A stretch of 64,000 nucleotides of DNA from positions 64,793 to 128,792 of the forward strand of contig OOHL01000002.1 of NCBI GenBank assembly GCA_900321105.1, given 5' to 3'. This stretch comes from an uncultured Pseudomonadota bacterium (lineage in GTDB: Bacteria; Pseudomonadota; Alphaproteobacteria; Rs-D84). The translations under genes were made by a program, and so were the position numbers. A model generated the notes under the pieces. That model had not been told where the DNA came from, did no database searches, and saw nothing but the letters and a program-made list of their open reading frames with translations. How positions within the stretch are numbered: position 1 is the first letter of the stretch; each line of letters starts with the position of its first letter. This document shows, one piece after another, positions 1-64,000 of the stretch.

Positions 1-1156
1 TGATGTAAAATTAAATGAAGAATATAGAGATATTTATAAGGATATATTTAAAGACATCAAAAATTATATAGATGACGAAAACATTGCCCCCAGAGTCGTA
101 TCAGAATTGTCTGGTGACAAAATTATTGAAGATAACACCATTGTTAAATATAAAGATGATTTGCCAGAATATCATAATGGATTAGGTTACCAAAATTTGA
201 TCTCTATTTTATTTGATATCCATATATACATCAACCAAGCGACACCAACAAAAAATGTTATTTCTTTATTGTTAATAGAAGAACCAGAAGCTCACACTCA
301 CCCTCAGTTACAATACATTTTTATCAAAAATATAAAAAAATTGCTCGAGAATCATGGCTTACAGGGCTTTATTTCTTCACACTCAGCACATATAGTATCT
401 CAAGCCGATTTTTCAGACTTAAAATACTTCTACATTGATAACAATTCTGTCAAAACGAAAGATCTTAGTCAATTACAACAAGACTTCAAAGACGACATAC
501 AGTCTTTCTTGTTTTTAAAAAAATATTTAACCGTTGGTTATTCTGAACTATTTTTTGCCGATAAAGCTGTCTTCATTGAAGGTGACACTGAAAGGATTCT
601 ATTCCCTGCTTTTCTAAAAAAATTGAGTTTACTCCCTGAAACCAAAGACGCTTTACATACTAACATTAGCGTTATCCCAATAGGCGGAGCTTATGCACAT
701 AAGATGAAACCTTTTATTGATTTTTTTAATATAAAAACTTTGATTATTACTGACATTGATTATGATTCAAACGGAGATTTAGATAAGGAAATAACCAATG
801 AAACAATCAAAAAATTACTAAACAAAAAAATAGCAAAAGACATTATAAAAGACGGATCAGAAGAAATAGAAAAAAACAAACTATATCTTGCTTATCAAAA
901 AGATGAGACTAGATCATTTGAAGATTCTTTTTGGGAAACTAACAAAGATTTTATAAACACAAACAAAGATAATTTTGTTTCGCTCAAGAACACGGGGAAT
1001 TTAGCCGCATATAAAAACAAATATCAATTTTCAAACAATTTCGTAATCAAAAAGTCAAATTTTGCGGGAGATATTTTGTATTTCTCCGATGAAACTTTTT
1101 CAAACTGGGAAATACCAGAATATATACGTAAGGGGTTAACATGGTTGATACAATAG
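1..1156 (+). CDS. gajA: Gabija GajA-like OLD-family ATPase plus Toprim nuclease, 5'-truncated by the window edge. The reading frame is open from position 2.
   Basis: ABC/OLD-type Walker B and D-loop 'LLLIEEPEAHTHPQL'. H-loop-like 'SSHSAHI'. Toprim glutamate motif 'VFIEGDTERILF' followed by DxD 'IITDIDYD'. 16-nt overlap with a downstream UvrD-like helicase gene. Confidence 0.7.
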   Translation, partial: DVKLNEEYRDIYKDIFKDIKNYIDDENIAPRVVSELSGDKIIEDNTIVKYKDDLPEYHNGLGYQNLISILFDIHIYINQATPTKNVISLLLIEEPEAHTHPQLQYIFIKNIKKLLENHGLQGFISSHSAHIVSQADFSDLKYFYIDNNSVKTKDLSQLQQDFKDDIQSFLFLKKYLTVGYSELFFADKAVFIEGDTERILFPAFLKKLSLLPETKDALHTNISVIPIGGAYAHKMKPFIDFFNIKTLIITDIDYDSNGDLDKEITNETIKKLLNKKIAKDIIKDGSEEIEKNKLYLAYQKDETRSFEDSFWETNKDFINTNKDNFVSLKNTGNLAAYKNKYQFSNNFVIKKSNFAGDILYFSDETFSNWEIPEYIRKGLTWLIQ

Positions 1157-2730
1157 TTGATCAGTTATATAGGTGTCTGTCTGACAATAAAAATTTTGTC
1201 TTATCTGGTGGTGCAGGAAGCGGAAAAACTCATACTTTAAAGAATATTATAAATTTAATTTATGAACATAATCCAAATGCACATATTGCTTGTATTACCT
1301 ACACGGAAGTAGCAGCGAAGGAAATAACGGACCGCTGTTTTACTATAGACAGACAAAACAAACTGTGGGTTTCAACAATACATAGTTTTTTATGGGAAAA
1401 CATTAAAAACTATCAAAAACAGTTAAAAAAGGCCATCGCAACATTGATTCAAAATCACACAATATCTTGGACCCCAAAAACGGAAGAAAACAATATAAAC
1501 ATCATAATCGCCGATAAGCGAATAGATTATAAAAATTATAGAGATCTCGATAATGGAATCGTTTGGCATGACGATATATTAAAAATATCAAAGTATTTAT
1601 TTGAGAATTATCCGTTGTTAATAAAAATATTTTGTGATAGATATGATTATATTTTTATTGATGAATATCAAGATACTGCAGAAGATGTTATAAACATCTT
1701 TATGAAAATAATTAAAGCTAATTATCGTACAAAAATAGGTTTTTTTGGTGATTCAATGCAATCGATATATTCGAATGGTGTAGGAAATTTATCTGCGTAC
1801 GTAGATAATGCCAATTTAGTAGAAATACAAAAACCAGATAATTTTCGTTGTTCTAAATCTGTTATAGATCTTTGTAACAAGCTCAGAACAGACGGTTTAA
1901 AACAAGAACCTGCACACAGAGATTCAACAGGCAAAATCGACAATAAAGTCGGTAAAGTTGTGTTTGTATATAGTAACAATCCTATAGAATATTTTGAAAA
2001 TCATAGGTTATATTACGAATTGTTCCAACAATCTGGTCCTGATAAAAGCTTATATTTAACACACAGGCTTATCGCGACAAAAGCCAAATTTAAAGAATTA
2101 TTTGAAGCATATGAAAACTTTTATAACAAAAGAGGAAAAGATCGACTTATTGGTGACTCAAAAGATCGTATGGCTTTACATTTAGAAGAAATATCAAATC
2201 TAATATATTTATATACATATAACAAATATAATGAATTTATACAAAAAACTGATTTTAAACTTCAAAATCACGGTTCCAAAATAACTTTGAAAAATAACAT
2301 AGAACAATTTCTTTCTCAAAATTTTTCTATTGAGGATGCCGTAATCAAAATGGATGAATTACAATTGTTAAAAACGGGTGACATTATCCAGTCTGAAAAA
2401 GAGTTATTCGATTGCATTAAGAATATACCTTTTGAACAAGTCCAAAATTTATACAATGTAGAACATAATTTGACTTCTTATTCAACCCAACATGGTATAA
2501 AAGGTGCAGAATTTAACGATGTTCTAGTTATCTTAGATAACGGTAAATGGAATCAATATAATTTCACTAAATTATTTTCAGACACCCCAGACCAGAAAAC
2601 CTTGAAATTGTTTTATGTATGTGTATCTAGAGCAATGAACAATTTGGTGGTATACATGCAATCACCTTCAGCAGACACATTGACAAAAGCTGCTGAATGG
2701 TTTGGTTCAGACAATGTTATTTCTATATAA
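1141..2730 (+). CDS. gajB: Gabija GajB-like UvrD/PcrA-family helicase
   Basis: Walker A 'SGGAGSGKTHT' and helicase motif II 'FIDEYQDT'. About 529 aa. Translationally coupled to the OLD-family ATPase gene. Confidence 0.7.
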   Translation: MVDTIVDQLYRCLSDNKNFVLSGGAGSGKTHTLKNIINLIYEHNPNAHIACITYTEVAAKEITDRCFTIDRQNKLWVSTIHSFLWENIKNYQKQLKKAIATLIQNHTISWTPKTEENNINIIIADKRIDYKNYRDLDNGIVWHDDILKISKYLFENYPLLIKIFCDRYDYIFIDEYQDTAEDVINIFMKIIKANYRTKIGFFGDSMQSIYSNGVGNLSAYVDNANLVEIQKPDNFRCSKSVIDLCNKLRTDGLKQEPAHRDSTGKIDNKVGKVVFVYSNNPIEYFENHRLYYELFQQSGPDKSLYLTHRLIATKAKFKELFEAYENFYNKRGKDRLIGDSKDRMALHLEEISNLIYLYTYNKYNEFIQKTDFKLQNHGSKITLKNNIEQFLSQNFSIEDAVIKMDELQLLKTGDIIQSEKELFDCIKNIPFEQVQNLYNVEHNLTSYSTQHGIKGAEFNDVLVILDNGKWNQYNFTKLFSDTPDQKTLKLFYVCVSRAMNNLVVYMQSPSADTLTKAAEWFGSDNVISI

Positions 2731-3036
2731 TGTTTGAAATATATCTATCATATTTTTTTACAATTTAACCAAGGTAACAAATTATTGCCATTGTTGATGA
2801 AAGCATAAACGGATTGGGTTTTGTTGGGGGGGCTGATTTCAGGCAGATTTTAGTTTAAATACCGCATATCTTCATTTTGATAAACCGCATAGGAATACGG
2901 AATAATGCAGAGTATTTTTGCTAAAACAGTTCGTGATTTTTACCTGATTTTTTCTCGTCTACACCAAGTCTACACCTTGGCAAAAATTGCCCCAAAATGC
3001 GGATTTCTGGGACAGATAAAAAATGTTTGCAAAATG

Positions 3037-3127
3037 TTCAGAAAGTCCTTGACTTGTGCGGATTTTATGGTTATTATATGTCGCGTTATTCGGGCATAGT
3101 TCAGTCGGTAGAACAACGGACTGTTAA
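3037..3127 (+). pseudogene. Duplicated tRNA-Asn promoter (TTGACT -35) plus tRNA-Asn 5' half (nt 1-38, through the anticodon loop CTGTTAA). This is a truncated tRNA copy and an att-junction remnant.
   Basis: 3037-3067 is identical to 6925-6955. 3085-3127 is identical to 6973-7015, which covers the tRNA-Asn 5' half. Identity stops exactly after CTGTTAA. Confidence 0.7.
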
Positions 3128-3352
3128 AATACCGGAAGTTCTTAGCAAAACCGTTTGAACCCACCACAAAAAACCGCAGATTTCCGCGGATTTTTTTAAC
3201 TCAAAATTTTTCAATTCTGATATCATATATGATATCTATGACCTAGCATATTAGGGCGATAAGTGGCAATAACTAGCACCTAATTTTGATAAAAACACAT
3301 ATTGACATACGGAGTCCATCGGTCATACGAAAAACATATCGTTCGCAAAATA

Positions 3353-4078
3353 TTATTTTCTAAAAGATTGTTTTATTGTTTGTGATATTGCTGCACGACT
3401 TATTTGCTCCCTTGTTTTATCAATCTCATAATATTTAATTGGCTTATTCGTAAGATCTAATATATACACGCCTTTTTCTAATGTATGTGTAGTTTTATTA
3501 TATAATTTAAATATACCTGTAGTTTGACTATTCTTATCTATAAGCAAATATATTTGGGTTTTGCTATAATATGTACTAAGAAAAGTGTCTTTTTTCGTTG
3601 AGATATATAGCCCCAACAACCATGATGTAAGCACTGCAAAAATTGCTGCCAATATAATATTTGTATAACATTCTGCATTTAGACTTTTAATAACAAAGAA
3701 CCTAAAACTAAAACAAAAGAACAATATAATACAAACAAAAAACAAAATATATACCAATTCATTGTTCAACACCAAGCATGGCACTCCAAAAAATATCAAT
3801 ATAATAAAAAATATATGTACAGGTTTTCCAGATTCTATAATATCCAACAACTCAAAAGAAGGTTTTTCTACATACTTCGCTTTTAACCCGAAAAAAAACA
3901 TTACAAAAAAGCCAAACACAACAAGACCTGGGACAAAAAAATCTTCTATGGAAATGTTCATCAACTGTGCAGGAATATCAAAAGTTTTAAAGTAAGATAA
4001 CTTATAAAAATAAACGCTAATATAACAAACAATTGTTAAAATAGGGAACAACCATCCATATTGTAAAAATTTTTTCAT
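3353..4078 (-). CDS. Multi-pass membrane protein of unknown function
   Basis: 241-aa ORF with several hydrophobic helices in the N-terminal two thirds and a hydrophilic C-terminus. It lies within the inserted element A. Confidence 0.4.
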   Translation of the reverse strand: MKKFLQYGWLFPILTIVCYISVYFYKLSYFKTFDIPAQLMNISIEDFFVPGLVVFGFFVMFFFGLKAKYVEKPSFELLDIIESGKPVHIFFIILIFFGVPCLVLNNELVYILFFVCIILFFCFSFRFFVIKSLNAECYTNIILAAIFAVLTSWLLGLYISTKKDTFLSTYYSKTQIYLLIDKNSQTTGIFKLYNKTTHTLEKGVYILDLTNKPIKYYEIDKTREQISRAAISQTIKQSFRK

Positions 4079-4170
4079 ACAAAACTCCCGTTTTAAATCG
4101 ATTTAATAATACGTTTTTCCTATATAAAAGCAAATTTATTTATATTGTATATTGATAAAATATTATTTAC

Positions 4171-4408
4171 TGGTATAATACAATATGAATCCAAGAGATT
4201 GGGTTCGGGGTCTTTACAAACCCGCTTTATCCGGTGCGAAAGCATCGTAATCTGATGTTATCGGTGTCTTTTGCACCGTTATCCGGGGTGCCGTTAGCAA
4301 TAAAACAGGGGTAACCCGAAAGCGCGGGGTCAATGATAAAGCGACTGTAAACACTCCCGACCGCTCTTTCTTGGGGCGGTTTTAATTTATTTCACAAAGA
4401 GGCAACTT
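4171..4408 (+). promoter_or_regulatory. Sigma70-like promoter (TTGATA-16-TGgTATAAT) followed by a ~220-nt GC-rich structured leader with a terminator-like hairpin plus T-run. Candidate riboswitch or attenuator.
   Basis: Extended -10 'TGGTATAAT' at 4171-4179 and -35 'TTGATA' at 4152-4157. The leader contains GAAA tetraloop hairpins ('gtgcgaaagcat', 'cccgaaagcgcggg'), a duplicated 'ttatccgg' box, and hairpin 'ccgaccgc...ggggcggtttta' followed by a T-rich stretch just before the RBS 'aagaggcaactt-ATG'. Confidence 0.4.
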
Positions 4409-5278
4409 ATGAAACACTTTGTCATTTTATTATCTATCTTGTCTTTAACAGCTTGTGGTGGTGGTTCGGGAAGCGGTTCTGGAAACACGGGCAGCACAAC
4501 ATCAAACACATCAGAACAATCAGCATATGAATTATGGTTAGCACAAGGACACACAGGCACAGAACAAGATTTTTTAGATTGGTTGCTTGCTGGTGGCGAC
4601 AATCAAAATAATGGTAACAATAACCAAAACCAATTAACACCCGCAGAAATTTTGTTTGGCGAAGGGAATGGTTTGGGTGCAATACCAACAGGTTTATTAA
4701 CACAAACGGACCTAATAGGTAACGAATATTTTTCTTTTGCATCTTGGGGCGATGTCTATGATATAGACCATTATATATCAGAAAACGCTACCAATATACC
4801 ATTTTTCACAACTGTACATCCAGAAAGTTATTCTTTTATGGGAACAACTATAAATAAATTTGGTTCTAATCTCAATAAACCAGCAGATATTTCTGTGGCA
4901 GATGCCGTATTTACTGGTCCTGCGGTAATGAGAAACCACCTTAGGTATTGGGAAGAAAACGGCAGTAAAGAAATAGACTACAATCCTGATTATGGTTCTG
5001 TGAAAATCACTTTTGGTCACGATATAAATAATAAAGTTGTTGAATTTACTATGCATAACCCAGCAAACAATTTGATTTTAAGCAATAACGAAGCAAATAT
5101 TCGTTTTGACAACAATCGTGAAAATGTTCACGTATCTTATACTCTACAAAACGCACAAGAGCCAGAAGTTCGCCCTGTTACAACCATATTTCCTGCTAAC
5201 ATAGGTGAGACCTTTAAACAAACCACAGGTTATTACTACTATGATAAAATATACGAGGGTTACGGTTCTAAACAATAA
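4409..5278 (+). CDS. Lipoprotein of unknown function
   Basis: Signal peptide with lipobox 'LSLTAC'. A Gly/Ser-rich linker follows, then a 250-aa domain. Confidence 0.5.
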   Translation: MKHFVILLSILSLTACGGGSGSGSGNTGSTTSNTSEQSAYELWLAQGHTGTEQDFLDWLLAGGDNQNNGNNNQNQLTPAEILFGEGNGLGAIPTGLLTQTDLIGNEYFSFASWGDVYDIDHYISENATNIPFFTTVHPESYSFMGTTINKFGSNLNKPADISVADAVFTGPAVMRNHLRYWEENGSKEIDYNPDYGSVKITFGHDINNKVVEFTMHNPANNLILSNNEANIRFDNNRENVHVSYTLQNAQEPEVRPVTTIFPANIGETFKQTTGYYYYDKIYEGYGSKQ

Positions 5279-5334
5279 ATTTTAATAAAAATTGGTGGCA
5301 ATAAATTCCCTGTCACTCATTTTTGTAAAACAAA

Positions 5335-5772
5335 TTACTTGTTTTTTGGGGTTATATCCTTATTCTTCGCCACTGTTTTTGTTATACCGTATTTTGCATC
5401 ACCAAGAGTTTCTAATAGACACAACCCCCTTTCCATGCATTTATTTCGCAATATGTATTTATCTTCGTCTGATTCTTTTAGCATTTCTTTAAAAGATAAA
5501 ATAAATTCCTTAAATACAATACTATCCTTTTTATTTAACAAACAAATAAAATCCGTGTAATTAGTATAAATAAAAGAGGTCATTTGCTTCATTGAATCGG
5601 TGTTCGCATCAAAATCCGCTAATATTGCTCCCAGCTTGTTTGCCAAATCCAATCTACGTAATCTCAACTGTTGATGAATCTGCGAATACATTAGCCATAC
5701 TTGTATACCAGCAAATATTAACATACCAACAGCACATAACCATTGTGCATTTTCTTTCAAAAATACTAACAT
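5335..5772 (-). CDS. Small N-terminally membrane-anchored protein. It overlaps the upstream DUF3800-like gene by 7 nt.
   Basis: 145-aa ORF with N-terminal hydrophobic helix 'WLCAVGMLIFAGIQVWLMY'. Start and stop overlap 5766..6620. Confidence 0.35.
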   Translation of the reverse strand: MLVFLKENAQWLCAVGMLIFAGIQVWLMYSQIHQQLRLRRLDLANKLGAILADFDANTDSMKQMTSFIYTNYTDFICLLNKKDSIVFKEFILSFKEMLKESDEDKYILRNKCMERGLCLLETLGDAKYGITKTVAKNKDITPKNK

Positions 5773-6620
5773 GACTGCTCTCGCTTTAACATATTACTTC
5801 TATCATTACCCCACAACCAGAAATTCATTCCATATTTTGACCCATATGAATGCAACCCATGTTTAGAATTGATTGAGTGATGCGAATTATATTTTTTACA
5901 CCTAGCATTGATTGCTTCAAGCAAAATAAATCTATTATTGTATTTTTGAGCTTTTCTGTTATTTTCAATGTCTGGCTGAACAAAATCAAACGATAAACTT
6001 CCTGTCGTGTTTTTTGACCAATCTGTATAATCATTATAATAATTGTATGAAAAAGCTCCCAAGCCAGCGAAGACATCTGTAATTTGAATGAGTTTGGAAT
6101 TTTTTGAATCTAATTCTCCCTGATAATGTATCATATATTCTGCGGCTAATTGTTCTAAAGTTAATTCATATGGAGTTTTAGAATTAGCCGCAGTATTCAC
6201 TATGTTCGTAATTTCCGCATAATTTTTTCCGATATCTTGATCTGGATAATATAGCCATTTTATGTTTTTCGGATATTTTCGCAACACATTTAACAACAAA
6301 TGATAATGCATGTTTTCTTGGTTTTTATCGTATTGCTGGTTATTCCAGATCAATACATCTATACGCATTTTTTCTTCATTGATTGCAGGGAACAACACTT
6401 TATCACATAACTTTAATAAATCGTCTTTGGTATTTTTATTCAATTTCTGAAATTTATATTCCGTACTATTACCAAGAATATTCTTTATTTGTTGTTCTTG
6501 CGATTTAAAAAATTGCACACTGCCAGACATCGCACAAATGGCACTGTATGGTTTATCAGGGTTTGTTATACATGACTCATCAGTAAAAATAAAATAATCT
6601 TCTTTTATCATACTATACAC
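5766..6620 (-). CDS. DUF3800-like hypothetical protein
   Basis: N-terminal 'YFIFTDESC' resembles the conserved hhhhDES motif at the start of DUF3800-family proteins. 284 aa. The assignment rests on the motif alone and no search was run. Confidence 0.35.
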   Translation of the reverse strand: MYSMIKEDYFIFTDESCITNPDKPYSAICAMSGSVQFFKSQEQQIKNILGNSTEYKFQKLNKNTKDDLLKLCDKVLFPAINEEKMRIDVLIWNNQQYDKNQENMHYHLLLNVLRKYPKNIKWLYYPDQDIGKNYAEITNIVNTAANSKTPYELTLEQLAAEYMIHYQGELDSKNSKLIQITDVFAGLGAFSYNYYNDYTDWSKNTTGSLSFDFVQPDIENNRKAQKYNNRFILLEAINARCKKYNSHHSINSKHGLHSYGSKYGMNFWLWGNDRSNMLKREQSC

Positions 6621-6936
6621 TCGGTTCTGACTGGCGATAGCATACTAAAAAAACAAGATTTTTTCAATACAAATCAAATATGAAATCAATGTTGATTTTA
6701 ATTGTGATTTTGCTAAAAACGACACACAGAATATTCTGTGTGTCGCTGTTAGCACTTTACATATGGTCACGCACAAAAAATACACAATAAACAACAAGTT
6801 ATATTTCAAAGGAATCAGGTGCTAATTTTCACTTTTTGCTTTCGTGTACGTATATGTGAAAAAAACACACAAAATCACACGCAAGCCGCAGAAAACTGCC
6901 CCCCCAAATTTATAGTATAAAATATTCAGAAAGTCC

Positions 6937-6963
6937 TTGACTTGTGCGGATTTTAGGTATAAT
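6937..6963 (+). promoter_or_regulatory. tRNA-Asn promoter (TTGACT -35, TATAAT -10)
   Basis: TTGACT at 6937-6942 and TATAAT at 6958-6963, about 15 nt upstream of the tRNA 5' end. Confidence 0.5.
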
Positions 6964-6977
6964 ATAGGCTCTGTTAT

Positions 6978-7053
6978 TCGGGCATAGTTCAGTCGGTAGA
7001 ACAACGGACTGTTAATCCGTATGTCACTGGTTCGAGTCCAGTTGCCCGAGCCA
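6978..7053 (+). tRNA. tRNA-Asn (anticodon GUU)
   Basis: The sequence folds as a cloverleaf. Acceptor TCGGGCA/TGCCCGA, D-arm GTTC..GAAC, anticodon stem ACGGA/TCCGT with loop CTGTTAA, T-loop TTCGAGT, discriminator G, and an encoded CCA. Confidence 0.9.
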
Positions 7054-7340
7054 AGGAATTCCGCCGTAAACCCCGCAGGTTTGCGGCATTTTTCTTTACT
7101 TAACACTTCTATGTTTCACACACCACGGTACATCAAAAATCATCATGAAACAACCTTCTGGCTACACAATAGCTACACAGAATCCGCACTATTAAGATCA
7201 ATCTTGATATCTATTTTGATATCTATATGATATCATACCACAAAGCCGCAACACACCGGAAATCTAACATTTTTTGCACTTTTTACTGGACAAGTGGAAA
7301 AATTTACGGCTTACTACGACGACATTAAAAAGGATCGTCT

Positions 7341-7850
7341 ATGAAATACAAACATTTTGATGATATTGCGCCTAACCATCGCACAGATTTTGTGATGCTG
7401 TATTTTGCCGCATGTCGTTCTTTGCGCGAATTGGAATCGGCCGTACGCCGCACGCAAGATGGTGCATTAACCAATCGCCAGGCGTGGTTACTCCGCCGGT
7501 TGATGTACAAATGTGTCCAAATGGCCGCCCGGCATAAATCCGACCAGCGCAAATTCGAAATTGCAACAATATCTGGTAACAGATCCGGTGCCAAGGCTCT
7601 TTTGGTCACGTTACCCAGCGCAATAACCGATGCGGATATCGGTCAAATGTTGGCCACGGCCATCCAAAATGATGCTAAGCATATCTTCTTCATAACCCCT
7701 ATTCGGCCTAGTATAGCCCAACAACGATCGATACAATGGATGAATGATCATTACAGACATCAAAGTCATTGTCCTGATCCCATCGCAAAAAATAGCCAAT
7801 TAAACCGATTATTCGCTTTCGCCCAGCATGCGGTTTTTGCGTTCGGTTAA
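7341..7850 (+). CDS. Hypothetical protein that is visibly GC-rich relative to its surroundings. It sits at the attL edge of the island.
   Basis: 169-aa ORF. Its codons are rich in G/C (e.g. 'gccgtacgccgcacgcaagatggtgc', 'ggccgcccggcataaatccgaccagcgc'), unlike the flanking AT-rich DNA. It converges on the GIY-YIG gene with a 42-nt 3' overlap. Confidence 0.35.
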   Translation: MKYKHFDDIAPNHRTDFVMLYFAACRSLRELESAVRRTQDGALTNRQAWLLRRLMYKCVQMAARHKSDQRKFEIATISGNRSGAKALLVTLPSAITDADIGQMLATAIQNDAKHIFFITPIRPSIAQQRSIQWMNDHYRHQSHCPDPIAKNSQLNRLFAFAQHAVFAFG

Positions 7851-8474
7851 AATTTCGCCTTTGTATTTAAAGAAATCCGGTCCACGGTATTGTTTCCAAT
7901 TGGTGGCAAAATGTTCTTTCATGATCTTTCTGGCCAATTCAGATAATGAATAATCCGTACCGTTGAATGATACTTTCTTTTTATGCGTGGAATCGTTCAC
8001 TGTGCATTTCAAAACCGTGCCATTTTTTAATGTACGCGCAAATTCTAATGTCGCCCCCGGCTTGATACCAACCGCAGCAAAATCGTATTGTTTTTTGCCT
8101 TTTTTATCTGATGCTATTTGGATATCTTCATCTTTCACCACACCATCTTCACCAAACATGGTATTGTCTGTTTTTATCTCTTCGCCTTTGAATCCCTTGG
8201 CCAGTACTTCCAATAAAGCCACCGCATCTTCCGGGGCAACTCTGAAAAATTCTCTGTTTGATCTTACGCGGCTACCAGCAAAGATTCTGTGTGCATAAGC
8301 TTCATTTTCTTCATAATTATCAACCCTGACGGCGAAATGGCATCTGAACGGCAAAGGAACACCTGTTTTATCAAGTTGCTTCATGCGTTGTTCAACCGTC
8401 TTATCTGTGCGTCCGATTTTGATGTAACCAGGCATCGCATCATTGGTTAAAATATATATAATCCCACGCGCCAT
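7809..8474 (-). CDS. GIY-YIG (T5orf172-like) nuclease-domain protein with a DUF4357-like C-terminal region
   Basis: N-terminal 'GIIYILTN...GYIKIGRT' matches the GIY-YIG/T5orf172 pattern. RBS 'aggag' upstream. 221 aa. Confidence 0.5.
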   Translation of the reverse strand: MARGIIYILTNDAMPGYIKIGRTDKTVEQRMKQLDKTGVPLPFRCHFAVRVDNYEENEAYAHRIFAGSRVRSNREFFRVAPEDAVALLEVLAKGFKGEEIKTDNTMFGEDGVVKDEDIQIASDKKGKKQYDFAAVGIKPGATLEFARTLKNGTVLKCTVNDSTHKKKVSFNGTDYSLSELARKIMKEHFATNWKQYRGPDFFKYKGEILTERKNRMLGESE

Positions 8475-8576
8475 AATAAAAACTCCTATGTTGTCATGAG
8501 AATTATAGCATAAATTTAACCCGAATACAATTTTTAGTAAAATATACCGTATTCATGTTTTTATTGTGCGTTGCAC

Positions 8577-9317
8577 CTATTCATTTCTTGTGATCAGATC
8601 ATAAGCCAAACTGGCTAAGGCCAAATAATGAATAGCAATATTTCTATCCAAAGATTTTGCCAAATCATGAGCTTTTTCGTTTCTAAATTTTTGAATCGCC
8701 ATGTTCAGAAATTTTATTCCCTCAAAAAAATCTTTCTCTACCTCATTAACCGGTTCATGCCCAAATATGCGCATATAGTTTTCTTCGCTAAAGGCCCTAT
8801 GTGCCTGCTCTTCATTTGTTAAATCTTTTAATTTTCGCCTAACTATTTTATAAGCCTCTTCAACAGCATGGAAATAATCTTCTGTCACCAAATATCTTTC
8901 AACATGTTCAAATATAGCAGGATGCAATACAAAATCTATATTTGACGTAATATTTGGTTTTACTATCTCCACTGCTGTTCTTCCAACATCGGGCATATTC
9001 AATAATTTGTTACCTATTTTCTCAATTTGCTCACTAAATTTGATTGTTAACGATTGTCTTAATTCCGCATTTCTAAAAAATGCGGCAAGCTCCAAAATAA
9101 CACGCCCAACGGTTTTGTTATTATCTATATCCCAAAATGCACGCATCCGTTTGGCTTTTGACTCACCGTATTTTTTATATTTTTCATCGTTAATATCTAT
9201 TCCGAAAGCAGCGAATAATTCGCTAAATGTCTTATCTGTAAAATGTAAGACCCACCCTGTATCCATTCTAAGGGCATTTTCTAGATATTCTCTATCCGCT
9301 GGTGACAAATTACTCAT
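8577..9317 (-). CDS. Predicted HEPN-motif protein (Rx4H 'RNEKAH'). Candidate RNase effector, Abi-like.
   Basis: 246 aa. C-terminal 'KFRNEKAHDLAK' fits the HEPN Rx4-6H motif. Its start overlaps the stop of the upstream coiled-coil/2-TM gene (ATGA coupling). Confidence 0.4.
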   Translation of the reverse strand: MSNLSPADREYLENALRMDTGWVLHFTDKTFSELFAAFGIDINDEKYKKYGESKAKRMRAFWDIDNNKTVGRVILELAAFFRNAELRQSLTIKFSEQIEKIGNKLLNMPDVGRTAVEIVKPNITSNIDFVLHPAIFEHVERYLVTEDYFHAVEEAYKIVRRKLKDLTNEEQAHRAFSEENYMRIFGHEPVNEVEKDFFEGIKFLNMAIQKFRNEKAHDLAKSLDRNIAIHYLALASLAYDLITRNE

Positions 9318-10558
9318 TTTTTACTACACACTATCTTGACTATATTTTCTATTAAATTGGAAATCTCATGTGGAATAATAACATTTTTGTCTGGTGCATT
9401 CCCACCAGGTGAAAGCAATGCCTTTGCTAATTCCAATTTCACAACATCTTTTTCTGGGATTTGTGTTTGTTCATCTTTTGTAGATTCACTAATATTATTG
9501 AAATATGGTTCTACAGCCGCCATTTTGATTTCAAGTTCGCGATATTTGTTTTCCTTATCTCTCTGTTTTTTGGATTCATTAGCCATATATACAGCAGGCA
9601 ATAACAACAATGCCGCTATCGGTAATCTACACAATAAAATATTCCAATTTAGATTAGCAAAAGTCTTCGTTTGATCAAAAACAAATATACTATTACACAA
9701 AGCCTCTAGTACGGGCCACACAACCACTAGTGCAAATACCAACATTAAACCGATTGAGCTCCAAAACAATATATTGGCAAAATCTCTCGCATTATCTGCG
9801 TACTTTTTTTGAGAACCAACCACTGCCTCTTTGCCGACAATACCATATATTTTCTCTATTTTATGTTGGATCTGTTCCATATCACTAAGGCGTTTTTCTG
9901 CTCCGTCTTTTAACAACTGGAAATTTGTATTATATAACTTATCTTGTTCAGCTTTTTGCGCCTCAAACTGACTTGAAAAGTCGTCCAATTTATTAGAAAA
10001 ATCATTTAATCTTTTTTCTTGAGCCGCAGAAAATTGTTGCTGTTGCGTAGTTGTTATACCATCCAATTGATTAGACTTGTCTTCTATCTTTCTTTCAAGT
10101 TTTGCGATATTCTGGGTCAAAACTAAAATCTGTTGATTTAATTCAGAATTTTCTTTGCGCAATTTATTCGTTATATTTGAATTACTGTCCTCAAAATCCT
10201 TTACAATTTTATCTAATGCCGCTGAAGTATCACCTTTTTGAACTACCGGTATTTTAGATATAAAATCCAGTAGTTCATTAAGTGTATTATTTATGTGAGT
10301 TATATAAGATGAATTTTTACTTTGATGGAACGAGTTCATATATGACGATAAATTATTCAGATTATTTACAATGCTATTTGAAAAAGATGTACCATATAAC
10401 ACATTTTTTTGAGATTTTACTCTCTGCTCTAAAATTTTTAATATGGCCACCTGCTTGTTATAATATTCAATATAATCATTTTCAGAATAATCCTCTGGAG
10501 ATAAAATAGATTCTATCTCTTTAATTTTATTTGATATCACTTCAATATTATCTGACAT
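9314..10558 (-). CDS. Coiled-coil protein with two C-proximal transmembrane helices. Candidate membrane effector or sensor partner of the HEPN protein.
   Basis: 414 aa. The first ~270 aa are heptad-rich and charged, i.e. coiled coil. Two hydrophobic helices follow ('ILFWSSIGLMLVFALVVVW' and 'ILLCRLPIAALLLLPAVYMA'), then a ~100-aa tail. Confidence 0.4.
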   Translation of the reverse strand: MSDNIEVISNKIKEIESILSPEDYSENDYIEYYNKQVAILKILEQRVKSQKNVLYGTSFSNSIVNNLNNLSSYMNSFHQSKNSSYITHINNTLNELLDFISKIPVVQKGDTSAALDKIVKDFEDSNSNITNKLRKENSELNQQILVLTQNIAKLERKIEDKSNQLDGITTTQQQQFSAAQEKRLNDFSNKLDDFSSQFEAQKAEQDKLYNTNFQLLKDGAEKRLSDMEQIQHKIEKIYGIVGKEAVVGSQKKYADNARDFANILFWSSIGLMLVFALVVVWPVLEALCNSIFVFDQTKTFANLNWNILLCRLPIAALLLLPAVYMANESKKQRDKENKYRELEIKMAAVEPYFNNISESTKDEQTQIPEKDVVKLELAKALLSPGGNAPDKNVIIPHEISNLIENIVKIVCSKK

Positions 10559-10605
10559 AATTATTCTCCAAATTTCAATTGTTTTGATTATAATTTAAAT
10601 CTGTA

Positions 10606-13602
10606 TCATACTTTTTTATCTTTATTCTTTTTGTCTTTTAACTCATTGTAAATGCTTTTCATAAATATGCCCAAGACCTCTTTCTTGATATCAGTATTGT
10701 CTAAAAGCATTGTGAAAAAGTCCTGATTTTGTGTAAATCCTTTCACCAGCGCATCATCAATATGATCATAAAATGGCATACTGAAATTATCTATTGTGTT
10801 AGTTTGGGCACTGGCCACCAAATCTGAATCTTTTTTCAGGATATCACGCACCTGTAATGCAGCATTAAATGCCATATCTTTATCAAAATGCTTACCTGTT
10901 CTGGCATTGACTTCATCAATAATTTCTGACAACCGGCGTTCTTCATCTTCTGTTAAATTGAATGTTTCGGCGGTTGGTAAGACAACCTTTGGATCAGCAG
11001 CAATGTTAACCTTTACCTCTTGCCCCTTTCGTTGTTCAAAATTACTGGCTTGAATCATGCTTTTTAAATCAAAACCATCCCCAGACTTACCTGTTTTAAG
11101 GTATGGCAGTAACCACGTAATAAAGTTGTATTTCTTGTACAAATCTATATCCGACACATCTGTAGACACCTGCAATAAAAATTCATAGAACCGGACAAAT
11201 CTACGCAAACTTACATATAGTTCTCGTTTATCTTTGTCTTGTTTTGCATCAAATGCTCTTTTTGACTTGGATAACAAATTTATGATTTTAATTTCTTTTT
11301 GTTTATCCTTAACTTCCGAAGAATAGAATATGTCGTTAGCCTCTATAGCATCATCTAATGTAAATATGTTATAACTATCGATCTTTTCATCCAATTCGTA
11401 CACAGATTCTGGCGTTACCGTATTACACAGAATTGTTGATGTAAAATATGGTTTAAACGATTTTTCAATATCCTCTATTTTATTAGCAAAATCTAATATA
11501 AACACTTTTTTGTTATATGGCGGACAAATTCTGTTCAATCTGGACAATGTCTGTACAGCCGCAATGTCTCTCAGCTTTTTCAAGACATACATTGCACACA
11601 ATTTATTTTGATCAAATCCGGTCTGATACTTATTTGCGACCAAAAGAACCTGATAGTCACCTTCATCAAACCTTTTTGCTGTTGCTTCTTCACTAAAGCC
11701 ATTTATAGATGATTCTGTAACGAATTTATCTGTATCATTAGAGATACCCAACTGTTTCTCGGTTACCTTTCCAGAAAAAGCGATTAAAGGATGAACATCT
11801 GTATATCCCTTATCTTTCACATAGTCTTGGAAAGCATTATAATATTGCACCGCTTCAACACGAGAACTGGTCACAACCATCGCTTTTGCCCATGGTTGTT
11901 CAGATAACACGATATTTTTAAAGTGCTCTACGATTATTTCAATTCTTTGTGCAATATTTGTCGGATGCAACATAGCAAAACGGGCAATTTTCTTTTTTGC
12001 TTTTGCTGTTTTGAATTTTGGGTCTTCTGCTATCTTTTTGTTTATTTTAAATAATGTCTCATACGGCGTGAAACTTTGCAAAACATCAATAATAAAACCT
12101 TCTTCTATGGCTTGTTTCATAGAATAAAGGTGAAACGCCTCATATCCATTGCCGCTTTGTCTGCCAAACAACGCCAAAGTCGTTGGTTTTGGTGTTGCAG
12201 TAAATGCGAACATAGATACATTCTTTTGTTTGCCTTGTTTTTTTATGGTATTAGCTATCATTGTTTCTGCATCATCACCGTCATCATCATCCGATGCCAA
12301 AGTGGTGGTAACAGCAGCCATATCTTTACCGGACGTTGAAGAGTGCGCTTCGTCAATAATTACTGCGAATGTTTTGTTTTTCAATCCTTTTACCAGATCT
12401 GCAATATACAAAAACTTTTGGATTGTCGTCACGATTATCTTGGTGTTACCTTCCAAAGCAGATTTTAAATCGCCAGAAGAACAATCTTTATCCATAACCT
12501 TGATCAAACCAGCCTTGTGTTCCAGCGCACGAACAGCATCTTGCAATTGTCTATCCACAACCACACGATCTGTAACAATCACAACAGTATCATAGATTTG
12601 TTTGTTTTCAGTGTCGTGTAATGAAGCCAATCTGTGAGCCAACCAAGCAATTGTATATGTTTTTCCCGATCCGGCACTGTGTTGAATCAAGTAATTTTGC
12701 GACGTTTTATTATTAGTCACATCGTCCAAAATCTTTCTGATACAGTCCAGTTGATGATATCTTGGGAATATAATATTTTCTTTTAATTTTTTTGTTTTAT
12801 CATCTACCTTGCGTTCAACGAATGTGAACTTGGTCAGTATTTCTATCAAATGGTCTTTCTGCAACATATCTTCCCATACATAGGATACCGCAGCAATGTC
12901 ATTCGGATTTATTGGGTTACCTTTACCGGCATCTATACCTGTGCCGTTACCCTTGTTAAATGGCAAAAAGAAAGTTGAAGCACCATTCAATTTGGTGGTC
13001 ATATAACATTCTTCCAAATCCATGGCAAAATTTACAACACATCCAGCCTTGAACAAGAATAATCTAGCCTTGGAATCTCTTTCTAATCTGTATTGAGTGA
13101 TTGCGTTCTCATAGTTTTGACCGGCAGTATTACATTTCAGTTCAAAAGATATTATCGCAAAACCATTCAAAAATAATACCAGATCAATACGTTCGCTGTC
13201 TGTTGCCCATACTTCTTCTGCCACAGAGAAAATGTTTTTTGCATACTTTTCATTTAATTCTTTATTATATTCCGTTGCCGGTTTCGTATACATTAACGAC
13301 AAATGAATATTTGATAAATCGATACCCCGTTTCAAAGTTTCTAACAAAGAGCTTTTCTTGGCCGTTATTTGACCATTTATTACACCGATCAGGGTTTCTT
13401 CAAGTTTATTTTTATAAATCTTTTTTAATTGTGCCATTTCATCTGGCTGACTATCATTCAAAAATTTGAACAACAATTCACGATCCATAGCATGCGCACG
13501 ATCAAAGTTTTCATCTGTGCGTTCAATATAACCGTTATGCTTTTTCAGGTAGTCAATAATGTGTCTTTGATACTGTTTTTCTGTTAGAATTTTATTCATC
13601 AC
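10606..13602 (-). CDS. hsdR: Type I restriction enzyme R subunit (HsdR)
   Basis: 998 aa. Walker A 'QHSAGSGKTYT', DEAH box 'IIDEAHSS', and a helicase superfamily 2 layout. Overlaps hsdS by 11 nt. Confidence 0.9.
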   Translation of the reverse strand: MMNKILTEKQYQRHIIDYLKKHNGYIERTDENFDRAHAMDRELLFKFLNDSQPDEMAQLKKIYKNKLEETLIGVINGQITAKKSSLLETLKRGIDLSNIHLSLMYTKPATEYNKELNEKYAKNIFSVAEEVWATDSERIDLVLFLNGFAIISFELKCNTAGQNYENAITQYRLERDSKARLFLFKAGCVVNFAMDLEECYMTTKLNGASTFFLPFNKGNGTGIDAGKGNPINPNDIAAVSYVWEDMLQKDHLIEILTKFTFVERKVDDKTKKLKENIIFPRYHQLDCIRKILDDVTNNKTSQNYLIQHSAGSGKTYTIAWLAHRLASLHDTENKQIYDTVVIVTDRVVVDRQLQDAVRALEHKAGLIKVMDKDCSSGDLKSALEGNTKIIVTTIQKFLYIADLVKGLKNKTFAVIIDEAHSSTSGKDMAAVTTTLASDDDDGDDAETMIANTIKKQGKQKNVSMFAFTATPKPTTLALFGRQSGNGYEAFHLYSMKQAIEEGFIIDVLQSFTPYETLFKINKKIAEDPKFKTAKAKKKIARFAMLHPTNIAQRIEIIVEHFKNIVLSEQPWAKAMVVTSSRVEAVQYYNAFQDYVKDKGYTDVHPLIAFSGKVTEKQLGISNDTDKFVTESSINGFSEEATAKRFDEGDYQVLLVANKYQTGFDQNKLCAMYVLKKLRDIAAVQTLSRLNRICPPYNKKVFILDFANKIEDIEKSFKPYFTSTILCNTVTPESVYELDEKIDSYNIFTLDDAIEANDIFYSSEVKDKQKEIKIINLLSKSKRAFDAKQDKDKRELYVSLRRFVRFYEFLLQVSTDVSDIDLYKKYNFITWLLPYLKTGKSGDGFDLKSMIQASNFEQRKGQEVKVNIAADPKVVLPTAETFNLTEDEERRLSEIIDEVNARTGKHFDKDMAFNAALQVRDILKKDSDLVASAQTNTIDNFSMPFYDHIDDALVKGFTQNQDFFTMLLDNTDIKKEVLGIFMKSIYNELKDKKNKDKKV

Positions 13603-14851
13603 TGACCTCCTTTTTGCCAGTTACATATTCATAAATTAGTGATTTTTTATAATTTTCAACGACTTCTAATTGATGTTTCTTGTCTACTATGATTGATTCT
13701 ATTCCTGCACATTTTTTATCTAGATGTTCAACAATACGGCATTGCTCCTCTAATAACGGTACAATATAGAATAGGTTTTTTATCTTTCCCCAATTGGTAT
13801 CGCACGTTCTTACCCTTATACCGGTGGATAACGCCTCAAAAACACCCTCGTTTGCCATAGTGCGCAGCAAATACATAAAATACCGTTTAGATTGATCTGT
13901 TTCCAGCACATTCAAGACAGGAGATGCTTTGCCCCTAGAATCTGAAATCCCTATAGCTCCCGCAAAACCGTCCATACCATGAATAATTAAATCACCAACG
14001 TCAATACCTTGATAGCCAATCTCTTTCTCTGACATGGTAAAACCGTCTTCTCGTCTATTGGATCGCAATGTTACTTCTCCATCCCTAAAACAAGTAATAA
14101 CCCCGTCATCCTCACGAGTTGGCTTTTGCACATAGGTAAATATATATTTACCTCGTTTTGTTTCCCAATTTGCAGGTATTTTACCAATATATGCAATACC
14201 ACTATCCTTCATTGGCACTTTAGAATTCAAGCCTTTGGTGACCGCTTCGGAAATAACGGATCGTTTGTATTGTTCTAGTTTATCTATTTGTTCTTGAAGA
14301 TCAGCCATCACAGAATCAATCTCACCACACTTACGGTCCAAATAATCAGCAATTTTTTGTTGTTCTTGTAGTGATGGCACCAGCAAACAAATTTCTAACA
14401 ATTCTTTTGCGTTAAGACTACTTCTAACACCGGCATCCCCTAAAGCATTAAATACCTCGTTCATCCACATCATAAGATAATATTTTTCCGCAAATCTTGG
14501 ATTCATATTTTCATTTGCTTTCAATACTATGTATGCAGGCGATACGATCCCTGTATATTTAGAATATCCTACTCGACTTGTAGAAACATTTTGCAAATCT
14601 ATCAATTTGAATACCAACTCATCCTTTTTCAGTATCTGATATGTATCGAATTTGTCTGGTTGTAAACCTTCGTTGTCTTCCTTGGATCTTTTGATCACCC
14701 CTCCAAGAGTCAAGGCCAATCTATCATATTGTTCTACCTTTGCTCCCACAACTTGCTTGTTGTTGGAAAATACGTATTTACCACGTATAACACTCCATGT
14801 ACTTGGAATTTGTCCCACCCAGCCTATACCACTATCTTTCATTTCACGCAT
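13592..14851 (-). CDS. hsdS: Type I restriction-modification specificity subunit (HsdS), two target-recognition domains
   Basis: 419 aa with duplicated conserved coiled regions ('LQEQQKIADYLDRKCGEID' and 'LEEQCRIVEHLDKKCAGIE'). It lies between hsdM and hsdR. Confidence 0.85.
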   Translation of the reverse strand: MREMKDSGIGWVGQIPSTWSVIRGKYVFSNNKQVVGAKVEQYDRLALTLGGVIKRSKEDNEGLQPDKFDTYQILKKDELVFKLIDLQNVSTSRVGYSKYTGIVSPAYIVLKANENMNPRFAEKYYLMMWMNEVFNALGDAGVRSSLNAKELLEICLLVPSLQEQQKIADYLDRKCGEIDSVMADLQEQIDKLEQYKRSVISEAVTKGLNSKVPMKDSGIAYIGKIPANWETKRGKYIFTYVQKPTREDDGVITCFRDGEVTLRSNRREDGFTMSEKEIGYQGIDVGDLIIHGMDGFAGAIGISDSRGKASPVLNVLETDQSKRYFMYLLRTMANEGVFEALSTGIRVRTCDTNWGKIKNLFYIVPLLEEQCRIVEHLDKKCAGIESIIVDKKHQLEVVENYKKSLIYEYVTGKKEVSDE

Positions 14852-14863
14852 ACCAGCCCCCCT

Positions 14864-17017
14864 TTAGAACAACTTATTGATTTTGTTTCGAACTTGGTTT
14901 TCCAAATCTTGAAATTCTTTGGCTAGCTGTTCGCTTGGTTCTGGTTCTTGATATTTATAGAAATATCTGGTGAACGGAATTTCGGCACCAATTTTGATAG
15001 TCTTTTCGCCACGATCATCAGCAAATGTTGCGTTTTCATCACGACCCTCAAAGAATGCTTTGGCATCTGGGATATGTGGTAAAACTTCACGTTCCATATA
15101 GTCATCTATATCTTCATCGTATTTGACAATTTCCGTATCTTTGGTTTCTTTATCATATATGATGTTATCTTTTTTATCCCGTTGAATTTCTGCATTCTTG
15201 TCCATAATTGATAATCCATCGGTCACTTTGGTAATGATTTTTTTATCAAAACCCTGCATTACACCCGTAATATATGGTTCGAATTCTTTTGGTGATAGAA
15301 AAAGCTTATCTGAACAATTATCATTCAGCACCTTCAGAATAGAATCATACAAAGGTTTATTAGCTATAAACTCTCTTTGTTTCTTCTTTTGTTTTTCATC
15401 CAATGGTTCCAAAGAATTTTCATACTCATACATCTTGCCTTCGTCATAAATGGACGACAAACAACCGTTTTGCACCATGTTTTCAATGCGTTCTGGTGTA
15501 ATCGCATAGCTGCGTTGTAATGGTTGCATGATGGTATATTCACGATACATAAATTCTGTATTCTTGTATATTTTCACCAGTTCGTTTTCTTTAAAGTTCG
15601 TGTATAATTCTGTGATGTTCTTTCTGTCTTCTGGTGATAACTCGTTTCTTTTATTACCCAACGCTTTGCGTAGCTTATGATAGATACCGGAAGCATCGAT
15701 CAGTTGAATTTTACCCTTACGTTCTGGTCTTTTATTTTTGGATAATATCCACACATACGTTTGAATTCCGGTATTGTAGAATAAATCTGTTGGCAACGCG
15801 ATAATCGCCTCTATCAGATCTTGTTCCAGTAACCAGCGGCGAATTTGACTTTCACCAGATGCTGTACTACCAGTAAACAAAGGCGACCCATTTTCAATGA
15901 TAGCAGCGCGGCCAATTTTGTCTTGCATCTTGGCAACCGCAGATTGTAAGAATATCATTTGTGAATCACCACCAGATGGCAACCCGGCCCCCCAACGACC
16001 ATAATCTCCTTTGGCATGCTCTTTTCTTACTGCATCTTCCTGACCATCTTTGGCATCTTTACCGGACCAAGGCGTTCCAAAGGGTGGATTTTCAATCAAG
16101 AAACGCATCTGTGTGTTTTCAAAACAATCTTCCTTGAATGTGTCTGCGTGACGAAAATTACGTGCATCTTGCCCCTTGATTAACATTTCTGCCAAACCAA
16201 TAGCATAAGATGGTCCCATAAATTCTTGACCAAACAAACGAACATCCGCAGATGGGTTCAAGTATTTCAAATAAGAAAATGCTGTAGATAACATACCGCC
16301 AGTTCCCGCAGCCTGATCACACACAGTTATAACTTTATGGTCTTCAAAAACATCATCACAACCTTCTGCTGTCAAAATAGAAACCAAACACTTGATGATA
16401 TCACGCCCCGTGTAATATTGCCCTGCATCCACATTTTGGAAGAATCTGCCTATCAGATTTTCAAAGATGTACCCCATTTTGATAGAATCATAAGTAGCAG
16501 GGTTCAAATCCAATTCAGAAAAAGCCTTCATGACCGTAAACAAACAACCACCCTTGTCCATGGTTTGAATATGATTAAACAATTCCAATTGAGACATAAT
16601 ATCTCTTACGTTTGCAGAAAAACCATTGATATAACTTTTGAAATTTTCAGCCAAATTGTCGGTATCATTCAACAATTCTGCAAGATCGTAATGACTTGTA
16701 TTATAAAATTGAAAACCAGCGACATTTTCTAACATTTGGGCTGGTAAATCTGGATTGGATTCGTATGCTTTAATAACCGCTTCTTTGGTTGGAACCAGTG
16801 CACACTCCAATCTGCGTAAGATGGTCATTGGAATAATCACATCACCATATTTATCTGGCATGTATGTTCCACGCAATTTATTAGCAATCGACCAAATAAA
16901 ATTCGCCTCTGCTGTCACATCAACCGGATTATCATCCCACAACAAATCAAGTTTATTATTCAAAACCATCTTTTTTCTCCATTCGGCATAGTTTTTTTGC
17001 TTCTTGGTAGGGATCAT
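14864..17017 (-). CDS. hsdM: Type I restriction-modification N6-adenine DNA methyltransferase subunit (HsdM), long form
   Basis: Catalytic 'IENPPFGTPW' (NPPF) and AdoMet motif 'VCDQAAGTGGML'. 717 aa. Confidence 0.9.
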   Translation of the reverse strand: MIPTKKQKNYAEWRKKMVLNNKLDLLWDDNPVDVTAEANFIWSIANKLRGTYMPDKYGDVIIPMTILRRLECALVPTKEAVIKAYESNPDLPAQMLENVAGFQFYNTSHYDLAELLNDTDNLAENFKSYINGFSANVRDIMSQLELFNHIQTMDKGGCLFTVMKAFSELDLNPATYDSIKMGYIFENLIGRFFQNVDAGQYYTGRDIIKCLVSILTAEGCDDVFEDHKVITVCDQAAGTGGMLSTAFSYLKYLNPSADVRLFGQEFMGPSYAIGLAEMLIKGQDARNFRHADTFKEDCFENTQMRFLIENPPFGTPWSGKDAKDGQEDAVRKEHAKGDYGRWGAGLPSGGDSQMIFLQSAVAKMQDKIGRAAIIENGSPLFTGSTASGESQIRRWLLEQDLIEAIIALPTDLFYNTGIQTYVWILSKNKRPERKGKIQLIDASGIYHKLRKALGNKRNELSPEDRKNITELYTNFKENELVKIYKNTEFMYREYTIMQPLQRSYAITPERIENMVQNGCLSSIYDEGKMYEYENSLEPLDEKQKKKQREFIANKPLYDSILKVLNDNCSDKLFLSPKEFEPYITGVMQGFDKKIITKVTDGLSIMDKNAEIQRDKKDNIIYDKETKDTEIVKYDEDIDDYMEREVLPHIPDAKAFFEGRDENATFADDRGEKTIKIGAEIPFTRYFYKYQEPEPSEQLAKEFQDLENQVRNKINKLF

Positions 17018-17071
17018 AGCAGATTTGTTATGATTTTTTCCATAGAAAAATTATTGTTTTTGGCTTTGTTT

Positions 17072-17965
17072 TTATTTGTCGTTTCCGTATATAAAACGTT
17101 CTGCATTGTGTCTTTGACTTTCGTTAAATACCTTTACCAGCGCATCTGGACAACTGCCAGCTTCACCTGTTACAGAACACCTGAAAGCATCACTTATAAC
17201 AACCGGTAATCCTGCCATCATCATTTTTATCAATCTTATTTTAGCTTCTTCTGCCATTACTTTTGCCGTTAAAACAAGTATAAGTTTCGATGATATTGGT
17301 AAAAATATTTGGGAATGCGGCAAATCAAAACCGCTAGTTTTTCCATTGTCTTCCATAAAAGCCAAATGATTATTTAGCACAGTTGGATTATCCGAAGTAA
17401 TGAATATTTGTTTGCCAGTAGCTTTGAACAATACCCATTCCATTGATGCTATGGCATCACGAATAACATTATCATGCTCTATATCGTACAAAGAATTGTA
17501 ACTCATAACCCGCGCAAAATTATCGTCGATGTTAACATCATCACAATAAAAGCTTTTCTTTATATTCCCATCTGGTCCATGCAAATCAAACAAATGCAGA
17601 TTGTTAGTTTGCAAAATGTTTTTTACATGATTTACGTATTTTCTGGTTCTATAAAATTGGCACAAAATAAAATCTTCAACAACTCGTTTATCGTTGTCTT
17701 GCAACCAACCAATAGATTCTGTTTTAACAATAGTATCAATTATCGGGGCTGTTTTGTCTTCTAAACCTGCAAATTGCTTTTCTAGTGAAATATCACCATT
17801 CATGGTCTTCAAATCATAAAAACGGTTTTCTTGAGCAACATTGATTATGTTGGTTTTATATTTATTTTTGGTTTTCAAATCGGTTACCGCAATAGTTTTG
17901 CCATCGGCACAAAAGTGTTTTAACAAAAATCTCGGCACATAATGCTGGCTTTTTGTTTCTGGCAT
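17072..17965 (-). CDS. DUF4238-family protein
   Basis: N-terminal 'QHYVPRFLLKHF' matches the characteristic DUF4238 start motif. 297 aa. Co-directional with and immediately upstream of hsdM. Confidence 0.55.
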   Translation of the reverse strand: MPETKSQHYVPRFLLKHFCADGKTIAVTDLKTKNKYKTNIINVAQENRFYDLKTMNGDISLEKQFAGLEDKTAPIIDTIVKTESIGWLQDNDKRVVEDFILCQFYRTRKYVNHVKNILQTNNLHLFDLHGPDGNIKKSFYCDDVNIDDNFARVMSYNSLYDIEHDNVIRDAIASMEWVLFKATGKQIFITSDNPTVLNNHLAFMEDNGKTSGFDLPHSQIFLPISSKLILVLTAKVMAEEAKIRLIKMMMAGLPVVISDAFRCSVTGEAGSCPDALVKVFNESQRHNAERFIYGNDK

Positions 17966-18336
17966 TACGCAACCCCAGTTCTATACACCAAGGATTTATA
18001 CAATAGATGCTTGATAGCACGTTCCCTAACTTCGCCTTTTAATTCGCGCAAAGCAACATATGCGGGGATTCTGTCTGTTATGTATTGTAATTCTTTTCTG
18101 GGATTGTGGTTTACTGGTTCGTTTGGCGATGGTGGATTGATACCAAGCATTTCATGCAATTCGTCAATTTCGTTATGATATCTTTGCAAACTGATATTGA
18201 ATTGTCTTTGCACACGCAAATCATCGTTGCTTTTCAATGCATTGTAGTTCCGTTTTGCTATTTCCAGATCCACAGAACAATTGCCAATAGCACCCGTTTT
18301 GTTTAGTAAATCAAAAACAAACTCAAAATCGTCCAT
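17965..18336 (-). CDS. Hypothetical 123-aa protein, translationally coupled to the DUF4238 gene
   Basis: The ORF stop overlaps the DUF4238 start (shared nt 17965). It has no recognisable motifs. Confidence 0.3.
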   Translation of the reverse strand: MDDFEFVFDLLNKTGAIGNCSVDLEIAKRNYNALKSNDDLRVQRQFNISLQRYHNEIDELHEMLGINPPSPNEPVNHNPRKELQYITDRIPAYVALRELKGEVRERAIKHLLYKSLVYRTGVA

Positions 18337-18340
18337 AGCG

Positions 18341-18991
18341 TCATCCTTTTATGCTTTCGGTCAATTTGTAGATGCCAGCAAATACCGTCGCCGTATATTC
18401 AGGCTCCTCACAAAACGAAATAGCCCATTGTTTAGCCTGCTTCATGGCATTATTATAGCCGTTTTCCATTGTGGCAAAATCAAAATATGGGCCTTCATGT
18501 GGTGTTTTTTCATGGCTATAACCAGGCATCGTTGGGGCCCGTAATTTGCTTTGATTTGTTTTTGCGCTTGTTGATATCTTTGTTATACCACAACAAAGTA
18601 AGCCGAATGTTTCTATACTTGGTGCATTAAATGCGATATTAACAGGCATATATTTTTTCTTTAACCCCTGAACAGAATGATTAAACGCTTGAACTTTTGT
18701 GTATGCTTGATGAACCTTTGCTGGTTTATCATTATCAAAAACAATCCATAGTTCGCTTTTCCCATAGGTCTCTTGTTTTTTAGAAAACTCTATTGCATAT
18801 TGTGCTAAACTTAAAGGGTCAGTATCAGATTTCTTATAAAACCAAACAATTGTGCAATTATATTTTTTACACAATTGTTTGATATAAGTCGCTTCTGTAC
18901 CGCAGTCACCACCCTCGCAGGCAAGATATATTGTCTTTTTTGGTACTACTCGTGATCTAGAACAACAAATTATTTTATTATTTCTTGCCAT
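18341..18991 (-). CDS. RloB-like Toprim-domain protein (AbiLii-like)
   Basis: Toprim-like 'IYLACEGGDCGTE' glutamate and 'IVFDNDKP' DxD motifs. 216 aa. It overlaps the upstream AAA ATPase gene by 22 nt. Confidence 0.55.
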   Translation of the reverse strand: MARNNKIICCSRSRVVPKKTIYLACEGGDCGTEATYIKQLCKKYNCTIVWFYKKSDTDPLSLAQYAIEFSKKQETYGKSELWIVFDNDKPAKVHQAYTKVQAFNHSVQGLKKKYMPVNIAFNAPSIETFGLLCCGITKISTSAKTNQSKLRAPTMPGYSHEKTPHEGPYFDFATMENGYNNAMKQAKQWAISFCEEPEYTATVFAGIYKLTESIKG

Positions 18992-20241
18992 ACTTGTTCG
19001 CCTCCTAAGAAAGGAACTGCACCATACCTACCATTGATGTAATCCTTCTCCAGATCTTTATCGAAACGTGGATTTATATCCGTCAACGGATACAATCTGC
19101 TGGAACCATCGCTGTCTTTTTCTGTAAACCAAATTTCATCAACTCTCCAAATATCATGAGACAATAACAGCGTGTTATGCAGCACCGCTATGATTTGCCC
19201 CCCCATAGGATTATTTAATAAACTTTTCAACAGAACCTTTGATAAAAACGGATGGAATAAATTATCAAACTCGTCTAACAACAACAATTTGCTGCCTTCT
19301 GTTTTCTTGAATGAATACAACATGAATCCCAGTTTAAATAACTTTATCGTCCCAGCAGATTCTCTGTTTGTTGGGAATTGTGCGTCACCATGGAACATCA
19401 CCAATTGCCGGCATACCACGCGACCGTTTTCTAACGAAAAGAAATAATAATCTTCGTCTTCTTGGCGACACAACACTTCACCACGAGTCAATGCTGCTAA
19501 GTCCAGTCTCATAAGTGTTGTTTGTGGCACATCCAATTTCTTGAAATCCACATCGGTTATTCCGAAATCCGCTTGAACAAGTAAATCAAGCAAAAACTTT
19601 TTAAATTCTGGGAACTTAAAATTGTGGTACACATATAACGGATTTATTTGTGTTTTTGGATCAAAATAACCTATGCTGCGCAAAAAGTGAATTGCGTTCA
19701 ATATGTGTTGTTTATTTTTAACATCATTATCAAAAATACCATCCATTATCATTTTGGATAACAATGTTCTATTTTTGGAAAAACTGCAGTTTTTATAAAA
19801 ATTATCTGTAAATAACTTTCCAAACTCTTTTTCAACCCCCGTTCTTTTAAAGATCAAATTTTTCTTGTTTTTTTCCGCAAAATACAATTCCTCATTGGAT
19901 ATCTCATCCTTTGAAATTGAAATTTTATAATTATACTTGAACCCGTTTGATATAAAATTTACCTCAAACTCAACAGGCGCATCATTGTTCAACATAAAAC
20001 GATTGGAATTGATAAATGCAACAATGTCCCTGTCGCCAATAGCAGTAAACTCAGACAACATGGTAATTGTGTGTAACAAATTGGTTTTACCGCTAGCATT
20101 GGCACCATAAATCCCTACGCCAGAAAGTAAATTGCCCCCGATTATGTGTTCCTTGTGCTTCTGGATAGATGTTTTTTCCATAGACAATGTGATTTTATCT
20201 TTGAACGAAGAAAAATTAGAAACAGAAAAATCTATAAGCAT
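18970..20241 (-). CDS. AAA_21/ABC-type ATPase (AbiLi / PARIS AriA-like)
   Basis: Walker A 'GANASGKTNLLH' and Walker B/D-loop 'LLLLDEFDNLFHP'. 423 aa. Strong RBS 'aaggag' upstream. Confidence 0.6.
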   Translation of the reverse strand: MLIDFSVSNFSSFKDKITLSMEKTSIQKHKEHIIGGNLLSGVGIYGANASGKTNLLHTITMLSEFTAIGDRDIVAFINSNRFMLNNDAPVEFEVNFISNGFKYNYKISISKDEISNEELYFAEKNKKNLIFKRTGVEKEFGKLFTDNFYKNCSFSKNRTLLSKMIMDGIFDNDVKNKQHILNAIHFLRSIGYFDPKTQINPLYVYHNFKFPEFKKFLLDLLVQADFGITDVDFKKLDVPQTTLMRLDLAALTRGEVLCRQEDEDYYFFSLENGRVVCRQLVMFHGDAQFPTNRESAGTIKLFKLGFMLYSFKKTEGSKLLLLDEFDNLFHPFLSKVLLKSLLNNPMGGQIIAVLHNTLLLSHDIWRVDEIWFTEKDSDGSSRLYPLTDINPRFDKDLEKDYINGRYGAVPFLGGEQVWQEIIK

Positions 20242-20669
20242 ATTTTACTCCTTGTTTGGCACAAAAATATCATTTTTTGACCAAAAAGTCAAGATAAATG
20301 TGAAAAAATCACATTTATTTGTAAAAAACGATGGTTTTTGATCATTCTTCATAATTTTTCACCATTTTGTTGTTCGCCGATCTGTGTCCCAATCGGCATT
20401 GTTTGGCAGTGTGCTTTTACTCCTTTACATGACCACCATGCATGAAAAATTTTCATTTGTAAAGTCTTTATTTTCTGCGGATTTTAGCGTTGATACATGA
20501 TGATACACTATGATACATTTAACCCAAAAAATGAGAAATTTTTGTATTTAAACATCTATTGAAACATTTAAATGCGCTTTGATACAAATTGATATAAATT
20601 GGCACATACGACCACTTTTCAAAGAAATTACTTTTGAAATTCCTCCAAAAATGAAAAAATGCCAAAATG

Positions 20670-20763
20670 TGTCCGCACCAGGTCCGCACCCTAGGTCCGC
20701 ACTTAACACATTGAAAATACGATTCTTTTTTCTGCAGGGTGCGGACCGCGGACCGTTTTTTTA
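20670..20763. terminator. GC-rich imperfect inverted repeat. Three tandem GGTCCGCAC units face GTGCGGACC units, and T/A runs flank both sides, so it is a candidate bidirectional terminator or protein-binding site.
   Basis: Left arm 'gtccgcaccaggtccgcaccctaggtccgcac', right arm 'agggtgcggaccgcggaccg', then TTTTTTT. It sits in a 0.9-kb AT-rich non-coding gap. Confidence 0.45.
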
Positions 20764-21246
20764 GTTCTGTGTGTAGCGAGGTGGCACGCTCGCCGTTACC
20801 CTCGATAAAAAACATCTGTCACAGAACCTATTTTATTTTTTACCGCGTATTTCCGCCATTTTTTTCAATTGTGGCTTAAGGCTGAGGAACATCCACGATC
20901 ATGACATTTGCCAAGAAAAACATCTTGATATTTTATAATACATCCAGATTGATTGAAATATCTATGAACACTTTTAAAAACATTATTGACATTTCGATAC
21001 TTGTACGTAATTTCTCAACAAGTTTTCAACAATTTTTTTTGCATTTCTTCTTTCTCTTCCTTTTAATTTTATTTTTATTTATATATATTTCTTCTTTCTC
21101 TTCTTCTACTGATGATTTCTATCGTGATTTCTGGTATGAAATTTGTTCTGATTTCAATATTGATTTCAGGTGTTTTTTTAAGAATAAAAAAGTGCTGTCG
21201 ATGCGATTAAACCATCGCAAAATATCAAAAATATGTTTTCAAAATA

Positions 21247-22443
21247 CTATCCGCATATTGCGTTCGCAACGTTATTGATTGCGCGATAAGTGCTACTATC
21301 CATGATGTGCGTGTACCCTTCGGTGGTGGTTATACGACTGTGGCCTGCCGCTTCCTTCATGGCGGCCATATTTTCGCCTATATTCGCCCCCATACTGATG
21401 AAAGAATGCCGCAGATCGTGTATTCGCATGTGCGGAAGTTTTGCGTATTCAAGCGCCCATTCAAATGGTTTACGTATGTTGTTTATTGGTCTTGTGATAT
21501 TACCCACACCAGGAAATACGTATCTACTACCCAGCGCAAGAGCTTCATCCAGCGCAGTTTGTAAATATGGTATCACTGCATCGGATAATTTTACATCTCT
21601 GGCACCAGTCTTACTGTCTTTCAAATGTATAACTTTATGCATAAGGACAAGCTCGTCTACTTCCAGGCCTGTTATTTCAGATGCACGACACCCGGTTAAC
21701 ATTAAAACGCGTAGTGCATTAAACAAACGAGGATGCATTTTGGATACTTCTGGTCCAACGTCCAGCGCATGAGACAATGCCCTGTATCCTTCTTGATCCA
21801 GAATTTGTGGTTTATAAACTTGATTTGAACCCTTACGGACGTATTTACATGGGTTTGTATTGCGATTTACATATTTATACATTTCGCACCAGTCCCAGAA
21901 ATTTGAAAATAACGACAATGCTTTATTTGCGGTTGAAAACGATATCTTTTTCACCCATTTAGCATAGGCGTCCATTACATGCTTTTCTTCTATCTGGCGC
22001 ATGTATAATTTATCAAACATGGGCCCCAGGTATAATCGATATTCGCCCCAATTGGAATCTTGCGTTCTTGGTTTCTTGTAAACCTTGGCATATTTTTCCA
22101 TGTATTGGGGAAATAGATCTTCGAATTTTTCACCAAGATCTTCCTGTTGTTCTGTTTTTTCACGACGCGGGTCTTGCCCATTGGCAATTTGACGCCGCAA
22201 ATTCCATGCCATTTCACGAATGTCTTTAATTGAATAATCGTTATATCGCCCGATATAAAGATTGCATTTCTTGTTATCGATTTTACATCCCAAGAAAAAT
22301 CTGATTGCGCGCGTTGATGCGGAATACCGCAGAAACAATCCGGGGATTGTTCCATCGCTTACCTGTAAATTTACATCAGAACGCAACAAATGTATCCAAG
22401 TATCGCGAAACGGCTTCGTATAGCATTTCCATTGCTTTTCCAT
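21247..22443 (-). CDS. int: P4-type tyrosine integrase (DUF4102 arm-binding N-terminus plus catalytic domain)
   Basis: Catalytic 'LMLTGCRASE' (Arg), 'HDLRHSF' (HxxR) and 'TTTEGYTHI' (Tyr). The likely start is the ATG at 22443, preceded by RBS 'aaaggag'. The ORF is open to 22542. Confidence 0.9.
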   Translation of the reverse strand: MEKQWKCYTKPFRDTWIHLLRSDVNLQVSDGTIPGLFLRYSASTRAIRFFLGCKIDNKKCNLYIGRYNDYSIKDIREMAWNLRRQIANGQDPRREKTEQQEDLGEKFEDLFPQYMEKYAKVYKKPRTQDSNWGEYRLYLGPMFDKLYMRQIEEKHVMDAYAKWVKKISFSTANKALSLFSNFWDWCEMYKYVNRNTNPCKYVRKGSNQVYKPQILDQEGYRALSHALDVGPEVSKMHPRLFNALRVLMLTGCRASEITGLEVDELVLMHKVIHLKDSKTGARDVKLSDAVIPYLQTALDEALALGSRYVFPGVGNITRPINNIRKPFEWALEYAKLPHMRIHDLRHSFISMGANIGENMAAMKEAAGHSRITTTEGYTHIMDSSTYRAINNVANAICG

Positions 22444-22508
22444 ATGTGTAACTCCTTTGGTTGCGACTACACAGTGCAACACACAAATAAAATAGCAAGT
22501 AAAAACAA

Positions 22509-22763
22509 CTATTTTTTGCCGATTCTTTGTTGTTCCAACCATTGATTCACATCGGATTTGCGATATCGCACCATTTTGCCGATTTTAAAGTATTCCGGTC
22601 CAGTACCCAGCGCACGATATTGACTTAATGCCGAAATGGATGATTCAAGATATTGAGCCAACTGTCTTGGCGTCATAAGTTTATCTTTTTCTCCGTTTTC
22701 GTTTATAAAATAACAACTTGTATCTCTCTCCATCCCCCAATTTTTTTTGAACTCTTGTTCCAT
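22509..22763 (-). CDS. alpA: AlpA-family helix-turn-helix regulator or excisionase-like protein
   Basis: 'MTPRQLAQYLESSISALSQYRALGTGPEYFKIGKMVRYRKSDVNQWLEQQ' fits the AlpA/MerR-like HTH pattern. It lies immediately upstream of int. Confidence 0.65.
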   Translation of the reverse strand: MEQEFKKNWGMERDTSCYFINENGEKDKLMTPRQLAQYLESSISALSQYRALGTGPEYFKIGKMVRYRKSDVNQWLEQQRIGKK

Positions 22764-23157
22764 GTTTTTCTCCTTTGGGTTTTGATGGTTTTTGTCCGGT
22801 TTAAAAATGTCTCAAGATATCGTCAAATATCGCAACATTTTTTAATATCCGTACATATAATTTATAGCACATTAAAAAACAAAAATCTTCTAAAAACCGC
22901 AGAAAATTGTACTTTTTGTAGTAACAAAAATGTATCATAATGTATCAAAAGCATAAAAAAGACTAGGTTAGCAACATTTATCAACATTTGTCCAATTTAC
23001 GCATCGGCGTCACCCGACAAAAAAATGACTTTTTTGCCAGATGTAATTTTGATAGAAAAAGCATATATTTTTCTATAAAAAACTGATAATAATTTTTTAT
23101 GAAATTCCGTGCACCAATTTTTATGGGGTGCTTTTTTGTTTGCTTTGGATACATTTA

Positions 23158-23237
23158 GCTACACGACGACACAATTTTTTTGCTACACAGGGGCTACACA
23201 ATAAAAATTTGCTACACGGTGGATACACGGCTACACA
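23158..23237. repeat. Array of five GCTACAC(A) direct repeats. Candidate integrase arm-type or AlpA binding sites.
   Basis: GCTACAC at 23158, 23182, 23193, 23211 and 23229, spaced 11-24 bp apart, about 75-150 bp upstream of the right att core. Confidence 0.5.
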
Positions 23238-23307
23238 ATTCGCAAGCCCACTATTTCTGCACCACACACGATGTTCACAAAAAATTTTTCTGAATTTTTT
23301 GGACCTG

Positions 23308-23324
23308 CTGTTAATCCGTGTGTC
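23308..23324 (+). repeat. attR-type core. A 17-nt copy of the tRNA-Asn anticodon stem-loop, CTGTTAATCCGTgTGTC.
   Basis: 16 of 17 nt match tRNA-Asn positions 7009-7025. The flanking sequence then diverges. Confidence 0.6.
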
Positions 23325-23638
23325 GGTTGAGCAGATGGGATGGCAATGGTGTCATTTTGACGATTTTGTCTGATTCCTGCTGGGTTGACACATTTTCTGT
23401 TCGAAGACGCTGCATAAGGTCTGAAATATTTTTACCCAGGCTAAGTAAATCTAAGACATCTCTTGTACGACCCATGTTCAACCCTCTGAGCCAGATTGGC
23501 CTAAAGTCTTTGGAAGATATGATTTAAAAGACTTTTTCATTGAAAATCTAACATCTTTATCTTCTATTTCGCAGTTCGAGGAAACACCCCAAAGGATTTT
23601 AGATTTATCTTCTATCCTGCCAGTTATATTTCAATTTT

Positions 23639-24259
23639 TTATACAAACTTGTGAACGTCTTTTTCTAAGAATCTTTTCTTGTGAACAGTTTGTGCTCGAT
23701 TATTGATATAACTAAAACGTGGACAGTTTTCATCATGGTCGTTTATAATGCCACACGCCTGCAGGTGTGAATATATTGTGACTGGTCCCAGGTATTTGAA
23801 TCCGCGATGTTTCAAATCACGACTTATTTTATCTGACAGGCCATTGCTGACAGGAATATAACCATCATTATGTTTATCGTACAAAATGGTTTTATTATCA
23901 GAATATGCCCACAGGTAATTACAAAAAGATCCAAATTCTTTCCTGATTTGCTGAAAGCATTTTGCGTTGCCGATAATAGCTTTTATCTTTCGTTCTGATT
24001 TTATCATTCCCATTGTGTTCAGAATGCGCTTAATGTCGGTATCATCATATGATGCGATTTTATCATAATTGAAATTATCAAAGCATTTTCTGAAAATATC
24101 ACGTTTATTTATCATCAAATCCCAGCTAAGCCCACACTGCATAACCTCCATCATCAAATATTCAAATTGTTTCCTGTCATCGCGAACTGGTACACCCCAT
24201 TCGTTATCATGGTATTTTTGATTCAATAAAGATGTGTGTTCCCAATTACAATATGACAT
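23639..24259 (-). CDS. tag: DNA-3-methyladenine glycosylase I
   Basis: 'YHDNEWGVPVRDD' and 'EYLMMEVMQCGLSW' are typical of Tag. 206 aa. Confidence 0.85.
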   Translation of the reverse strand: MSYCNWEHTSLLNQKYHDNEWGVPVRDDRKQFEYLMMEVMQCGLSWDLMINKRDIFRKCFDNFNYDKIASYDDTDIKRILNTMGMIKSERKIKAIIGNAKCFQQIRKEFGSFCNYLWAYSDNKTILYDKHNDGYIPVSNGLSDKISRDLKHRGFKYLGPVTIYSHLQACGIINDHDENCPRFSYINNRAQTVHKKRFLEKDVHKFV

Positions 24260-24614
24260 GTTTTTTCTCTGTCAGGTCGAAAGATGCGACAATCAACTGT
24301 TTTACATTTTTTTGCGGCACTGTGCCATCCAAAACAACCGACACCCAATTTGCCTTGCTCATATGATACGCAGGCAGAATACCAGGAACATCACGTAAGA
24401 ATCCAATATCATCAGTCGAACATTTTACATTTATAACGTCTATATTTCCATCGCCAGACAGTTTCAAAACCCGTCGTGGTACAGTCATAATAATAGCAAA
24501 CCATTTTTTATTACTAGCGTGCCGAAAAATACAATATGTTGGATAACGTTTCCACAGGTATTCTGGGGAAGCGTTATATTTTTTATCTATGAATTTTATG
24601 ATTTCCTGTTTCAT
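24246..24614 (-). CDS. MmcQ/YjbR-family protein
   Basis: 122-aa ORF with the 'KKWFAII...WVSVVLDG' pattern characteristic of the MmcQ/YjbR family. Confidence 0.5.
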   Translation of the reverse strand: MKQEIIKFIDKKYNASPEYLWKRYPTYCIFRHASNKKWFAIIMTVPRRVLKLSGDGNIDVINVKCSTDDIGFLRDVPGILPAYHMSKANWVSVVLDGTVPQKNVKQLIVASFDLTEKKHVIL

Positions 24615-25636
24615 TATTTCAAATTGGTCTTAAAGAATTGTTCCATTTTATCAAATGGTATTACATCCATATTGTCATATAAATCAACATGGTTTGCCCC
24701 TGGGATAATCATCAATTCCTTATTATTACCAGTGAGTTTAGCAAAAGCACCTTCACTGAAATAACGGCTGTGCGCCTTTTCGCCGTGTATCAATAATACA
24801 GGGGTACGAATTTCGTGTGCATATTGCAAGATTGGCATGTTGATAAATGACAAAGAACTTGTCTTGTTCCAACCGCCGTTTGAATTCAATGAACGTTTAT
24901 GATATCCACGTGGTGTTTTGTAATATGCATAGTAATCTTTAACGAATTGTGGCGCATCATTTGGTAATGGGTCAACAACACCACCCGCCAAATCATACTT
25001 GCCATTTTTGTAATCAACGGTTCTTTGATTATTCATTGCAACCTTGTTTGCGTATCTGGAATCAGCATTATCATCAGCATCAAAATAGCCATTTGCGTTT
25101 ACACGTGTCATGTCATACATTGTTGATGCAACGGTTGCTTTGATTCTGGTGTCCATTGCTGCAGCGTTGATTGCCATTCCACCCCAACCACAAATACCAA
25201 TGATACCAATTTTTTCTGCATCTACATCTTTGCGGTTTGCTAAGTAATCAACGGCGGCAGAAAAATCTTCTGTGTTTATATCGGGGGATGCAACATAACG
25301 AACATTGCCACCACTTTCACCAGTAAAAGATGGATCAAAAGCCAAAGTTATAAATCCACGAGATGCCATTTCTTGTGCATATAAACCAGAAGATTGTTCT
25401 TTAACTGCACCAAATGGACCAGATATTGCAATTGCGGGCATCTTGTCAGCGGTTCTATTTTTAGGAATGTATAAATCCCCAGTAAGTTTTATTCCATATC
25501 GGTTATGAAAATGTACTTTTTGTGAAATTACGGTCGGATTCTTGGCAAATGTTTTATCCCATTTGTTGCAAGGTATAAGAAAATAACCCAGTATTCCTAA
25601 GATTAACACGATTGCGATTATGATTGCTGTTTTCAT
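24614..25636 (-). CDS. Alpha/beta hydrolase (dienelactone-hydrolase-like), N-terminally anchored
   Basis: N-terminal TM helix. Nucleophile elbow 'GICGWGG' (Gly-x-Cys-x-Gly). 340 aa. Confidence 0.55.
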   Translation of the reverse strand: MKTAIIIAIVLILGILGYFLIPCNKWDKTFAKNPTVISQKVHFHNRYGIKLTGDLYIPKNRTADKMPAIAISGPFGAVKEQSSGLYAQEMASRGFITLAFDPSFTGESGGNVRYVASPDINTEDFSAAVDYLANRKDVDAEKIGIIGICGWGGMAINAAAMDTRIKATVASTMYDMTRVNANGYFDADDNADSRYANKVAMNNQRTVDYKNGKYDLAGGVVDPLPNDAPQFVKDYYAYYKTPRGYHKRSLNSNGGWNKTSSLSFINMPILQYAHEIRTPVLLIHGEKAHSRYFSEGAFAKLTGNNKELMIIPGANHVDLYDNMDVIPFDKMEQFFKTNLK

Positions 25637-25763
25637 TTTTTCTCCTTTTGTGTTTATATGATATATATACCAATGTCGCGATTATTTAGCAATGAAATTT
25701 TGGTATGTTTTCAATTAAAGATAAACACAACAACATTAAAAGAATTGTCTGTGAAATATATGT

Positions 25764-26345
25764 TTATAAACTTTTTTGTGACACGTATATGCCCTTTTTT
25801 ATCAGTGCTGTGCGCAGGTTTGCATAATATTCAACATACGGACGCAAATGATGATTATAAAGCGTGGAATCATTACTTATCATCACAATCGGGACATCTT
25901 TTTCCATGCATCCTTTTATCACAAATGGGGAATCATCAAAATGAAGATCTGGTTTTATTTCACGCAAAATATCCGACTTTAATCCCGGCATATCATAGAC
26001 CTGGGAAAAACTGCAATTTATGCCAGCGTTACGCAATTGACGAAATGTTTTTTCAGGCTGTTTTAATCTGCGTTCGGTCACAAAAAATATTTCCATTTCT
26101 TTGTTCGCAATAAGGCTGTTCAAGATGTACGGTATTCGCTTGTCAAGCACCGGCATATTATAAAGCATATCATCAGACCACAAATCAATCAAATGATTGC
26201 AAACGGATTCATCATATATGCTGGCAATATCCCACGAAGTTTGTTTTTTATACGGTTGACCTGCCCGTTTAAAAGCCTCTTTGACAAGTGGTTTTAAGTT
26301 AAAAATAACATCGTCTAAATCAAAACTGATACGAAAATATGCCAT
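25764..26345 (-). CDS. HAD-superfamily 5'(3')-deoxyribonucleotidase-like protein
   Basis: HAD motif I 'FDLDDV' at the N-terminus. 193 aa. Confidence 0.5.
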   Translation of the reverse strand: MAYFRISFDLDDVIFNLKPLVKEAFKRAGQPYKKQTSWDIASIYDESVCNHLIDLWSDDMLYNMPVLDKRIPYILNSLIANKEMEIFFVTERRLKQPEKTFRQLRNAGINCSFSQVYDMPGLKSDILREIKPDLHFDDSPFVIKGCMEKDVPIVMISNDSTLYNHHLRPYVEYYANLRTALIKKGIYVSQKSL

Positions 26346-26400
26346 AATATTCCTTTTCGGCTGATTCTAGCCGGCAACAGTCAACATGTCAAATATTTAT

Positions 26401-26430
26401 AAAAAAACCGCCATATTGGCGGTTTTTATT
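26401..26430. terminator. Hairpin terminator AAAAAACCGCC-ATAT-TGGCGGTTTTT
   Basis: Perfect 6-bp GC stem flanked by A and T runs. Member of a repeated terminator family. Confidence 0.6.
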
Positions 26431-27781
26431 ATCTTTGACGATTACGAGCAGGCGCACAATAAACGTTTTCCAATCCTGTTGCAATACCTTCATTGGTTTT
26501 TGGTCTGTTTGTTCCACCAAAACTGAAAGTGAATCGGATTTTTTTGTTTTGTGACCAATCTTGTCTGTATCCTTGGCCAACCAATTCAACATAACCTGTT
26601 TCATCGGTATAATAATTAACAGACGTTCCTGTCAAAATACCGTTTCCTTGTTCTGAACCAAACAAACCATCTTTGACAGCCAAACCGTTATCTTGAACAC
26701 CTTCGCGATAGCCTGTTTCTGTTGTATTTGCGTTTGGTAATTGCCAAGTTTCCGCTATTGTTGTTCCGTTGACATTTTCAAAAGTAGAAACAACAGAATT
26801 ATTGGTTCTGATAATTGTTACTGTGTACCAATTCTTGAAAGGCATAACAATAGTTTCGTTCTGCAAAGCATCAATTGTAAATGTTGCAGAATCGCGTCCA
26901 GTAGAAATAACCATCAATTGTTCCGAACCTTGACGATTGTCATATTTTACATTCCCATATGCTGTTGTTTTAAATGTTTGTGGTTGAACAACTGAGGTAT
27001 TTGTTATTTCATAATCATGCAAACCACCAGAAAACATGCTTGTAAAACCTTCGGAATAATCAAGGGTTGCAGCATCAAATGTTCCAAAATCAGAATATTT
27101 CAGGTTTTGTTGCCAACCATTTGAATTAAATGTCACGTAAAATGGTTCGTCTTGTGTCCATTGACCTTGGTTATTCAATATAGCATTACGTATTTGTTCT
27201 GCATGATACGTTTCTTCTGGATGTTTTGATAAAATACGTGACTGTGCCAAATTCGCTAATTCTTGGTTCGTCATATTTGCATATTTAGAATTATATTCTG
27301 CATCTGAGACACAATCTATCATCCAATTACCACCACCATATTCATTAGAATATTCTACTTTATACACCCAATATGCCGGAGTAATAAACTTTGCACTGCC
27401 GTTGACACTGGCATTATCAATTCTTGTTAAATCATATGGATTTTGTAGACTATTATCACGATCTTTCATATCACGCAATTCTGTAATACCATTTACATAG
27501 CCTGTATAGTTGTCTGTGCGCAACACAAAACAATGAGTATCTTCTGTTGGTTCGTAAAACGCGGCACCAGTCGCATATGGCATATGTGTCATAAAAGAAT
27601 CAACAGGAACATTTGGAATTGTATCCGCCACACTTGGCACAGAATATGTGTTATCTGGTGTTTTTGGTGCATCTGGTTCGTTTTTATCCATCATTTTACA
27701 AGATGGCATCAAACCCATAAGACCTGCCAAGACAAATGTTTTTGTTTTATGATTATTTATCTTTTTAATAAATTTTTTCAT
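26429..27781 (-). CDS. Secreted or lipoprotein of unknown function, a paralog of the downstream gene. C-terminal YCAPAR motif.
   Basis: Signal peptide. Shares 'MPFKNWYTVTIIRTN' and the C-terminal 'YCAPARNRQR' with 27794..29254. Confidence 0.45.
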   Translation of the reverse strand: MKKFIKKINNHKTKTFVLAGLMGLMPSCKMMDKNEPDAPKTPDNTYSVPSVADTIPNVPVDSFMTHMPYATGAAFYEPTEDTHCFVLRTDNYTGYVNGITELRDMKDRDNSLQNPYDLTRIDNASVNGSAKFITPAYWVYKVEYSNEYGGGNWMIDCVSDAEYNSKYANMTNQELANLAQSRILSKHPEETYHAEQIRNAILNNQGQWTQDEPFYVTFNSNGWQQNLKYSDFGTFDAATLDYSEGFTSMFSGGLHDYEITNTSVVQPQTFKTTAYGNVKYDNRQGSEQLMVISTGRDSATFTIDALQNETIVMPFKNWYTVTIIRTNNSVVSTFENVNGTTIAETWQLPNANTTETGYREGVQDNGLAVKDGLFGSEQGNGILTGTSVNYYTDETGYVELVGQGYRQDWSQNKKIRFTFSFGGTNRPKTNEGIATGLENVYCAPARNRQR

Positions 27782-27793
27782 ATTTGTTCCTTT

Positions 27794-29254
27794 TTATCTT
27801 TGTTTTACCCCACCAAAAACAAAACCAATTTCAGCACCTTTTAATAATGCACCTTCTGTTCTGACTTCATCAATAAAACCTTGAACTACAACTTCGCTTG
27901 GTTCTGTTTCGTCACTTGATGCCTTTGCTTTACGTGCAGGTGCACAATAAACATAATCTAAACCAGTGGTAATATTTTCTTCTTCACCAAAATACTCTGG
28001 CAAAGACATAGCTATTGACTGATTTACATTTTCAGTCGAAAGCCATTTTATTTCTGGCATAATATCTGATGCACCTATTGTATACGAATTATTTTGCGTT
28101 TCAGTATATAATCCCCATACGTTTTTAGGTAAAGAAGATTGATAATTTTCAGCACGCATTTCAATCTGATATGTTTGACGATTTGTGATTATTCTTATTG
28201 TATACCAATTATTAAATGGCATTATCAGAGTATCTGCATCAACACCGTGCGACAATGTTGCCGTGGCAGAATCTGTTGCGAAAGTGCGCAAATCAACACC
28301 TGTTATTCCACCATTAGCTCCAGAATGTTCAACAGATTTTTCCGCTGGCATAACAGAAATATATGCAGTCCCTTTAAATTTCATTGGCGCAGATGGAGCA
28401 TTTAAACGTTTATGTTCCACACCACCGCAATAAGGGAATGTTTCATGTTTGGTTGAATCGCCCATAACAGGTTGTGATCCTTCACATAATCCAACATCAG
28501 AATGTTTTAAACCAATCTTTGCACCAAAAGATAACATAGATACTGAATCTTCGCCCTGGGTCCAAACGCCATGACCATCTATAATGCCCTGATAGATATT
28601 TTGGACATGTCCAGGATCTGCATTAACAGATTGCAAGTGATTTTTTGCCAATTGTGCCAATGCACTGTCGGACATATTTGCAAATATGTTTTGATAATCA
28701 TTTGCTGAAACACCTTTGATTTTCCAATCTTCTGCTGGGTCACTAAAGAAACCACCAACATAAAAATGCCATTCGTTATCTTTAAAGAAAGCTTTTGTAT
28801 CCATAGGATTATAACGACGTTCCATATATTCTTCTGAATCAGAATTCCACATCAAACTTTCCCCAGAATACGAATCTGATGATTCTTTGCCATAAATACC
28901 CGCAACGTTTCCATCTGCACCAACATCTGGTCTGAAATAGCAATCTGAGCCAACATAAAGTTTTGTATTATAGATATCTGACAAATGTTTCAAGAATGTA
29001 TCGCCACTTGATTGATCATCAGTATCTACAACATAATGAGTTTGGGTTGTTTGTTGTGAATTTGTTTTTAGTTCTGGTTCCACGACATCTTTACATGCCG
29101 TCATTCCGCCTAATAAACCAGACAATATAAAAACTTTTGTTTTTGTTGAGTACAAATTTTTGAATATGTTTTTAAATTTAAATCTTTTATTCATGTGACA
29201 CCCTTTTTGATGTTTCGACACAAAAATAGCACAACAAATAATTTTGTCAATCAA
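27794..29254 (-). CDS. Secreted or lipoprotein of unknown function, paralog. C-terminal YCAPAR motif.
   Basis: Signal peptide 'VFILSGLLGGMTAC'. Shares 'MPFNNWYTIRIITN' and 'YCAPARKAK' with the upstream paralog. Confidence 0.45.
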   Translation of the reverse strand: MIDKIICCAIFVSKHQKGCHMNKRFKFKNIFKNLYSTKTKVFILSGLLGGMTACKDVVEPELKTNSQQTTQTHYVVDTDDQSSGDTFLKHLSDIYNTKLYVGSDCYFRPDVGADGNVAGIYGKESSDSYSGESLMWNSDSEEYMERRYNPMDTKAFFKDNEWHFYVGGFFSDPAEDWKIKGVSANDYQNIFANMSDSALAQLAKNHLQSVNADPGHVQNIYQGIIDGHGVWTQGEDSVSMLSFGAKIGLKHSDVGLCEGSQPVMGDSTKHETFPYCGGVEHKRLNAPSAPMKFKGTAYISVMPAEKSVEHSGANGGITGVDLRTFATDSATATLSHGVDADTLIMPFNNWYTIRIITNRQTYQIEMRAENYQSSLPKNVWGLYTETQNNSYTIGASDIMPEIKWLSTENVNQSIAMSLPEYFGEEENITTGLDYVYCAPARKAKASSDETEPSEVVVQGFIDEVRTEGALLKGAEIGFVFGGVKQR

Positions 29255-29527
29255 AAATATAAACTGCTAACAAAAGCATACTTTCCTGTTAAAAAAACTT
29301 GATTTTCGGATTTGATATGCTAGGCTGGTATTCCCTTGCCCCCTAAAAAAGAGGTATAAATATGGTGGAACGAATAAACGACATACAATCAATAGAAGCA
29401 CCAAAACGCAATCATTTTTGGTGGGATGTTGCATATACAGTTAACAACAAACAATATCTTAAAAGCTTTTTGGACGTTGCAAAAGCATACGCGTTTTTTA
29501 ATACAAACACGAACAAAAGATAATACC

Positions 29528-30121
29528 ATGCAAAAAGTTGCTGCTGCTGTTATAAAATATGAAGACAAGGTTTTATTGATGCGTCGTGCACCAGGTCAAA
29601 AACTTGCCGGATTCTGGGAATTTCCAGGTGGCAAAGTTGAAAATGGCGAACGCGTGTCAGCGGCACTTCATCGTGAATTAGACGAAGAATTAGACATCAA
29701 GGCAAAAATCGGCAAATTGATAACATCTGTCAAAGATGGCGCATATGAAATATATGCATATGATGTTAAATATTACGATGGATTGATAAGATTGTCTGTG
29801 CATGACGACATGGAATGGGTTCCATTAAATATGGCACTGTCATACAAATTGTTGCCTGCCGATAAAAAAATCGTAATGTATATAACAAAAACCAAAGAAG
29901 AAAAGGCAAAACCTGCATCAATTACTTCTGTTATTGATCAAATAATTACCAGACCCGTATTGGACCCAAAAACTAATAAATATGTTGTTGAAATCAAAAA
30001 CGGATTCTTTGGCAAGACACAAAGTTTCCCATCAGAAGATAAGTCACTTGAATTTTATATGGATACCGTGCGAGATATTATGCAAAACATACAAAAACGC
30101 CCGTATATTCCAGAAAGATAA
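29528..30121 (+). CDS. NUDIX hydrolase (MutT-like) with a C-terminal extension
   Basis: Nudix box 'GGKVENGERVSAALHRELDEELDI'. The likely start is the ATG at 29528 ('MQKVAAAV'). The ORF is open from 29426. Confidence 0.7.
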   Translation: MQKVAAAVIKYEDKVLLMRRAPGQKLAGFWEFPGGKVENGERVSAALHRELDEELDIKAKIGKLITSVKDGAYEIYAYDVKYYDGLIRLSVHDDMEWVPLNMALSYKLLPADKKIVMYITKTKEEKAKPASITSVIDQIITRPVLDPKTNKYVVEIKNGFFGKTQSFPSEDKSLEFYMDTVRDIMQNIQKRPYIPER

Positions 30122-30345
30122 ACAAGGTTGTCCGTAAAAACCTAGGGATTTAAACAATTTGTTTAGATCCCTGTTTTTTTGCATAATTCATATGTGAATT
30201 TGGATATAAAATAACAAACATTTTGTTTTCCAATTCAAACACCAAATTGAAACATATCCAAATTCACATTTTTTATACTTTTTTCTTGATTTTTTGTTTT
30301 TTATATGTCAAAATTTGCCCCGAACGCGAATGAAACAGTTCGTAT

Positions 30346-30421
30346 GGAGGCATAGCTCAGTTGGTAGAGCAACTGACTTTTAATCAGTGGGTCCAGGGTT
30401 CGAGTCCCTGTGCCTCCACCA
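30346..30421 (+). tRNA. tRNA-Lys (anticodon UUU)
   Basis: Cloverleaf fold. Acceptor GGAGGCA/TGCCTCC, anticodon stem ACTGA/TCAGT with loop CTTTTAA, T-loop TTCGAGT, and an encoded CCA. Confidence 0.9.
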
Positions 30422-30574
30422 GAAAAATTAAATCACCTTTTGGTGATTTTATTTTTTTGTGGCACATTTGGACGAGAACCCTCGCAACTAAGTTGCTGGT
30501 TCGAAAACAAGTAGGTTTTGCAAGTAAAACGCAGCGAAACCGTCACGGTTTGCACGCAGGCATTTATGCCGAGT

Positions 30575-30605
30575 GAGTCCCTGTGCCTCCACCAGAAAAA
30601 TTAAA
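30575..30605 (+). repeat. 31-bp direct repeat of the tRNA-Lys 3' end plus downstream flank (GAGTCCCTGTGCCTCCACCAGAAAAATTAAA). An att-site scar.
   Basis: Identical to 30402-30432, which is the T-loop to CCA plus 11 nt of flank. Confidence 0.65.
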
Positions 30606-30621
30606 CGACCCCAAGGCCGTT

Positions 30622-31266
30622 TTATTTTTTCTCTTGTTGTTGGATTTTTTTACGCGTGGTGTATCCGGTGGCATAAAACCAATCGTCTATCATGGAAAGA
30701 GTTGTTTCAATATATCGCGCGATTTCTTTTGGCGAATTATGATATTTACATTCATTCAGAATCTGGTTCAATTCTTGTGCAATAAAAGACAAAATTTGCG
30801 TATGTTGTGGCTCAAGGACTTCGATTTTATCGGACTTGTAAAGCAAATCTTCCAGATTATTTAATTGTATACGGATTGCGCGCAGATACCGCGGTTCCAA
30901 CGCCAGTTTTTTATAATTCAGATTGATGTCCTGCATTGGAACTTCGATACGAGTTAATCCAATAATATTTTTCATTTGTGCCAGTATTTTGAATAAATAA
31001 TCGTCCAAAGTATTTATCAATGTAGTATGTTGATGTTTATGAACACGACGCGTGATTAAAAAATTAGAATAATCATAAAACAAAAACACCAATGGTATAG
31101 CTAAAAGCGATGCCGCAACATTATCCATTAAATCTATCCATCCTGCATCATGCAGGTAATCTTGGGATATATCAAACACAATTATTCCGCCGGCGATAGA
31201 CAGAACATAGGGTATTGATTTCAAAATAAAATGCATCAAAGTCATGCCAGATATTATACACCCCAC
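30622..31266 (-). CDS. Membrane protein of unknown function (two N-terminal TM helices plus a cytoplasmic domain)
   Basis: 214-aa ORF with hydrophobic helices 'YVLSIAGGIIVFDI' and 'VAASLLAIPLVFLFY'. Confidence 0.35.
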   Translation of the reverse strand: MGCIISGMTLMHFILKSIPYVLSIAGGIIVFDISQDYLHDAGWIDLMDNVAASLLAIPLVFLFYDYSNFLITRRVHKHQHTTLINTLDDYLFKILAQMKNIIGLTRIEVPMQDINLNYKKLALEPRYLRAIRIQLNNLEDLLYKSDKIEVLEPQHTQILSFIAQELNQILNECKYHNSPKEIARYIETTLSMIDDWFYATGYTTRKKIQQQEKK

Positions 31267-31382
31267 CCCAACATTTGTTCACAGGAACATAAGCCCAAAA
31301 ATCCGCCCTATCGCACTTGAAATCACACCAAAAAAATGCTATAATTACAAAGAAAGATTGGTGTTTACAAAAGGGGCATGTT

Positions 31383-34061
31383 ATGGCAAAAGGTGATATG
31401 GATGATTTTTTAAAACTGTATTATCGGCGTTTACACACCGATGCCATGCCCGACAGTGTTCTTGACCAATTAGTCGAAGATAAAAAGAAAGGGCTTTTAA
31501 CCGGACATCAACAGGAATGGTTTAAGGATTTTCTAGAAGAATACCAAGATGCCGATGGCAATACTAAATACAGGGCAAAGGCTCTTCCTGAATTAAAGGA
31601 CACAAGCGAATTACACGAAGATGAATTAATCAAATTATACAAACGTCTTGCCATCGTAATGGCGGCTATGAAAAACGCCAGTATTTTTTATGATTCTGTA
31701 AACGATGCAAATGCATCGGCTTTTGTAAAACACTGGGTTGATGACCTGCAAATTTTTCCTATTCCAAAGGCAACAAATGAATGTAAAAACGGTATAGAAA
31801 AAATTATATTTTTAACAACCCAATCGCCTCAAAGAGACAACATCAACCAAATCATTGCGGATGAAGTCAAGGACGATAAAGGTAAGGCAGTATTTAAAGA
31901 CACCGCAGCAGTTGAAAAATTTATCAATGAAAAATGCATATCTAAAGATAAATACAATTCTGATACATCTGTACAAGAAAAACTTCGCAAGATTGCTTAC
32001 ACGCTTATCAGCACATGGCGCAATGCACGCGATAATGATGTGACCGCTAACGCCATAGGCAGATATATAGAAGACATACAACCTGTTTCTCTAGACAAAG
32101 GTTTTTCTGTAATAGATGTTGACCCTAATAAACTTAATGATTTCAGGGATATTTATGGATCACAAATACTTAGTGAATTGTATAACGATAAATCTGTGCG
32201 TGCAAAATTTGCGGACAAAGATAAATCCGGTTTTGTTGAAATTATAGAGAAAGCAGAAAAGAAAATAAGTTGGCACGACAAAAACAGCAATGATTATGTT
32301 GAACCAAAAATTGAAGATTCTTTGAACCCTGTACAATGGATTGAAAAGCAGGTCAAAGATACATATAATGACACACTGAAAAAATACGAAGAATTACGTG
32401 GTGGACATTTATTTTTTGGTCCACATGCCAAGGAAATCTGCAAGGCAATTGACAAAGAAGGTATAAAACCAGCCGATGGGTTACCTGGATTGTTAGACAA
32501 AGCTGCGGCTGTAAAAAAACGCCTTACCAATAAAACTCTTGCGGAACATTTTGATTGGTTTACCGAAACAATGGGCGCATTAAAAGACAAAATTCCAAAG
32601 GCGATTGAAGGTTGTTGGAAAGATGCCAAACAAATGAAATGTGTGATTGAACAAATCATATTAAAGGCGACAGATCCTAACGACAAAGCAAACTTGAAAT
32701 CTAACATGGAAAAAGCCAAAACCGCTATGGAAATCATGACTGTTATGAAATATGGCATGATGACCAGCAAAATTATGGATGCCATGAGAAAAACTGATTT
32801 TAATATATTTTCAGATGGCAAATTATCATGGAATAAAAATGAAGGTATCCAATTCGTCACCAAGGCATTCGACCAAAGTGTCAAGGCGGCATTCCTGGGG
32901 GTTGGTTATGGTATCACATTTGCCAGAAATAAAATAATGATGCGTGATATGGAATTTACAGACAAAAATAATTCCGGCGGACCATTAGCAAACAGATTTT
33001 CATACTGGAAAAACACAATAGCAAAATCTGGTTCACAAGAAAAAAAGGATTTGGGTAATATTATAGCCAACAAACAAACAGAACTTGCACAAAAAGAACA
33101 AGACAAAACAAAATTAGGCAATGAAACCGTTAATGTTGGCGGTCGCGTATTACACTATAACGATAATGACATAGGAGATATCAGAACACATAAATCCGAT
33201 TTAGAGGCACAACTTAAACCATACAAGGATGCAAAAGAAAACGCTGCTGCAGACATGGAAAAACAACAAAAGGCAAAAGAAAAAAGTTTAGCCACCAAGG
33301 AACGTTTGCAAGAAAGAAAAGATGAATATGACAAATTAAACAAGTTAATAAACGATGAAGATATAAAAGAAAAAATTGACGCATTAACCGCAAAAAGAGA
33401 CTCTTTGCATCAACAAGTAAACGATATAAGGGATGCTTTGTCTGCACCAGAATTGCAGGATCCTAATGACAATCCAATCACAGATCCCGAAGACCAAAAA
33501 TCTTATAGAGGTATATTGTTGGCAGATATGGGAGATTTGCGCAAACAAATTCAACAAATTAACAAATCCATTAATGATGAAAAAGCTAAAATACATTCTC
33601 CAGAAAGGGCTCAATTAAAAGCTAATGCCCAAAACCGTTTGAACGATCCAGAGTTTAAAGCAGACCTTGCCAGTTATAACCAAGCTGTAACAGATTATAA
33701 AAATGCAGATACTGCGTATAATACTGCACAAAATAATTACAACAATGCAAACACAGAATACGAACAACAGGCTAAAAATCTTGGTTATACTGATGTTTCT
33801 GAAAAAATAACACAATTTGAAAACGCAACAAAAGAAATTGATGAACTAAATAAAAACATCAAACAAAAACAAGATGCTTTGAACAATTGGGATTCAGAAC
33901 ATGTTAATGCCGTATTGGAACTGGAAAATTATTGGAATTTCTTGCAAAGTGGCGATGTTAAAACATGGCGTCTGCGTTTAGGCAATGCCCAAAAGAAATT
34001 TGATGGCAATAAATTATCCATGTATCAAAATTATGTTTCACAATATGGACTTGCGGCATAA
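31383..34061 (+). CDS. Large coiled-coil protein of unknown function, a possible secreted effector
   Basis: About 890 aa from the ATG at 31383 (RBS 'aaagggg'). The C-terminal ~350 aa are heptad- and charge-rich (K/E/Q/N). It has no enzymatic motifs. Confidence 0.4.
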   Translation: MAKGDMDDFLKLYYRRLHTDAMPDSVLDQLVEDKKKGLLTGHQQEWFKDFLEEYQDADGNTKYRAKALPELKDTSELHEDELIKLYKRLAIVMAAMKNASIFYDSVNDANASAFVKHWVDDLQIFPIPKATNECKNGIEKIIFLTTQSPQRDNINQIIADEVKDDKGKAVFKDTAAVEKFINEKCISKDKYNSDTSVQEKLRKIAYTLISTWRNARDNDVTANAIGRYIEDIQPVSLDKGFSVIDVDPNKLNDFRDIYGSQILSELYNDKSVRAKFADKDKSGFVEIIEKAEKKISWHDKNSNDYVEPKIEDSLNPVQWIEKQVKDTYNDTLKKYEELRGGHLFFGPHAKEICKAIDKEGIKPADGLPGLLDKAAAVKKRLTNKTLAEHFDWFTETMGALKDKIPKAIEGCWKDAKQMKCVIEQIILKATDPNDKANLKSNMEKAKTAMEIMTVMKYGMMTSKIMDAMRKTDFNIFSDGKLSWNKNEGIQFVTKAFDQSVKAAFLGVGYGITFARNKIMMRDMEFTDKNNSGGPLANRFSYWKNTIAKSGSQEKKDLGNIIANKQTELAQKEQDKTKLGNETVNVGGRVLHYNDNDIGDIRTHKSDLEAQLKPYKDAKENAAADMEKQQKAKEKSLATKERLQERKDEYDKLNKLINDEDIKEKIDALTAKRDSLHQQVNDIRDALSAPELQDPNDNPITDPEDQKSYRGILLADMGDLRKQIQQINKSINDEKAKIHSPERAQLKANAQNRLNDPEFKADLASYNQAVTDYKNADTAYNTAQNNYNNANTEYEQQAKNLGYTDVSEKITQFENATKEIDELNKNIKQKQDALNNWDSEHVNAVLELENYWNFLQSGDVKTWRLRLGNAQKKFDGNKLSMYQNYVSQYGLAA

Positions 34062-34146
34062 GGTTTTTCAAAATCCTAAGTTTATTATTGAAACCGATAA
34101 AATCATTTGCTATTCTTTGGCCGTAAAATAACTAAAAGGATAACAA

Positions 34147-35385
34147 ATGTACATACTTGCTTTGAATTGTGGTTCATCTTCCCTGAAATACCAGGTGTTT
34201 GATGCAGATACTAAAAAAGTCGTCGTTGGCGGTAATGTTGAAAAAATCGGTTTGCCTGATTCTTTTGTCACTCAAAAATATCCAGACGGAACAAAAGAAA
34301 AGAAAGAAACATCTATGCCAGACCACAAGGAAGCATTAAGTGTTGTTATGTACATGTTGCGCGACCGCGCTTCTATTGATATGAATGAAATCGGTGGTGT
34401 TGGGCATCGTGTTGTTATGGGTGGTGATAAATTTGCTTCATCCGTTGAAATCACAGATGATGTTATCAAAACTTTGAACGAATTGACACCGTTGGCACCT
34501 TTGCATAACCCAAGTGGTGTTTTGGGAATTATCACTGCACAACAATTATTGCCAAACGCAAAACAAGTTGCTGTATTTGATACTGCGTTCCATCAAACAA
34601 TGAAACCTGTATCTTTCCGTTATCCTGTGCCAACAGAATGGTACACTGAATTAGGCGTTCGCAGATACGGATTCCACGGAACATCTCATTTGTATGTTTC
34701 TAAACGTGCCGCCGCTATGCTGGGCAAACCTGCCAGTGAATGCAATTTAATCACTGCACACATTGGTTCTGGTGCATCTATTGCAGCCATCCGCAATGGT
34801 GTATCGGTTGATACATCTATGGGTATGACACCAACCGCAGGTTTAATGATGGGAACACGTTGCGGTGATATTGATCCATCCATCCCATCTTATGTTGCAT
34901 CACGCAAGGGTATATCCATTGAATTGGTTCAAAATGAATTGAATAAAAAGTCTGGTTTGATGGGTATTACAAAATGCTTTTCTGACGGTCGCGATGTCGA
35001 AAATAACCAAGACACAAATGACGACTGCAGATTGGCGTTGGAAATGCAGGCACAAACAGTGAAAAAATTCATTGGTTCGTATATGGCAGAACTCGGTCAC
35101 GTTGATGCATTGGTGCTTACCGCCGGGGTCTGCGAAAACGATGCTTATATGCGCGAAAAATTCTGTGAAGGATTGGAAGAATTGGGTATTAAATTTGATA
35201 AAGAAGCAAACAAAAACATCAGCAGAGATGTTCCAGAGGCGGTTTTAAGCACACCTGATTCACCAATCAAGGTCTTTAAGATTGCAACAAATGAAGAATT
35301 GGTTATTGTTGAAGATACACTGGCCATTATGAACGGCACTTATAATGCCGATCATTTGAAAATGGATTATTCATTTGCAAAATAA
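34147..35385 (+). CDS. ackA: Acetate kinase
   Basis: N-terminal 'ILALNCGSSSLKYQVF' and conserved 'RYGFHGTSH' motifs. Confidence 0.9.
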   Translation: MYILALNCGSSSLKYQVFDADTKKVVVGGNVEKIGLPDSFVTQKYPDGTKEKKETSMPDHKEALSVVMYMLRDRASIDMNEIGGVGHRVVMGGDKFASSVEITDDVIKTLNELTPLAPLHNPSGVLGIITAQQLLPNAKQVAVFDTAFHQTMKPVSFRYPVPTEWYTELGVRRYGFHGTSHLYVSKRAAAMLGKPASECNLITAHIGSGASIAAIRNGVSVDTSMGMTPTAGLMMGTRCGDIDPSIPSYVASRKGISIELVQNELNKKSGLMGITKCFSDGRDVENNQDTNDDCRLALEMQAQTVKKFIGSYMAELGHVDALVLTAGVCENDAYMREKFCEGLEELGIKFDKEANKNISRDVPEAVLSTPDSPIKVFKIATNEELVIVEDTLAIMNGTYNADHLKMDYSFAK

Positions 35386-35467
35386 TCAATTTTAACAAAA
35401 TTAAACCGACGCGATTGCGCCGGTTTTTTTATTGAATTAAATGGCAATTTTTTGCTAGATTTATGTT

Positions 35468-37534
35468 ATGGATAATGAAATCTTTGATTTTTTTAATACT
35501 GATTTGCAATATGTTCATGGCGTGGGGCCTGTGTTGGCCACTAAGTTTAATGAAGTATTGGGGGGTCGACGCATTCTTGATTTTCTTTTACATATTCCAT
35601 CTTATGTTCGTCCGCGCGAAATCCTTGATTCTGTTATTGGCGCACAAAACGGCGACACGATTACCATTTCTCTGCAGATAAAATCTCACAAAAAAGGTGG
35701 TGTGTTTCATGGGCGTCGCGCACCAACCCAGATTGTATGCGCTGATAAATTTGCAGCACCGGTGACAATACAATTTTTTAATACTAAATTTCTGGATTAT
35801 TGGATTGAAAAATTACCAATTGGTGCATGGCGTATTATAAGTGGTAAACTGGAATTTAATAATCGCAATGGTGCAGTTATCAATCATCCTGACTTTATTG
35901 AATTACCAGACAATGCAAATAAAATTCCACGACACCAGGCGATTTATCCATCTGGCGAAGGACTGACCCAAAAAACATTTTCCGCTGTACGTGACCAGAT
36001 TTTTAACATAATGCACGAACGAGTTGCCGCGTATAAATTAAGCGAAAGAATGTTGGAATTACTGGATGCGTTGGAACATGTTCATTATCCAGAAACCAAT
36101 GATGACCTGGCACCAAATGGACAATATATTGTAAAACTGGCCTATTCTGAATTGCTGGCACATCAAAGTGCGATTGCGATAAATCGCCGCGCGCGCATGG
36201 CACAAAAAAATCTACGCCCTGTTCGCGAATCACAAAAGAATCTTATTGATAAATTTTATAAAATATTGCCATTTGAATTGACCGGCGCACAAAAACGAAC
36301 GATTGATGAAATATTTGCAGATTTTCAAAAGCCTGTTCCCATGATGCGATTGGTCCAGGGTGATGTTGGTTCTGGCAAGACCATGGTTGCGATGGCGGCT
36401 GCGGTAAAAATGGCTGAATCCGGTGCACAAACGGTATTATTGGCCCCAACCGATACTTTAGCACAGCAACATTTTGCAAAGCTGAAACCCATGTGCGATG
36501 AATTGGGTTTGGTTTGTGATGTCCTGACTGGGCGCGACAAAGGTGTGGCACGCCGCGAAAAATTGATATCGTTAAAATCAGGTCGGACTAAAATCGCAAT
36601 CGGTACGCACGCCCTGTTTTCCGAAGATGTTGAATACAAAGATTTGGGGTTGGTTATAATTGATGAACAACACCGATTTGGCGTTGACCAACGCAGCACT
36701 ATGCGTGCCAAGGGCAACAATCCAGATATGTTGGCATTGTCTGCGACCCCTATTCCGCGCACACTTTCTATGACGGTTTATGGCGATATGGACATTTCGA
36801 TTATAAATGAAAAGCCAGCCGGACGTATGCCGATAAAGACATCTAAATTGCCGGTTAATCGCGTTGGTGCTTTGATTGAACGCATTGCGCCCCAGGTTGC
36901 AAACGGTGCAAAAATTTTCTGGGTTTGCCCATTGGTCGAAGAATCTGAAAATTCAGATATGATGGCGGCACAATCGCGATTTGAAGAACTGAACAAACAC
37001 TTCCCAGGTACCGGACTTTGTCATGGTCAGATGGATAAAAAATCGCGTGACAAAGTTATGGAAGAATTCGCGGCCCCTGAATCAAAAATGCGCGTATTGG
37101 TTTCAACAACTGTTATAGAGGTTGGTATTGATGTCCCATCCGCCACAATTATGGTTATTGAAAACGCCGAACGATTTGGATTGGCGGCGTTGCATCAATT
37201 ACGCGGGCGCGTTGGGCGCGGTTCACAACAATCGTTTTGCATCTTGCTTTATGGAAACAATATTTCACCAGATGGTATAAAAAGACTGGATACATTATGC
37301 GAAACAGACGATGGATTCGTTATCGCAGAACAAGATTTAATGATGCGTGGTGTTGGCGAATTATTAGGTACAAAACAAAGCGGTTGGATACAATATCATT
37401 TTGTTAATTATCGTGAACATCGGGATTTATTCAAATTGGCACAAAGTGCGGCTATGAATAATAATAGTGATGATGATATTTGGGCAAAAACTTTGCGCCA
37501 TATATTTAATTGTTCAACAATTGCAGGGGCATAA
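35468..37534 (+). CDS. recG: ATP-dependent DNA helicase RecG
   Basis: Walker A 'GDVGSGKT' and DEQH box 'IIDEQHRFG'. Wedge domain plus two helicase domains. 688 aa. Confidence 0.9.
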   Translation: MDNEIFDFFNTDLQYVHGVGPVLATKFNEVLGGRRILDFLLHIPSYVRPREILDSVIGAQNGDTITISLQIKSHKKGGVFHGRRAPTQIVCADKFAAPVTIQFFNTKFLDYWIEKLPIGAWRIISGKLEFNNRNGAVINHPDFIELPDNANKIPRHQAIYPSGEGLTQKTFSAVRDQIFNIMHERVAAYKLSERMLELLDALEHVHYPETNDDLAPNGQYIVKLAYSELLAHQSAIAINRRARMAQKNLRPVRESQKNLIDKFYKILPFELTGAQKRTIDEIFADFQKPVPMMRLVQGDVGSGKTMVAMAAAVKMAESGAQTVLLAPTDTLAQQHFAKLKPMCDELGLVCDVLTGRDKGVARREKLISLKSGRTKIAIGTHALFSEDVEYKDLGLVIIDEQHRFGVDQRSTMRAKGNNPDMLALSATPIPRTLSMTVYGDMDISIINEKPAGRMPIKTSKLPVNRVGALIERIAPQVANGAKIFWVCPLVEESENSDMMAAQSRFEELNKHFPGTGLCHGQMDKKSRDKVMEEFAAPESKMRVLVSTTVIEVGIDVPSATIMVIENAERFGLAALHQLRGRVGRGSQQSFCILLYGNNISPDGIKRLDTLCETDDGFVIAEQDLMMRGVGELLGTKQSGWIQYHFVNYREHRDLFKLAQSAAMNNNSDDDIWAKTLRHIFNCSTIAGA

Positions 37535-38830
37535 ATGAAACGAATATTGATGATTTTGTTTTCTGTTTTGTTTGTGTTTACTGCAAACGCGGCAACACTG
37601 ATTAACGACACAGAAATCGAAAAAGAAATCAGCGAAATTATCATGCCGATTGCACGCGCGGCGAACATACCGGAAAAAAGGCTGAAAGTTTACATTGTTC
37701 GTGATGATGATTTCAATGCCTTTGTCCGTGGCGGCGAAGATGTGTTTATTTATACAGGCCTGCTTAAACAAATCAAGAATCCAAATGCACTGCGTGCGGT
37801 CGTTGCACACGAAATGGGACACACTATTGGTGGACACATGGTTCAAATATCAGCGCGCATGCACGATGAAATGGTTCGCACGATGATAATTCAGGCCCTG
37901 GGTGTCGGGTTAATGGTGGCTGGCGGCAATCCAACAGCGGGCGTTGGTGTAATGGCGGGCGCAACCGGGATTGCACAACAATCTATGTTATCGTTTTCAC
38001 GTGACGAAGAACGCATGGCAGACGATATGGCGGTTGATTTAATGATAAAAGCCGGCAAAAATCCAAATGGACTTATTGAAGTGTTCGAACAAATGCGCGA
38101 TATGCACGGTGCATTTGAAACAAAAGTAAATCCAAATCGTATTAATCACCCATTGACCAACGAACGCATTAATAATGCAAAAACAAAAATTGCAAAGATT
38201 AAAAAGATACCACAAACCGCGCAATCTGTTATTGATAAAGAAAATGCAGAATATGAAATATTGCGTGCTAAATTGATTGGATACTTGGATAACGATAAAA
38301 ATGTTATAACAAAATATCCGTATTCTAATAAATCAGATGCGGCAATTTATGCACGCGCGATTGCAAACATGCGCGCTGGCGATTTAAAAACCGCAAAAAC
38401 AGGTACACAAACATTAATCAAACGTCATCCAGACAATCCTTATTTTTACGAATTATTGGGTGATATCGAATACCAATTTGGCGCATATGACGACAGTATT
38501 GCTGCATATGAAAAATCATTGTCATTATCGAAAAACGCGCCACAAATTGAAACCGCTTTGGCTTTGGTTTTATCTGAACGCGACAAGCCCGGTGATGCAG
38601 AACGTGCCAAGGAATTATCAAAACGCGTGATATTGACCGAACCTGCCCCATTGGCATATTGGATATTGGCACGTATAACAAAGGATGGTGAATCAGATTG
38701 GGCGATGGCTGAATTTTATAATATGAACGGCGATAAAGCGAACGCAAAGAAATATGCCAAATCCGCACAAAAGAAATCCAAGAAAGGTTCGCCAGAATAT
38801 ATAAAATCTGGTGACATATTAAAGAAATAA
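37535..38830 (+). CDS. Periplasmic M48-family zinc metalloprotease with TPR-like C-terminal repeats (BepA-like)
   Basis: Signal peptide. HExxH 'VVAHEMGHTIGGH'. 431 aa. Confidence 0.7.
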   Translation: MKRILMILFSVLFVFTANAATLINDTEIEKEISEIIMPIARAANIPEKRLKVYIVRDDDFNAFVRGGEDVFIYTGLLKQIKNPNALRAVVAHEMGHTIGGHMVQISARMHDEMVRTMIIQALGVGLMVAGGNPTAGVGVMAGATGIAQQSMLSFSRDEERMADDMAVDLMIKAGKNPNGLIEVFEQMRDMHGAFETKVNPNRINHPLTNERINNAKTKIAKIKKIPQTAQSVIDKENAEYEILRAKLIGYLDNDKNVITKYPYSNKSDAAIYARAIANMRAGDLKTAKTGTQTLIKRHPDNPYFYELLGDIEYQFGAYDDSIAAYEKSLSLSKNAPQIETALALVLSERDKPGDAERAKELSKRVILTEPAPLAYWILARITKDGESDWAMAEFYNMNGDKANAKKYAKSAQKKSKKGSPEYIKSGDILKK

Positions 38831-38868
38831 AAAACGCCCGTTTGGGCGATTTTTATCATTACAGAATA

Positions 38869-39249
38869 TTATCTTCTGGTTTGTTCCTTTTCAACCATAG
38901 AATTTGCAATTCGTTTATTATATTCTTTTTCAACCGATTTATATAAAGCCTTTAATTCTGAATCAAGAAATTCACCATCTAAAATTTTTCCATCTATTGT
39001 TAAAACAATTGGACCAGACAACGATTTTTGTGATTTAATACTTAACACTGTTTTATTATCTTTTGATAACAACGCATATCGTACAAAAATTAAATCCCTT
39101 TTTTGTACAAACATATTACCCCTTTTATTGGTAACGGCCACTTTGCCATCTGTTTTATTTTCTGTTTTTTTTATTTTAAATTCAGGATTTGTAATAATCA
39201 TTCGTAACACGTTTAATGTCGCATTTCTAAATTGTTTGCTTGCCTGCAT
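38869..39249 (-). CDS. Hypothetical protein
   Basis: 126-aa ORF bracketed by two near-identical hairpin terminators. No motifs recognised. Confidence 0.3.
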   Translation of the reverse strand: MQASKQFRNATLNVLRMIITNPEFKIKKTENKTDGKVAVTNKRGNMFVQKRDLIFVRYALLSKDNKTVLSIKSQKSLSGPIVLTIDGKILDGEFLDSELKALYKSVEKEYNKRIANSMVEKEQTRR

Positions 39250-39335
39250 AATTCATCCTTTCATAAAACACTCTGTATTGTACAAAAAAACACACAAAAC
39301 ATCAATAAAAAAACCGCCCGTTTGGGCGGTTATTT

Positions 39336-41138
39336 TTATCCAACCAATTTTTGCCACAGGGTTTGTTTCTTTTTCTGTTGCTTTTTAACTGGTTTACGAT
39401 GACGTGGTGCAGTTGTTGTCACACGTTTAGCATCAACATGTTGGGCGTTTTTCTTTTTCGCATCGGTTGACGGTTCGTGTGCTTCCAAAACATCGTCTGT
39501 TTTGACACTGTCCGCCATAACACGTTGAATTGAATATTGGTCGATATTCATTAAACTGTCATCGCCAACAATTACGATTTCTGTTTCAAATTCTTTTTCC
39601 ATCGCCGCCAATTCAGCGCGTTTTTGATTTAACAGGTAAATCGCAACATCACTTGGCACGGTCATAATGATTTTTTGTGCCGCCTTGGCCAACAATTTTT
39701 CCTGTAAATGACGGAACAAGATAATTGACGCGGTTTGAATACTTGGCACAACGCCCGCACCCATACAATGTGGGCATACGACATACGAAGATTCAATGAA
39801 CGAAGAACGCAATCTTTGACGTGATAACATCAAAACACCAAATGCGTTAATCTTTGCAACCTGGGTACGTGCACGGTCGTGTTTCATGACTTCACGCATT
39901 TTTTGTTCCAGTTTGCGATTGTTCTTTTCTTCTTCCATATCAATAAAGTCAATCGCAACAATACCAGCCAAATCACGCAGACGCAATTGCAATGCGATTT
40001 CTTCGGCTGCTTCCAGGTTGGTATTCAATGCGGTTTGTTCAATATCTTTTTCTTTGATTGCGCGTGATGAATTAACATCGATTGTCACCATGGCTTCGGT
40101 TTGATTGATAACAATTGAACCACCAGATGGCAATGTGACGTATGGTCCGTGCAGGCCTTCTAATTGTTTTTCAACACCGGCCTTGGTCATCAATGGAACC
40201 GCAGCATCTTTGTATTGAACCAATTGTTTGCGTGGTGCCTTGCCATACATTTGTTGGAAATATGATTTGGCTTCTTCATATGCTTCGGCACCCTGGACAT
40301 ACATAACATCGTCTTTTTCAGAAATGAAATCGCGAACAACACGACGAAGCAAAGAATCTTCGGTATGAATTGTCACAGGTGCAACAGATTCCAATGTTGT
40401 TTTACGGATATCGTTCCAAAGCGATGTCAAATATTCGTAATCTTTTGTGATATCTTCCGCACTGGCATCCATAGCCGCCGTACGCAAAACGACCGTCATA
40501 CCCTTTGGTATTTTAAGGCCATGCAATATTTCACGCAGACGCGCACGTTCAGATTTATCAGATATTTTCTTTGAAATACCATAGCTGTTGCGTTTTCTGG
40601 AATTAGGCATCAAGACCGCGAAACGACCCGCCAACGACAAAAATGTTGTCATTGATGCGCCCTTTTGTCCGCGTTCTTCTTTTACGCCTTGGACCAACAA
40701 GATTTGCTTTGGTTTGATAACATCTTGAATTTTGAATTCGTGTGCGCGTTTCAATAATTCTTTGTTATCTTCACCGGCACTGTGATCATCGTATTCGGCG
40801 ACTTCATCTTCTTCGTCATTTGGATCATCATCGTCGTCAACGATATTAGCATGCGCCAATTCTAATAATTTTTTCTTTTGTTCGGGGGTCACCTGGTAAT
40901 AATCAGGATGGATTTCTGAAAACGGCAAGAAACCATTTTTACCGGTTCCATAATCAACAAATGCAGCCTGAAGCGACGGTTCAACACGAATAACCTTGGC
41001 CAGATAAATATTACCTTTTATCTGGGGTTTTGTCGTTGTTTCTACGTCAAAATCAGTCACACGATTTGTCGCAGAATCGACCACCACCACCCGTGTTTCT
41101 TCTGGATGAACACCATCCACATAAATCTTTTTTGACAT
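39336..41138 (-). CDS. rne: Ribonuclease E/G-family endoribonuclease
   Basis: S1-domain region 'GNIYLAKVIRVEPSLQAAFVDYG'. Catalytic-domain motifs. Basic, K-rich C-terminal tail. 600 aa. Confidence 0.8.
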   Translation of the reverse strand: MSKKIYVDGVHPEETRVVVVDSATNRVTDFDVETTTKPQIKGNIYLAKVIRVEPSLQAAFVDYGTGKNGFLPFSEIHPDYYQVTPEQKKKLLELAHANIVDDDDDPNDEEDEVAEYDDHSAGEDNKELLKRAHEFKIQDVIKPKQILLVQGVKEERGQKGASMTTFLSLAGRFAVLMPNSRKRNSYGISKKISDKSERARLREILHGLKIPKGMTVVLRTAAMDASAEDITKDYEYLTSLWNDIRKTTLESVAPVTIHTEDSLLRRVVRDFISEKDDVMYVQGAEAYEEAKSYFQQMYGKAPRKQLVQYKDAAVPLMTKAGVEKQLEGLHGPYVTLPSGGSIVINQTEAMVTIDVNSSRAIKEKDIEQTALNTNLEAAEEIALQLRLRDLAGIVAIDFIDMEEEKNNRKLEQKMREVMKHDRARTQVAKINAFGVLMLSRQRLRSSFIESSYVVCPHCMGAGVVPSIQTASIILFRHLQEKLLAKAAQKIIMTVPSDVAIYLLNQKRAELAAMEKEFETEIVIVGDDSLMNIDQYSIQRVMADSVKTDDVLEAHEPSTDAKKKNAQHVDAKRVTTTAPRHRKPVKKQQKKKQTLWQKLVG

Positions 41139-41342
41139 TTATAAATCCTTTTGTGTTGGGGATGTATAAAACAGATATAACCCGTTCCCGTGGGGCAATC
41201 CCGCCCATGCCAAGGATGCACGCAACGATAAGAAAAAGCGCGACTCGGATTAAAGTAAAAAGTGACAAAACAAACACTGTCTTACCCCATTTTATACAAC
41301 GGTTTTTATGATACCAGACGCGTATTCCAAAGGCAAGGTGTT

Positions 41343-42362
41343 TTATTTCTGAATTTTTGGTTTTTTATGTGGCAATTGGATGTGTGGCATTTTTTCTTTG
41401 GCCTCAGCAAGCCATTTTTTCATGCGCGCACGCAACCAACGTTCATATATAAAGAACAAACCACCAACCCCAATCAATGGCAATACGTAATAAATGATTC
41501 TGTATGCCAAAAGGGCCCCAAATATACTGGCCTTGTCAACAGATTCAGGCAAAGCCACCATAAATATAGATTCAAAAACACCGATACCACCCGGAACCTG
41601 GCTGAAAACGCCGGCCACGTTTGCTATCACATACAATCCGATAAATACACCAAATGGCATATCTATGAACGGACTGATACAGAAATAAAGAACCAATCCA
41701 GCGCAAAGTGCGTCGGCAATTCCCAAAATTGTTTGGACAATTGCTTCGCCAATGGTTGGAATATGGATTTTTATTTCACCAATTCTTATAGTTTTCCCGC
41801 TTAACATGGTCGCAATTATATAGTATGCCAATATCACCGACAAACATACAATAAACAACCCGTTTACACCAAATGACGCGGTTGCCGAATTTGCAAACAT
41901 ATCATTTGGCACAAGAAAATAGCCAATAACCGCAATCGCGGCATAACCCAAGAAGAAAGTAAAGCCAGAAAACATCAACATTTTAACAATATCAGAACCT
42001 GGCACACGCCAACGCGTATATAAACGATATCTTATTGCGCCACCACTTACCACCGCATGACCGGCATTATTAGATATCGCAAACCCCAGCATCCCAGCCA
42101 ACATCCATTTCCACCAAGACACCTTGCGACCAACATAATCCAATGCCAAATAATCATATAAAGACAATGCGATATATCCACACAAACATGCGATGCATGC
42201 CAAAACCAAATTCGTAAATGGTATATGCCAAAGCGCACGCGCGATATCCATCAATGAATAATTACGCAATTGCCAATAAAGCATGCCTGCGGCAAGTATG
42301 AAAAAGAAAATTCCAGCATAACTGATAAGTCTTTTAAAAAAACGTTTCGCTTTTACTGACAT
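41343..42362 (-). CDS. Multi-pass membrane protein, UPF0104 / lysyl-phosphatidylglycerol-synthase-TM-like family
   Basis: 339 aa with about 8 predicted TM helices. Family assignment is tentative. Confidence 0.45.
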   Translation of the reverse strand: MSVKAKRFFKRLISYAGIFFFILAAGMLYWQLRNYSLMDIARALWHIPFTNLVLACIACLCGYIALSLYDYLALDYVGRKVSWWKWMLAGMLGFAISNNAGHAVVSGGAIRYRLYTRWRVPGSDIVKMLMFSGFTFFLGYAAIAVIGYFLVPNDMFANSATASFGVNGLFIVCLSVILAYYIIATMLSGKTIRIGEIKIHIPTIGEAIVQTILGIADALCAGLVLYFCISPFIDMPFGVFIGLYVIANVAGVFSQVPGGIGVFESIFMVALPESVDKASIFGALLAYRIIYYVLPLIGVGGLFFIYERWLRARMKKWLAEAKEKMPHIQLPHKKPKIQK

Positions 42363-42418
42363 AATTTATCTCTTGCAATGGGAAAGCATACCACCCATAT
42401 AAACAAAAAGCAAATTGT

Positions 42419-44242
42419 TTATTTTTCTTGCAAAAATCCGCCAGATTGCATCTGCCAAAGGCGATAATATTCACCACGTTTACGTAACAGTTGGTTATGT
42501 GTTCCCTGTTCAACAACAACACCTTCGTGTAACACAACTATTCTGTCCATATTGCGTAATGTCGACAAACGGTGCGCAATCGCAATTGTTGTATGTCCAC
42601 GTGACAATTTATCAAAAGATTTTTGTATTGATAATTCCGTTTCACTGTCCAGTGCAGATGTCGCTTCGTCCAAAACCAATATTGGCGCATTTTTAAGAAA
42701 CGCACGCGCAATTGCAATACGTTGACGTTGTCCCCCGGATAATTTGATTCCCCTGTCACCAACTAATGAATCATACCCCTTTTCAGTATCCATAATAAAT
42801 TTATCCGCAGATGCCTTTTTTGCCGCTGTTCTTATTTCTTTAAGCGATGCCCCGAATTTACCATAACCAATATTTTCGCCTATTGTTCGGTTAAACATTG
42901 TTGGGTCCTGTGGAATAAACGATATATTTTCACGCAAAGAATTTTGTGTAACATCTTTTATATTTTGACCATCTATGAATATTTCACCCTTTTGTGGTTC
43001 ATAAAAACGCATCAGCAAATTAACCAATGTGGTTTTACCAGCACCAGATTGTCCGACAATACCGACACGTTCACCAGGTTTAATTTCCAAACACAAATTT
43101 TTTAATACATATCTATTTCTGTATTTAAAATAAATATTATTGAAAACAATATTACCTTTTTTAACGCGTAACGGTTTTGCATTTTCTGCATCAACAATAT
43201 CTAATGGAACAACCAATTCTTTATAGGCTTTCTTGGCTGACGCGGTTTTATCAATAATATCAGGGAACCTGTTTACAAGTCCCCCTATTGTCCCCATAAC
43301 ATTTAAATACACAGATATTGTATAAACTATTTCTGATACTAACATTTCACCATGTTGATATAATATGCACGAAAAAAGTATTGTTGCACCAAACATTAAA
43401 TCCCATAAAATACCAGGTATTCCCCAAAATAAACGTATGGTATAACGTGAATACATACTTTTTTGTATTTTTTCTGCACGTGGTTGTTTTAATGCCATTT
43501 GTTCTTTATTTGCCCCGGAAAACAACTTAACTATCGCATAGTTTGAAAAACTGTCTACGATTTTACCATTTAATTTACTGTTTGCAGTTGACAAATCTTC
43601 GCTGGCTTTTTTCACTTTCTTTCTTAAAATCCATGCATATATAATTCTGAAAAATACCGCAAAAACAAATAAATATGCAACATATCTGTTTACAGCGAAC
43701 AATAACGTTCCATTAATTAAAATTACCAATACACGACATATAATTTCAAAAACATCGTAAAAAGCCATCGCACCATTTTCAATATATCCAATTTGTGTAT
43801 TTATTGAACCAGACATTTTTCCAGTCCAAAAAGACATAGATTGTTGATGTGTATAACCTGTCAATAATTCAGATATTTTATTTCGTATTTTTGGTTGTGT
43901 GTGTGAAGCAACCGTTGATTGTATCAATTCACACACCGTCAAAGACATATTTATGATTGTAATCAACAAAATTGTTGGCACAGCGTATTGTACCAAAGAC
44001 ATACCGTCCGGAACAGGATTTTCAAACAACGCGACAACCCAACGTTGAAAATTTGGATAAATAACATTATTACCAAGTACCATAAACAGAAATACAATCA
44101 TCCACAACAAAAGTAATGATTTTTGACCATAAAAACCATATTTTCGATAAAAACCCAACAAAGTTTTTGGTAATTTTGTAATATTTTCAAATTTTTGCAT
44201 AACTTCCCCCAACCTGTACAGGTAAAATCTTTGCATACACAC
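42419..44242 (-). CDS. msbA: ABC transporter, fused permease/ATPase (MsbA-like lipid exporter)
   Basis: Walker A 'GQSGAGKTT', ABC signature 'LSGGQRQRIAIARA', and Walker B 'ILVLDEATSALD'. N-terminal 6-TM domain. Confidence 0.8.
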   Translation of the reverse strand: MCMQRFYLYRLGEVMQKFENITKLPKTLLGFYRKYGFYGQKSLLLLWMIVFLFMVLGNNVIYPNFQRWVVALFENPVPDGMSLVQYAVPTILLITIINMSLTVCELIQSTVASHTQPKIRNKISELLTGYTHQQSMSFWTGKMSGSINTQIGYIENGAMAFYDVFEIICRVLVILINGTLLFAVNRYVAYLFVFAVFFRIIYAWILRKKVKKASEDLSTANSKLNGKIVDSFSNYAIVKLFSGANKEQMALKQPRAEKIQKSMYSRYTIRLFWGIPGILWDLMFGATILFSCILYQHGEMLVSEIVYTISVYLNVMGTIGGLVNRFPDIIDKTASAKKAYKELVVPLDIVDAENAKPLRVKKGNIVFNNIYFKYRNRYVLKNLCLEIKPGERVGIVGQSGAGKTTLVNLLMRFYEPQKGEIFIDGQNIKDVTQNSLRENISFIPQDPTMFNRTIGENIGYGKFGASLKEIRTAAKKASADKFIMDTEKGYDSLVGDRGIKLSGGQRQRIAIARAFLKNAPILVLDEATSALDSETELSIQKSFDKLSRGHTTIAIAHRLSTLRNMDRIVVLHEGVVVEQGTHNQLLRKRGEYYRLWQMQSGGFLQEK

Positions 44243-44259
44243 ACGATAAAATCAAGGTA

Positions 44260-46017
44260 TTATTTCACAACATCGTGGAATATTATGGCGGGTAATGTGC
44301 CACCTGTAATCTTTGAAGACATTGGTTTGTTATCATCACGACCAACCCATACGCCCATAACATAATTTGGTGTTGCACCAACAAACCATGCATCCCTGTT
44401 ATCATTACTTGTTCCGGTTTTTCCACCAAATACATCCGGAGTATATGCACGTTTTCCGGTGCCTTTTGTCACAACTTCGTATAATAATTCCTTCATATAT
44501 TCAACGGTTTGTGGCTGTAAAATAGTTAATTCATCAGATGGATTACGCGAATATATTGTATGACCGCCCGCATCAGTTATCTTTGTAATTGAATACGGAT
44601 GCACCGATTGTCCATCATTCCAGATAACAGAATATATTGTGGTCAAATCCAGCAAACTCATTTCCGATGCGCCAAGGACTGTCGAATATTCACGCTTTAA
44701 ATTATTACCAACGCCCAAACGCGCCGCCATTTTTAATACCGCATCAATACCGTATTCTTTTGTTAATTTTAAAGGGACGGAATTAACACTTTTTGCAAAG
44801 GCGGTTGCCAGGTTTATTCCACCATAATATCTTTCATCATAATTTTTTGGGTTGTAATCGCCAATTGAAAACGGTGAATCATTAACATAAGATTCTGGTG
44901 TCATTCCATTTTCCAACGCAACCAAATACACAACCGGTTTAAATGCCGAACCTGGTTGTCGTAATGCCAATGCCCTGTTAAATTGGCTGACCCGATAATC
45001 ATCACCACCCAGCATCGAAAGAATTGCACCATCGCGCGCAATTGCAACAACCGCACCCTGATATTCACCGATATTATCCGAAACAGACGTGGCAACCCGT
45101 TTCTGTAATTTGGCATCCAAAGTAGTATAAACATACAAATCTTGATTTATTTCACCAAGACGTGATTCTATTTCATCCCTGACAAAATCAGTCCAATAAC
45201 GATATATATTTTTGTTCTGAATTTCACCAGATGGTTTTAATTCAGATGCAGCGATACGTGCCTGGTCTATCGTGATATATTTTTGTTTCACCATTTCTGT
45301 TAAAACAACGCGCGCACGTTTTATATTGCGTTCTGGGTTTTTCAGCGGACTGTATGCACTGGGAGCCTTTAACATTGCGGCAATTTGTGCAGATTCAGCC
45401 AAAGACATTTCGCGTGCCCCATGTCCAAACAGGGTATTCGCCGCCGCATCTATACCTCGCATCCCGCCAACCAAAGATATTCGGTTCATGTACAAATCCA
45501 GAATCTGATTTTTAGAAAACCTGTCTTCCAGCCACATTGATAATATCAGTTCTTGGATTTTACGGGACATCTTTTTTTCACGTGAAAGGAATATATTCTT
45601 TGCGGTTTGTTGTGTTATTGTTGAACCGCCGGCTGCAAAATGCCCACGAAATAAATTCAAAACAACCGCACGTATTGTTCCACGATAAGATATTGCACCA
45701 TGTTCAAAGAATCTTTTGTCTTCGATTGCAACAATTGACTGCCATACATGCGGAGGCAAATTATCCACAGATACTGCCGCACCCATAATACGACCATCTG
45801 CGCGAATTTCACGACCATTTCTGTCCAAAAATATAATTGCAGGTTCACGGGTTTCATGCAATACAGAATCCAGAGACGGCATTTGTAAAAACACAAACAA
45901 AACATACAATCCGGTAATCGCAACAAGAATCAGGGATAAATTCACAAAGAAACCAATCACACGCGATTTAAAAGATCGTGTTTGTTTTTGGTTTTTCCGA
46001 TTTGCGTTTTTCTGCAC
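44260..46017 (-). CDS. mrcA: Bifunctional penicillin-binding protein (class A, PBP1A-like transglycosylase/transpeptidase)
   Basis: GT51 motif 'EDKRFFEHGAISYRG'. Transpeptidase motifs 'SAFKP' and 'KTGTSND'. N-terminal TM anchor. Confidence 0.8.
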   Translation of the reverse strand: MQKNANRKNQKQTRSFKSRVIGFFVNLSLILVAITGLYVLFVFLQMPSLDSVLHETREPAIIFLDRNGREIRADGRIMGAAVSVDNLPPHVWQSIVAIEDKRFFEHGAISYRGTIRAVVLNLFRGHFAAGGSTITQQTAKNIFLSREKKMSRKIQELILSMWLEDRFSKNQILDLYMNRISLVGGMRGIDAAANTLFGHGAREMSLAESAQIAAMLKAPSAYSPLKNPERNIKRARVVLTEMVKQKYITIDQARIAASELKPSGEIQNKNIYRYWTDFVRDEIESRLGEINQDLYVYTTLDAKLQKRVATSVSDNIGEYQGAVVAIARDGAILSMLGGDDYRVSQFNRALALRQPGSAFKPVVYLVALENGMTPESYVNDSPFSIGDYNPKNYDERYYGGINLATAFAKSVNSVPLKLTKEYGIDAVLKMAARLGVGNNLKREYSTVLGASEMSLLDLTTIYSVIWNDGQSVHPYSITKITDAGGHTIYSRNPSDELTILQPQTVEYMKELLYEVVTKGTGKRAYTPDVFGGKTGTSNDNRDAWFVGATPNYVMGVWVGRDDNKPMSSKITGGTLPAIIFHDVVK

Positions 46018-46026
46018 AAAGCCCCC

Positions 46027-48073
<2,047 letters not shown>

Positions 48074-48075
<2 letters not shown>

Positions 48076-48820
48076 ATCTTAAATAAAAAGTTATCGTTGA
48101 AACAACACGAACACGTTTATTGATTGCCTGTTTTTCATTATCAGACCATGCATCCACCTGATCACGCGACGAAATGCTGAACGTGCCTTGATTTGCAGAT
48201 TTAATTTTGCCCAAACTTGCACCCGCATCCTTGGCAAATTGTTCGCCTGCAGCGCGCGCATTTTTTGTGGCTTCTTCTATCATTTTTATTTTGATGTTAT
48301 TAAGACCATTAAACACATAGATTGGACCGGCATAATCTTCACTTACCGTTACGCCCTGCCGCACCAAATCACCCATCTTGCGCGATACAGAATCAACCAA
48401 ATTTACAGAACCCGATCGCACCATAACACCAGTTTCAACGACATAACGGTCGTTGCTATCTTGACCTTGTCTTTGTGCATCGCTGTATCCAGCATATTTA
48501 TCACGCACGGTCACACGCAGGTTTTGCAATTCGCTTTCTTCGAAACCGTTATCAATCAAAAATTGACGTGTTCTTGCCATATCAGAATCAATATCAGATT
48601 GTACTTTTGTTAAATCACCACCGACACGACTGAATTTAATATTCCAAACCGCAGTATCTGCGACCACATCCATTTCCGCCAATCCCTTGACCGTAACAGT
48701 ACGCGAAGCCAATGATTTATAGACCCCATTTCCAATAAAGAATCCGCCCAACGCAACACCAAACGCCAAAATAACAACCCAAATTGTTGGTAAATTTTTA
48801 AATTTAGCAGGTAATTTCAT
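48074..48820 (-). CDS. SIMPL-domain (DUF541) periplasmic protein
   Basis: N-terminal TM/signal. 'VTVKGLAEMDVVADTAVWNIKFS' is typical of the SIMPL / 26-kDa periplasmic immunogenic protein family. Confidence 0.6.
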
Positions 48821-48944
48821 AACTTTCCCCCTTGTTTTTCGGCATTATACATTTATAAAAAAATTATTGCAAGGAGGAAAGAAACACCAAACAGAAACTT
48901 GACAATATATAAATTTGTGATATTCTTGAAAGAAAGAGGGTTTT

Positions 48945-49622
48945 ATGAAGAAAAATCTTTATATTTTCAGACATGGCGAAACTGATTGGAATATTGCAAA
49001 ACGCATGCATGGAATTACAGATATTCCATTAAATAAAACCGGTATTGAACAATCATATGCTTTGGCTAAATGCTTATCAAATGTACGTCTTGATTGCATT
49101 TATACTTCTTCGCTTTCTCGTGCTGTTCAAACAGCAGAAATTGTTGCAGAGAAAAATCATACACCAATTATAACAGAACCTGGCTTGATGGAATGGAATC
49201 TTGGTATATTTTGCGGAAAAATATTACACCTGACAAAAAGACCAAAGTGGACACCGATTAAAATAATCAAAGATGATGTGTATATTCCACGAACATTACT
49301 TTTAGACGGCGATTATGTTCCACAAAATGGTGAAAGTTATAATATGTTCAAACAACGTATTTGTAAATCCATTGAAAACATTGTGAAAAATACAGATGCT
49401 AAAAATATCGGTATTGCAACACATGGTGGTGCTATAAGGGCTATGTTAAGAGAATACACCAACCTGACACAAGCCAAACAAGGTATGCCAAATGCAGATT
49501 ATTTTGTATTACAATGGGACGGAAATAAATTTTCCATTCTTGAACAACCAAATTGGTTGGTAACGAAACACCCTGTGGTCCTTATGATAGATTTTATAAA
49601 AAAAGCATTTCATAACAGATAA
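48945..49622 (+). CDS. Histidine phosphatase-family protein (phosphoglycerate-mutase-like)
   Basis: 'IFRHGETDWN' catalytic His motif near the N-terminus. Confidence 0.7.
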   Translation: MKKNLYIFRHGETDWNIAKRMHGITDIPLNKTGIEQSYALAKCLSNVRLDCIYTSSLSRAVQTAEIVAEKNHTPIITEPGLMEWNLGIFCGKILHLTKRPKWTPIKIIKDDVYIPRTLLLDGDYVPQNGESYNMFKQRICKSIENIVKNTDAKNIGIATHGGAIRAMLREYTNLTQAKQGMPNADYFVLQWDGNKFSILEQPNWLVTKHPVVLMIDFIKKAFHNR

Positions 49623-49733
49623 AACAAAACCGCATGTTTGGGCATTTTTTAATTTAAACAGGCTCTCCAGATTTGCCAGAATTCTGCCCAAGAACATTTA
49701 AGCAGTTCTTGATTTGTTAGCTCAAAATTTGTT

Positions 49734-50921
49734 TTACATGTTACGTGACCCAGAATTTTCTATAAACAACGACATATCAATTTCTTTTAAAAGTTCTTTG
49801 CTTTTTTCCAATTTTTTCTGCAAAACTTCATATTCTTCTGGAATTTTGGCTTTACATTTCAGATACGCTTTATACGTTTTTTTCACTCTAGAATCTTGTG
49901 CTAGGTCTGGAATTATATCTAAAAGTTGTTGCGGGGTAAATCTTTCATAATTTGTGATACGCCCCTTTGCCATCTCTGTTATCGTCGCAAAATATTCTTT
50001 TTCCGCATTTTCCAATGAATTAAGTAAATTTCTGTATTTAAACTTAAGTGCAGCAAATCGCGTTTCGATATATTTGACAGCCTTGGCATATAATTTTGGT
50101 TTCTTTTTAGCCTGTTCTTCTAATAAATTGCTTGTTTTCCAAGAAACCATATATTCTATTTCTTGCGAACTTATTTCTGTTGGCTGGGCGGAATAATTCT
50201 TTTGTGTTGAATAATGTTCATATCCCCAAAAAGCAATTTGCGATCCAAGCGCGCCTAAATCAGGATAATTACGATCAATAAAATGACCATATTCATGACT
50301 TAATGTAGAGATAAAACCAGCAAAGTTGCTATGTTCATAAACACATATTGTGCCATTTCCTTTATTATCATAATATCCCCTGCAATATTGGTCCATGTGC
50401 GCAATTTTTTTATTTATATACAACAAAAACCGTTCCAAATTCTTTACAAAAATATTCGAACTATTTATGCCATGATATTTAATATCTAATTTGTTTTCTA
50501 TACCCAAACGTTTATTTATGGCATTTATGATTTTTTTCGCTAAATCTTGACGTTGTTTGGCTTTCAATACTTCAAAACACCAGGCACCATATAATATATC
50601 ATCATCAGAAGATATGATATCTGCATATAAGTTTGCAAAATTTAAAGCAACCTTGCGTGTTAAATTTAAATCCATAGAACGCAGCAATAACCCCATAAAA
50701 TCATCTTTTGTCATACTATTGTTTTTTACTTTTTTAGCAGCTTTTGCAATTTCTGGATAAAAAGTAGAGAAGGCACCAATTTCCCCCTTTTCAATTTGGG
50801 CCATTAAAAAAGGATCTTTTTCGGCTATTTCTGCAAACTGCTCTAAAGAGATGTTTTTTGGGGCATATTTTTCGTATGCCTCAATTATTTCTTTGCTTAG
50901 TGGTTTCTTTGTATCTGACAT
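49734..50921 (-). CDS. Hypothetical protein with a HExxH zinc-metalloprotease motif
   Basis: 'LSHEYGHFIDR' in a 395-aa largely helical protein. No signal peptide is evident. Confidence 0.35.
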   Translation of the reverse strand: MSDTKKPLSKEIIEAYEKYAPKNISLEQFAEIAEKDPFLMAQIEKGEIGAFSTFYPEIAKAAKKVKNNSMTKDDFMGLLLRSMDLNLTRKVALNFANLYADIISSDDDILYGAWCFEVLKAKQRQDLAKKIINAINKRLGIENKLDIKYHGINSSNIFVKNLERFLLYINKKIAHMDQYCRGYYDNKGNGTICVYEHSNFAGFISTLSHEYGHFIDRNYPDLGALGSQIAFWGYEHYSTQKNYSAQPTEISSQEIEYMVSWKTSNLLEEQAKKKPKLYAKAVKYIETRFAALKFKYRNLLNSLENAEKEYFATITEMAKGRITNYERFTPQQLLDIIPDLAQDSRVKKTYKAYLKCKAKIPEEYEVLQKKLEKSKELLKEIDMSLFIENSGSRNM

Positions 50922-51308
50922 GTTTATCTGTTTAATATTTCTTAGATATTATACCAAGAAAACAATATATGTTTAAGCAAAAAATGCCCATGTGGGTATT
51001 TTTTTATTTATGGGGCGGGTGACCTTTTTCCTCGATACACAATTCCCCCCTAACACAAACTTGGTATGCTCGATTTTTAATCCTTGCTAACGCTACGGTA
51101 AAAATCGGCATCGGGTGACCAGATTGCTTCGCTGTCGCCTTTTTGCGGGTCGCTCGGTCGGCTATGCCGACACTGCGCGGCATTCGTTAGCACTCGAACT
51201 TCGCTATGCTCGTTCTCGCTTACTCATAGTCGAACTGGCTACTGCCAGTTCTAGAATCTGACCCGACCAGATAAAATTAAAACCCGCAAAATGCGGGTTT
51301 GAATTTTA

Positions 51309-51386
51309 TGGGGCGGGTGACCAGATTCGAACTGGCGACATTCGGTACCACAAACCGACGCTCTAACCAACTGAGCTACACCCGCC
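51309..51386 (-). tRNA. tRNA-His (anticodon GUG) with G-1
   Basis: The reverse complement folds as a cloverleaf. 8-bp acceptor including G-1:C73, D-arm GCTC/GAGC, anticodon stem TCGGT/ACCGA with loop TTGTGGT, T-loop TTCGAAT, and CCA. Confidence 0.85.
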
Positions 51387-51399
51387 ATAACTTTATTCA

Positions 51400-51429
51400 T
51401 GGTGGAGCTGATCAGACTCGAACTGACGA
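51400..51429 (-). pseudogene. Orphan 3' fragment of tRNA-Ala (T-arm plus acceptor 3' strand plus CCA), a 30-nt direct repeat of 51513-51542
   Basis: Identical 30-mer 'tggtggagctgatcagactcgaactgacga'. The upstream part lacks D and anticodon arms. Confidence 0.6.
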
Positions 51430-51512
51430 GTGCGTTTGCATGTCATCAAGTGTCCCAACCTTTTCCACTATGCACAGACAAAACCTTTCCTATAACAAGA
51501 TTAGTTTTAATC

Positions 51513-51588
51513 TGGTGGAGCTGATCAGACTCGAACTGACGACCCCTTGCATGCCATGCAAGTGCTCTACCAACTGAGCTACAACCCC
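51513..51588 (-). tRNA. tRNA-Ala (anticodon GGC)
   Basis: The reverse complement folds as a cloverleaf with G3:U70. Anticodon stem CTTGC/GCAAG with loop ATGGCAT. T-loop TTCGAGT. A73 and CCA. Confidence 0.85.
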
Positions 51589-51676
51589 ATGCGGCAACTT
51601 ATTCTATATTTCTTCTTGCAAAAAGTCAAATCATTTTGCTATCTTTCCTTAAAGAAGAATACCAAGGAGTAATATT

Positions 51677-52237
51677 ATGGATTATTCAGCACTGAAAAAC
51701 GAAGTCGAACAAAAAACAGCTCAAACACTGGAAGTTTTACAAAATGAATTCGCAGGTTTACGTACAGGACGCGCATCTGTGCATTTGCTGGATGGCGTAA
51801 AAGTCCCGGTTTATGGTTCCGAAATGCCATTGAACCAGGTTGCGACCGTATCAACACCAGACACCCAAACATTGTCAGTCACGGTTTGGGATGCGGCTAA
51901 TGCGCCAGCGGTTGAAAAAGCGATTCGTGATTCAGGTTTGGGATTAAATCCTATGACTGCGGGTGGCGTTATCCGTTTGAATTTGCCACCATTAACCGAG
52001 GAACGTCGTCGTGAATTAACCAAGGTCGCCGGCAAGTATGCCGAAGAAGCCAAAATTTCTATGCGCAACATTCGCCAAGATGCGATGTCCAAAATTAAAC
52101 GCGCGGTCACAGATAAAGAAATTTCTGAAGACGATCAACACAAATATGAAGAAGACATTCAAAAAGTATTTGATGGACGCGGAACCGAAGTTGATGCAAT
52201 GGCTAAACAAAAAGAAGCCGACATTATGTCTGTGTAA
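51677..52237 (+). CDS. frr: Ribosome recycling factor
   Basis: 186 aa. The characteristic 'LRTGRAS' and 'VRDSGLGLNP' motifs are present. Confidence 0.92.
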   Translation: MDYSALKNEVEQKTAQTLEVLQNEFAGLRTGRASVHLLDGVKVPVYGSEMPLNQVATVSTPDTQTLSVTVWDAANAPAVEKAIRDSGLGLNPMTAGGVIRLNLPPLTEERRRELTKVAGKYAEEAKISMRNIRQDAMSKIKRAVTDKEISEDDQHKYEEDIQKVFDGRGTEVDAMAKQKEADIMSV

Positions 52238-52255
52238 TTTACAAAGGGAAATATA

Positions 52256-53014
52256 ATGTTTAATTTCTTAAAGAAAAAAGCCGTTAAATCAGACACGCCG
52301 GCAAAAACACCTCAACACATTGCATTTATTTGTGATGGTAATCGTCGTTGGGCAGAAATGCGTGGTCTGCCACCGTTGATGGGACATCGTGCCGGTATTT
52401 CTAATTTTGAAAACCTGGTTGATTGGTTTATTGCGCGCGGTGTTTCAACAATTACTTTCTATATCTTTTCAACTGAAAATTGGAATCGCAGCAAGGAAGA
52501 AGTCGATTTCCTTATGGATTTATTTTACACTGAATTAAACAAAAATATGAAACACGCATTGGAAAAGAATTTGCGTTATCGAGTTGTTGGTTCACGTGAA
52601 AAATTACCAAAGAAATTGGCAAAACTTTGCGATAAATTGGAAGAAGTTTCTGCAGAAAACACAAATGGAACCGTTGTCTTTGCATTGAATTACGGCGGCC
52701 AGGATGAAATTGTGCGCGCAGTAAATGCGGCAATTGAAAATGGAAAACCTGTTGACAAGGAATCATTTGAAACATTTATGGATACGGGTGATTTGTTGCC
52801 TGTTGATTTAATGGTTCGCACCAGTAATGAAAACAGAATTTCTAATTTCTTACTTTGGAAATTGGCATATGCAGAATTATTGTTTATTCCACAACATTGG
52901 CCAGATTTGGTAAAATCAGAAAAACTTTGGCAATATGTTTTGGATGAATATCAAAAACGCGATCGTCGATTTGGCGGTGGAAAAAAGAAAAACTATTTGG
53001 GAAAGAAAAAATGA
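52256..53014 (+). CDS. uppS: Isoprenyl transferase (undecaprenyl diphosphate synthase)
   Basis: 'HIAFICDGNRRWA' and 'RTSNENRISNFLLWKLAYAEL' motifs. Confidence 0.9.
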   Translation: MFNFLKKKAVKSDTPAKTPQHIAFICDGNRRWAEMRGLPPLMGHRAGISNFENLVDWFIARGVSTITFYIFSTENWNRSKEEVDFLMDLFYTELNKNMKHALEKNLRYRVVGSREKLPKKLAKLCDKLEEVSAENTNGTVVFALNYGGQDEIVRAVNAAIENGKPVDKESFETFMDTGDLLPVDLMVRTSNENRISNFLLWKLAYAELLFIPQHWPDLVKSEKLWQYVLDEYQKRDRRFGGGKKKNYLGKKK

Positions 53015-53679
53015 AACTATCTGAATTATCTAACACAGCATTAAGATTTATATCTGCCGGCGCAATGTTGGCGATATTGGGTGTTGTTATAGCATTGGAA
53101 TATTTTGCTCCGGCAATTCACGCAGTGCAAATTTTAGGACTTTTGATTGTATGCGGTGCAATTTATGAAACAATAAAATGTTTCAGAAATACATCCAGCG
53201 AAACCTTTAACAAAAATGCATTTTATTTCATTTTATTTTTTGCATTGTTAATCTTGATGTTAGTTTCGATATATTTTGTCGGCGCGCGTGCATGGATAAT
53301 GTTATGGCTTTTGACGATTATCGTTGGCGCAGATGTTGGCGGTTGGTTATTCGGCAAGATTTTTGGTGGCGATAAAATGTGGGAACGCATATCGGCACAC
53401 AAAACATGGTCTGGTCAAATTGGTGGTATAATTTGCGGAACATTGATGTCTGTGATATTTTTCCTTTATTTCAAACCATTTGGAAATGATGCTATGTTCG
53501 CAGTGTTGCTGGGTATATCTGTATCATTGCTTTCACAATATGGCGATTTAACGGCCAGCTTTATCAAAAGATGTTTGGGAATAAAAGATTTCGGAAACTT
53601 GCTGCCTGGTCATGGTGGTATCTTGGACAGATTTGATGGTTGGATTTATGTGTTGCCATTTATTTGGTTTTTCATATAA
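53011..53679 (+). CDS. cdsA: Phosphatidate cytidylyltransferase
   Basis: Multi-TM protein with C-terminal 'KRCLGIKDFGNLLPGHGGILDRFD' CTP-transferase signature. Overlaps the uppS stop. Confidence 0.8.
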   Translation: MKLSELSNTALRFISAGAMLAILGVVIALEYFAPAIHAVQILGLLIVCGAIYETIKCFRNTSSETFNKNAFYFILFFALLILMLVSIYFVGARAWIMLWLLTIIVGADVGGWLFGKIFGGDKMWERISAHKTWSGQIGGIICGTLMSVIFFLYFKPFGNDAMFAVLLGISVSLLSQYGDLTASFIKRCLGIKDFGNLLPGHGGILDRFDGWIYVLPFIWFFI

Positions 53680-53707
53680 ACTACAGGCAGGAAAGGAAGA
53701 ATAAATT

Positions 53708-54766
53708 ATGCATACCATTTTAACGATTGTCGCATTACTGATAGTTCTGGGCGTTGTGGTTTTTGTTCACGAAGCCGGACATTTTATGGCTGCGCGTTGG
53801 GCAGGTGTGCGCGTCGATGCATTTTCCATTGGATTTGGACCTGCGATTTTAAAATGGCATGACAAACATAATACTGTTTGGAAGTTATGCTGTTTACCAT
53901 TGGGTGGCTATGTTTCTATTTACGGTCAGGAAGATATGTTCAACCGCAAGAAATACGCCGAATTGCCAAAGGCAAAAAAAGTTGGGCATTATTTATCTGT
54001 TCCGGCGTGGAAACAATTTATAATCATAGCCGCCGGTGTGTTCATGAATTTTATGCTGGCATGGCTTATTTATTCTGCAGATTTTATGTTCCGTCCACGC
54101 AACATCCAATTACCAGTCGTTGGTCAGGTTGTTCGTGACAGTGTTGCATTCAAAGCCGGAGTAAAGGCCGGTGATGTTATCATGAAAATTGATAATGCGA
54201 ATATTGAAAACTGGGGTGAAATAATCATTGCAAAAGAATTGGCTGACAAACATGATGCAAATGTTTTAATCGCACGCAAAGATAAATTGGTAAAGGTATC
54301 ATTGGCCCCATCAGAACGTTGGGGCATCATCGCAGATGGCAGTAAAACTATGTTCCGCAAGAAAGGATTCTTTGGTTCACTTTATTCAGGATTGCGCGAA
54401 ACATATCATCAATCAAAAACATTGTTGGTTGTGTTGAAACAAATTGTGACCGGCGAACGTTCGTCTAAACAACTGGGGTCTTTCATTACTATTGCCCAAG
54501 TTTCCGGTCATGCATTAGAAGCTGGATTCTTTATATTCCTTTCCATCATCGCATTGATTTCTGTGAATCTGGGTGTTGTGAATTTATTACCACTGCCCGT
54601 GCTGGACGGTGGATATTTACTGATTTTAATTATCGAAGCAATTACGCGACGCAAACTGGGGGGCAAAGCAATGGAATATACCATCGTTGTTGGGTGGATT
54701 TTAATCCTGTTGTTGTTTGCCTTTACGATGTGGAACGATATTGCGCGCGTGTTTGGGTTAAATTAA
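53708..54766 (+). CDS. rseP: RIP zinc metalloprotease RseP
   Basis: 'HEAGHF' HExxH in the first TM helix. PDZ region. C-terminal 'LNLLPLPVLDGG' motif. Confidence 0.85.
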   Translation: MHTILTIVALLIVLGVVVFVHEAGHFMAARWAGVRVDAFSIGFGPAILKWHDKHNTVWKLCCLPLGGYVSIYGQEDMFNRKKYAELPKAKKVGHYLSVPAWKQFIIIAAGVFMNFMLAWLIYSADFMFRPRNIQLPVVGQVVRDSVAFKAGVKAGDVIMKIDNANIENWGEIIIAKELADKHDANVLIARKDKLVKVSLAPSERWGIIADGSKTMFRKKGFFGSLYSGLRETYHQSKTLLVVLKQIVTGERSSKQLGSFITIAQVSGHALEAGFFIFLSIIALISVNLGVVNLLPLPVLDGGYLLILIIEAITRRKLGGKAMEYTIVVGWILILLLFAFTMWNDIARVFGLN

Positions 54767-54767
54767 G

Positions 54768-55010
54768 GTGGAAAATATGGCGGATAAGGAAGAAACAAAA
54801 ATTTGTACTGCAAGACACACAGAAAACATCAGGCAAACCCTTGAAAGAGCCATTGTTATGTCACGTGCAGGAAAATCTGATGTAATCGTTCTGTTGAACA
54901 ATGCTCGTTTCAGTGTAAGCTCAAAAACAACACTGAAAGAAGCATTTGATACTTACCTTGCAACACTTGATAAAATATACAGGGCAGAGAAACAATCAAA
55001 TCAAAAATAA
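54768..55010 (+). CDS. Small hypothetical protein between rseP and bamA
   Basis: 80-aa ORF tightly packed between rseP and bamA (1-nt gaps). Confidence 0.3.
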   Translation: MENMADKEETKICTARHTENIRQTLERAIVMSRAGKSDVIVLLNNARFSVSSKTTLKEAFDTYLATLDKIYRAEKQSNQK

Positions 55011-57278
55011 ATGAAAACAAAAGCTTTAACATTTTTATCACTAATTACAATTACTGGCGTTGCGAACGCTGCGAGCGTGTCACGCATTGATGTTGTCGGA
55101 AACCAACGTATGGATGCTGAATCTGTTCGTATTTTATCTGAAGTCAAGGTTGGTGATAATATTAATTCTGAAACTGTGAATGATATTGCAAAGAAATTAC
55201 AGGCCTCTGGTTATTTTTCTTCGGTTAATACCTCGTTAAACGGAAATGTGTTAAAAATAAATGTTGTTGAATCACCTATTATCAATATGGTGACTGTTGA
55301 AGGCAACGATGAAATTGACACAGAAGATTTGAAAAAAGAAATCAAAACGAAAGAACGTGCATCCTATGATAAATCCTTGATTGGTGGTGATGTTCAACGT
55401 CTTTTAACACTTTATCAACGCAAGGGATTTTTTGGAACAAAAATCAATCCAAAGAAAATTGATTTGGATAATAATCGTGTTAATGTTGTATTTGAAATCA
55501 AAGAAGGACACCCAACATATATTGAAAATATTGATTTTGAAAACAATAAAAAATTCCGTTCTTCCACCCTGCGCAAAGAAATGTTATCGCGTGAACATGC
55601 ATGGTGGCGTTTCATGACACAATTTGATGTTTATGATGAAGACCGTATTCAATACGATCAACAATTATTACATCAATTTTATATGCGTAACGGCTTCCTT
55701 GATTTTCGTATAACTGATGTAAAGGGGGAATTTACAGAAGATCGGGAATATTATTCGGTCAAATATACTGTTGATGAAGGCAATCAATATAAAATCGGCG
55801 AAGTTTCGATTGATAATCCATTCCCGGATGTTCCTGACAAAGAATTAAAGAAGGCATTGACCGTATCAAAAAAAGATGTTTATAACATTGATGAAATTGA
55901 TGCCACAATAAATGCTTTGCGTGGTGCGGTTGCCGATCATGGCTATGCGTTTATCAGTGTTGATCCAATTCCAACAAAACACGATGATACGCGGACTGTT
56001 GATATCAACTTTAAAATTCAAAAAACAAATCGCATATATATAAACAGTATAAATTTATTGGGCAATGTTCGTACATTTGACAGTGTTATTGAACATCATT
56101 TACCTATGCGTGAAGGCGATCCTTTTTCACTTCAAACCATCGAAACTGGGCGTCAAAATTTGATGCACACACGTTATTTCAAAGATGTTCAAATGATACC
56201 TACACGCCTGGCTGATGCAAATATGATGAACCTGGATGTAAAGGTTGAAGAACAACCAACGGGTGAATTATCAGGTGGATTTGGTTGGTCAACAATAAAC
56301 GGCTTTATGGTTGATGCCGGAATCACAGAAAACAACTTTATGGGACGCGGTCAAATTGTTCAAATCAAGGGTTCAATCGCACAATATCAACGTCAGGCAT
56401 TATTCAGTTTCACTGAACCTTTCCTTTTCAATCGTGAATTATCGGGTGGGTTTGATGTATCTTACACTCAATATCAATATTCAAAATTGGGTGGTTATGG
56501 ATACGATCGTGATTCATTCATGGTTGCCGGTCGTTTGGGCTGGCGTTTGACAGATCATTGGACACAAACATTGCGTTTATCTGCATCGTTTGATCAAAAC
56601 TATGATTTGAATCAGGGCGGTTGGAACAAAGCAAACCTTTATACCCTTGGAACAAATTTACGTTATTATAATTTAAATACTAATTTCCAACAAAATACAC
56701 ATACTGGTGTTGTTGGAAATATTGGCGCTGCATATACTGGTTTTGGCGGCACAAATACATTTATGCGATACAGCGCAGATATAACAGCCATGGTAAAATT
56801 CTTTGAAGACAGATGGCAATTACGTACTGGTTGGGATTTTGGATATCTGCAATCATTGGAAAGTGATAATTATATTCCGCGTGTTTATCGTTATTTCTTG
56901 GGCGGTGAATCTTTACGTGGATTTGATGTCGCTGGTGTTGGTTCCCGCAATTGGGCATATCAAACCTATTCCCTTGGTGGGTTATGGAAGGCCAATGGTT
57001 CAACACAACTTAATTTCCCTATATTTATTCCAGATGAATACCAGATAAAAGGATTCGTATTTGCAGATTATGGTATATTGGGCAAACCACCAAAGAAAGA
57101 ATATACGTTTGCAGGCCGTGATAATTTGATTGATGAGGATTGGCGAACATCTGTTGGATTTGGTATTTATTGGAATACACCGATGGGGCCAATGAATTTC
57201 TCTTGGGGTTGGCCAATGAAAGTTAATAAATACGATGATGAACGCAGATTCTTGCTTTCATTTGCAACGCAATTCTGA
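55011..57278 (+). CDS. bamA: Outer membrane protein assembly factor BamA
   Basis: Signal peptide, POTRA repeats, and a C-terminal beta-barrel ending '...LSFATQF'. Confidence 0.9.
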   Translation: MKTKALTFLSLITITGVANAASVSRIDVVGNQRMDAESVRILSEVKVGDNINSETVNDIAKKLQASGYFSSVNTSLNGNVLKINVVESPIINMVTVEGNDEIDTEDLKKEIKTKERASYDKSLIGGDVQRLLTLYQRKGFFGTKINPKKIDLDNNRVNVVFEIKEGHPTYIENIDFENNKKFRSSTLRKEMLSREHAWWRFMTQFDVYDEDRIQYDQQLLHQFYMRNGFLDFRITDVKGEFTEDREYYSVKYTVDEGNQYKIGEVSIDNPFPDVPDKELKKALTVSKKDVYNIDEIDATINALRGAVADHGYAFISVDPIPTKHDDTRTVDINFKIQKTNRIYINSINLLGNVRTFDSVIEHHLPMREGDPFSLQTIETGRQNLMHTRYFKDVQMIPTRLADANMMNLDVKVEEQPTGELSGGFGWSTINGFMVDAGITENNFMGRGQIVQIKGSIAQYQRQALFSFTEPFLFNRELSGGFDVSYTQYQYSKLGGYGYDRDSFMVAGRLGWRLTDHWTQTLRLSASFDQNYDLNQGGWNKANLYTLGTNLRYYNLNTNFQQNTHTGVVGNIGAAYTGFGGTNTFMRYSADITAMVKFFEDRWQLRTGWDFGYLQSLESDNYIPRVYRYFLGGESLRGFDVAGVGSRNWAYQTYSLGGLWKANGSTQLNFPIFIPDEYQIKGFVFADYGILGKPPKKEYTFAGRDNLIDEDWRTSVGFGIYWNTPMGPMNFSWGWPMKVNKYDDERRFLLSFATQF

Positions 57279-57346
57279 CATTGTTTTGTCTTGACGGGGG
57301 GGCTAGATTTTTCTTATACTTTTATAAAAGAAAGGAGATTGAACAT

Positions 57347-57500
57347 GAAAAAACTTCTGATAATTTGCACATTGGCAATTGCAGGCCTATCAATGTCTGG
57401 TTGTGGTCAAATATACGATTCCGAACCGGTCAGCATTGGTTATGACAACAATGAATTGAAATTAAGCCCATGCGCATGCATATTGGTTTATCGTGCTTAA
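57347..57500 (+). CDS. Small lipoprotein
   Basis: RBS 'aaaggag'. 'MKKLLIICTLAIAGLSMSGC' signal peptide with lipobox. Confidence 0.35.
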
Positions 57501-57521
57501 TATGTTTGATGGGGGGATGAT

Positions 57522-58220
57522 TTGGATTATCCAAATGATTATAATATAAAATCATTTCCTGCGGGTAAAACGATTGCATTTTCCCGCAGTGTTTCTATTT
57601 GGATTTCCATTGCTTTCTTTTTAATTGTCGCACTTTGTGGTTTTGTATTGTTGGGTATACATTTTAAACAAAATTATCCGTTTTTAATTTCAATTGATCC
57701 TTTTACAGACGAATGGAATGTTGTCACATATCCTGGTAAACAAGACAAAGAAAGCATTCCTCAATATCAGATTGTTCAAGAAAAACTGGTTCAAGATTTC
57801 GTAACTAATTGGTTTACTATTTCTGCAATCACATCGGATAACGAAGAACGTTGGAAATCTTGTTCAATGGAAGAATGTGCAGATGTCGAACAATTTCGTC
57901 CTGACAACATAAAATGCGCCATATCTTGTAAATCGGACGCCGTTGTATTTGAAGATTTTTCAAAAAATGTATTACCAGATTATAAATCAATAATTGTGGC
58001 ACAATCTGGGAAATGGGGTGTTGGCGGTATGTTAATCACACCAAACAAAATCACAAAATCAGGTGGCGCATGGCAAGTTTACACCACCGTTTATTCAACA
58101 TTAAGCCCGGCGTTCAATACATTATCGTTTATAACAATTGAACAAGATCAAAACCTATATCCTGCAACATTAGGCTACTATGTAAAAACATTTAATTCAT
58201 ACAGGTTAATCAATGAATAG
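57522..58220 (+). CDS. N-terminally membrane-anchored periplasmic protein. VirB8/DotI-like topology is possible but unverified.
   Basis: Single TM helix 'IWISIAFFLIVALCGFVLLGI' followed by a ~180-aa soluble domain. Confidence 0.35.
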   Translation: MDYPNDYNIKSFPAGKTIAFSRSVSIWISIAFFLIVALCGFVLLGIHFKQNYPFLISIDPFTDEWNVVTYPGKQDKESIPQYQIVQEKLVQDFVTNWFTISAITSDNEERWKSCSMEECADVEQFRPDNIKCAISCKSDAVVFEDFSKNVLPDYKSIIVAQSGKWGVGGMLITPNKITKSGGAWQVYTTVYSTLSPAFNTLSFITIEQDQNLYPATLGYYVKTFNSYRLINE

Positions 58221-58878
58221 ATTAAAATCGTTTTTAATGGGTTTTATTTTATTGATAATGACTTTTGTCATAATCGTTTTGGTTGCTTTGATTTATCGTG
58301 CTAATGACAGAATGTCTGTACAATCTTATATTTTCCAGACAAACAATTTTGCAAATCAACGCGTTGGCGAATTACAAAACGTCAATGATATTTCCGATGA
58401 GGATTTAAGAAATAAATTGATAAAAAAATATGTATCCGAATATTTTCGGGTCATTCCTGGTGAAAAAGATGTAGAAAACAGACCGGTTCTGGATTTATTA
58501 TCTACGGATACCGCTTTTAAACAATGGCAAAAAGGCGAAGCGCAAAACATTATAAAAATGTCTGAAAAAAATATGTTTCGCATTGTACATGTTCCAGATG
58601 ATGGTATTGCGACACTTAATCGTCCTGCAGATTATAATTACAGGGATACTAATTATCAAAAAATCTATTATTCTGTGCATTATTACATGCAAACATGGAA
58701 CGAACCAAATAAAATGGGGTCAGAACCTGTATTTGAACAAGGCACAATAAATATAGAAGCTGTATTTATGCCGGGCATCGTAGAAGGTGTAAATATTCAA
58801 AAATATCTGGAAAAAGGCTACAGCCCGGCGGGATTATTTAATTTCAGAGTCACGAATATTGGAAACAAGGAATTTTAA
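58213..58878 (+). CDS. N-terminally membrane-anchored periplasmic protein, with the same topology as the upstream gene
   Basis: Single TM helix 'FLMGFILLIMTFVIIVLVALIY' followed by a ~190-aa soluble domain. 8-nt overlap with the upstream gene. Confidence 0.35.
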   Translation: MNRLKSFLMGFILLIMTFVIIVLVALIYRANDRMSVQSYIFQTNNFANQRVGELQNVNDISDEDLRNKLIKKYVSEYFRVIPGEKDVENRPVLDLLSTDTAFKQWQKGEAQNIIKMSEKNMFRIVHVPDDGIATLNRPADYNYRDTNYQKIYYSVHYYMQTWNEPNKMGSEPVFEQGTINIEAVFMPGIVEGVNIQKYLEKGYSPAGLFNFRVTNIGNKEF

Positions 58879-58880
58879 AA

Positions 58881-59657
58881 ATGAAAAAAATCTTTGGTTT
58901 TATGTCTTTAATTATCTTTTTACTTATACCACACGGTATTTTAGCAGATGATTTTTCTTTTGACGACTTTGCCATCGTTGATGACGCAGATACAGACATG
59001 ACAACAGAAAATGTATCATTAAATTCTGGCGCAGGTGTTATAAATGTAAAACAATTTGATATTGCTGGTGCGATGCTTGGTATGACATATGATGAAATAA
59101 ATAATTTATTTTTCAATTCATCAAACCTTTATGCACCACGCAAAAAAGACAGCGTTGTTTACACAATCAACAAAGAATGGAAATATAATTTGGATTACGA
59201 ATGTCGTCAAAATAACATATTTGTTCCAGAACAACTGGAACAATGTATAAAATCTTTGGCACAAAATCGTGGTTTACTGTATGTATCTGAAATTCATTTG
59301 GAACGCGATTTTACTGGGGAAACTGTTGATATTTATTTTACCAGCAATGCAACCGATAATGTTGTTTGGAAAATTGTTTATAATAATGATGTTAATGTTA
59401 TGGATGGCGAAAATGAAAAATTTGCCAATCAACGTGAAAAAAAGATTTTGGCGTTTTGGCAAGGGGTTGTTGATAAATACGGTGTTCCAAATTCAGGTGA
59501 AGACAAATGGATTTCGTCTGAAAACGCTTATGATCCGATGATGCAGGCTTTTTACGGTCAATTGGTATTAATGGATAATGGATTGAATGCGACAGATTCA
59601 TCTGAAAATATCCAAAAAGCACGTGAAAACTTCCAGGCAAAGCCTTATGCTTTTTAA
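58881..59657 (+). CDS. Secreted protein of unknown function
   Basis: Signal peptide 'MKKIFGFMSLIIFLLIPHGILA'. 258 aa. Confidence 0.35.
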   Translation: MKKIFGFMSLIIFLLIPHGILADDFSFDDFAIVDDADTDMTTENVSLNSGAGVINVKQFDIAGAMLGMTYDEINNLFFNSSNLYAPRKKDSVVYTINKEWKYNLDYECRQNNIFVPEQLEQCIKSLAQNRGLLYVSEIHLERDFTGETVDIYFTSNATDNVVWKIVYNNDVNVMDGENEKFANQREKKILAFWQGVVDKYGVPNSGEDKWISSENAYDPMMQAFYGQLVLMDNGLNATDSSENIQKARENFQAKPYAF

Positions 59658-60000
59658 TAAAACATCTTATACAACTGGATTGTATTCCGAATTTTTGGCA
59701 CGTATGTATTTACGCATTCATGGGTATCGCATTTTAAAAAGCAGATACATAACTGGCAAAAAGACAGGTCGCGCAGAAATTGATATTATTGCCCAGAAAA
59801 GAAATACTATTGTTTTTGTCGAGGTCAAAGCACGGCAAAATATTCCTGCGGCGTGGGATGCAATAACAGCCGCACAATCAGCGCGATTACGTCGTGCCGC
59901 AGAAACATATTTAATAAACAAACACTGGACTGGCGATGCTCGTTTTGATGTAATTGTTGTTTGTGGTCATAAAATATATTGGGCAAAAAATGCCATTTAG
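59647..60000 (+). CDS. yraN: YraN-family (UPF0102) endonuclease-like protein
   Basis: 'GKKTGRAEIDIIAQKRNTIVFVEVKAR' matches the conserved UPF0102 core. The ORF is open from 59587. Confidence 0.6.
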   Translation: MLFNKTSYTTGLYSEFLARMYLRIHGYRILKSRYITGKKTGRAEIDIIAQKRNTIVFVEVKARQNIPAAWDAITAAQSARLRRAAETYLINKHWTGDARFDVIVVCGHKIYWAKNAI

Positions 60001-60257
60001 TTTTTTATAACTGCACTTTTAATCAATGTGACATCTTCCTTGATTCCGTCTATCTTTAATTGTAATTGCCCGATACCAGATTCTAATATTGTTGTTCGAT
60101 TTTCCAATGATGTTATCCGCTGATTCATATGCTCTATTTCCGAAAGCGAAGAATCTTGACGTGCAACCCAATAAATCATCCCTGCAATAAACGCAATAAG
60201 GAACCAACTGTCGCGCAAAATATCTAAAAACGAGAATATGTTTTGTTGTTTTGTCAT
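59997..60257 (-). CDS. Small membrane-anchored coiled-coil protein, possibly phage-derived
   Basis: 86 aa with one TM helix 'WFLIAFIAGMIYWV' followed by a heptad-rich tail. Confidence 0.3.
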   Translation of the reverse strand: MTKQQNIFSFLDILRDSWFLIAFIAGMIYWVARQDSSLSEIEHMNQRITSLENRTTILESGIGQLQLKIDGIKEDVTLIKSAVIKN

Positions 60258-60315
60258 CTATTTTTTAATAATTTACCATAAAAACATACGGCAATATGTA
60301 AAAGTATTATGTTTA

Positions 60316-60525
60316 TTATGTTGGATTATTTCCCCTTTTTATAAAATTTTCTATTTGATGAACTAATGCATTTTGTGACGCCCACCATCGCAAGTCTTCA
60401 TTTGACACATTTGGCCCTAAAACGCGTTCGATGGTTAATTCGCGTAAATGCTTTATCACCTGTTTACCAGATGGAGTATTAAAAGTACGCGCATAATATT
60501 TTTCAATATCATTCATCATATTCAC
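60316..60525 (-). CDS. Hypothetical 69-aa protein
   Basis: It immediately follows the portal-like gene (2-nt gap). Confidence 0.25.
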   Translation of the reverse strand: MNMMNDIEKYYARTFNTPSGKQVIKHLRELTIERVLGPNVSNEDLRWWASQNALVHQIENFIKRGNNPT

Positions 60526-60527
60526 CC

Positions 60528-61751
60528 CTAAATTGACATTTCTTCACGTGCCATCTGCGCAATTGGTGCAACATATTTCAGTTCTGCATCACTGTGCAGC
60601 GATATTTTATCTATCAATCCACGACGTGATAAAATTTGCAAGCCACGTTCACACAATGGTCGTATCAATTCATGCAACAAACGCCCATATGTTGCGCCCA
60701 AAATTCGAACCATATCACTGTTGCGTGCTAATATTTCAGTTGCGGTCATTTCTTTATCCGAAAGCAATCCCAATCTGTCAGCCAAAAGTGTATGACGAAT
60801 TCTGTCACGCAAATCGCGCAATACAATTTGCGAAACATCAAAATCAGCCCCACTAGAAAGCGGTGTCAAACCGGACGATCCAACTGCCTTTGGTATAATT
60901 GCACCTGGGGTTAAATTTATATTTGATAGATTGATTACACCATCATCATCTGCCTGCCAGATGCCACTGACCGCGATAGTCGCATTTTTCAAGACTAATT
61001 CAACAACTTTGTTTGCTGTTTTAATATCCGGCAACGCACGTAATACTGGACCACGCCCATATAATTCACCACTTATCACAGACCACCGAAATATGATATA
61101 CGGGTTAGTTTCAAAAGTTCCACGTGCAACGATATTATTTTCAAAATCACCACCAACATCAACCCAGGCAGTAAAATCTTTGCCAACCAAAGATTGAACT
61201 AATCTTATTTGGGTCTGCGGATTATTTTTTACATTTTCACGCAATGGTGACGGCAAAACCAAATTCGGATATCTTTCCATTAAATCGCATGCTGGTAATG
61301 ATGTTGTATGGAATATGGCGTTATCTAAAATAGCAATATCTTGCATTGGTATTGCAGTAAAAGAGAACGCAGAATCAGCACCAATCGGATTTTCAGCCAT
61401 AAACAAACACGCGGTTCCTAAAACCACTAAATCAATATAGCACTGATGAATTGTTGTATAAAAATTTGAATCATTTAAGTGTGCGCGCAACATTGAAGTT
61501 GCAACATCTGCATCAGGCGACAAATCGCTTTCGCGCACAAGATTTATCCATAAGGATTCTGGCGGTGTTAAAAGCGAATACATAGATGCCGCAAGATTGT
61601 CAACGGCATCTGATGCAGTTGCATCAAATAATGTTGCACTATCTTTATCATCGGTTGGTATAGTATATCTTGTCGCATTTTTCCAACGTGTCAACCAAAC
61701 TTGTCTTTCGTCCAGCGCACGTTTATATAATTGCATAAGATTTTTTTGCAT
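60528..61751 (-). CDS. Phage-related protein, possibly portal-like. Assignment is uncertain.
   Basis: 407-aa ORF immediately downstream of a terminase-nuclease-like ORF on the same strand. No unambiguous motif. Confidence 0.3.
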   Translation of the reverse strand: MQKNLMQLYKRALDERQVWLTRWKNATRYTIPTDDKDSATLFDATASDAVDNLAASMYSLLTPPESLWINLVRESDLSPDADVATSMLRAHLNDSNFYTTIHQCYIDLVVLGTACLFMAENPIGADSAFSFTAIPMQDIAILDNAIFHTTSLPACDLMERYPNLVLPSPLRENVKNNPQTQIRLVQSLVGKDFTAWVDVGGDFENNIVARGTFETNPYIIFRWSVISGELYGRGPVLRALPDIKTANKVVELVLKNATIAVSGIWQADDDGVINLSNINLTPGAIIPKAVGSSGLTPLSSGADFDVSQIVLRDLRDRIRHTLLADRLGLLSDKEMTATEILARNSDMVRILGATYGRLLHELIRPLCERGLQILSRRGLIDKISLHSDAELKYVAPIAQMAREEMSI

Positions 61752-61771
61752 TTGTTATTCCTTTTGTTTGG

Positions 61772-62695
61772 TTATATTTTGAATTCTGTGTTTGCATGCA
61801 CAGGCTTGATTTTTGTACCGATTGGATGCACTGGTGTTGGATTCATCAATATTGCTCCAGAAACAGCATCCAATCCGTCATCATGTTCTTTGGTGCCAAT
61901 CGGGGTCCACGATAACATTTCAGATAACAACATCGTTTGTCTGATTTTGTTGTGCATATAAAGATGCCCCGTGGAAAGCAATGGTTCCAAAGCATTTAAA
62001 ATTCTTGTTTCTTTTTTAATATGGTTTGTAATTTGTGTAATATTTATTGAAACCTCGTGTGTTTTTACCACATTACGCATAATTTCAGGCAACGCGTTTC
62101 CGATTCCATTTGTTTCAATACCAATCCTGTTTAGACGATGTCTTTTCATAAAGCTGATTATCTTTTCACATTGATTAGCCAATGGATATAAATCATCATC
62201 ATCCGCCACCATATACATAATGTCATGAACAAAAACATTTCGGTTTTTATCATCACGATAAATTAAAGCACATACACTGCCATCCCGATTTTGCCGTGCG
62301 CTTGATGGATCCCAATAAAAAGCAACACTGGTTATTTTATTATCACCGATTCGCGCAAAACGCATATCAAAATCATCATCATAAAAATGAACAGCCCCAG
62401 GATCAAGACACACACGTTCGTCTGAAACATATTCCAACATCATTTGAGATGAAAAATGTCGTTCGCCGACAGCATCTCTTAATTCAGATATTTTTTGTGC
62501 TGAAAAAACCTCTGGCCATGCCGGATTTCCGGTATCATCTATTATTGGTATTTTTAATTTTTTATATCCTTTTAAAAAAGGTATTGAATTCTGAAAATTT
62601 TCGTTTAATCTAATGGACATGGACTTTACTCCGAAAACTTTACCTACTAATTTGGAAGCCGAACAGGCTGTTTTAGCCGCGGTATTGATGAACAA
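61772..62695 (-). CDS. Terminase large-subunit-like protein containing only the C-terminal RNase-H-like nuclease domain. Likely phage or GTA remnant.
   Basis: Nuclease-domain acidic motifs 'VAFYWDPSS...DGSVCALI', 'DDDD' and 'HDDGLDAVSGAI'. There is no Walker A/B ATPase domain. The annotated 5' end overlaps the dnaB start. Confidence 0.4.
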   Translation of the reverse strand: MFINTAAKTACSASKLVGKVFGVKSMSIRLNENFQNSIPFLKGYKKLKIPIIDDTGNPAWPEVFSAQKISELRDAVGERHFSSQMMLEYVSDERVCLDPGAVHFYDDDFDMRFARIGDNKITSVAFYWDPSSARQNRDGSVCALIYRDDKNRNVFVHDIMYMVADDDDLYPLANQCEKIISFMKRHRLNRIGIETNGIGNALPEIMRNVVKTHEVSINITQITNHIKKETRILNALEPLLSTGHLYMHNKIRQTMLLSEMLSWTPIGTKEHDDGLDAVSGAILMNPTPVHPIGTKIKPVHANTEFKI

Positions 62696-64000
62696 TCGTG
62701 CATTAGAATCTGTGTCTGAATTTTTATTACCAGAACATTTTTCGCACCCTGCACATCAAGAAATCTACCGCCTTGCACTGCGTCAATTCGCTGTTGGCGT
62801 TCCATTTGATATAATCACTGCCAAAAATTACCTAGAACAACAGGGAACACTGGAAAGTGTTGGTGGCACAGAATATTTATCTAAATTGGCATCGGCAGGA
62901 TCAACTGTTGTTAATGTTGAACATTATGGTCGAATTGTTTTTGATAACGCTCGCCGTCGTGATTTAATCGGTCTGGGACAGAGCATTATTGACGATGCAT
63001 ATACCGAAGATTTAGATAAAACCGTTAATACACAAATCGAATCTGCAGAACAAAAATTATTCAATCTGGCATCGACAGGTCAAAGCGAACACAATGTCGC
63101 GACATTAGCAGATGCATTGAAAGGAGCTCTTGAAGAAGCCGCTATTGCATACAAAGCCGATGGTAAATTATCTGGTCTTACAACTGGATTGGATGATTTG
63201 GATAAATCAATCAGTGGATTACATCATTCCGATTTAATCATCATCGCAGGTCGTCCAGGTATGGGTAAAACAACATTGGCAATGAACATTGCTTTCAATG
63301 CAGCTAATGCTATATTGAACAATCGTGCAAATACTCAATATAAGGGCGCTGTTGCATTTTTCAGTTTGGAAATGTCGCAAAACCAATTGGCAACACGCGT
63401 TTTGTCTTCCCAATCAAAAGTTCCGGCGGCACATATGCGCGAAGGTAATTTGACAGATGAAGAATTTATGAAAATGTCGCAATATAGTGATGCTTTGTCC
63501 AAGGTACCACTTATTATTGATGATACCGCAAACATGTCTGTGGCGGCGATAAAAACACGCGCACGCCGTATTGCTCGTCAATTTGGCGGATTGGCATTGA
63601 TTGTTATCGATTATTTACAATTGATGACTTCGCCTGGTGGCAAACATAATGATAATCGTGTTCAAGAATTATCTGAAATAACACGTGGTCTTAAAATTTT
63701 AGCCAAAGAATTGGATGTCCCTGTTATCGCCCTTTCCCAGTTATCGCGCAGCGTTGAACAACGCGATGATAAACGTCCCGTGTTGTCTGATTTACGTGAA
63801 TCTGGTTCTATTGAACAGGATGCCGATATTGTTATGTTCACATATCGTGAAGAATATTATTTGGAAGGTCGTTCACCCGATAAAAAATTATCAGGAACAG
63901 CATCCGAAACATCAATGCAAAACTGGAAAAAGCGTTTGGACAGTGTTCGCAACAAAGCCGATATAATTATCGCTAAGAACCGTCATGGTAAACCAGAAAC
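62613..64000 (+). CDS. dnaB: Replicative DNA helicase DnaB, 3'-truncated by the window edge
   Basis: N-terminal 'LPTNLEAEQAVLAALM'. Walker A 'IIAGRPGMGKTTLAMNIA'. Walker B 'LIVIDYLQLM'. 'RHGKPET' near the end. The frame is open to the window end. Confidence 0.9.
   Translation, partial: MDMDFTPKTLPTNLEAEQAVLAAVLMNNRALESVSEFLLPEHFSHPAHQEIYRLALRQFAVGVPFDIITAKNYLEQQGTLESVGGTEYLSKLASAGSTVVNVEHYGRIVFDNARRRDLIGLGQSIIDDAYTEDLDKTVNTQIESAEQKLFNLASTGQSEHNVATLADALKGALEEAAIAYKADGKLSGLTTGLDDLDKSISGLHHSDLIIIAGRPGMGKTTLAMNIAFNAANAILNNRANTQYKGAVAFFSLEMSQNQLATRVLSSQSKVPAAHMREGNLTDEEFMKMSQYSDALSKVPLIIDDTANMSVAAIKTRARRIARQFGGLALIVIDYLQLMTSPGGKHNDNRVQELSEITRGLKILAKELDVPVIALSQLSRSVEQRDDKRPVLSDLRESGSIEQDADIVMFTYREEYYLEGRSPDKKLSGTASETSMQNWKKRLDSVRNKADIIIAKNRHGKPE

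Follow-up and report, generated by a model that had tools for sequence, protein, structure and literature searches.

The gene content of an island beside tRNA-Asn

The window, by which we mean the whole 64,000-nt stretch of DNA analysed, contains an intact tRNA-Asn(GTT) gene whose 3' part forms the left end of an island of about 16.3 kb, here called E2 (7016-23307; 16,299 bp from core to core). Rfam finds four tRNAs and nothing else in the window and right junction, and no second tRNA-Asn lies inside E2. From left to right, the island carries the following genes.

7341-7850, plus strand: left-end gene (153-169 aa in the island family, with an invariant helical N-terminus of about 70 aa)
7809-8474, minus strand: T5orf172/PDC-S57 candidate defence gene (Pfam 7e-16; PADLOC 6e-62)
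8577-9317, minus strand: Hypoth_Ymh protein (Pfam/PADLOC)
9314-10558, minus strand: 414-aa coiled-coil protein with two TM-like segments (weak ZorA-like hit, PADLOC)
10606-17017, minus strand: type I restriction-modification (R-M) system (Pfam), consisting of the next three genes
10606-13602, minus strand: HsdR (Pfam HSDR_N/ResIII/T1R_D3)
13592-14851, minus strand: HsdS (Pfam Methylase_S)
14864-17017, minus strand: HsdM (Pfam N6_Mtase/HsdM_N)
17072-17965, minus strand: DUF4238 protein (Pfam 8e-44; PADLOC DUF4238-Pers 1e-8)
17965-18336, minus strand: 123-aa ORF beside the DUF4238 gene
18341-18991, minus strand: AbiLii/RloB (PADLOC AbiLii 2.2e-8), overlapping the AbiLi gene
18970-20241, minus strand: AbiLi ATPase (PADLOC AbiLi 2.2e-73)
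20428-21278: conserved small-ORF region adjoining int (blocks conserved in related loci L090-L092 and L101-L103)
20519-20815, minus strand: 98-aa ORF in this region
20901-21278, plus strand: 125-aa ORF in this region, with one TM-like segment
21247-22443, minus strand: tyrosine integrase, 398 aa when started at M34 (mechanical ORF to 22542; 398 aa are called in L001)
22509-22763, minus strand: HTH_17 excisionase-type regulator ("AlpA-like"; Pfam HTH_17 1.6e-8; phrog_66 excisionase 7e-8)

This content is what the original prediction, made from the sequence alone, had described, with small corrections. HsdR, HsdM and HsdS occur together as a type I R-M system and the DUF4238 gene is present, both as proposed. 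The gene reported as GIY-YIG exists, but it is correctly identified as T5orf172/PDC-S57. Likewise, the proposed HEPN/2-TM pair is a genuine pair, with two hydrophobic segments in the 414-aa partner, but its first member is Hypoth_Ymh. The system called AbiL/PARIS-like ATPase plus Toprim is AbiL, encoded by an adjacent AbiLi/AbiLii pair, and not PARIS (AriA/AriB): the AriA match (4e-18) falls far below that to AbiLi, and the partner gene matches AbiLii/RloB only. Together, the type I R-M system, AbiL, PDC-S57, DUF4238 and the Ymh/2-TM pair form a cargo of anti-phage defence. Relatives hold different R-M, OLD, PIN and Abi genes within the same island frame. The left-end gene has 158 homologs and no Pfam or PHROG match, and its AlphaFold model has a pLDDT of 62.5 and a pTM of 0.41. 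No family was hit by the small-ORF region 20428-21278 in Pfam or PHROGs.

The recombination module lies, as predicted, at the end of E2 away from the tRNA (genes at 21247-22763, attR core at 23308-23324). Its integrase is of the P4 (DUF4102) type that had been proposed, with an N-terminal Arm-DNA-bind_3 domain (PF13356, 6.7e-10), a SAM-like core-binding domain (PF14659, 3.8e-4) and a catalytic Phage_integrase domain (PF00589, 5.8e-18). The catalytic R, H-x-x-R, H and Y residues align with those of XerA/XerD and are all intact. The neighbouring gene had been named AlpA; it does not match the Pfam Phage_AlpA model at E <= 0.01 and matches only HTH_17, together with the excisionase and regulator family phrog_66.

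Three copies of the tRNA-Asn anticodon loop

The sequence of the anticodon loop, CTGTTAA, is found at three junctions, which we call C1, C2 and C3.

3031-3120, plus strand: displaced copy A, a tRNA-Asn promoter (TTGACT-17-TATTAT, 3049-3077) and 5' half
3121-3127, plus strand: core copy C1 (CTGTTAA), where the 5' half joins the left end "x" of an upstream element, E1, and tRNA similarity stops
6919-6977, plus strand: promoter and leader of the functional tRNA-Asn (copy A', TTGACT-17-TAATAT at 6937-6965), at the right end of E1
6978-7053, plus strand: intact tRNA-Asn(GTT), attL of E2 (ARAGORN; Rfam tRNA, 74 bits)
7009-7015, plus strand: core copy C2, the overlap region O, which is the anticodon loop CTGTTAA
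7016-7025, plus strand: TCCGTATGTC, candidate core-type integrase half-site (C'), spanning the anticodon-stem 3' strand and variable loop
7063-7087, plus strand: island-borne tRNA terminator, a 10-bp stem and then a T run (conserved in L108 and L110)
23308-23324, plus strand: attR core C3, made up of O (CTGTTAA) and C' (TCCGTGTGTC)

The repeat block CTGTTAATCCGTgTGTC at 23308-23324 copies 7009-7025, such that CTGTTAATCCGTATGTC recurs as CTGTTAATCCGTGTGTC with 16 of 17 positions matching. When up to three mismatches are allowed, the 17-nt block has only two hits in the 64 kb, where 0.12 are expected by chance, and none of 100 shuffled sequences gave two hits. The repeat of the anticodon arm claimed originally is therefore real and non-random. 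The duplicated left junction is real too: the promoter and 5' half recur at 3031-3127, and this copy stops exactly with CTGTTAA. Copy A is 88.9% identical to 6919-7008 over 90 nt, and copy A' differs from it in the -10/leader region. Similarity between C1 and C2 stops at the end of CTGTTAA, and identity between C2 and C3 starts at its beginning. The two homology breakpoints bracket exactly these 7 bp, in agreement with the proposed 7-bp crossover core.

Attachment-site motifs are in register with the core

The 17-nt repeat consists of the 7-bp overlap plus a 10-nt motif that recurs elsewhere. Six copies of TCYGTRTGTC occur in the window, compared with 0.39 expected, five of the six at junction regions, and in the related viral contig L145 the motif forms palindromes with N7 spacers. 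The recurring palindromic motif TCCGTRTGTC is probably the integrase core site, and its role as a core-type half-site would explain why every relative retains exactly 17-20 nt at its right end. Both ends of the island also contain candidate sites of a second, arm-binding type.

7161-7179, plus strand: two candidate P'-arm arm-type sites, GCTACACA, at +152 and +163 from the core (same positions in L110)
7206-7234: palindromic repeat GATATC, three copies upstream of the left-end gene (E1 has a similar pair at its left end)
23158-23237, plus strand: P arm, six arm-type sites (GCTACAC five times, GATACAC once) at -150, -126, -115, -97, -86 and -78 from the core

Seven of the eight hits to the arm-type motif in the window lie at the island ends, with 1.4 hits expected. 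The P arm, CTGTTAA and TCCRTRTKTC are kept in 6/6 close relatives, whose flanks differ. The block with its GCTACAC sites is carried by six related islands, which have integrases 88-97% identical. GCTACAC sites stand at fixed distances from the core in six islands (+152/+163 shown in two), and the P-arm register is the same in L007, L088, L091, L092 and L094.

These observations bear on the simplest alternative, that the 17-nt match is a coincidence and the locus an ordinary variable defence locus adjoining a tRNA. The clean identity is indeed short and is not directly followed by the full 3' half. However, that reading is refuted by the chance expectation given above, by conservation of the block among the six differently flanked islands and by the arm sites registered on it, and homology breakpoints coincide with the block as well.

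An insert interrupts the displaced 3' half

Immediately to the right of C3 lie the remains of a displaced tRNA 3' half.

23325-23560, plus strand: what remains, in disrupted form, of the displaced tRNA 3' half (alignment with L088 and L091)
23325-23334, plus strand: T-arm remnant GGTT-GAG-CAG (marginal, p about 0.045)
23335-23485: insert Y-alpha, about 150 nt, which contains a gene fragment on the minus strand
23486-23493, plus strand: CTGAGCCA, then the trailer; this is the displaced 3' end right of the insert

L091 contains CGAGCCA and a trailer that is 92% identical to the one in L145 (E = 6e-14). Because the displaced fragment is interrupted, searches of the window and of 103 loci gave no second copy of the tRNA 3' half. 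The Y-alpha gene fragment has no Pfam match, and its tblastn matches are only at these junctions. We also considered the right flank as a decayed T-arm hairpin and rejected this, as the hairpin of L091 is not conserved in L088 or L092.

The locus thus has the organisation of a tRNA-integrating island: an intact tDNA at one end with an island-borne 3' part, a directly oriented, displaced piece of tDNA at the other, with identity beginning at the anticodon loop and the remainder broken by the insert, and a tyrosine integrase gene in between.

Comparator loci delimit the island

The boundaries of E2 rest on homology breaks in L007, L094 and L108. Island homology with the sister-species island L007, and with L094, stops precisely at 23324. 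In L110 the tRNA and the island left end are the same and the 3.9-kb E1 is missing; in both L110 and L145, the island left end brings with it the 3' half, terminator and arm sites. L145, whose integrase is 52% identical to that of E2, holds int, alpA, the P arm, CTGTTAA, a full tRNA 3' half identical to that of the window tRNA-Asn, the terminator and the left-end gene. This is the predicted attP or tandem-junction arrangement, and the contig could be a tandem junction and not an excised form. The same signature at tRNA-Asn is present in four viral contigs.

Neither the 80 genome loci nor the 11 same-strain contigs searched showed an empty site. All 11 contigs with an exact match to the flanking Tag protein are of the same strain with E2 in place, and the 80 genome loci with a Tag protein are too distant, tRNA-Asn being near Tag in none. 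No excised circle of the E2 lineage was found. Viral contigs yielded no attP junction of that lineage by pattern search, no truncated junctions of the alpha or beta type, and no integrase relatives by protein search.

We considered whether E2 is a fossil that integrated as described, is now immobile and passes by vertical descent only. The integrated state alone is seen and is identical across samples, excision would leave the tRNA 5' half next to a 3' half that is broken, and the sibling islands in L108 and L111 have lost the tRNA junction. Against this, the integrase is full length with its catalytic residues in place, and the eight arm sites, O and the C' block remain in register across relatives with different cargo and flanks. 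Such maintained register points to ongoing selection on the recombination apparatus and to islands being exchanged at a right border that stays constant. We infer from this that E2 can probably still move and consider the fossil state unlikely, though a serious contender.

An upstream element supplies the 5' half of the tRNA

The original prediction treated E2 as a lone insertion. It is instead one unit in a crowded array of elements sharing tRNA-Asn, with E1 upstream and a Gabija-bearing remnant further left.

3128-6918: E1, which lies upstream of the tRNA and has no integrase (core-to-core length 3,888 bp)
3174-3189: hairpin
3219 and 3231: GATATC
3304 (minus strand) and 6721/6735: motif copies
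3353-4078, minus strand: ORF
4409-5278, plus strand: ORF
5335-5772, minus strand: ORF
5766-6620, minus strand: DUF3800 gene

E1 supplies the promoter and 5' half of the functional tRNA-Asn, and it has the form of a 5'-tDNA-fragment island, with a displaced 5' fragment upstream in direct orientation (3031-3127 versus 6919-7015). No integrase was detected among the four ORFs of 3128-6918 with Pfam and PHROGs. The 241-aa protein of E1 has one distant homolog only, whose locus gave a second copy of the C1-type junction; homologs of this protein did not reveal the other end of E1. This second junction, in L233, retains the conserved start of x. The origin of E1 and the history of the array are not uniquely reconstructable, and native tandem tRNA copies or whole-tRNA elements fit equally.

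The array raises the question of whether the mobile unit is larger, namely the whole 20.2 kb from C1 to C3 (3128-23307), which would have no more than a short core in common with the host tRNA and would bring its own tRNA-Asn to replace the host gene that it destroys on integration. Such a unit would carry a complete tRNA-Asn with its promoter (6919-7090), as in tRNA-dependent lysogeny, a phenomenon documented in mycobacteriophages (PMC10865867). Both of its ends are dead ends, C1 being a 5' half joined to non-tRNA DNA and C3 having only 17 nt of clean identity, and within the stretch the intact tRNA is equipped with a promoter variant and a terminator of its own. On the other hand, L110 lacks E1 and joins the C1-type promoter, the variant of copy A, directly to an E2-type 3' half, where it drives an intact tRNA. 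In addition, the +152/+163 arm sites lie to the right of C2 and not of C1, the attP of L145 holds the 3' half itself, the C1-type junction in L233 lies beside a different, larger element, and a displaced 3' end is present to the right of C3. We regard the 20.2-kb unit as very improbable; the tRNA is rebuilt at attL, which is not the pattern of tRNA-dependent lysogeny.

Proposed mechanism and relation to known systems

Our preferred reading is that E2 is very probably a mobile, site-specific integrative defence island in the tRNA-Asn anticodon loop and that, as part of the same reading, its family is found in uncultured gut and rumen alphaproteobacteria ("Candidatus Enterousia"-like). From the anatomy, homology breakpoints, motif registers and comparator loci observed here, we infer which protein binds which motif and where strands are exchanged. 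The tyrosine integrase, which has an arm-binding N-terminal domain and is probably aided by the HTH_17 excisionase-type protein encoded next to it, would recombine the tRNA-Asn gene with a lambda-style attP, and strand exchange would take place within the 7-bp anticodon loop CTGTTAA. The predicted attP has the six GCTACAC-type arm sites on its integrase side and the tRNA 3' half, terminator and two further arm sites on the other. Because it carries the 3' half and terminator, integration would restore a working tRNA on the left. At the right end, the insert of about 150 nt has broken the resident 3' half that was displaced.

This mode of integration is common, well described and textbook material, and a specialist would find the mechanism unsurprising. 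The description of the site as unusual does not hold: Islander lists 2,083 anticodon-centred attP sites versus 1,836 T-stem/junction sites among 3,919 islands (PMC4383910), and the four viral contigs share the signature. E2 resembles the anticodon-centred (class A) tRNA-integrating islands and prophages (Williams 2002, PMC100330; Islander, PMC4383910) in its tyrosine integrase, a crossover in the 7-nt anticodon loop flanked by a symmetric stem, the island-borne 3' half that restores the gene, the displaced fragment in direct orientation and the occurrence of tandem arrays. It differs from them in being a new lineage in uncultured alphaproteobacteria, in the interruption of its displaced fragment, and in sharing its tRNA with an upstream element that belongs to the rare 5'-fragment type (159/3,919 islands; PMC4383910).

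Integration of ICEAfe1 from Acidithiobacillus ferrooxidans needs no more than 19 bp around the anticodon loop (quoted in 10.1101/2020.11.02.365908). This minimal target of about 19 bp matches the 17-20-nt block conserved in the E2 family. ICEAfe1 differs from E2 in being a conjugative element in another tRNA and another host. The asn-tDNA islands of Enterobacteriaceae (Yersinia HPI, ICEKp and GIE492; PMC4891358) share with E2 the tRNA-Asn hotspot, P4-type arm-binding integrases and several families per tDNA. Unlike E2, with its anticodon-loop site and defence cargo, they carry virulence genes and their attB is reported to start in the T-loop or 3' end (10.1101/2020.11.02.365908). In mycobacteriophage tRNA-dependent lysogeny, the tRNA is not rebuilt and a separate whole tRNA gene compensates (PMC10865867), whereas E2 rebuilds the tRNA at attL. 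Common to both is that an essential tRNA comes to depend on element-borne sequence, in the case of E2 only because the displaced half decayed.

Defence islands also occur on other integrase-bearing elements, such as P4-like satellites, in which exchangeable anti-phage genes accompany a module of integrase and excisionase. E2 has the same combination. Unlike in those satellites, satellite hallmark genes were not identified in E2, and its conserved non-recombination gene encodes an uncharacterised 153-aa protein.

Consequences of a tRNA possibly assembled from mobile DNA

The new points here are the membership of E2 in an array, the interrupted displaced 3' half and TCCGTRTGTC as a recurring palindromic motif. 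We tentatively suggest a further reading, which we hold to be possible but short of probable: that the working tRNA-Asn is wholly assembled from mobile DNA, with the promoter and 5' half from E1 and the 3' half and terminator from E2, while both resident halves are dead ends, C1 having no 3' partner and C3 having a broken 3' half. If this is true, and if this is the sole tRNA-Asn of the genome, a sibling island could take the place of E2, but E2 could never just disappear, and the tRNA would act as a ratchet that holds a defence island in place while its cargo exchanges. A testable consequence is that the host may depend on island-borne tRNA sequence.

The locus also provides a cleanly delimited attP/attB system for an integrase family of uncultured gut and rumen alphaproteobacteria. 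For this system the overlap (7 bp), a candidate core site (10 nt) and eight arm sites of conserved register are defined. It could serve as an integration tool and helps to map defence-gene traffic in these bacteria, in which one tRNA gene serves at least three kinds of element at two sublocations.

Probable exchange at the anticodon loop of tRNA-Asn

An intact tRNA-Asn(GTT) gene is found at 6978-7053 by both ARAGORN and Rfam. Its 17-mer CTGTTAATCCGTATGTC (7009-7025), which starts with the anticodon loop, continues along the 3' strand of the stem and takes in the variable loop, recurs with one mismatch at 23308-23324. These are the only two matches in the window at up to three mismatches, where 0.12 would be expected by chance, and two matches were reached in 0 of 100 shuffles. 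The predicted 17-nt repeat of the anticodon region is therefore real. So is the left duplicated junction: the tRNA promoter and 5' half are duplicated at 3031-3127 (88.9% identity over 90 nt), the last bases of the copy are CTGTTAA (3121-3127), and the DNA beyond is unrelated. The window thus holds three CTGTTAA core copies, C1 at 3121, C2 at 7009 inside the tRNA gene and C3 at 23308. Similarity between C1 and C2 ends at the final base of CTGTTAA, and identity between C2 and C3 begins at its first base, as the original prediction of a 7-bp crossover core implied. Judged from sequence, breakpoints that bracket CTGTTAA in this way are the signature of a putative site-specific exchange within a 7-bp overlap. 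We regard an island with tRNA-Asn as its target and a 7-bp overlap as well supported and very probably correct.

Gene content of the island

The host, an uncultured low-GC alphaproteobacterium of the gut or rumen, has its closest genome match in a MAG of 'Candidatus Enterousia sp.' (Tag protein 92% identical). The 16.3-kb defence island between C2 and C3, here called E2, carries the genes listed below; the housekeeping genes to the right of C3 are Tag, YjbR and a hydrolase.

Genes of E2, all between C2 and C3
Conserved gene, 153-169 aa
T5orf172/PDC-S57 gene
Hypoth_Ymh protein with a two-TM coiled-coil partner
HsdR, HsdS, HsdM
DUF4238 gene
AbiLii and AbiLi
Two small ORFs
Tyrosine integrase with an Arm-DNA-bind_3 domain
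HTH_17 excisionase-type gene

In the integrase, the catalytic R, H-x-x-R, H and Y are all present. The left-end gene (7341-7850), which is immediately preceded by GATATC repeats, has 158 homologs; in their alignment (A2), an almost invariant N-terminus of about 70 aa (MKYxHFDDIxPNHRTDFVMLYFAACRSLRELxAAIRR...) is joined to one of two alternative C-terminal domains. The family has no match among Pfam or PHROG families, and the AlphaFold model of the protein is of low confidence. There is also a second cargo slot at 23081-23104, where relatives hold 2-8.5 kb extra, with the excisionase gene on one side and, on the other, the P arm, the stretch of arm sites on the integrase side of the core. The integrase module is thus not always terminal. 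In L007, a locus from a sister species, this extra cargo consists of DUF488, a 113-aa ORF and an L,D-transpeptidase/Tlde1-like gene.

Anatomy of the attachment site

Related islands are present in L007 and in a metagenome (L094), and their homology to the window stops exactly at 23324. In a set of six islands (the window, L007, L088, L091, L092 and L094; integrases 88-97% identical), all six share the same right end, P arm followed by CTGTTAA and TCCRTRTKTC(A), whatever DNA comes next. Seven of the eight GCTACAC-type motifs in the window lie at the two island ends (1.4 expected), and in all six islands they keep the same register, at -150, -126, -115, -97, -86 and -78 from the core. An extra pair is found at +152 and +163 in the window and in a further comparison locus, L110. 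The ends of E2 thereby form what appears to be a lambda-style attP, with putative arm-type sites on both sides of the core.

A cousin element on a viral contig, L145 (integrase 52% identical), has the order int, alpA, P arm, CTGTTAA, full tRNA 3' half, terminator and start of the left-end gene, with a tRNA 3' half identical to that of the window tRNA-Asn. This order matches that predicted from joining the right end of the window island to its left end, and L145 could be read either as excised or as a tandem junction. For the E2 lineage itself, neither an empty site (among same-strain Tag contigs) nor an excised circle (attP pattern, among viral contigs) was found.

The motif TCCGTRTGTC occurs six times in the window (0.39 expected), five of the six copies being in junction regions, and L145 contains nine copies inside 700 nt. 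Perfect palindromes of the form GACAYACRGA-N7-TCCGTRTGTC arise from three pairs in L145, at 7187-7213, 7532-7558 and 7839-7865; they sit in the arms of the cousin element and have the geometry of an anticodon stem with a 7-nt loop. We infer that TCCGTRTGTC is a candidate core-type integrase half-site, in which case the conserved block would consist of the overlap (7 nt) plus a half-site (10 nt). This agrees with ICEAfe1, for which 19 bp was reported to be sufficient for integration. In the window, 6721-6744 holds a related palindrome whose spacer is 4 nt long.

The displaced 3' half of the tRNA

At first sight, a displaced tRNA 3' half directly after C3 is absent from every relative compared. 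In L091, CGAGCCA, the tRNA terminus, lies about 150 nt to the right of the conserved block, and the trailer that follows it is 92% identical to the trailer of L145 (E = 6e-14). CTGAGCCA (window 23486-23493) and L088 align at this same place. The intervening insert of about 150 nt, Y-alpha, holds on its minus strand a conserved fragment from the C-terminal part of a gene, and a candidate T-arm remnant at 23325-23334 in the window is marginal (p about 0.045). Only 17 nt are repeated, then, because TCCGTRTGTC itself recurs and the remaining 3' half is interrupted. Since islands that differ from one another adjoin the same broken fragment, it represents a resident right border of the hotspot. With the displaced half broken, excision of E2 would leave the locus without a functional tRNA-Asn.

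An array of elements at tRNA-Asn

E2 is one unit of a multi-element array. To its left, E1 (3128-6918) occupies the stretch from C1 to C2, and no integrase was found among its four ORFs. L110 lacks E1, and there a C1-type promoter and 5' half run straight into the 3' half and left end of an E2-type island. It follows that the window tRNA now draws its promoter and 5' half from E1. This places E1 in the rare "5' fragment" class, which accounts for 159 of 3,919 islands in Islander. The C1-type junction is found also in L233, where the element-side start (A)ATTACCG(G)AAGTT is conserved and adjoins a divergent E1-like gene. Within E1, 16-nt and 44-nt indels in the intergenic region 4078-4409 separate otherwise near-identical contigs.

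Left of C1 lies a Gabija system, GajA plus GajB (window 107-2730; L104 7915-11590), in which the GajA N-terminus runs past the window edge (622 aa in L104). A truncated copy of the island left-end module precedes the two genes (L104 7915-8017), and TCTACAC motifs follow them at -163 and -152 from C1, the distance of the distal P-arm site. The Gabija segment is probably what is left of a sibling island after loss of the integrase. In L110 its position is taken by a full int-alpA module, 55% identical. The larger element there (L110 1-9400, upstream of tRNA-Asn) combines this 55% identical integrase and an HTH_17 gene with ParB-methyltransferase and DUF6362/DUF6291 genes. The whole tRNA-Asn in L110 is flanked symmetrically, by TCTACAC at -152 and GCTACAC at +153/+164, and the arrangement could represent an attP with an entire tRNA gene inside.

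The very 3' end of this tRNA-Asn serves a second element family. Its 3.2-kb HTH_61-DUF4357 element occurs in L088 (reverse-complement 2272-5482) and L108 (7541-9713), 88% identical, and ends in ...gagttatNtCGAGCCA, with GAGCCA repeats on both sides in L088. Chromosomal flanks also vary between genomes, the ASCH-Tag gap being 80 nt in L007 and about 26 kb in the window genome. One of the alternative DNA types right of the island junction, the beta flank (L007 13519-13950 and L094), is similar to DNA upstream of the C1 promoter (window 2976-3030). Ahead of the housekeeping genes the beta flank also has ACGGAtcaaTCCGTATGTCAC, a decayed anticodon arm, together with TCTACAtattTGCTACACA as arm-like sites, and it looks like old junction remnants stacked on one another.

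Relation to known islands

Islands of this kind are already well described. Sublocation classes within tRNA genes, the anticodon loop included, were defined by Williams in 2002 (PMC100330), and Islander lists 125 tandem arrays. The original prediction had called the anticodon-loop site unusual, a view that is not supported: anticodon-centred sites outnumber T-stem/junction sites in Islander (2,083 versus 1,836), and our viral contig scan identified four contigs in which identity to tRNA-Asn begins exactly at CTGTTAA and covers the full 3' half. Three features deserve mention: the precise anatomy of attP, the functional tRNA assembled from two different elements and the broken displaced half. 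Whether the host would depend on E2 hinges on the tRNA-Asn copy number of its genome. A kindred concept is tRNA-dependent lysogeny (PMC10865867), but E2 does not fit its definition, as the tRNA is rebuilt and E2 lacks a separate tRNA gene.

Elsewhere in the window, a perfect 31-nt direct repeat, GAGTCCCTGTGCCTCCACCAGAAAAATTAAA, occurs at 30402-30432 and 30575-30605, 173 nt apart. tRNA-Lys (30346-30421) has its 3' end inside the first copy, and the repeat looks like a scar or mini-remnant of T-loop or 3'-end integration at this gene.

Follow-up and report, generated by a model that had tools for sequence, protein, structure and literature searches.

The window analysed here (a 64,000-nucleotide stretch of contig OOHL01000002.1 from an uncultured Pseudomonadota bacterium) contains a type I restriction-modification (R-M) operon on its reverse strand (10606..17017), composed of hsdM (14864-17017), hsdS (13592-14851) and hsdR (10606..13602), all identified with the use of Pfam, PADLOC and NCBIfam. 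Directly downstream, on the same strand, lie two genes designated here as A (9314..10558) and B (8577..9317), which gives the architecture hsdM-hsdS-hsdR-A-B; the coordinates of parts of A and B given below refer to this strand as well. The open reading frames and translations of these genes have exactly the lengths reported in the initial annotation (414 aa and 246 aa), and their position immediately after hsdR is confirmed, the hsdR stop codon and the A start codon being separated by 47 nt. The ATG of A is preceded by GGAG, 7 nt upstream, while the TGA stop codon of A and the ATG start codon of B share the letters ATGA (9314-9317). This overlap can be read directly, and the translational coupling of B to A proposed earlier is plausible, because no obvious Shine-Dalgarno sequence was found upstream of the B start codon in the window. 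A sequence scan of the hsdR-A interval detected no terminator-like site; a promoter and terminator scan of the window gave counts not above those of shuffled sequence.

The operon is flanked on the same strand by other single-gene defence candidates, and its island includes Gabija-like, T5orf172/PDC-S57, DUF4238, RloB with AAA_21, and DUF3800 genes (Pfam, PADLOC), the T5orf172 neighbour gene matching the PDC-S57 model of PADLOC. Of the previous description of this region as an integrase-bounded defence island, the richness in defence genes stands but the bounding is not demonstrated, as there is one integrase gene (21247..22542), and att repeats of tRNA-Asn, sought to set the island limits, were not found.

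The product of gene B is a HEPN protein of the Ymh family, as sequence profiles, motif and fold agree. Residues 131-244 (8586..8927) match PF09509 (Hypoth_Ymh) with 56.4 bits and TIGR02391 with 91.3 bits (curated cut-offs 25 and 39.45, respectively), and the protein has the all-alpha, up-and-down helical bundle of the HEPN fold. The Rx4H catalytic motif RNEKAH, reported earlier, was read from the sequence at residues 212-217 (8667..8684). B has 667 homologs, with conservation along the entire protein; 118 of 120 homologs retain an RNExxH motif, and N213, E214 and H217 are invariant in our alignment A3. The HEPN-like nature of B proposed in the initial annotation is therefore upheld, while its designation of the two genes as an unannotated module applies to A and not to B, which corresponds to TIGR02391/PF09509. 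Through the conserved RNExxH site B most likely acts as an RNase, an activity predicted from the sequence; no experimental work on the Ymh family was found in the literature. Residues 1-110 (8988..9317) form a conserved helical domain, retained in 34/34 aligned homologs and modelled by AF2 with pLDDT of about 80-90, for which no family match was found in Pfam, PADLOC or NCBIfam. It is a candidate regulatory or sensor domain.

Gene A encodes a membrane coiled-coil protein of an unannotated family, which comprises 571 representatives at 50% identity, called "hypothetical protein" wherever sources name them; 32 close homologs of the window protein were found. Searches of Pfam, NCBIfam, PADLOC, PHROGs and PDB with window A gave nothing beyond coiled-coil noise, as did searches of Pfam, PADLOC and NCBIfam with 49 family members, and a sequence-profile search of PDB with the C-terminal domain of A gave no match below E 1.7. 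A protein search with the profile of the 49 members added solely P0201. The initially described 270-aa coiled coil is replaced in the AF2 model by a four-helix bundle of about 100 residues (1-100; 10259..10558) and one helix of about 130 residues (110-240; 9839..10231), which is predicted to be a continuous stalk (pLDDT ~85-93) and contains no proline; matches of this stalk to ZorA tail, JetC and SMC models are compositional only. The two transmembrane (TM) helices recognized previously coincide with hydrophobic segments at residues 263-281 (9716..9772; Kyte-Doolittle value of 2.45 in a 19-residue window) and 307-325 (9584..9640; 2.14), although the membrane part of the AF2 model is of low confidence (pLDDT 45-65). 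The position of TM1 is kept in all homologs tested, and in TM2 residues R310, P320 and Y323 show no or almost no variation. A K/R-rich stretch follows TM2, and residues 326-414 (9317..9583) comprise a putatively cytoplasmic juxtamembrane helix, which carries the family signature ESKKQRDKENKYRELEIKMAA.EPYFNNI, and a C-terminal tail helix. Sequence identity is the highest of all regions at residues 326-356 (93% among close homologs, 40% family-wide) and reaches 80% and 37%, respectively, in TM2, versus 51% and 17% in the N-terminal bundle, the most variable region of the family. This conservation peak, together with the invariant Arg and Pro and the variable N-terminus, suggests a membrane-active core equipped with a variable sensor rather than a passive anchor.

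In the genomic-context sample behind our architecture tallies, which is small, at 12 look-ups and some scans, B adjoins type I R-M genes in 6/6 architectures that involve unrelated Hsd families. Apart from that of the window, these are hsdR-hsdM-B-A-hsdS (L001-15), hsdR-hsdM-B-hsdS (L017-20), B-hsdR-hsdM-RhuM/Fic-hsdS (L021-23), B divergent from hsdR-hsdS-AAA_13-hsdM (L024), and B-hsdM-hsdS (L033), the last four being devoid of A. In three lineages (L034/35, L036, and L037/38) hsdM and hsdS enclose A without B. Where A is located between these two genes, it overlaps them by 4 nt or is separated from them by very short gaps. Six-frame HMM searches extending up to 7-8 kb to each side, as the contig permits, found no partner gene at the single-gene loci. 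The two genes thus do not co-occur wherever either is found. As there are restriction operons that contain only A and others that contain only B, the two look independent rather than parts of an obligate pair.

Judging from the aligned sequences, the gain or loss of A and B is recent and clean. Loci L015 and L034, whose HsdR and HsdM proteins are 99% and 98% identical, differ by a B cassette of about 725 nt, and L001 and L017 have flanks that are 94-98% identical but R-M cassettes with and without A, respectively. B of a B-only locus shares 83-86% identity with B of loci with both genes, and no column of the B alignment separates the two groups. Between the window and L001, identity is as low as 24% for HsdM and 22% for HsdR, as compared to 59% for A and 59% for B; across hosts, B proteins are 47-62% identical and the accompanying Hsd proteins about 22-28%. 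The hsdM-hsdS or other operon slot also holds unrelated cargo, namely RhuM/Fic, AAA_13 and a 147-aa protein.

Wider scans revealed one close relative among species-representative genomes, namely L015 from a gut MAG labelled "uncultured proteobacterium", and five loci in metagenomes. Five profile scans of IMG/VR viral contigs (three A-family, one close-A and one B) retrieved only L025 and L033, and a tblastn search of PLSDB plasmids with A gave no match, which indicates that A and B are not typical phage or plasmid cargo. In L025, a type III R-M operon includes a distant relative of A, which follows mod immediately and is accompanied by a gene for a 281-aa protein with an RNVALH motif. This motif is the only lead to HEPN there, and the assignment of the protein to Ymh HEPNs was not supported (hhalign E 0.15; Pfam empty at E <= 10); no homologs of it were found on plasmids. 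Some distant A relatives are solo and located away from R-M genes, e.g., beside uvrB in Hyphobacterium, and hence the A family as a whole is not tied to R-M.

In our opinion these results are explained best, and slightly more probably than not, by A and B being separable accessory modules that type I R-M operons carry as cargo, either internally or terminally, with a guardian role of B and a membrane role of A. Both look like independent back-up defence modules, whose stacking and translational coupling in the window would be coincidental. By analogy to PrrC, which guards EcoprrI, B may serve as a second-line, abortive-type "R-M guardian" (a term applied to PrrC in PMC12707154), its N-terminal domain most likely holding the RNase off until infection or failed restriction is sensed. 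The conservation of B alongside divergent host Hsd proteins makes direct silencing by the R-M complex, in the style of PrrC, less obvious. A, most likely a self-standing defence module, would reside in the inner membrane by means of its helical hairpin and have its N- and C-termini in the cytoplasm. Its functional core would consist of TM2 plus the juxtamembrane helix, and the variable bundle and stalk would probably be its sensing or partner-binding part. Most likely it acts at the membrane, through permeabilisation or depolarisation, or as a membrane-proximal switch. The adjacency of A and B in both orders and in two unrelated R-M families, their equal identities (59%/59%), and the covariation of the A tail with B hint at cooperation.

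The initial annotation interpreted the two genes as a coupled membrane and HEPN abortive pair. While the HEPN protein and the membrane protein are supported, the separability of the genes makes an obligate two-component abortive-infection system, with A as a membrane sensor or pore, B as an RNase effector and each required by the other, unlikely. Such a system would be consistent with the ATGA overlap and lack of a Shine-Dalgarno sequence of B in the window, with the adjacency that survives a reversed gene order and a different host R-M family, and with the equal divergence of both proteins. The last 16 or so residues of A also co-vary with the presence of B: the tail reads S-x-LIENI-x-K-x-V[C/Y] in 9/9 A proteins encoded next to B and [FL][VI]K[DE][IL] in 3/3 A-only proteins, including P0025, which elsewhere is 77-79% identical to the proteins of loci with both genes. 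Against mutual dependence speak the four architectures with B alone and the three lineages with A alone, in agreement with the six-frame searches, the clean B indel between operons that are 98-99% identical, and the B sequence, which bears no signature of A presence or absence. The RNVALH-bearing neighbour of the A relative in L025 could be counted in favour of a pair, but its profile similarity to Ymh is not significant.

A further idea, which we regard as quite doubtful, is that A represents an undescribed, widespread class of membrane-acting immune proteins, in which a variable sensor of four-helix bundle and stalk, MLKL- or CC-R-like in shape, drives a conserved two-TM/juxtamembrane executioner. 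The class would have been recruited repeatedly to type I and III R-M operons as a guardian, and in lineages with both genes the C-terminal LIENI helix would dock B to form a membrane-tethered RNase-plus-pore back-up.

It is improbable that A is a non-effector, a structural tether or scaffold that attaches the type I R-M complex, and B if present, to the inner membrane and places restriction where phage DNA enters. Its tight packing between hsdM and hsdS is what could be expected of a stoichiometric subunit, the modelled long stalk and membrane hairpin would suit a tether, and an A relative follows mod in a type III R-M operon. Membrane association of the EcoKI enzyme has been reported, which also fits this idea. 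But conservation peaks at TM2, with its buried Arg, and at the juxtamembrane helix, the presumed partner-binding N-terminus being the most variable; moreover, near-identical or closely related R-M operons lack A, and solo family members are encoded far from any R-M.

There is also a slim chance that A and B are independent hitch-hikers in permissive slots (the hsdM-hsdS gap and the operon ends), autonomous or unrelated to defence, with no functional tie to restriction. The unrelated cargo of the same slot, the other single-gene defence candidates flanking the window operon on the same strand, and the precedent of TgvAB, which acts independently of its host R-M (PMC11411939), are in line with it, but the location of B beside type I R-M in 6/6 architectures, although the Hsd families are unrelated, suggests that this very neighbourhood was selected for repeatedly. 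Except for the trigger, this idea overlaps with the explanation that we prefer. Finally, a toxin-antitoxin pair that stabilises the island, with the HEPN toxin B neutralised by A or the reverse, is very unlikely, as no MNT or other known antitoxin domain was found, either gene is stable without the other in near-identical backgrounds, and a 414-aa membrane protein would be an atypical antitoxin.

Back-up immunity over restriction enzymes is known chiefly through PrrC, with PARIS as the second named example, and R-M operons carry many uncharacterised passengers. The locus is a compact natural test bed, as near-isogenic backgrounds exist in which the same operon slot holds A, B, both of them or other cargo. 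It lends itself to direct tests of whether a Ymh HEPN RNase guards type I restriction, what role the large A family plays, and whether stacked passengers cooperate. The B family has already been described; the A family, by its sequences, is unannotated and was found in none of the domain and defence libraries searched. Many genes would therefore gain an annotation from a function found for A.

In the comparison with known systems, several candidates were rejected. A matches ZorA models of Zorya (PADLOC, NCBIfam; E 1e-6 to 1e-3) at residues ~60-230, only over the coiled-coil tail, and lacks the MotA/ExbB-type multi-TM channel domain. The Eleos LeoBC model matched 16/49 A-family members (best 4.8e-9) only in the post-GTPase stalk and membrane region, and A has no dynamin-type GTPase domain. 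A HEPN-MNT toxin-antitoxin was likewise rejected, since no MNT domain was found in A or neighbouring genes. With SLATT and the 2TM effectors of CBASS, Pycsar and retrons, A shares a membrane hairpin of two TM helices (263-281 and 307-325), conservation close to the membrane, a cytoplasmic portion that varies, and the defence-island context, but it differs from 2TM effectors by the N-terminal bundle and stalk of about 240 residues. The SLATT-like assignment considered in the initial annotation was not substantiated for window A by Pfam or NCBIfam; all matches in the family are weak (1/49 in Pfam, 4e-4; 3/49 in NCBIfam, best 3.8e-5). No SMODS, SLOG, TIR or other nucleotide-signalling genes were found in the window or loci L001-L038. 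In Cas13b-Csx28, a HEPN RNase and a membrane pore protein jointly enforce dormancy. The pair proposed in the initial annotation follows the same logic, but A-B have no CRISPR context or detectable homology to this system, and each partner occurs alone.

B shares with the Ymh family (Anantharaman et al. 2013, PMC3710099) an above-cut-off score, the Rx4H motif, the HEPN fold and the R-M operon setting. In the part of that survey available to us, Ymh HEPNs are tabulated as "in operon with R-M" and occur as solo proteins and in fusions to paraMORC, AbiJ-NTD1/2 and AbiTii, those with paraMORC ATPases being proposed as functional analogues of PrrC/RloC; that part does not mention a membrane coiled-coil neighbour. 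The libraries searched did not assign the N-terminal domain of B (~110 residues) to any of these fusion partners. Like the genes for PrrC of EcoprrI and for RloC, gene B, which encodes a putative RNase of the HEPN class, is part of type I R-M operons, in or abutting the locus in 6/6 architectures, and by analogy a latent RNase freed when restriction is subverted may be their shared logic. B differs in the lack of their ABC-ATPase N-domain (no AAA_13 or P-loop match) and, from PrrC, in its association with several unrelated type I families. The HEC, PDC and other models of PADLOC-DB 2.0.0 gave no match above noise for either A or B. TgvAB, the genes of which are embedded in a type I R-M operon of V. 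cholerae VPI-2, is an independent defence system (PMC11411939), and guilt-by-embedding studies indicate that R-M-embedded genes can be such systems (bioRxiv 10.1101/2024.01.29.577857). Similarly to TgvAB and the HEC and PDC candidates of R-M, BREX and Hma operons (Payne et al. 2024), A and B are nested, gained and lost as cassettes, and located in defence-enriched surroundings.

In the window, the gene of the membrane coiled-coil protein A (9314..10558, minus strand, 414 aa) starts 47 nt after the hsdR stop codon, with GGAG 7 nt ahead of its start codon and no terminator-like site found in the hsdR-A interval, and its TGA stop codon shares the tetranucleotide ATGA (9314-9317) with the ATG of the gene of the HEPN-motif protein B (8577..9317, minus strand, 246 aa). 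No ribosome-binding site is recognisable for B, and therefore its translation probably relies on coupling to that of A. Upstream of A, the same strand carries hsdR (10606..13602, encoding 998 aa), hsdS (13592..14851) and hsdM (14864..17017), all assigned with Pfam, PADLOC and NCBIfam.

The A-B neighbourhood is a defence island, in which same-strand defence candidates flank the hsd operon on either side. The gene directly downstream of B, which encodes a T5orf172/MUG113 protein of 221 aa (7809-8474, minus strand; PADLOC phage-defence candidate PDC-S57, E 6e-62), is a further single-gene defence candidate. A gene encoding a DUF4238 protein (17072-17965, minus strand; PADLOC DUF4238-Pers, E 1e-8) stops 54 nt short of hsdM and is preceded by an overlapping pair of AAA_21 ATPase and RloB genes (18341-20241, minus strand). 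The island includes also a DUF3800 gene and a Gabija-like pair on the plus strand (107-2730), composed of a GajA-like ORF and a GajB-like UvrD helicase gene that overlap by 16 nt. The GajA-like ORF represents the C-terminal part of AAA_15 and an OLD-family TOPRIM domain; since it aligns to the end of the ATPase model only, a truncation or interruption close to the edge of the window is possible. The initial annotation described this island as integrase-bounded. One tyrosine integrase gene is indeed present (21247-22542, minus strand), but a search for att repeats at the island found none, and the 3' end of the tRNA-Asn gene (6978-7053, plus strand), which is inside the island, 14 kb from the integrase gene, has no direct repeat. 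Only two repeats were seen for this tRNA region, one of 17 nt that matches the anticodon loop (at 23308) and one of 27 nt that repeats the upstream region (at 20461).

For residues 131-244 of B, the match to PF09509 (Hypoth_Ymh) reaches 56 bits (cut-off 25) and that to TIGR02391 reaches 91 bits (cut-off 39), while RNEKAH (residues 212-217) is an Rx4H motif, RNExxH being present in 118 of 120 B homologs. These results bear out the proposal that B is a HEPN protein and, in all features that could be tested, identify it as a member of the Ymh HEPN family. B is not unannotated, as had been supposed, since Anantharaman et al. 2013 place the Ymh family in HEPN and list it as 'in operon with R-M' (PMC3710099). 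Ymh-paraMORC ATPase fusions encoded in R-M neighbourhoods are proposed there as functional analogues of PrrC/RloC (PMC3710099). Our literature search found no experimental study of this family. The N-terminal helical domain of B (~110 residues) is as conserved (34 aligned homologs), and it matches nothing in the Pfam, PADLOC and NCBIfam libraries. In the B homolog P0067, LNEKAH replaces RNEKAH, the sole replacement of the catalytic Arg among the 120 homologs; its contig (149,907 nt) also bears an A homolog, P0014.

The AF2 model of A (pLDDT 71) comprises a four-helix bundle (residues 1-100), a single helix of ~130 residues (110-240) and, with low confidence, a helical hairpin and C-terminal helices. 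Hydropathy indicates transmembrane segments at 263-281 (TM1) and 307-325 (TM2), the latter followed by a K/R-rich stretch, because of which both termini should be cytoplasmic. Searches of Pfam, NCBIfam and PHROGs with A gave nothing beyond one weak coiled-coil match, PADLOC matches were limited to the coiled-coil tail of ZorA models, and no sequence relative was found in PDB. A profile of the C-terminal 183 residues, used to search 1.84 billion proteins, matched 571 representatives of 50%-identity clusters at E <= 1e-3 and 77 at E <= 1e-10. Because of this number, the near-uniform size (nearly all 400-450 aa) and the C-terminal position of the domain, the A family is taken to be real, widespread and of fixed architecture.

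This family is unannotated in every library searched. None of 49 diverse members reached a curated family in Pfam, PADLOC or NCBIfam; coiled-coil noise included ZorA tails, JetC, LmuB, SMC and apolipoprotein, and SLATT_1 matches were few and weak (1/49 and 3/49). Matches to the Eleos LeoBC model recurred in 16 of the 49 (best 4.8e-9) and covered its stalk and membrane region, without any GTPase domain. Members matched by this PADLOC model (Eleos dynamin-like) include P0157, P0201 and P0210, the alignment of P0210 spanning the stalk, TM hairpin and C-terminus. Two members are named, both as 'hypothetical protein': one of Hyphobacterium sp. and WP_319408817.1 (uncultured Desulfosarcina). Conservation is maximal in the juxtamembrane helix (ESKKQRDKENKYRELEIKMAA.EPYFNNI; 93% identity among close homologs, 40% family-wide) and in TM2 (80% and 37%), which contains an invariant Arg and Pro; the respective values for the N-terminal bundle are 51% and 17%.

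Close A homologs from gut metagenomes (59% identical) are encoded inside type I operons of the order hsdR-hsdM-B-A-hsdS (loci L001-L015, L027/28), in which A and B are in the order reverse to that of the window. While A and B of these operons are each 59% identical to those of the window, HsdM and HsdR are 24% and 22% identical, respectively, and therefore the pair is placed in unrelated type I families. Viral contigs of IMG/VR contain next to no A or B genes, and plasmids of PLSDB contain no A. The type I hosts of L001-L020 and L034 contain inverted partial hsdS copies and a Resolvase-family invertase gene, which marks them as invertase-driven, phase-variable specificity shufflons; the hsdS genes of L027/28 likewise form such a shufflon.

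The initial annotation proposed that A and B form a coupled abortive-infection pair, and an obligate pairing would account for why the two are neighbours in either order and in two unrelated R-M families, at equal divergence. However, B occurs without A in four architectures, namely hsdR-hsdM-B-hsdS (L017-20), B-hsdR-hsdM-RhuM/Fic-hsdS (L021-23), B divergent from hsdR-hsdS-AAA_13-hsdM (L024) and B-hsdM-hsdS (L033), and three lineages have a close A homolog but no B, as hsdR-hsdM-A-hsdS (L034/35, L037/38) or hsdR-hsdM-A-147aa-hsdS (L036). Six-frame HMM searches confirmed that each single-gene locus lacks the partner within the DNA covered, which extended, contig permitting, as far as 7-8 kb to either side of the gene. 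The A-only locus L034 and the A+B locus L015 encode HsdR and HsdM that are 99% and 98% identical; what distinguishes them is a clean B cassette of ~725 nt, which in L015 separates the hsdM 3' end from the A start. At L001 (B and A) and L017 (B only), different R-M cassettes stand in one and the same chromosomal site, whose flanks are 94-98% identical. The B-only locus and the A+B loci encode B proteins that share 83-86% identity, and no alignment column divides the two groups.

The tail of A also bears on this pairing. The C-terminal sequence is S-x-LIENI-[VL]-K-x-V-[CY] in each of the nine A proteins whose B neighbour is confirmed or contig-matched, whereas it is [FL][VI]K[DE][IL] in each of the three that are confirmed as A-only, including P0025, which outside the tail is 77-79% identical to A+B proteins. 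The tail type (LIENI vs. VK[DE]I in the last ~16 residues; window 9317-9370) tracks B presence in 12/12 known contexts; no reciprocal signature was found in B. The LIENI tail may be a helix on which B docks; alternatively, the tail type may have arisen as a by-product of recombination where A meets hsdS. Furthermore, in the type III R-M operon res-248aa-mod-A(428 aa)-281aa of an IMG/VR contig (L025, 1833-9200), a distant A relative directly follows mod, and its 281-aa neighbour bears an Rx4H motif (RNVALH, residues 191-196), but this neighbour matches no family profile and its similarity to the Ymh profile is not significant. Altogether, we consider obligate pairing unlikely, though A and B may cooperate.

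Other distant A relatives adjoin an FRG-domain gene (L016), follow three tyrosine recombinases (L030) or stand as a solo gene beside uvrB in Hyphobacterium (L031). Elsewhere, the operon slot that A and B use holds other cargo: a RhuM/Fic protein flanked by hsdM and hsdS (L021:12251-13234), an AAA_13 ATPase of the PrrC/RloC type flanked by hsdS and hsdM (L024:1086-2420) and, after A, an unassigned Cys-rich protein of 147 aa (L036:6267-6710).

B adjoins type I systems of unrelated Hsd families in six of six architectures. The conserved relationship is that of each gene with R-M operons, B with type I foremost, and not that of A with B; the hsdM-hsdS gap and the ends of the operon act like a cargo slot with swapped cassettes. 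This picture fits published genes embedded in R-M operons, such as PrrC of EcoprrI, an R-M guardian activated on restriction inhibition by T4 Stp (PMC12707154), TgvAB, nested in a type I cluster of V. cholerae and acting independently (PMC11411939), and the 'guilt-by-embedding' catalogue of Payne et al. (bioRxiv 10.1101/2024.01.29.577857). Since the link of each gene is to R-M operons and since it fits these examples, we favour the interpretation of A and B as two separable accessory defence modules. B would be a latent HEPN RNase, with its RNExxH site gated by the N-terminal domain, and, by analogy, may serve as a second line once restriction fails or is inhibited. The conservation pattern and context of A suggest a membrane-inserted protein, in which the conserved TM2 and juxtamembrane core would act at the membrane and the variable bundle and stalk would sense or bind something. 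Both are accessory and probably abortive modules within R-M operons.

The weight of this finding is moderate. With its HEPN half known already and the pair not obligate, it falls short of the initial estimate; it goes beyond routine in that A is widespread and unexplained and that near-isogenic operons with A, B or both exist in nature, which permit direct tests. Neither A nor B matches PADLOC models of named or candidate systems. Assignment of A to SLATT, ZorA or LeoBC was not demonstrable, a defining feature failing for each, and HEPN-MNT was rejected for the pair. What is known already is the family of B, described in silico, and what is not annotated is the large family of A. B is similar in concept to PrrC/RloC, but it is not a member of that group, because it is devoid of the ABC ATPase domain.
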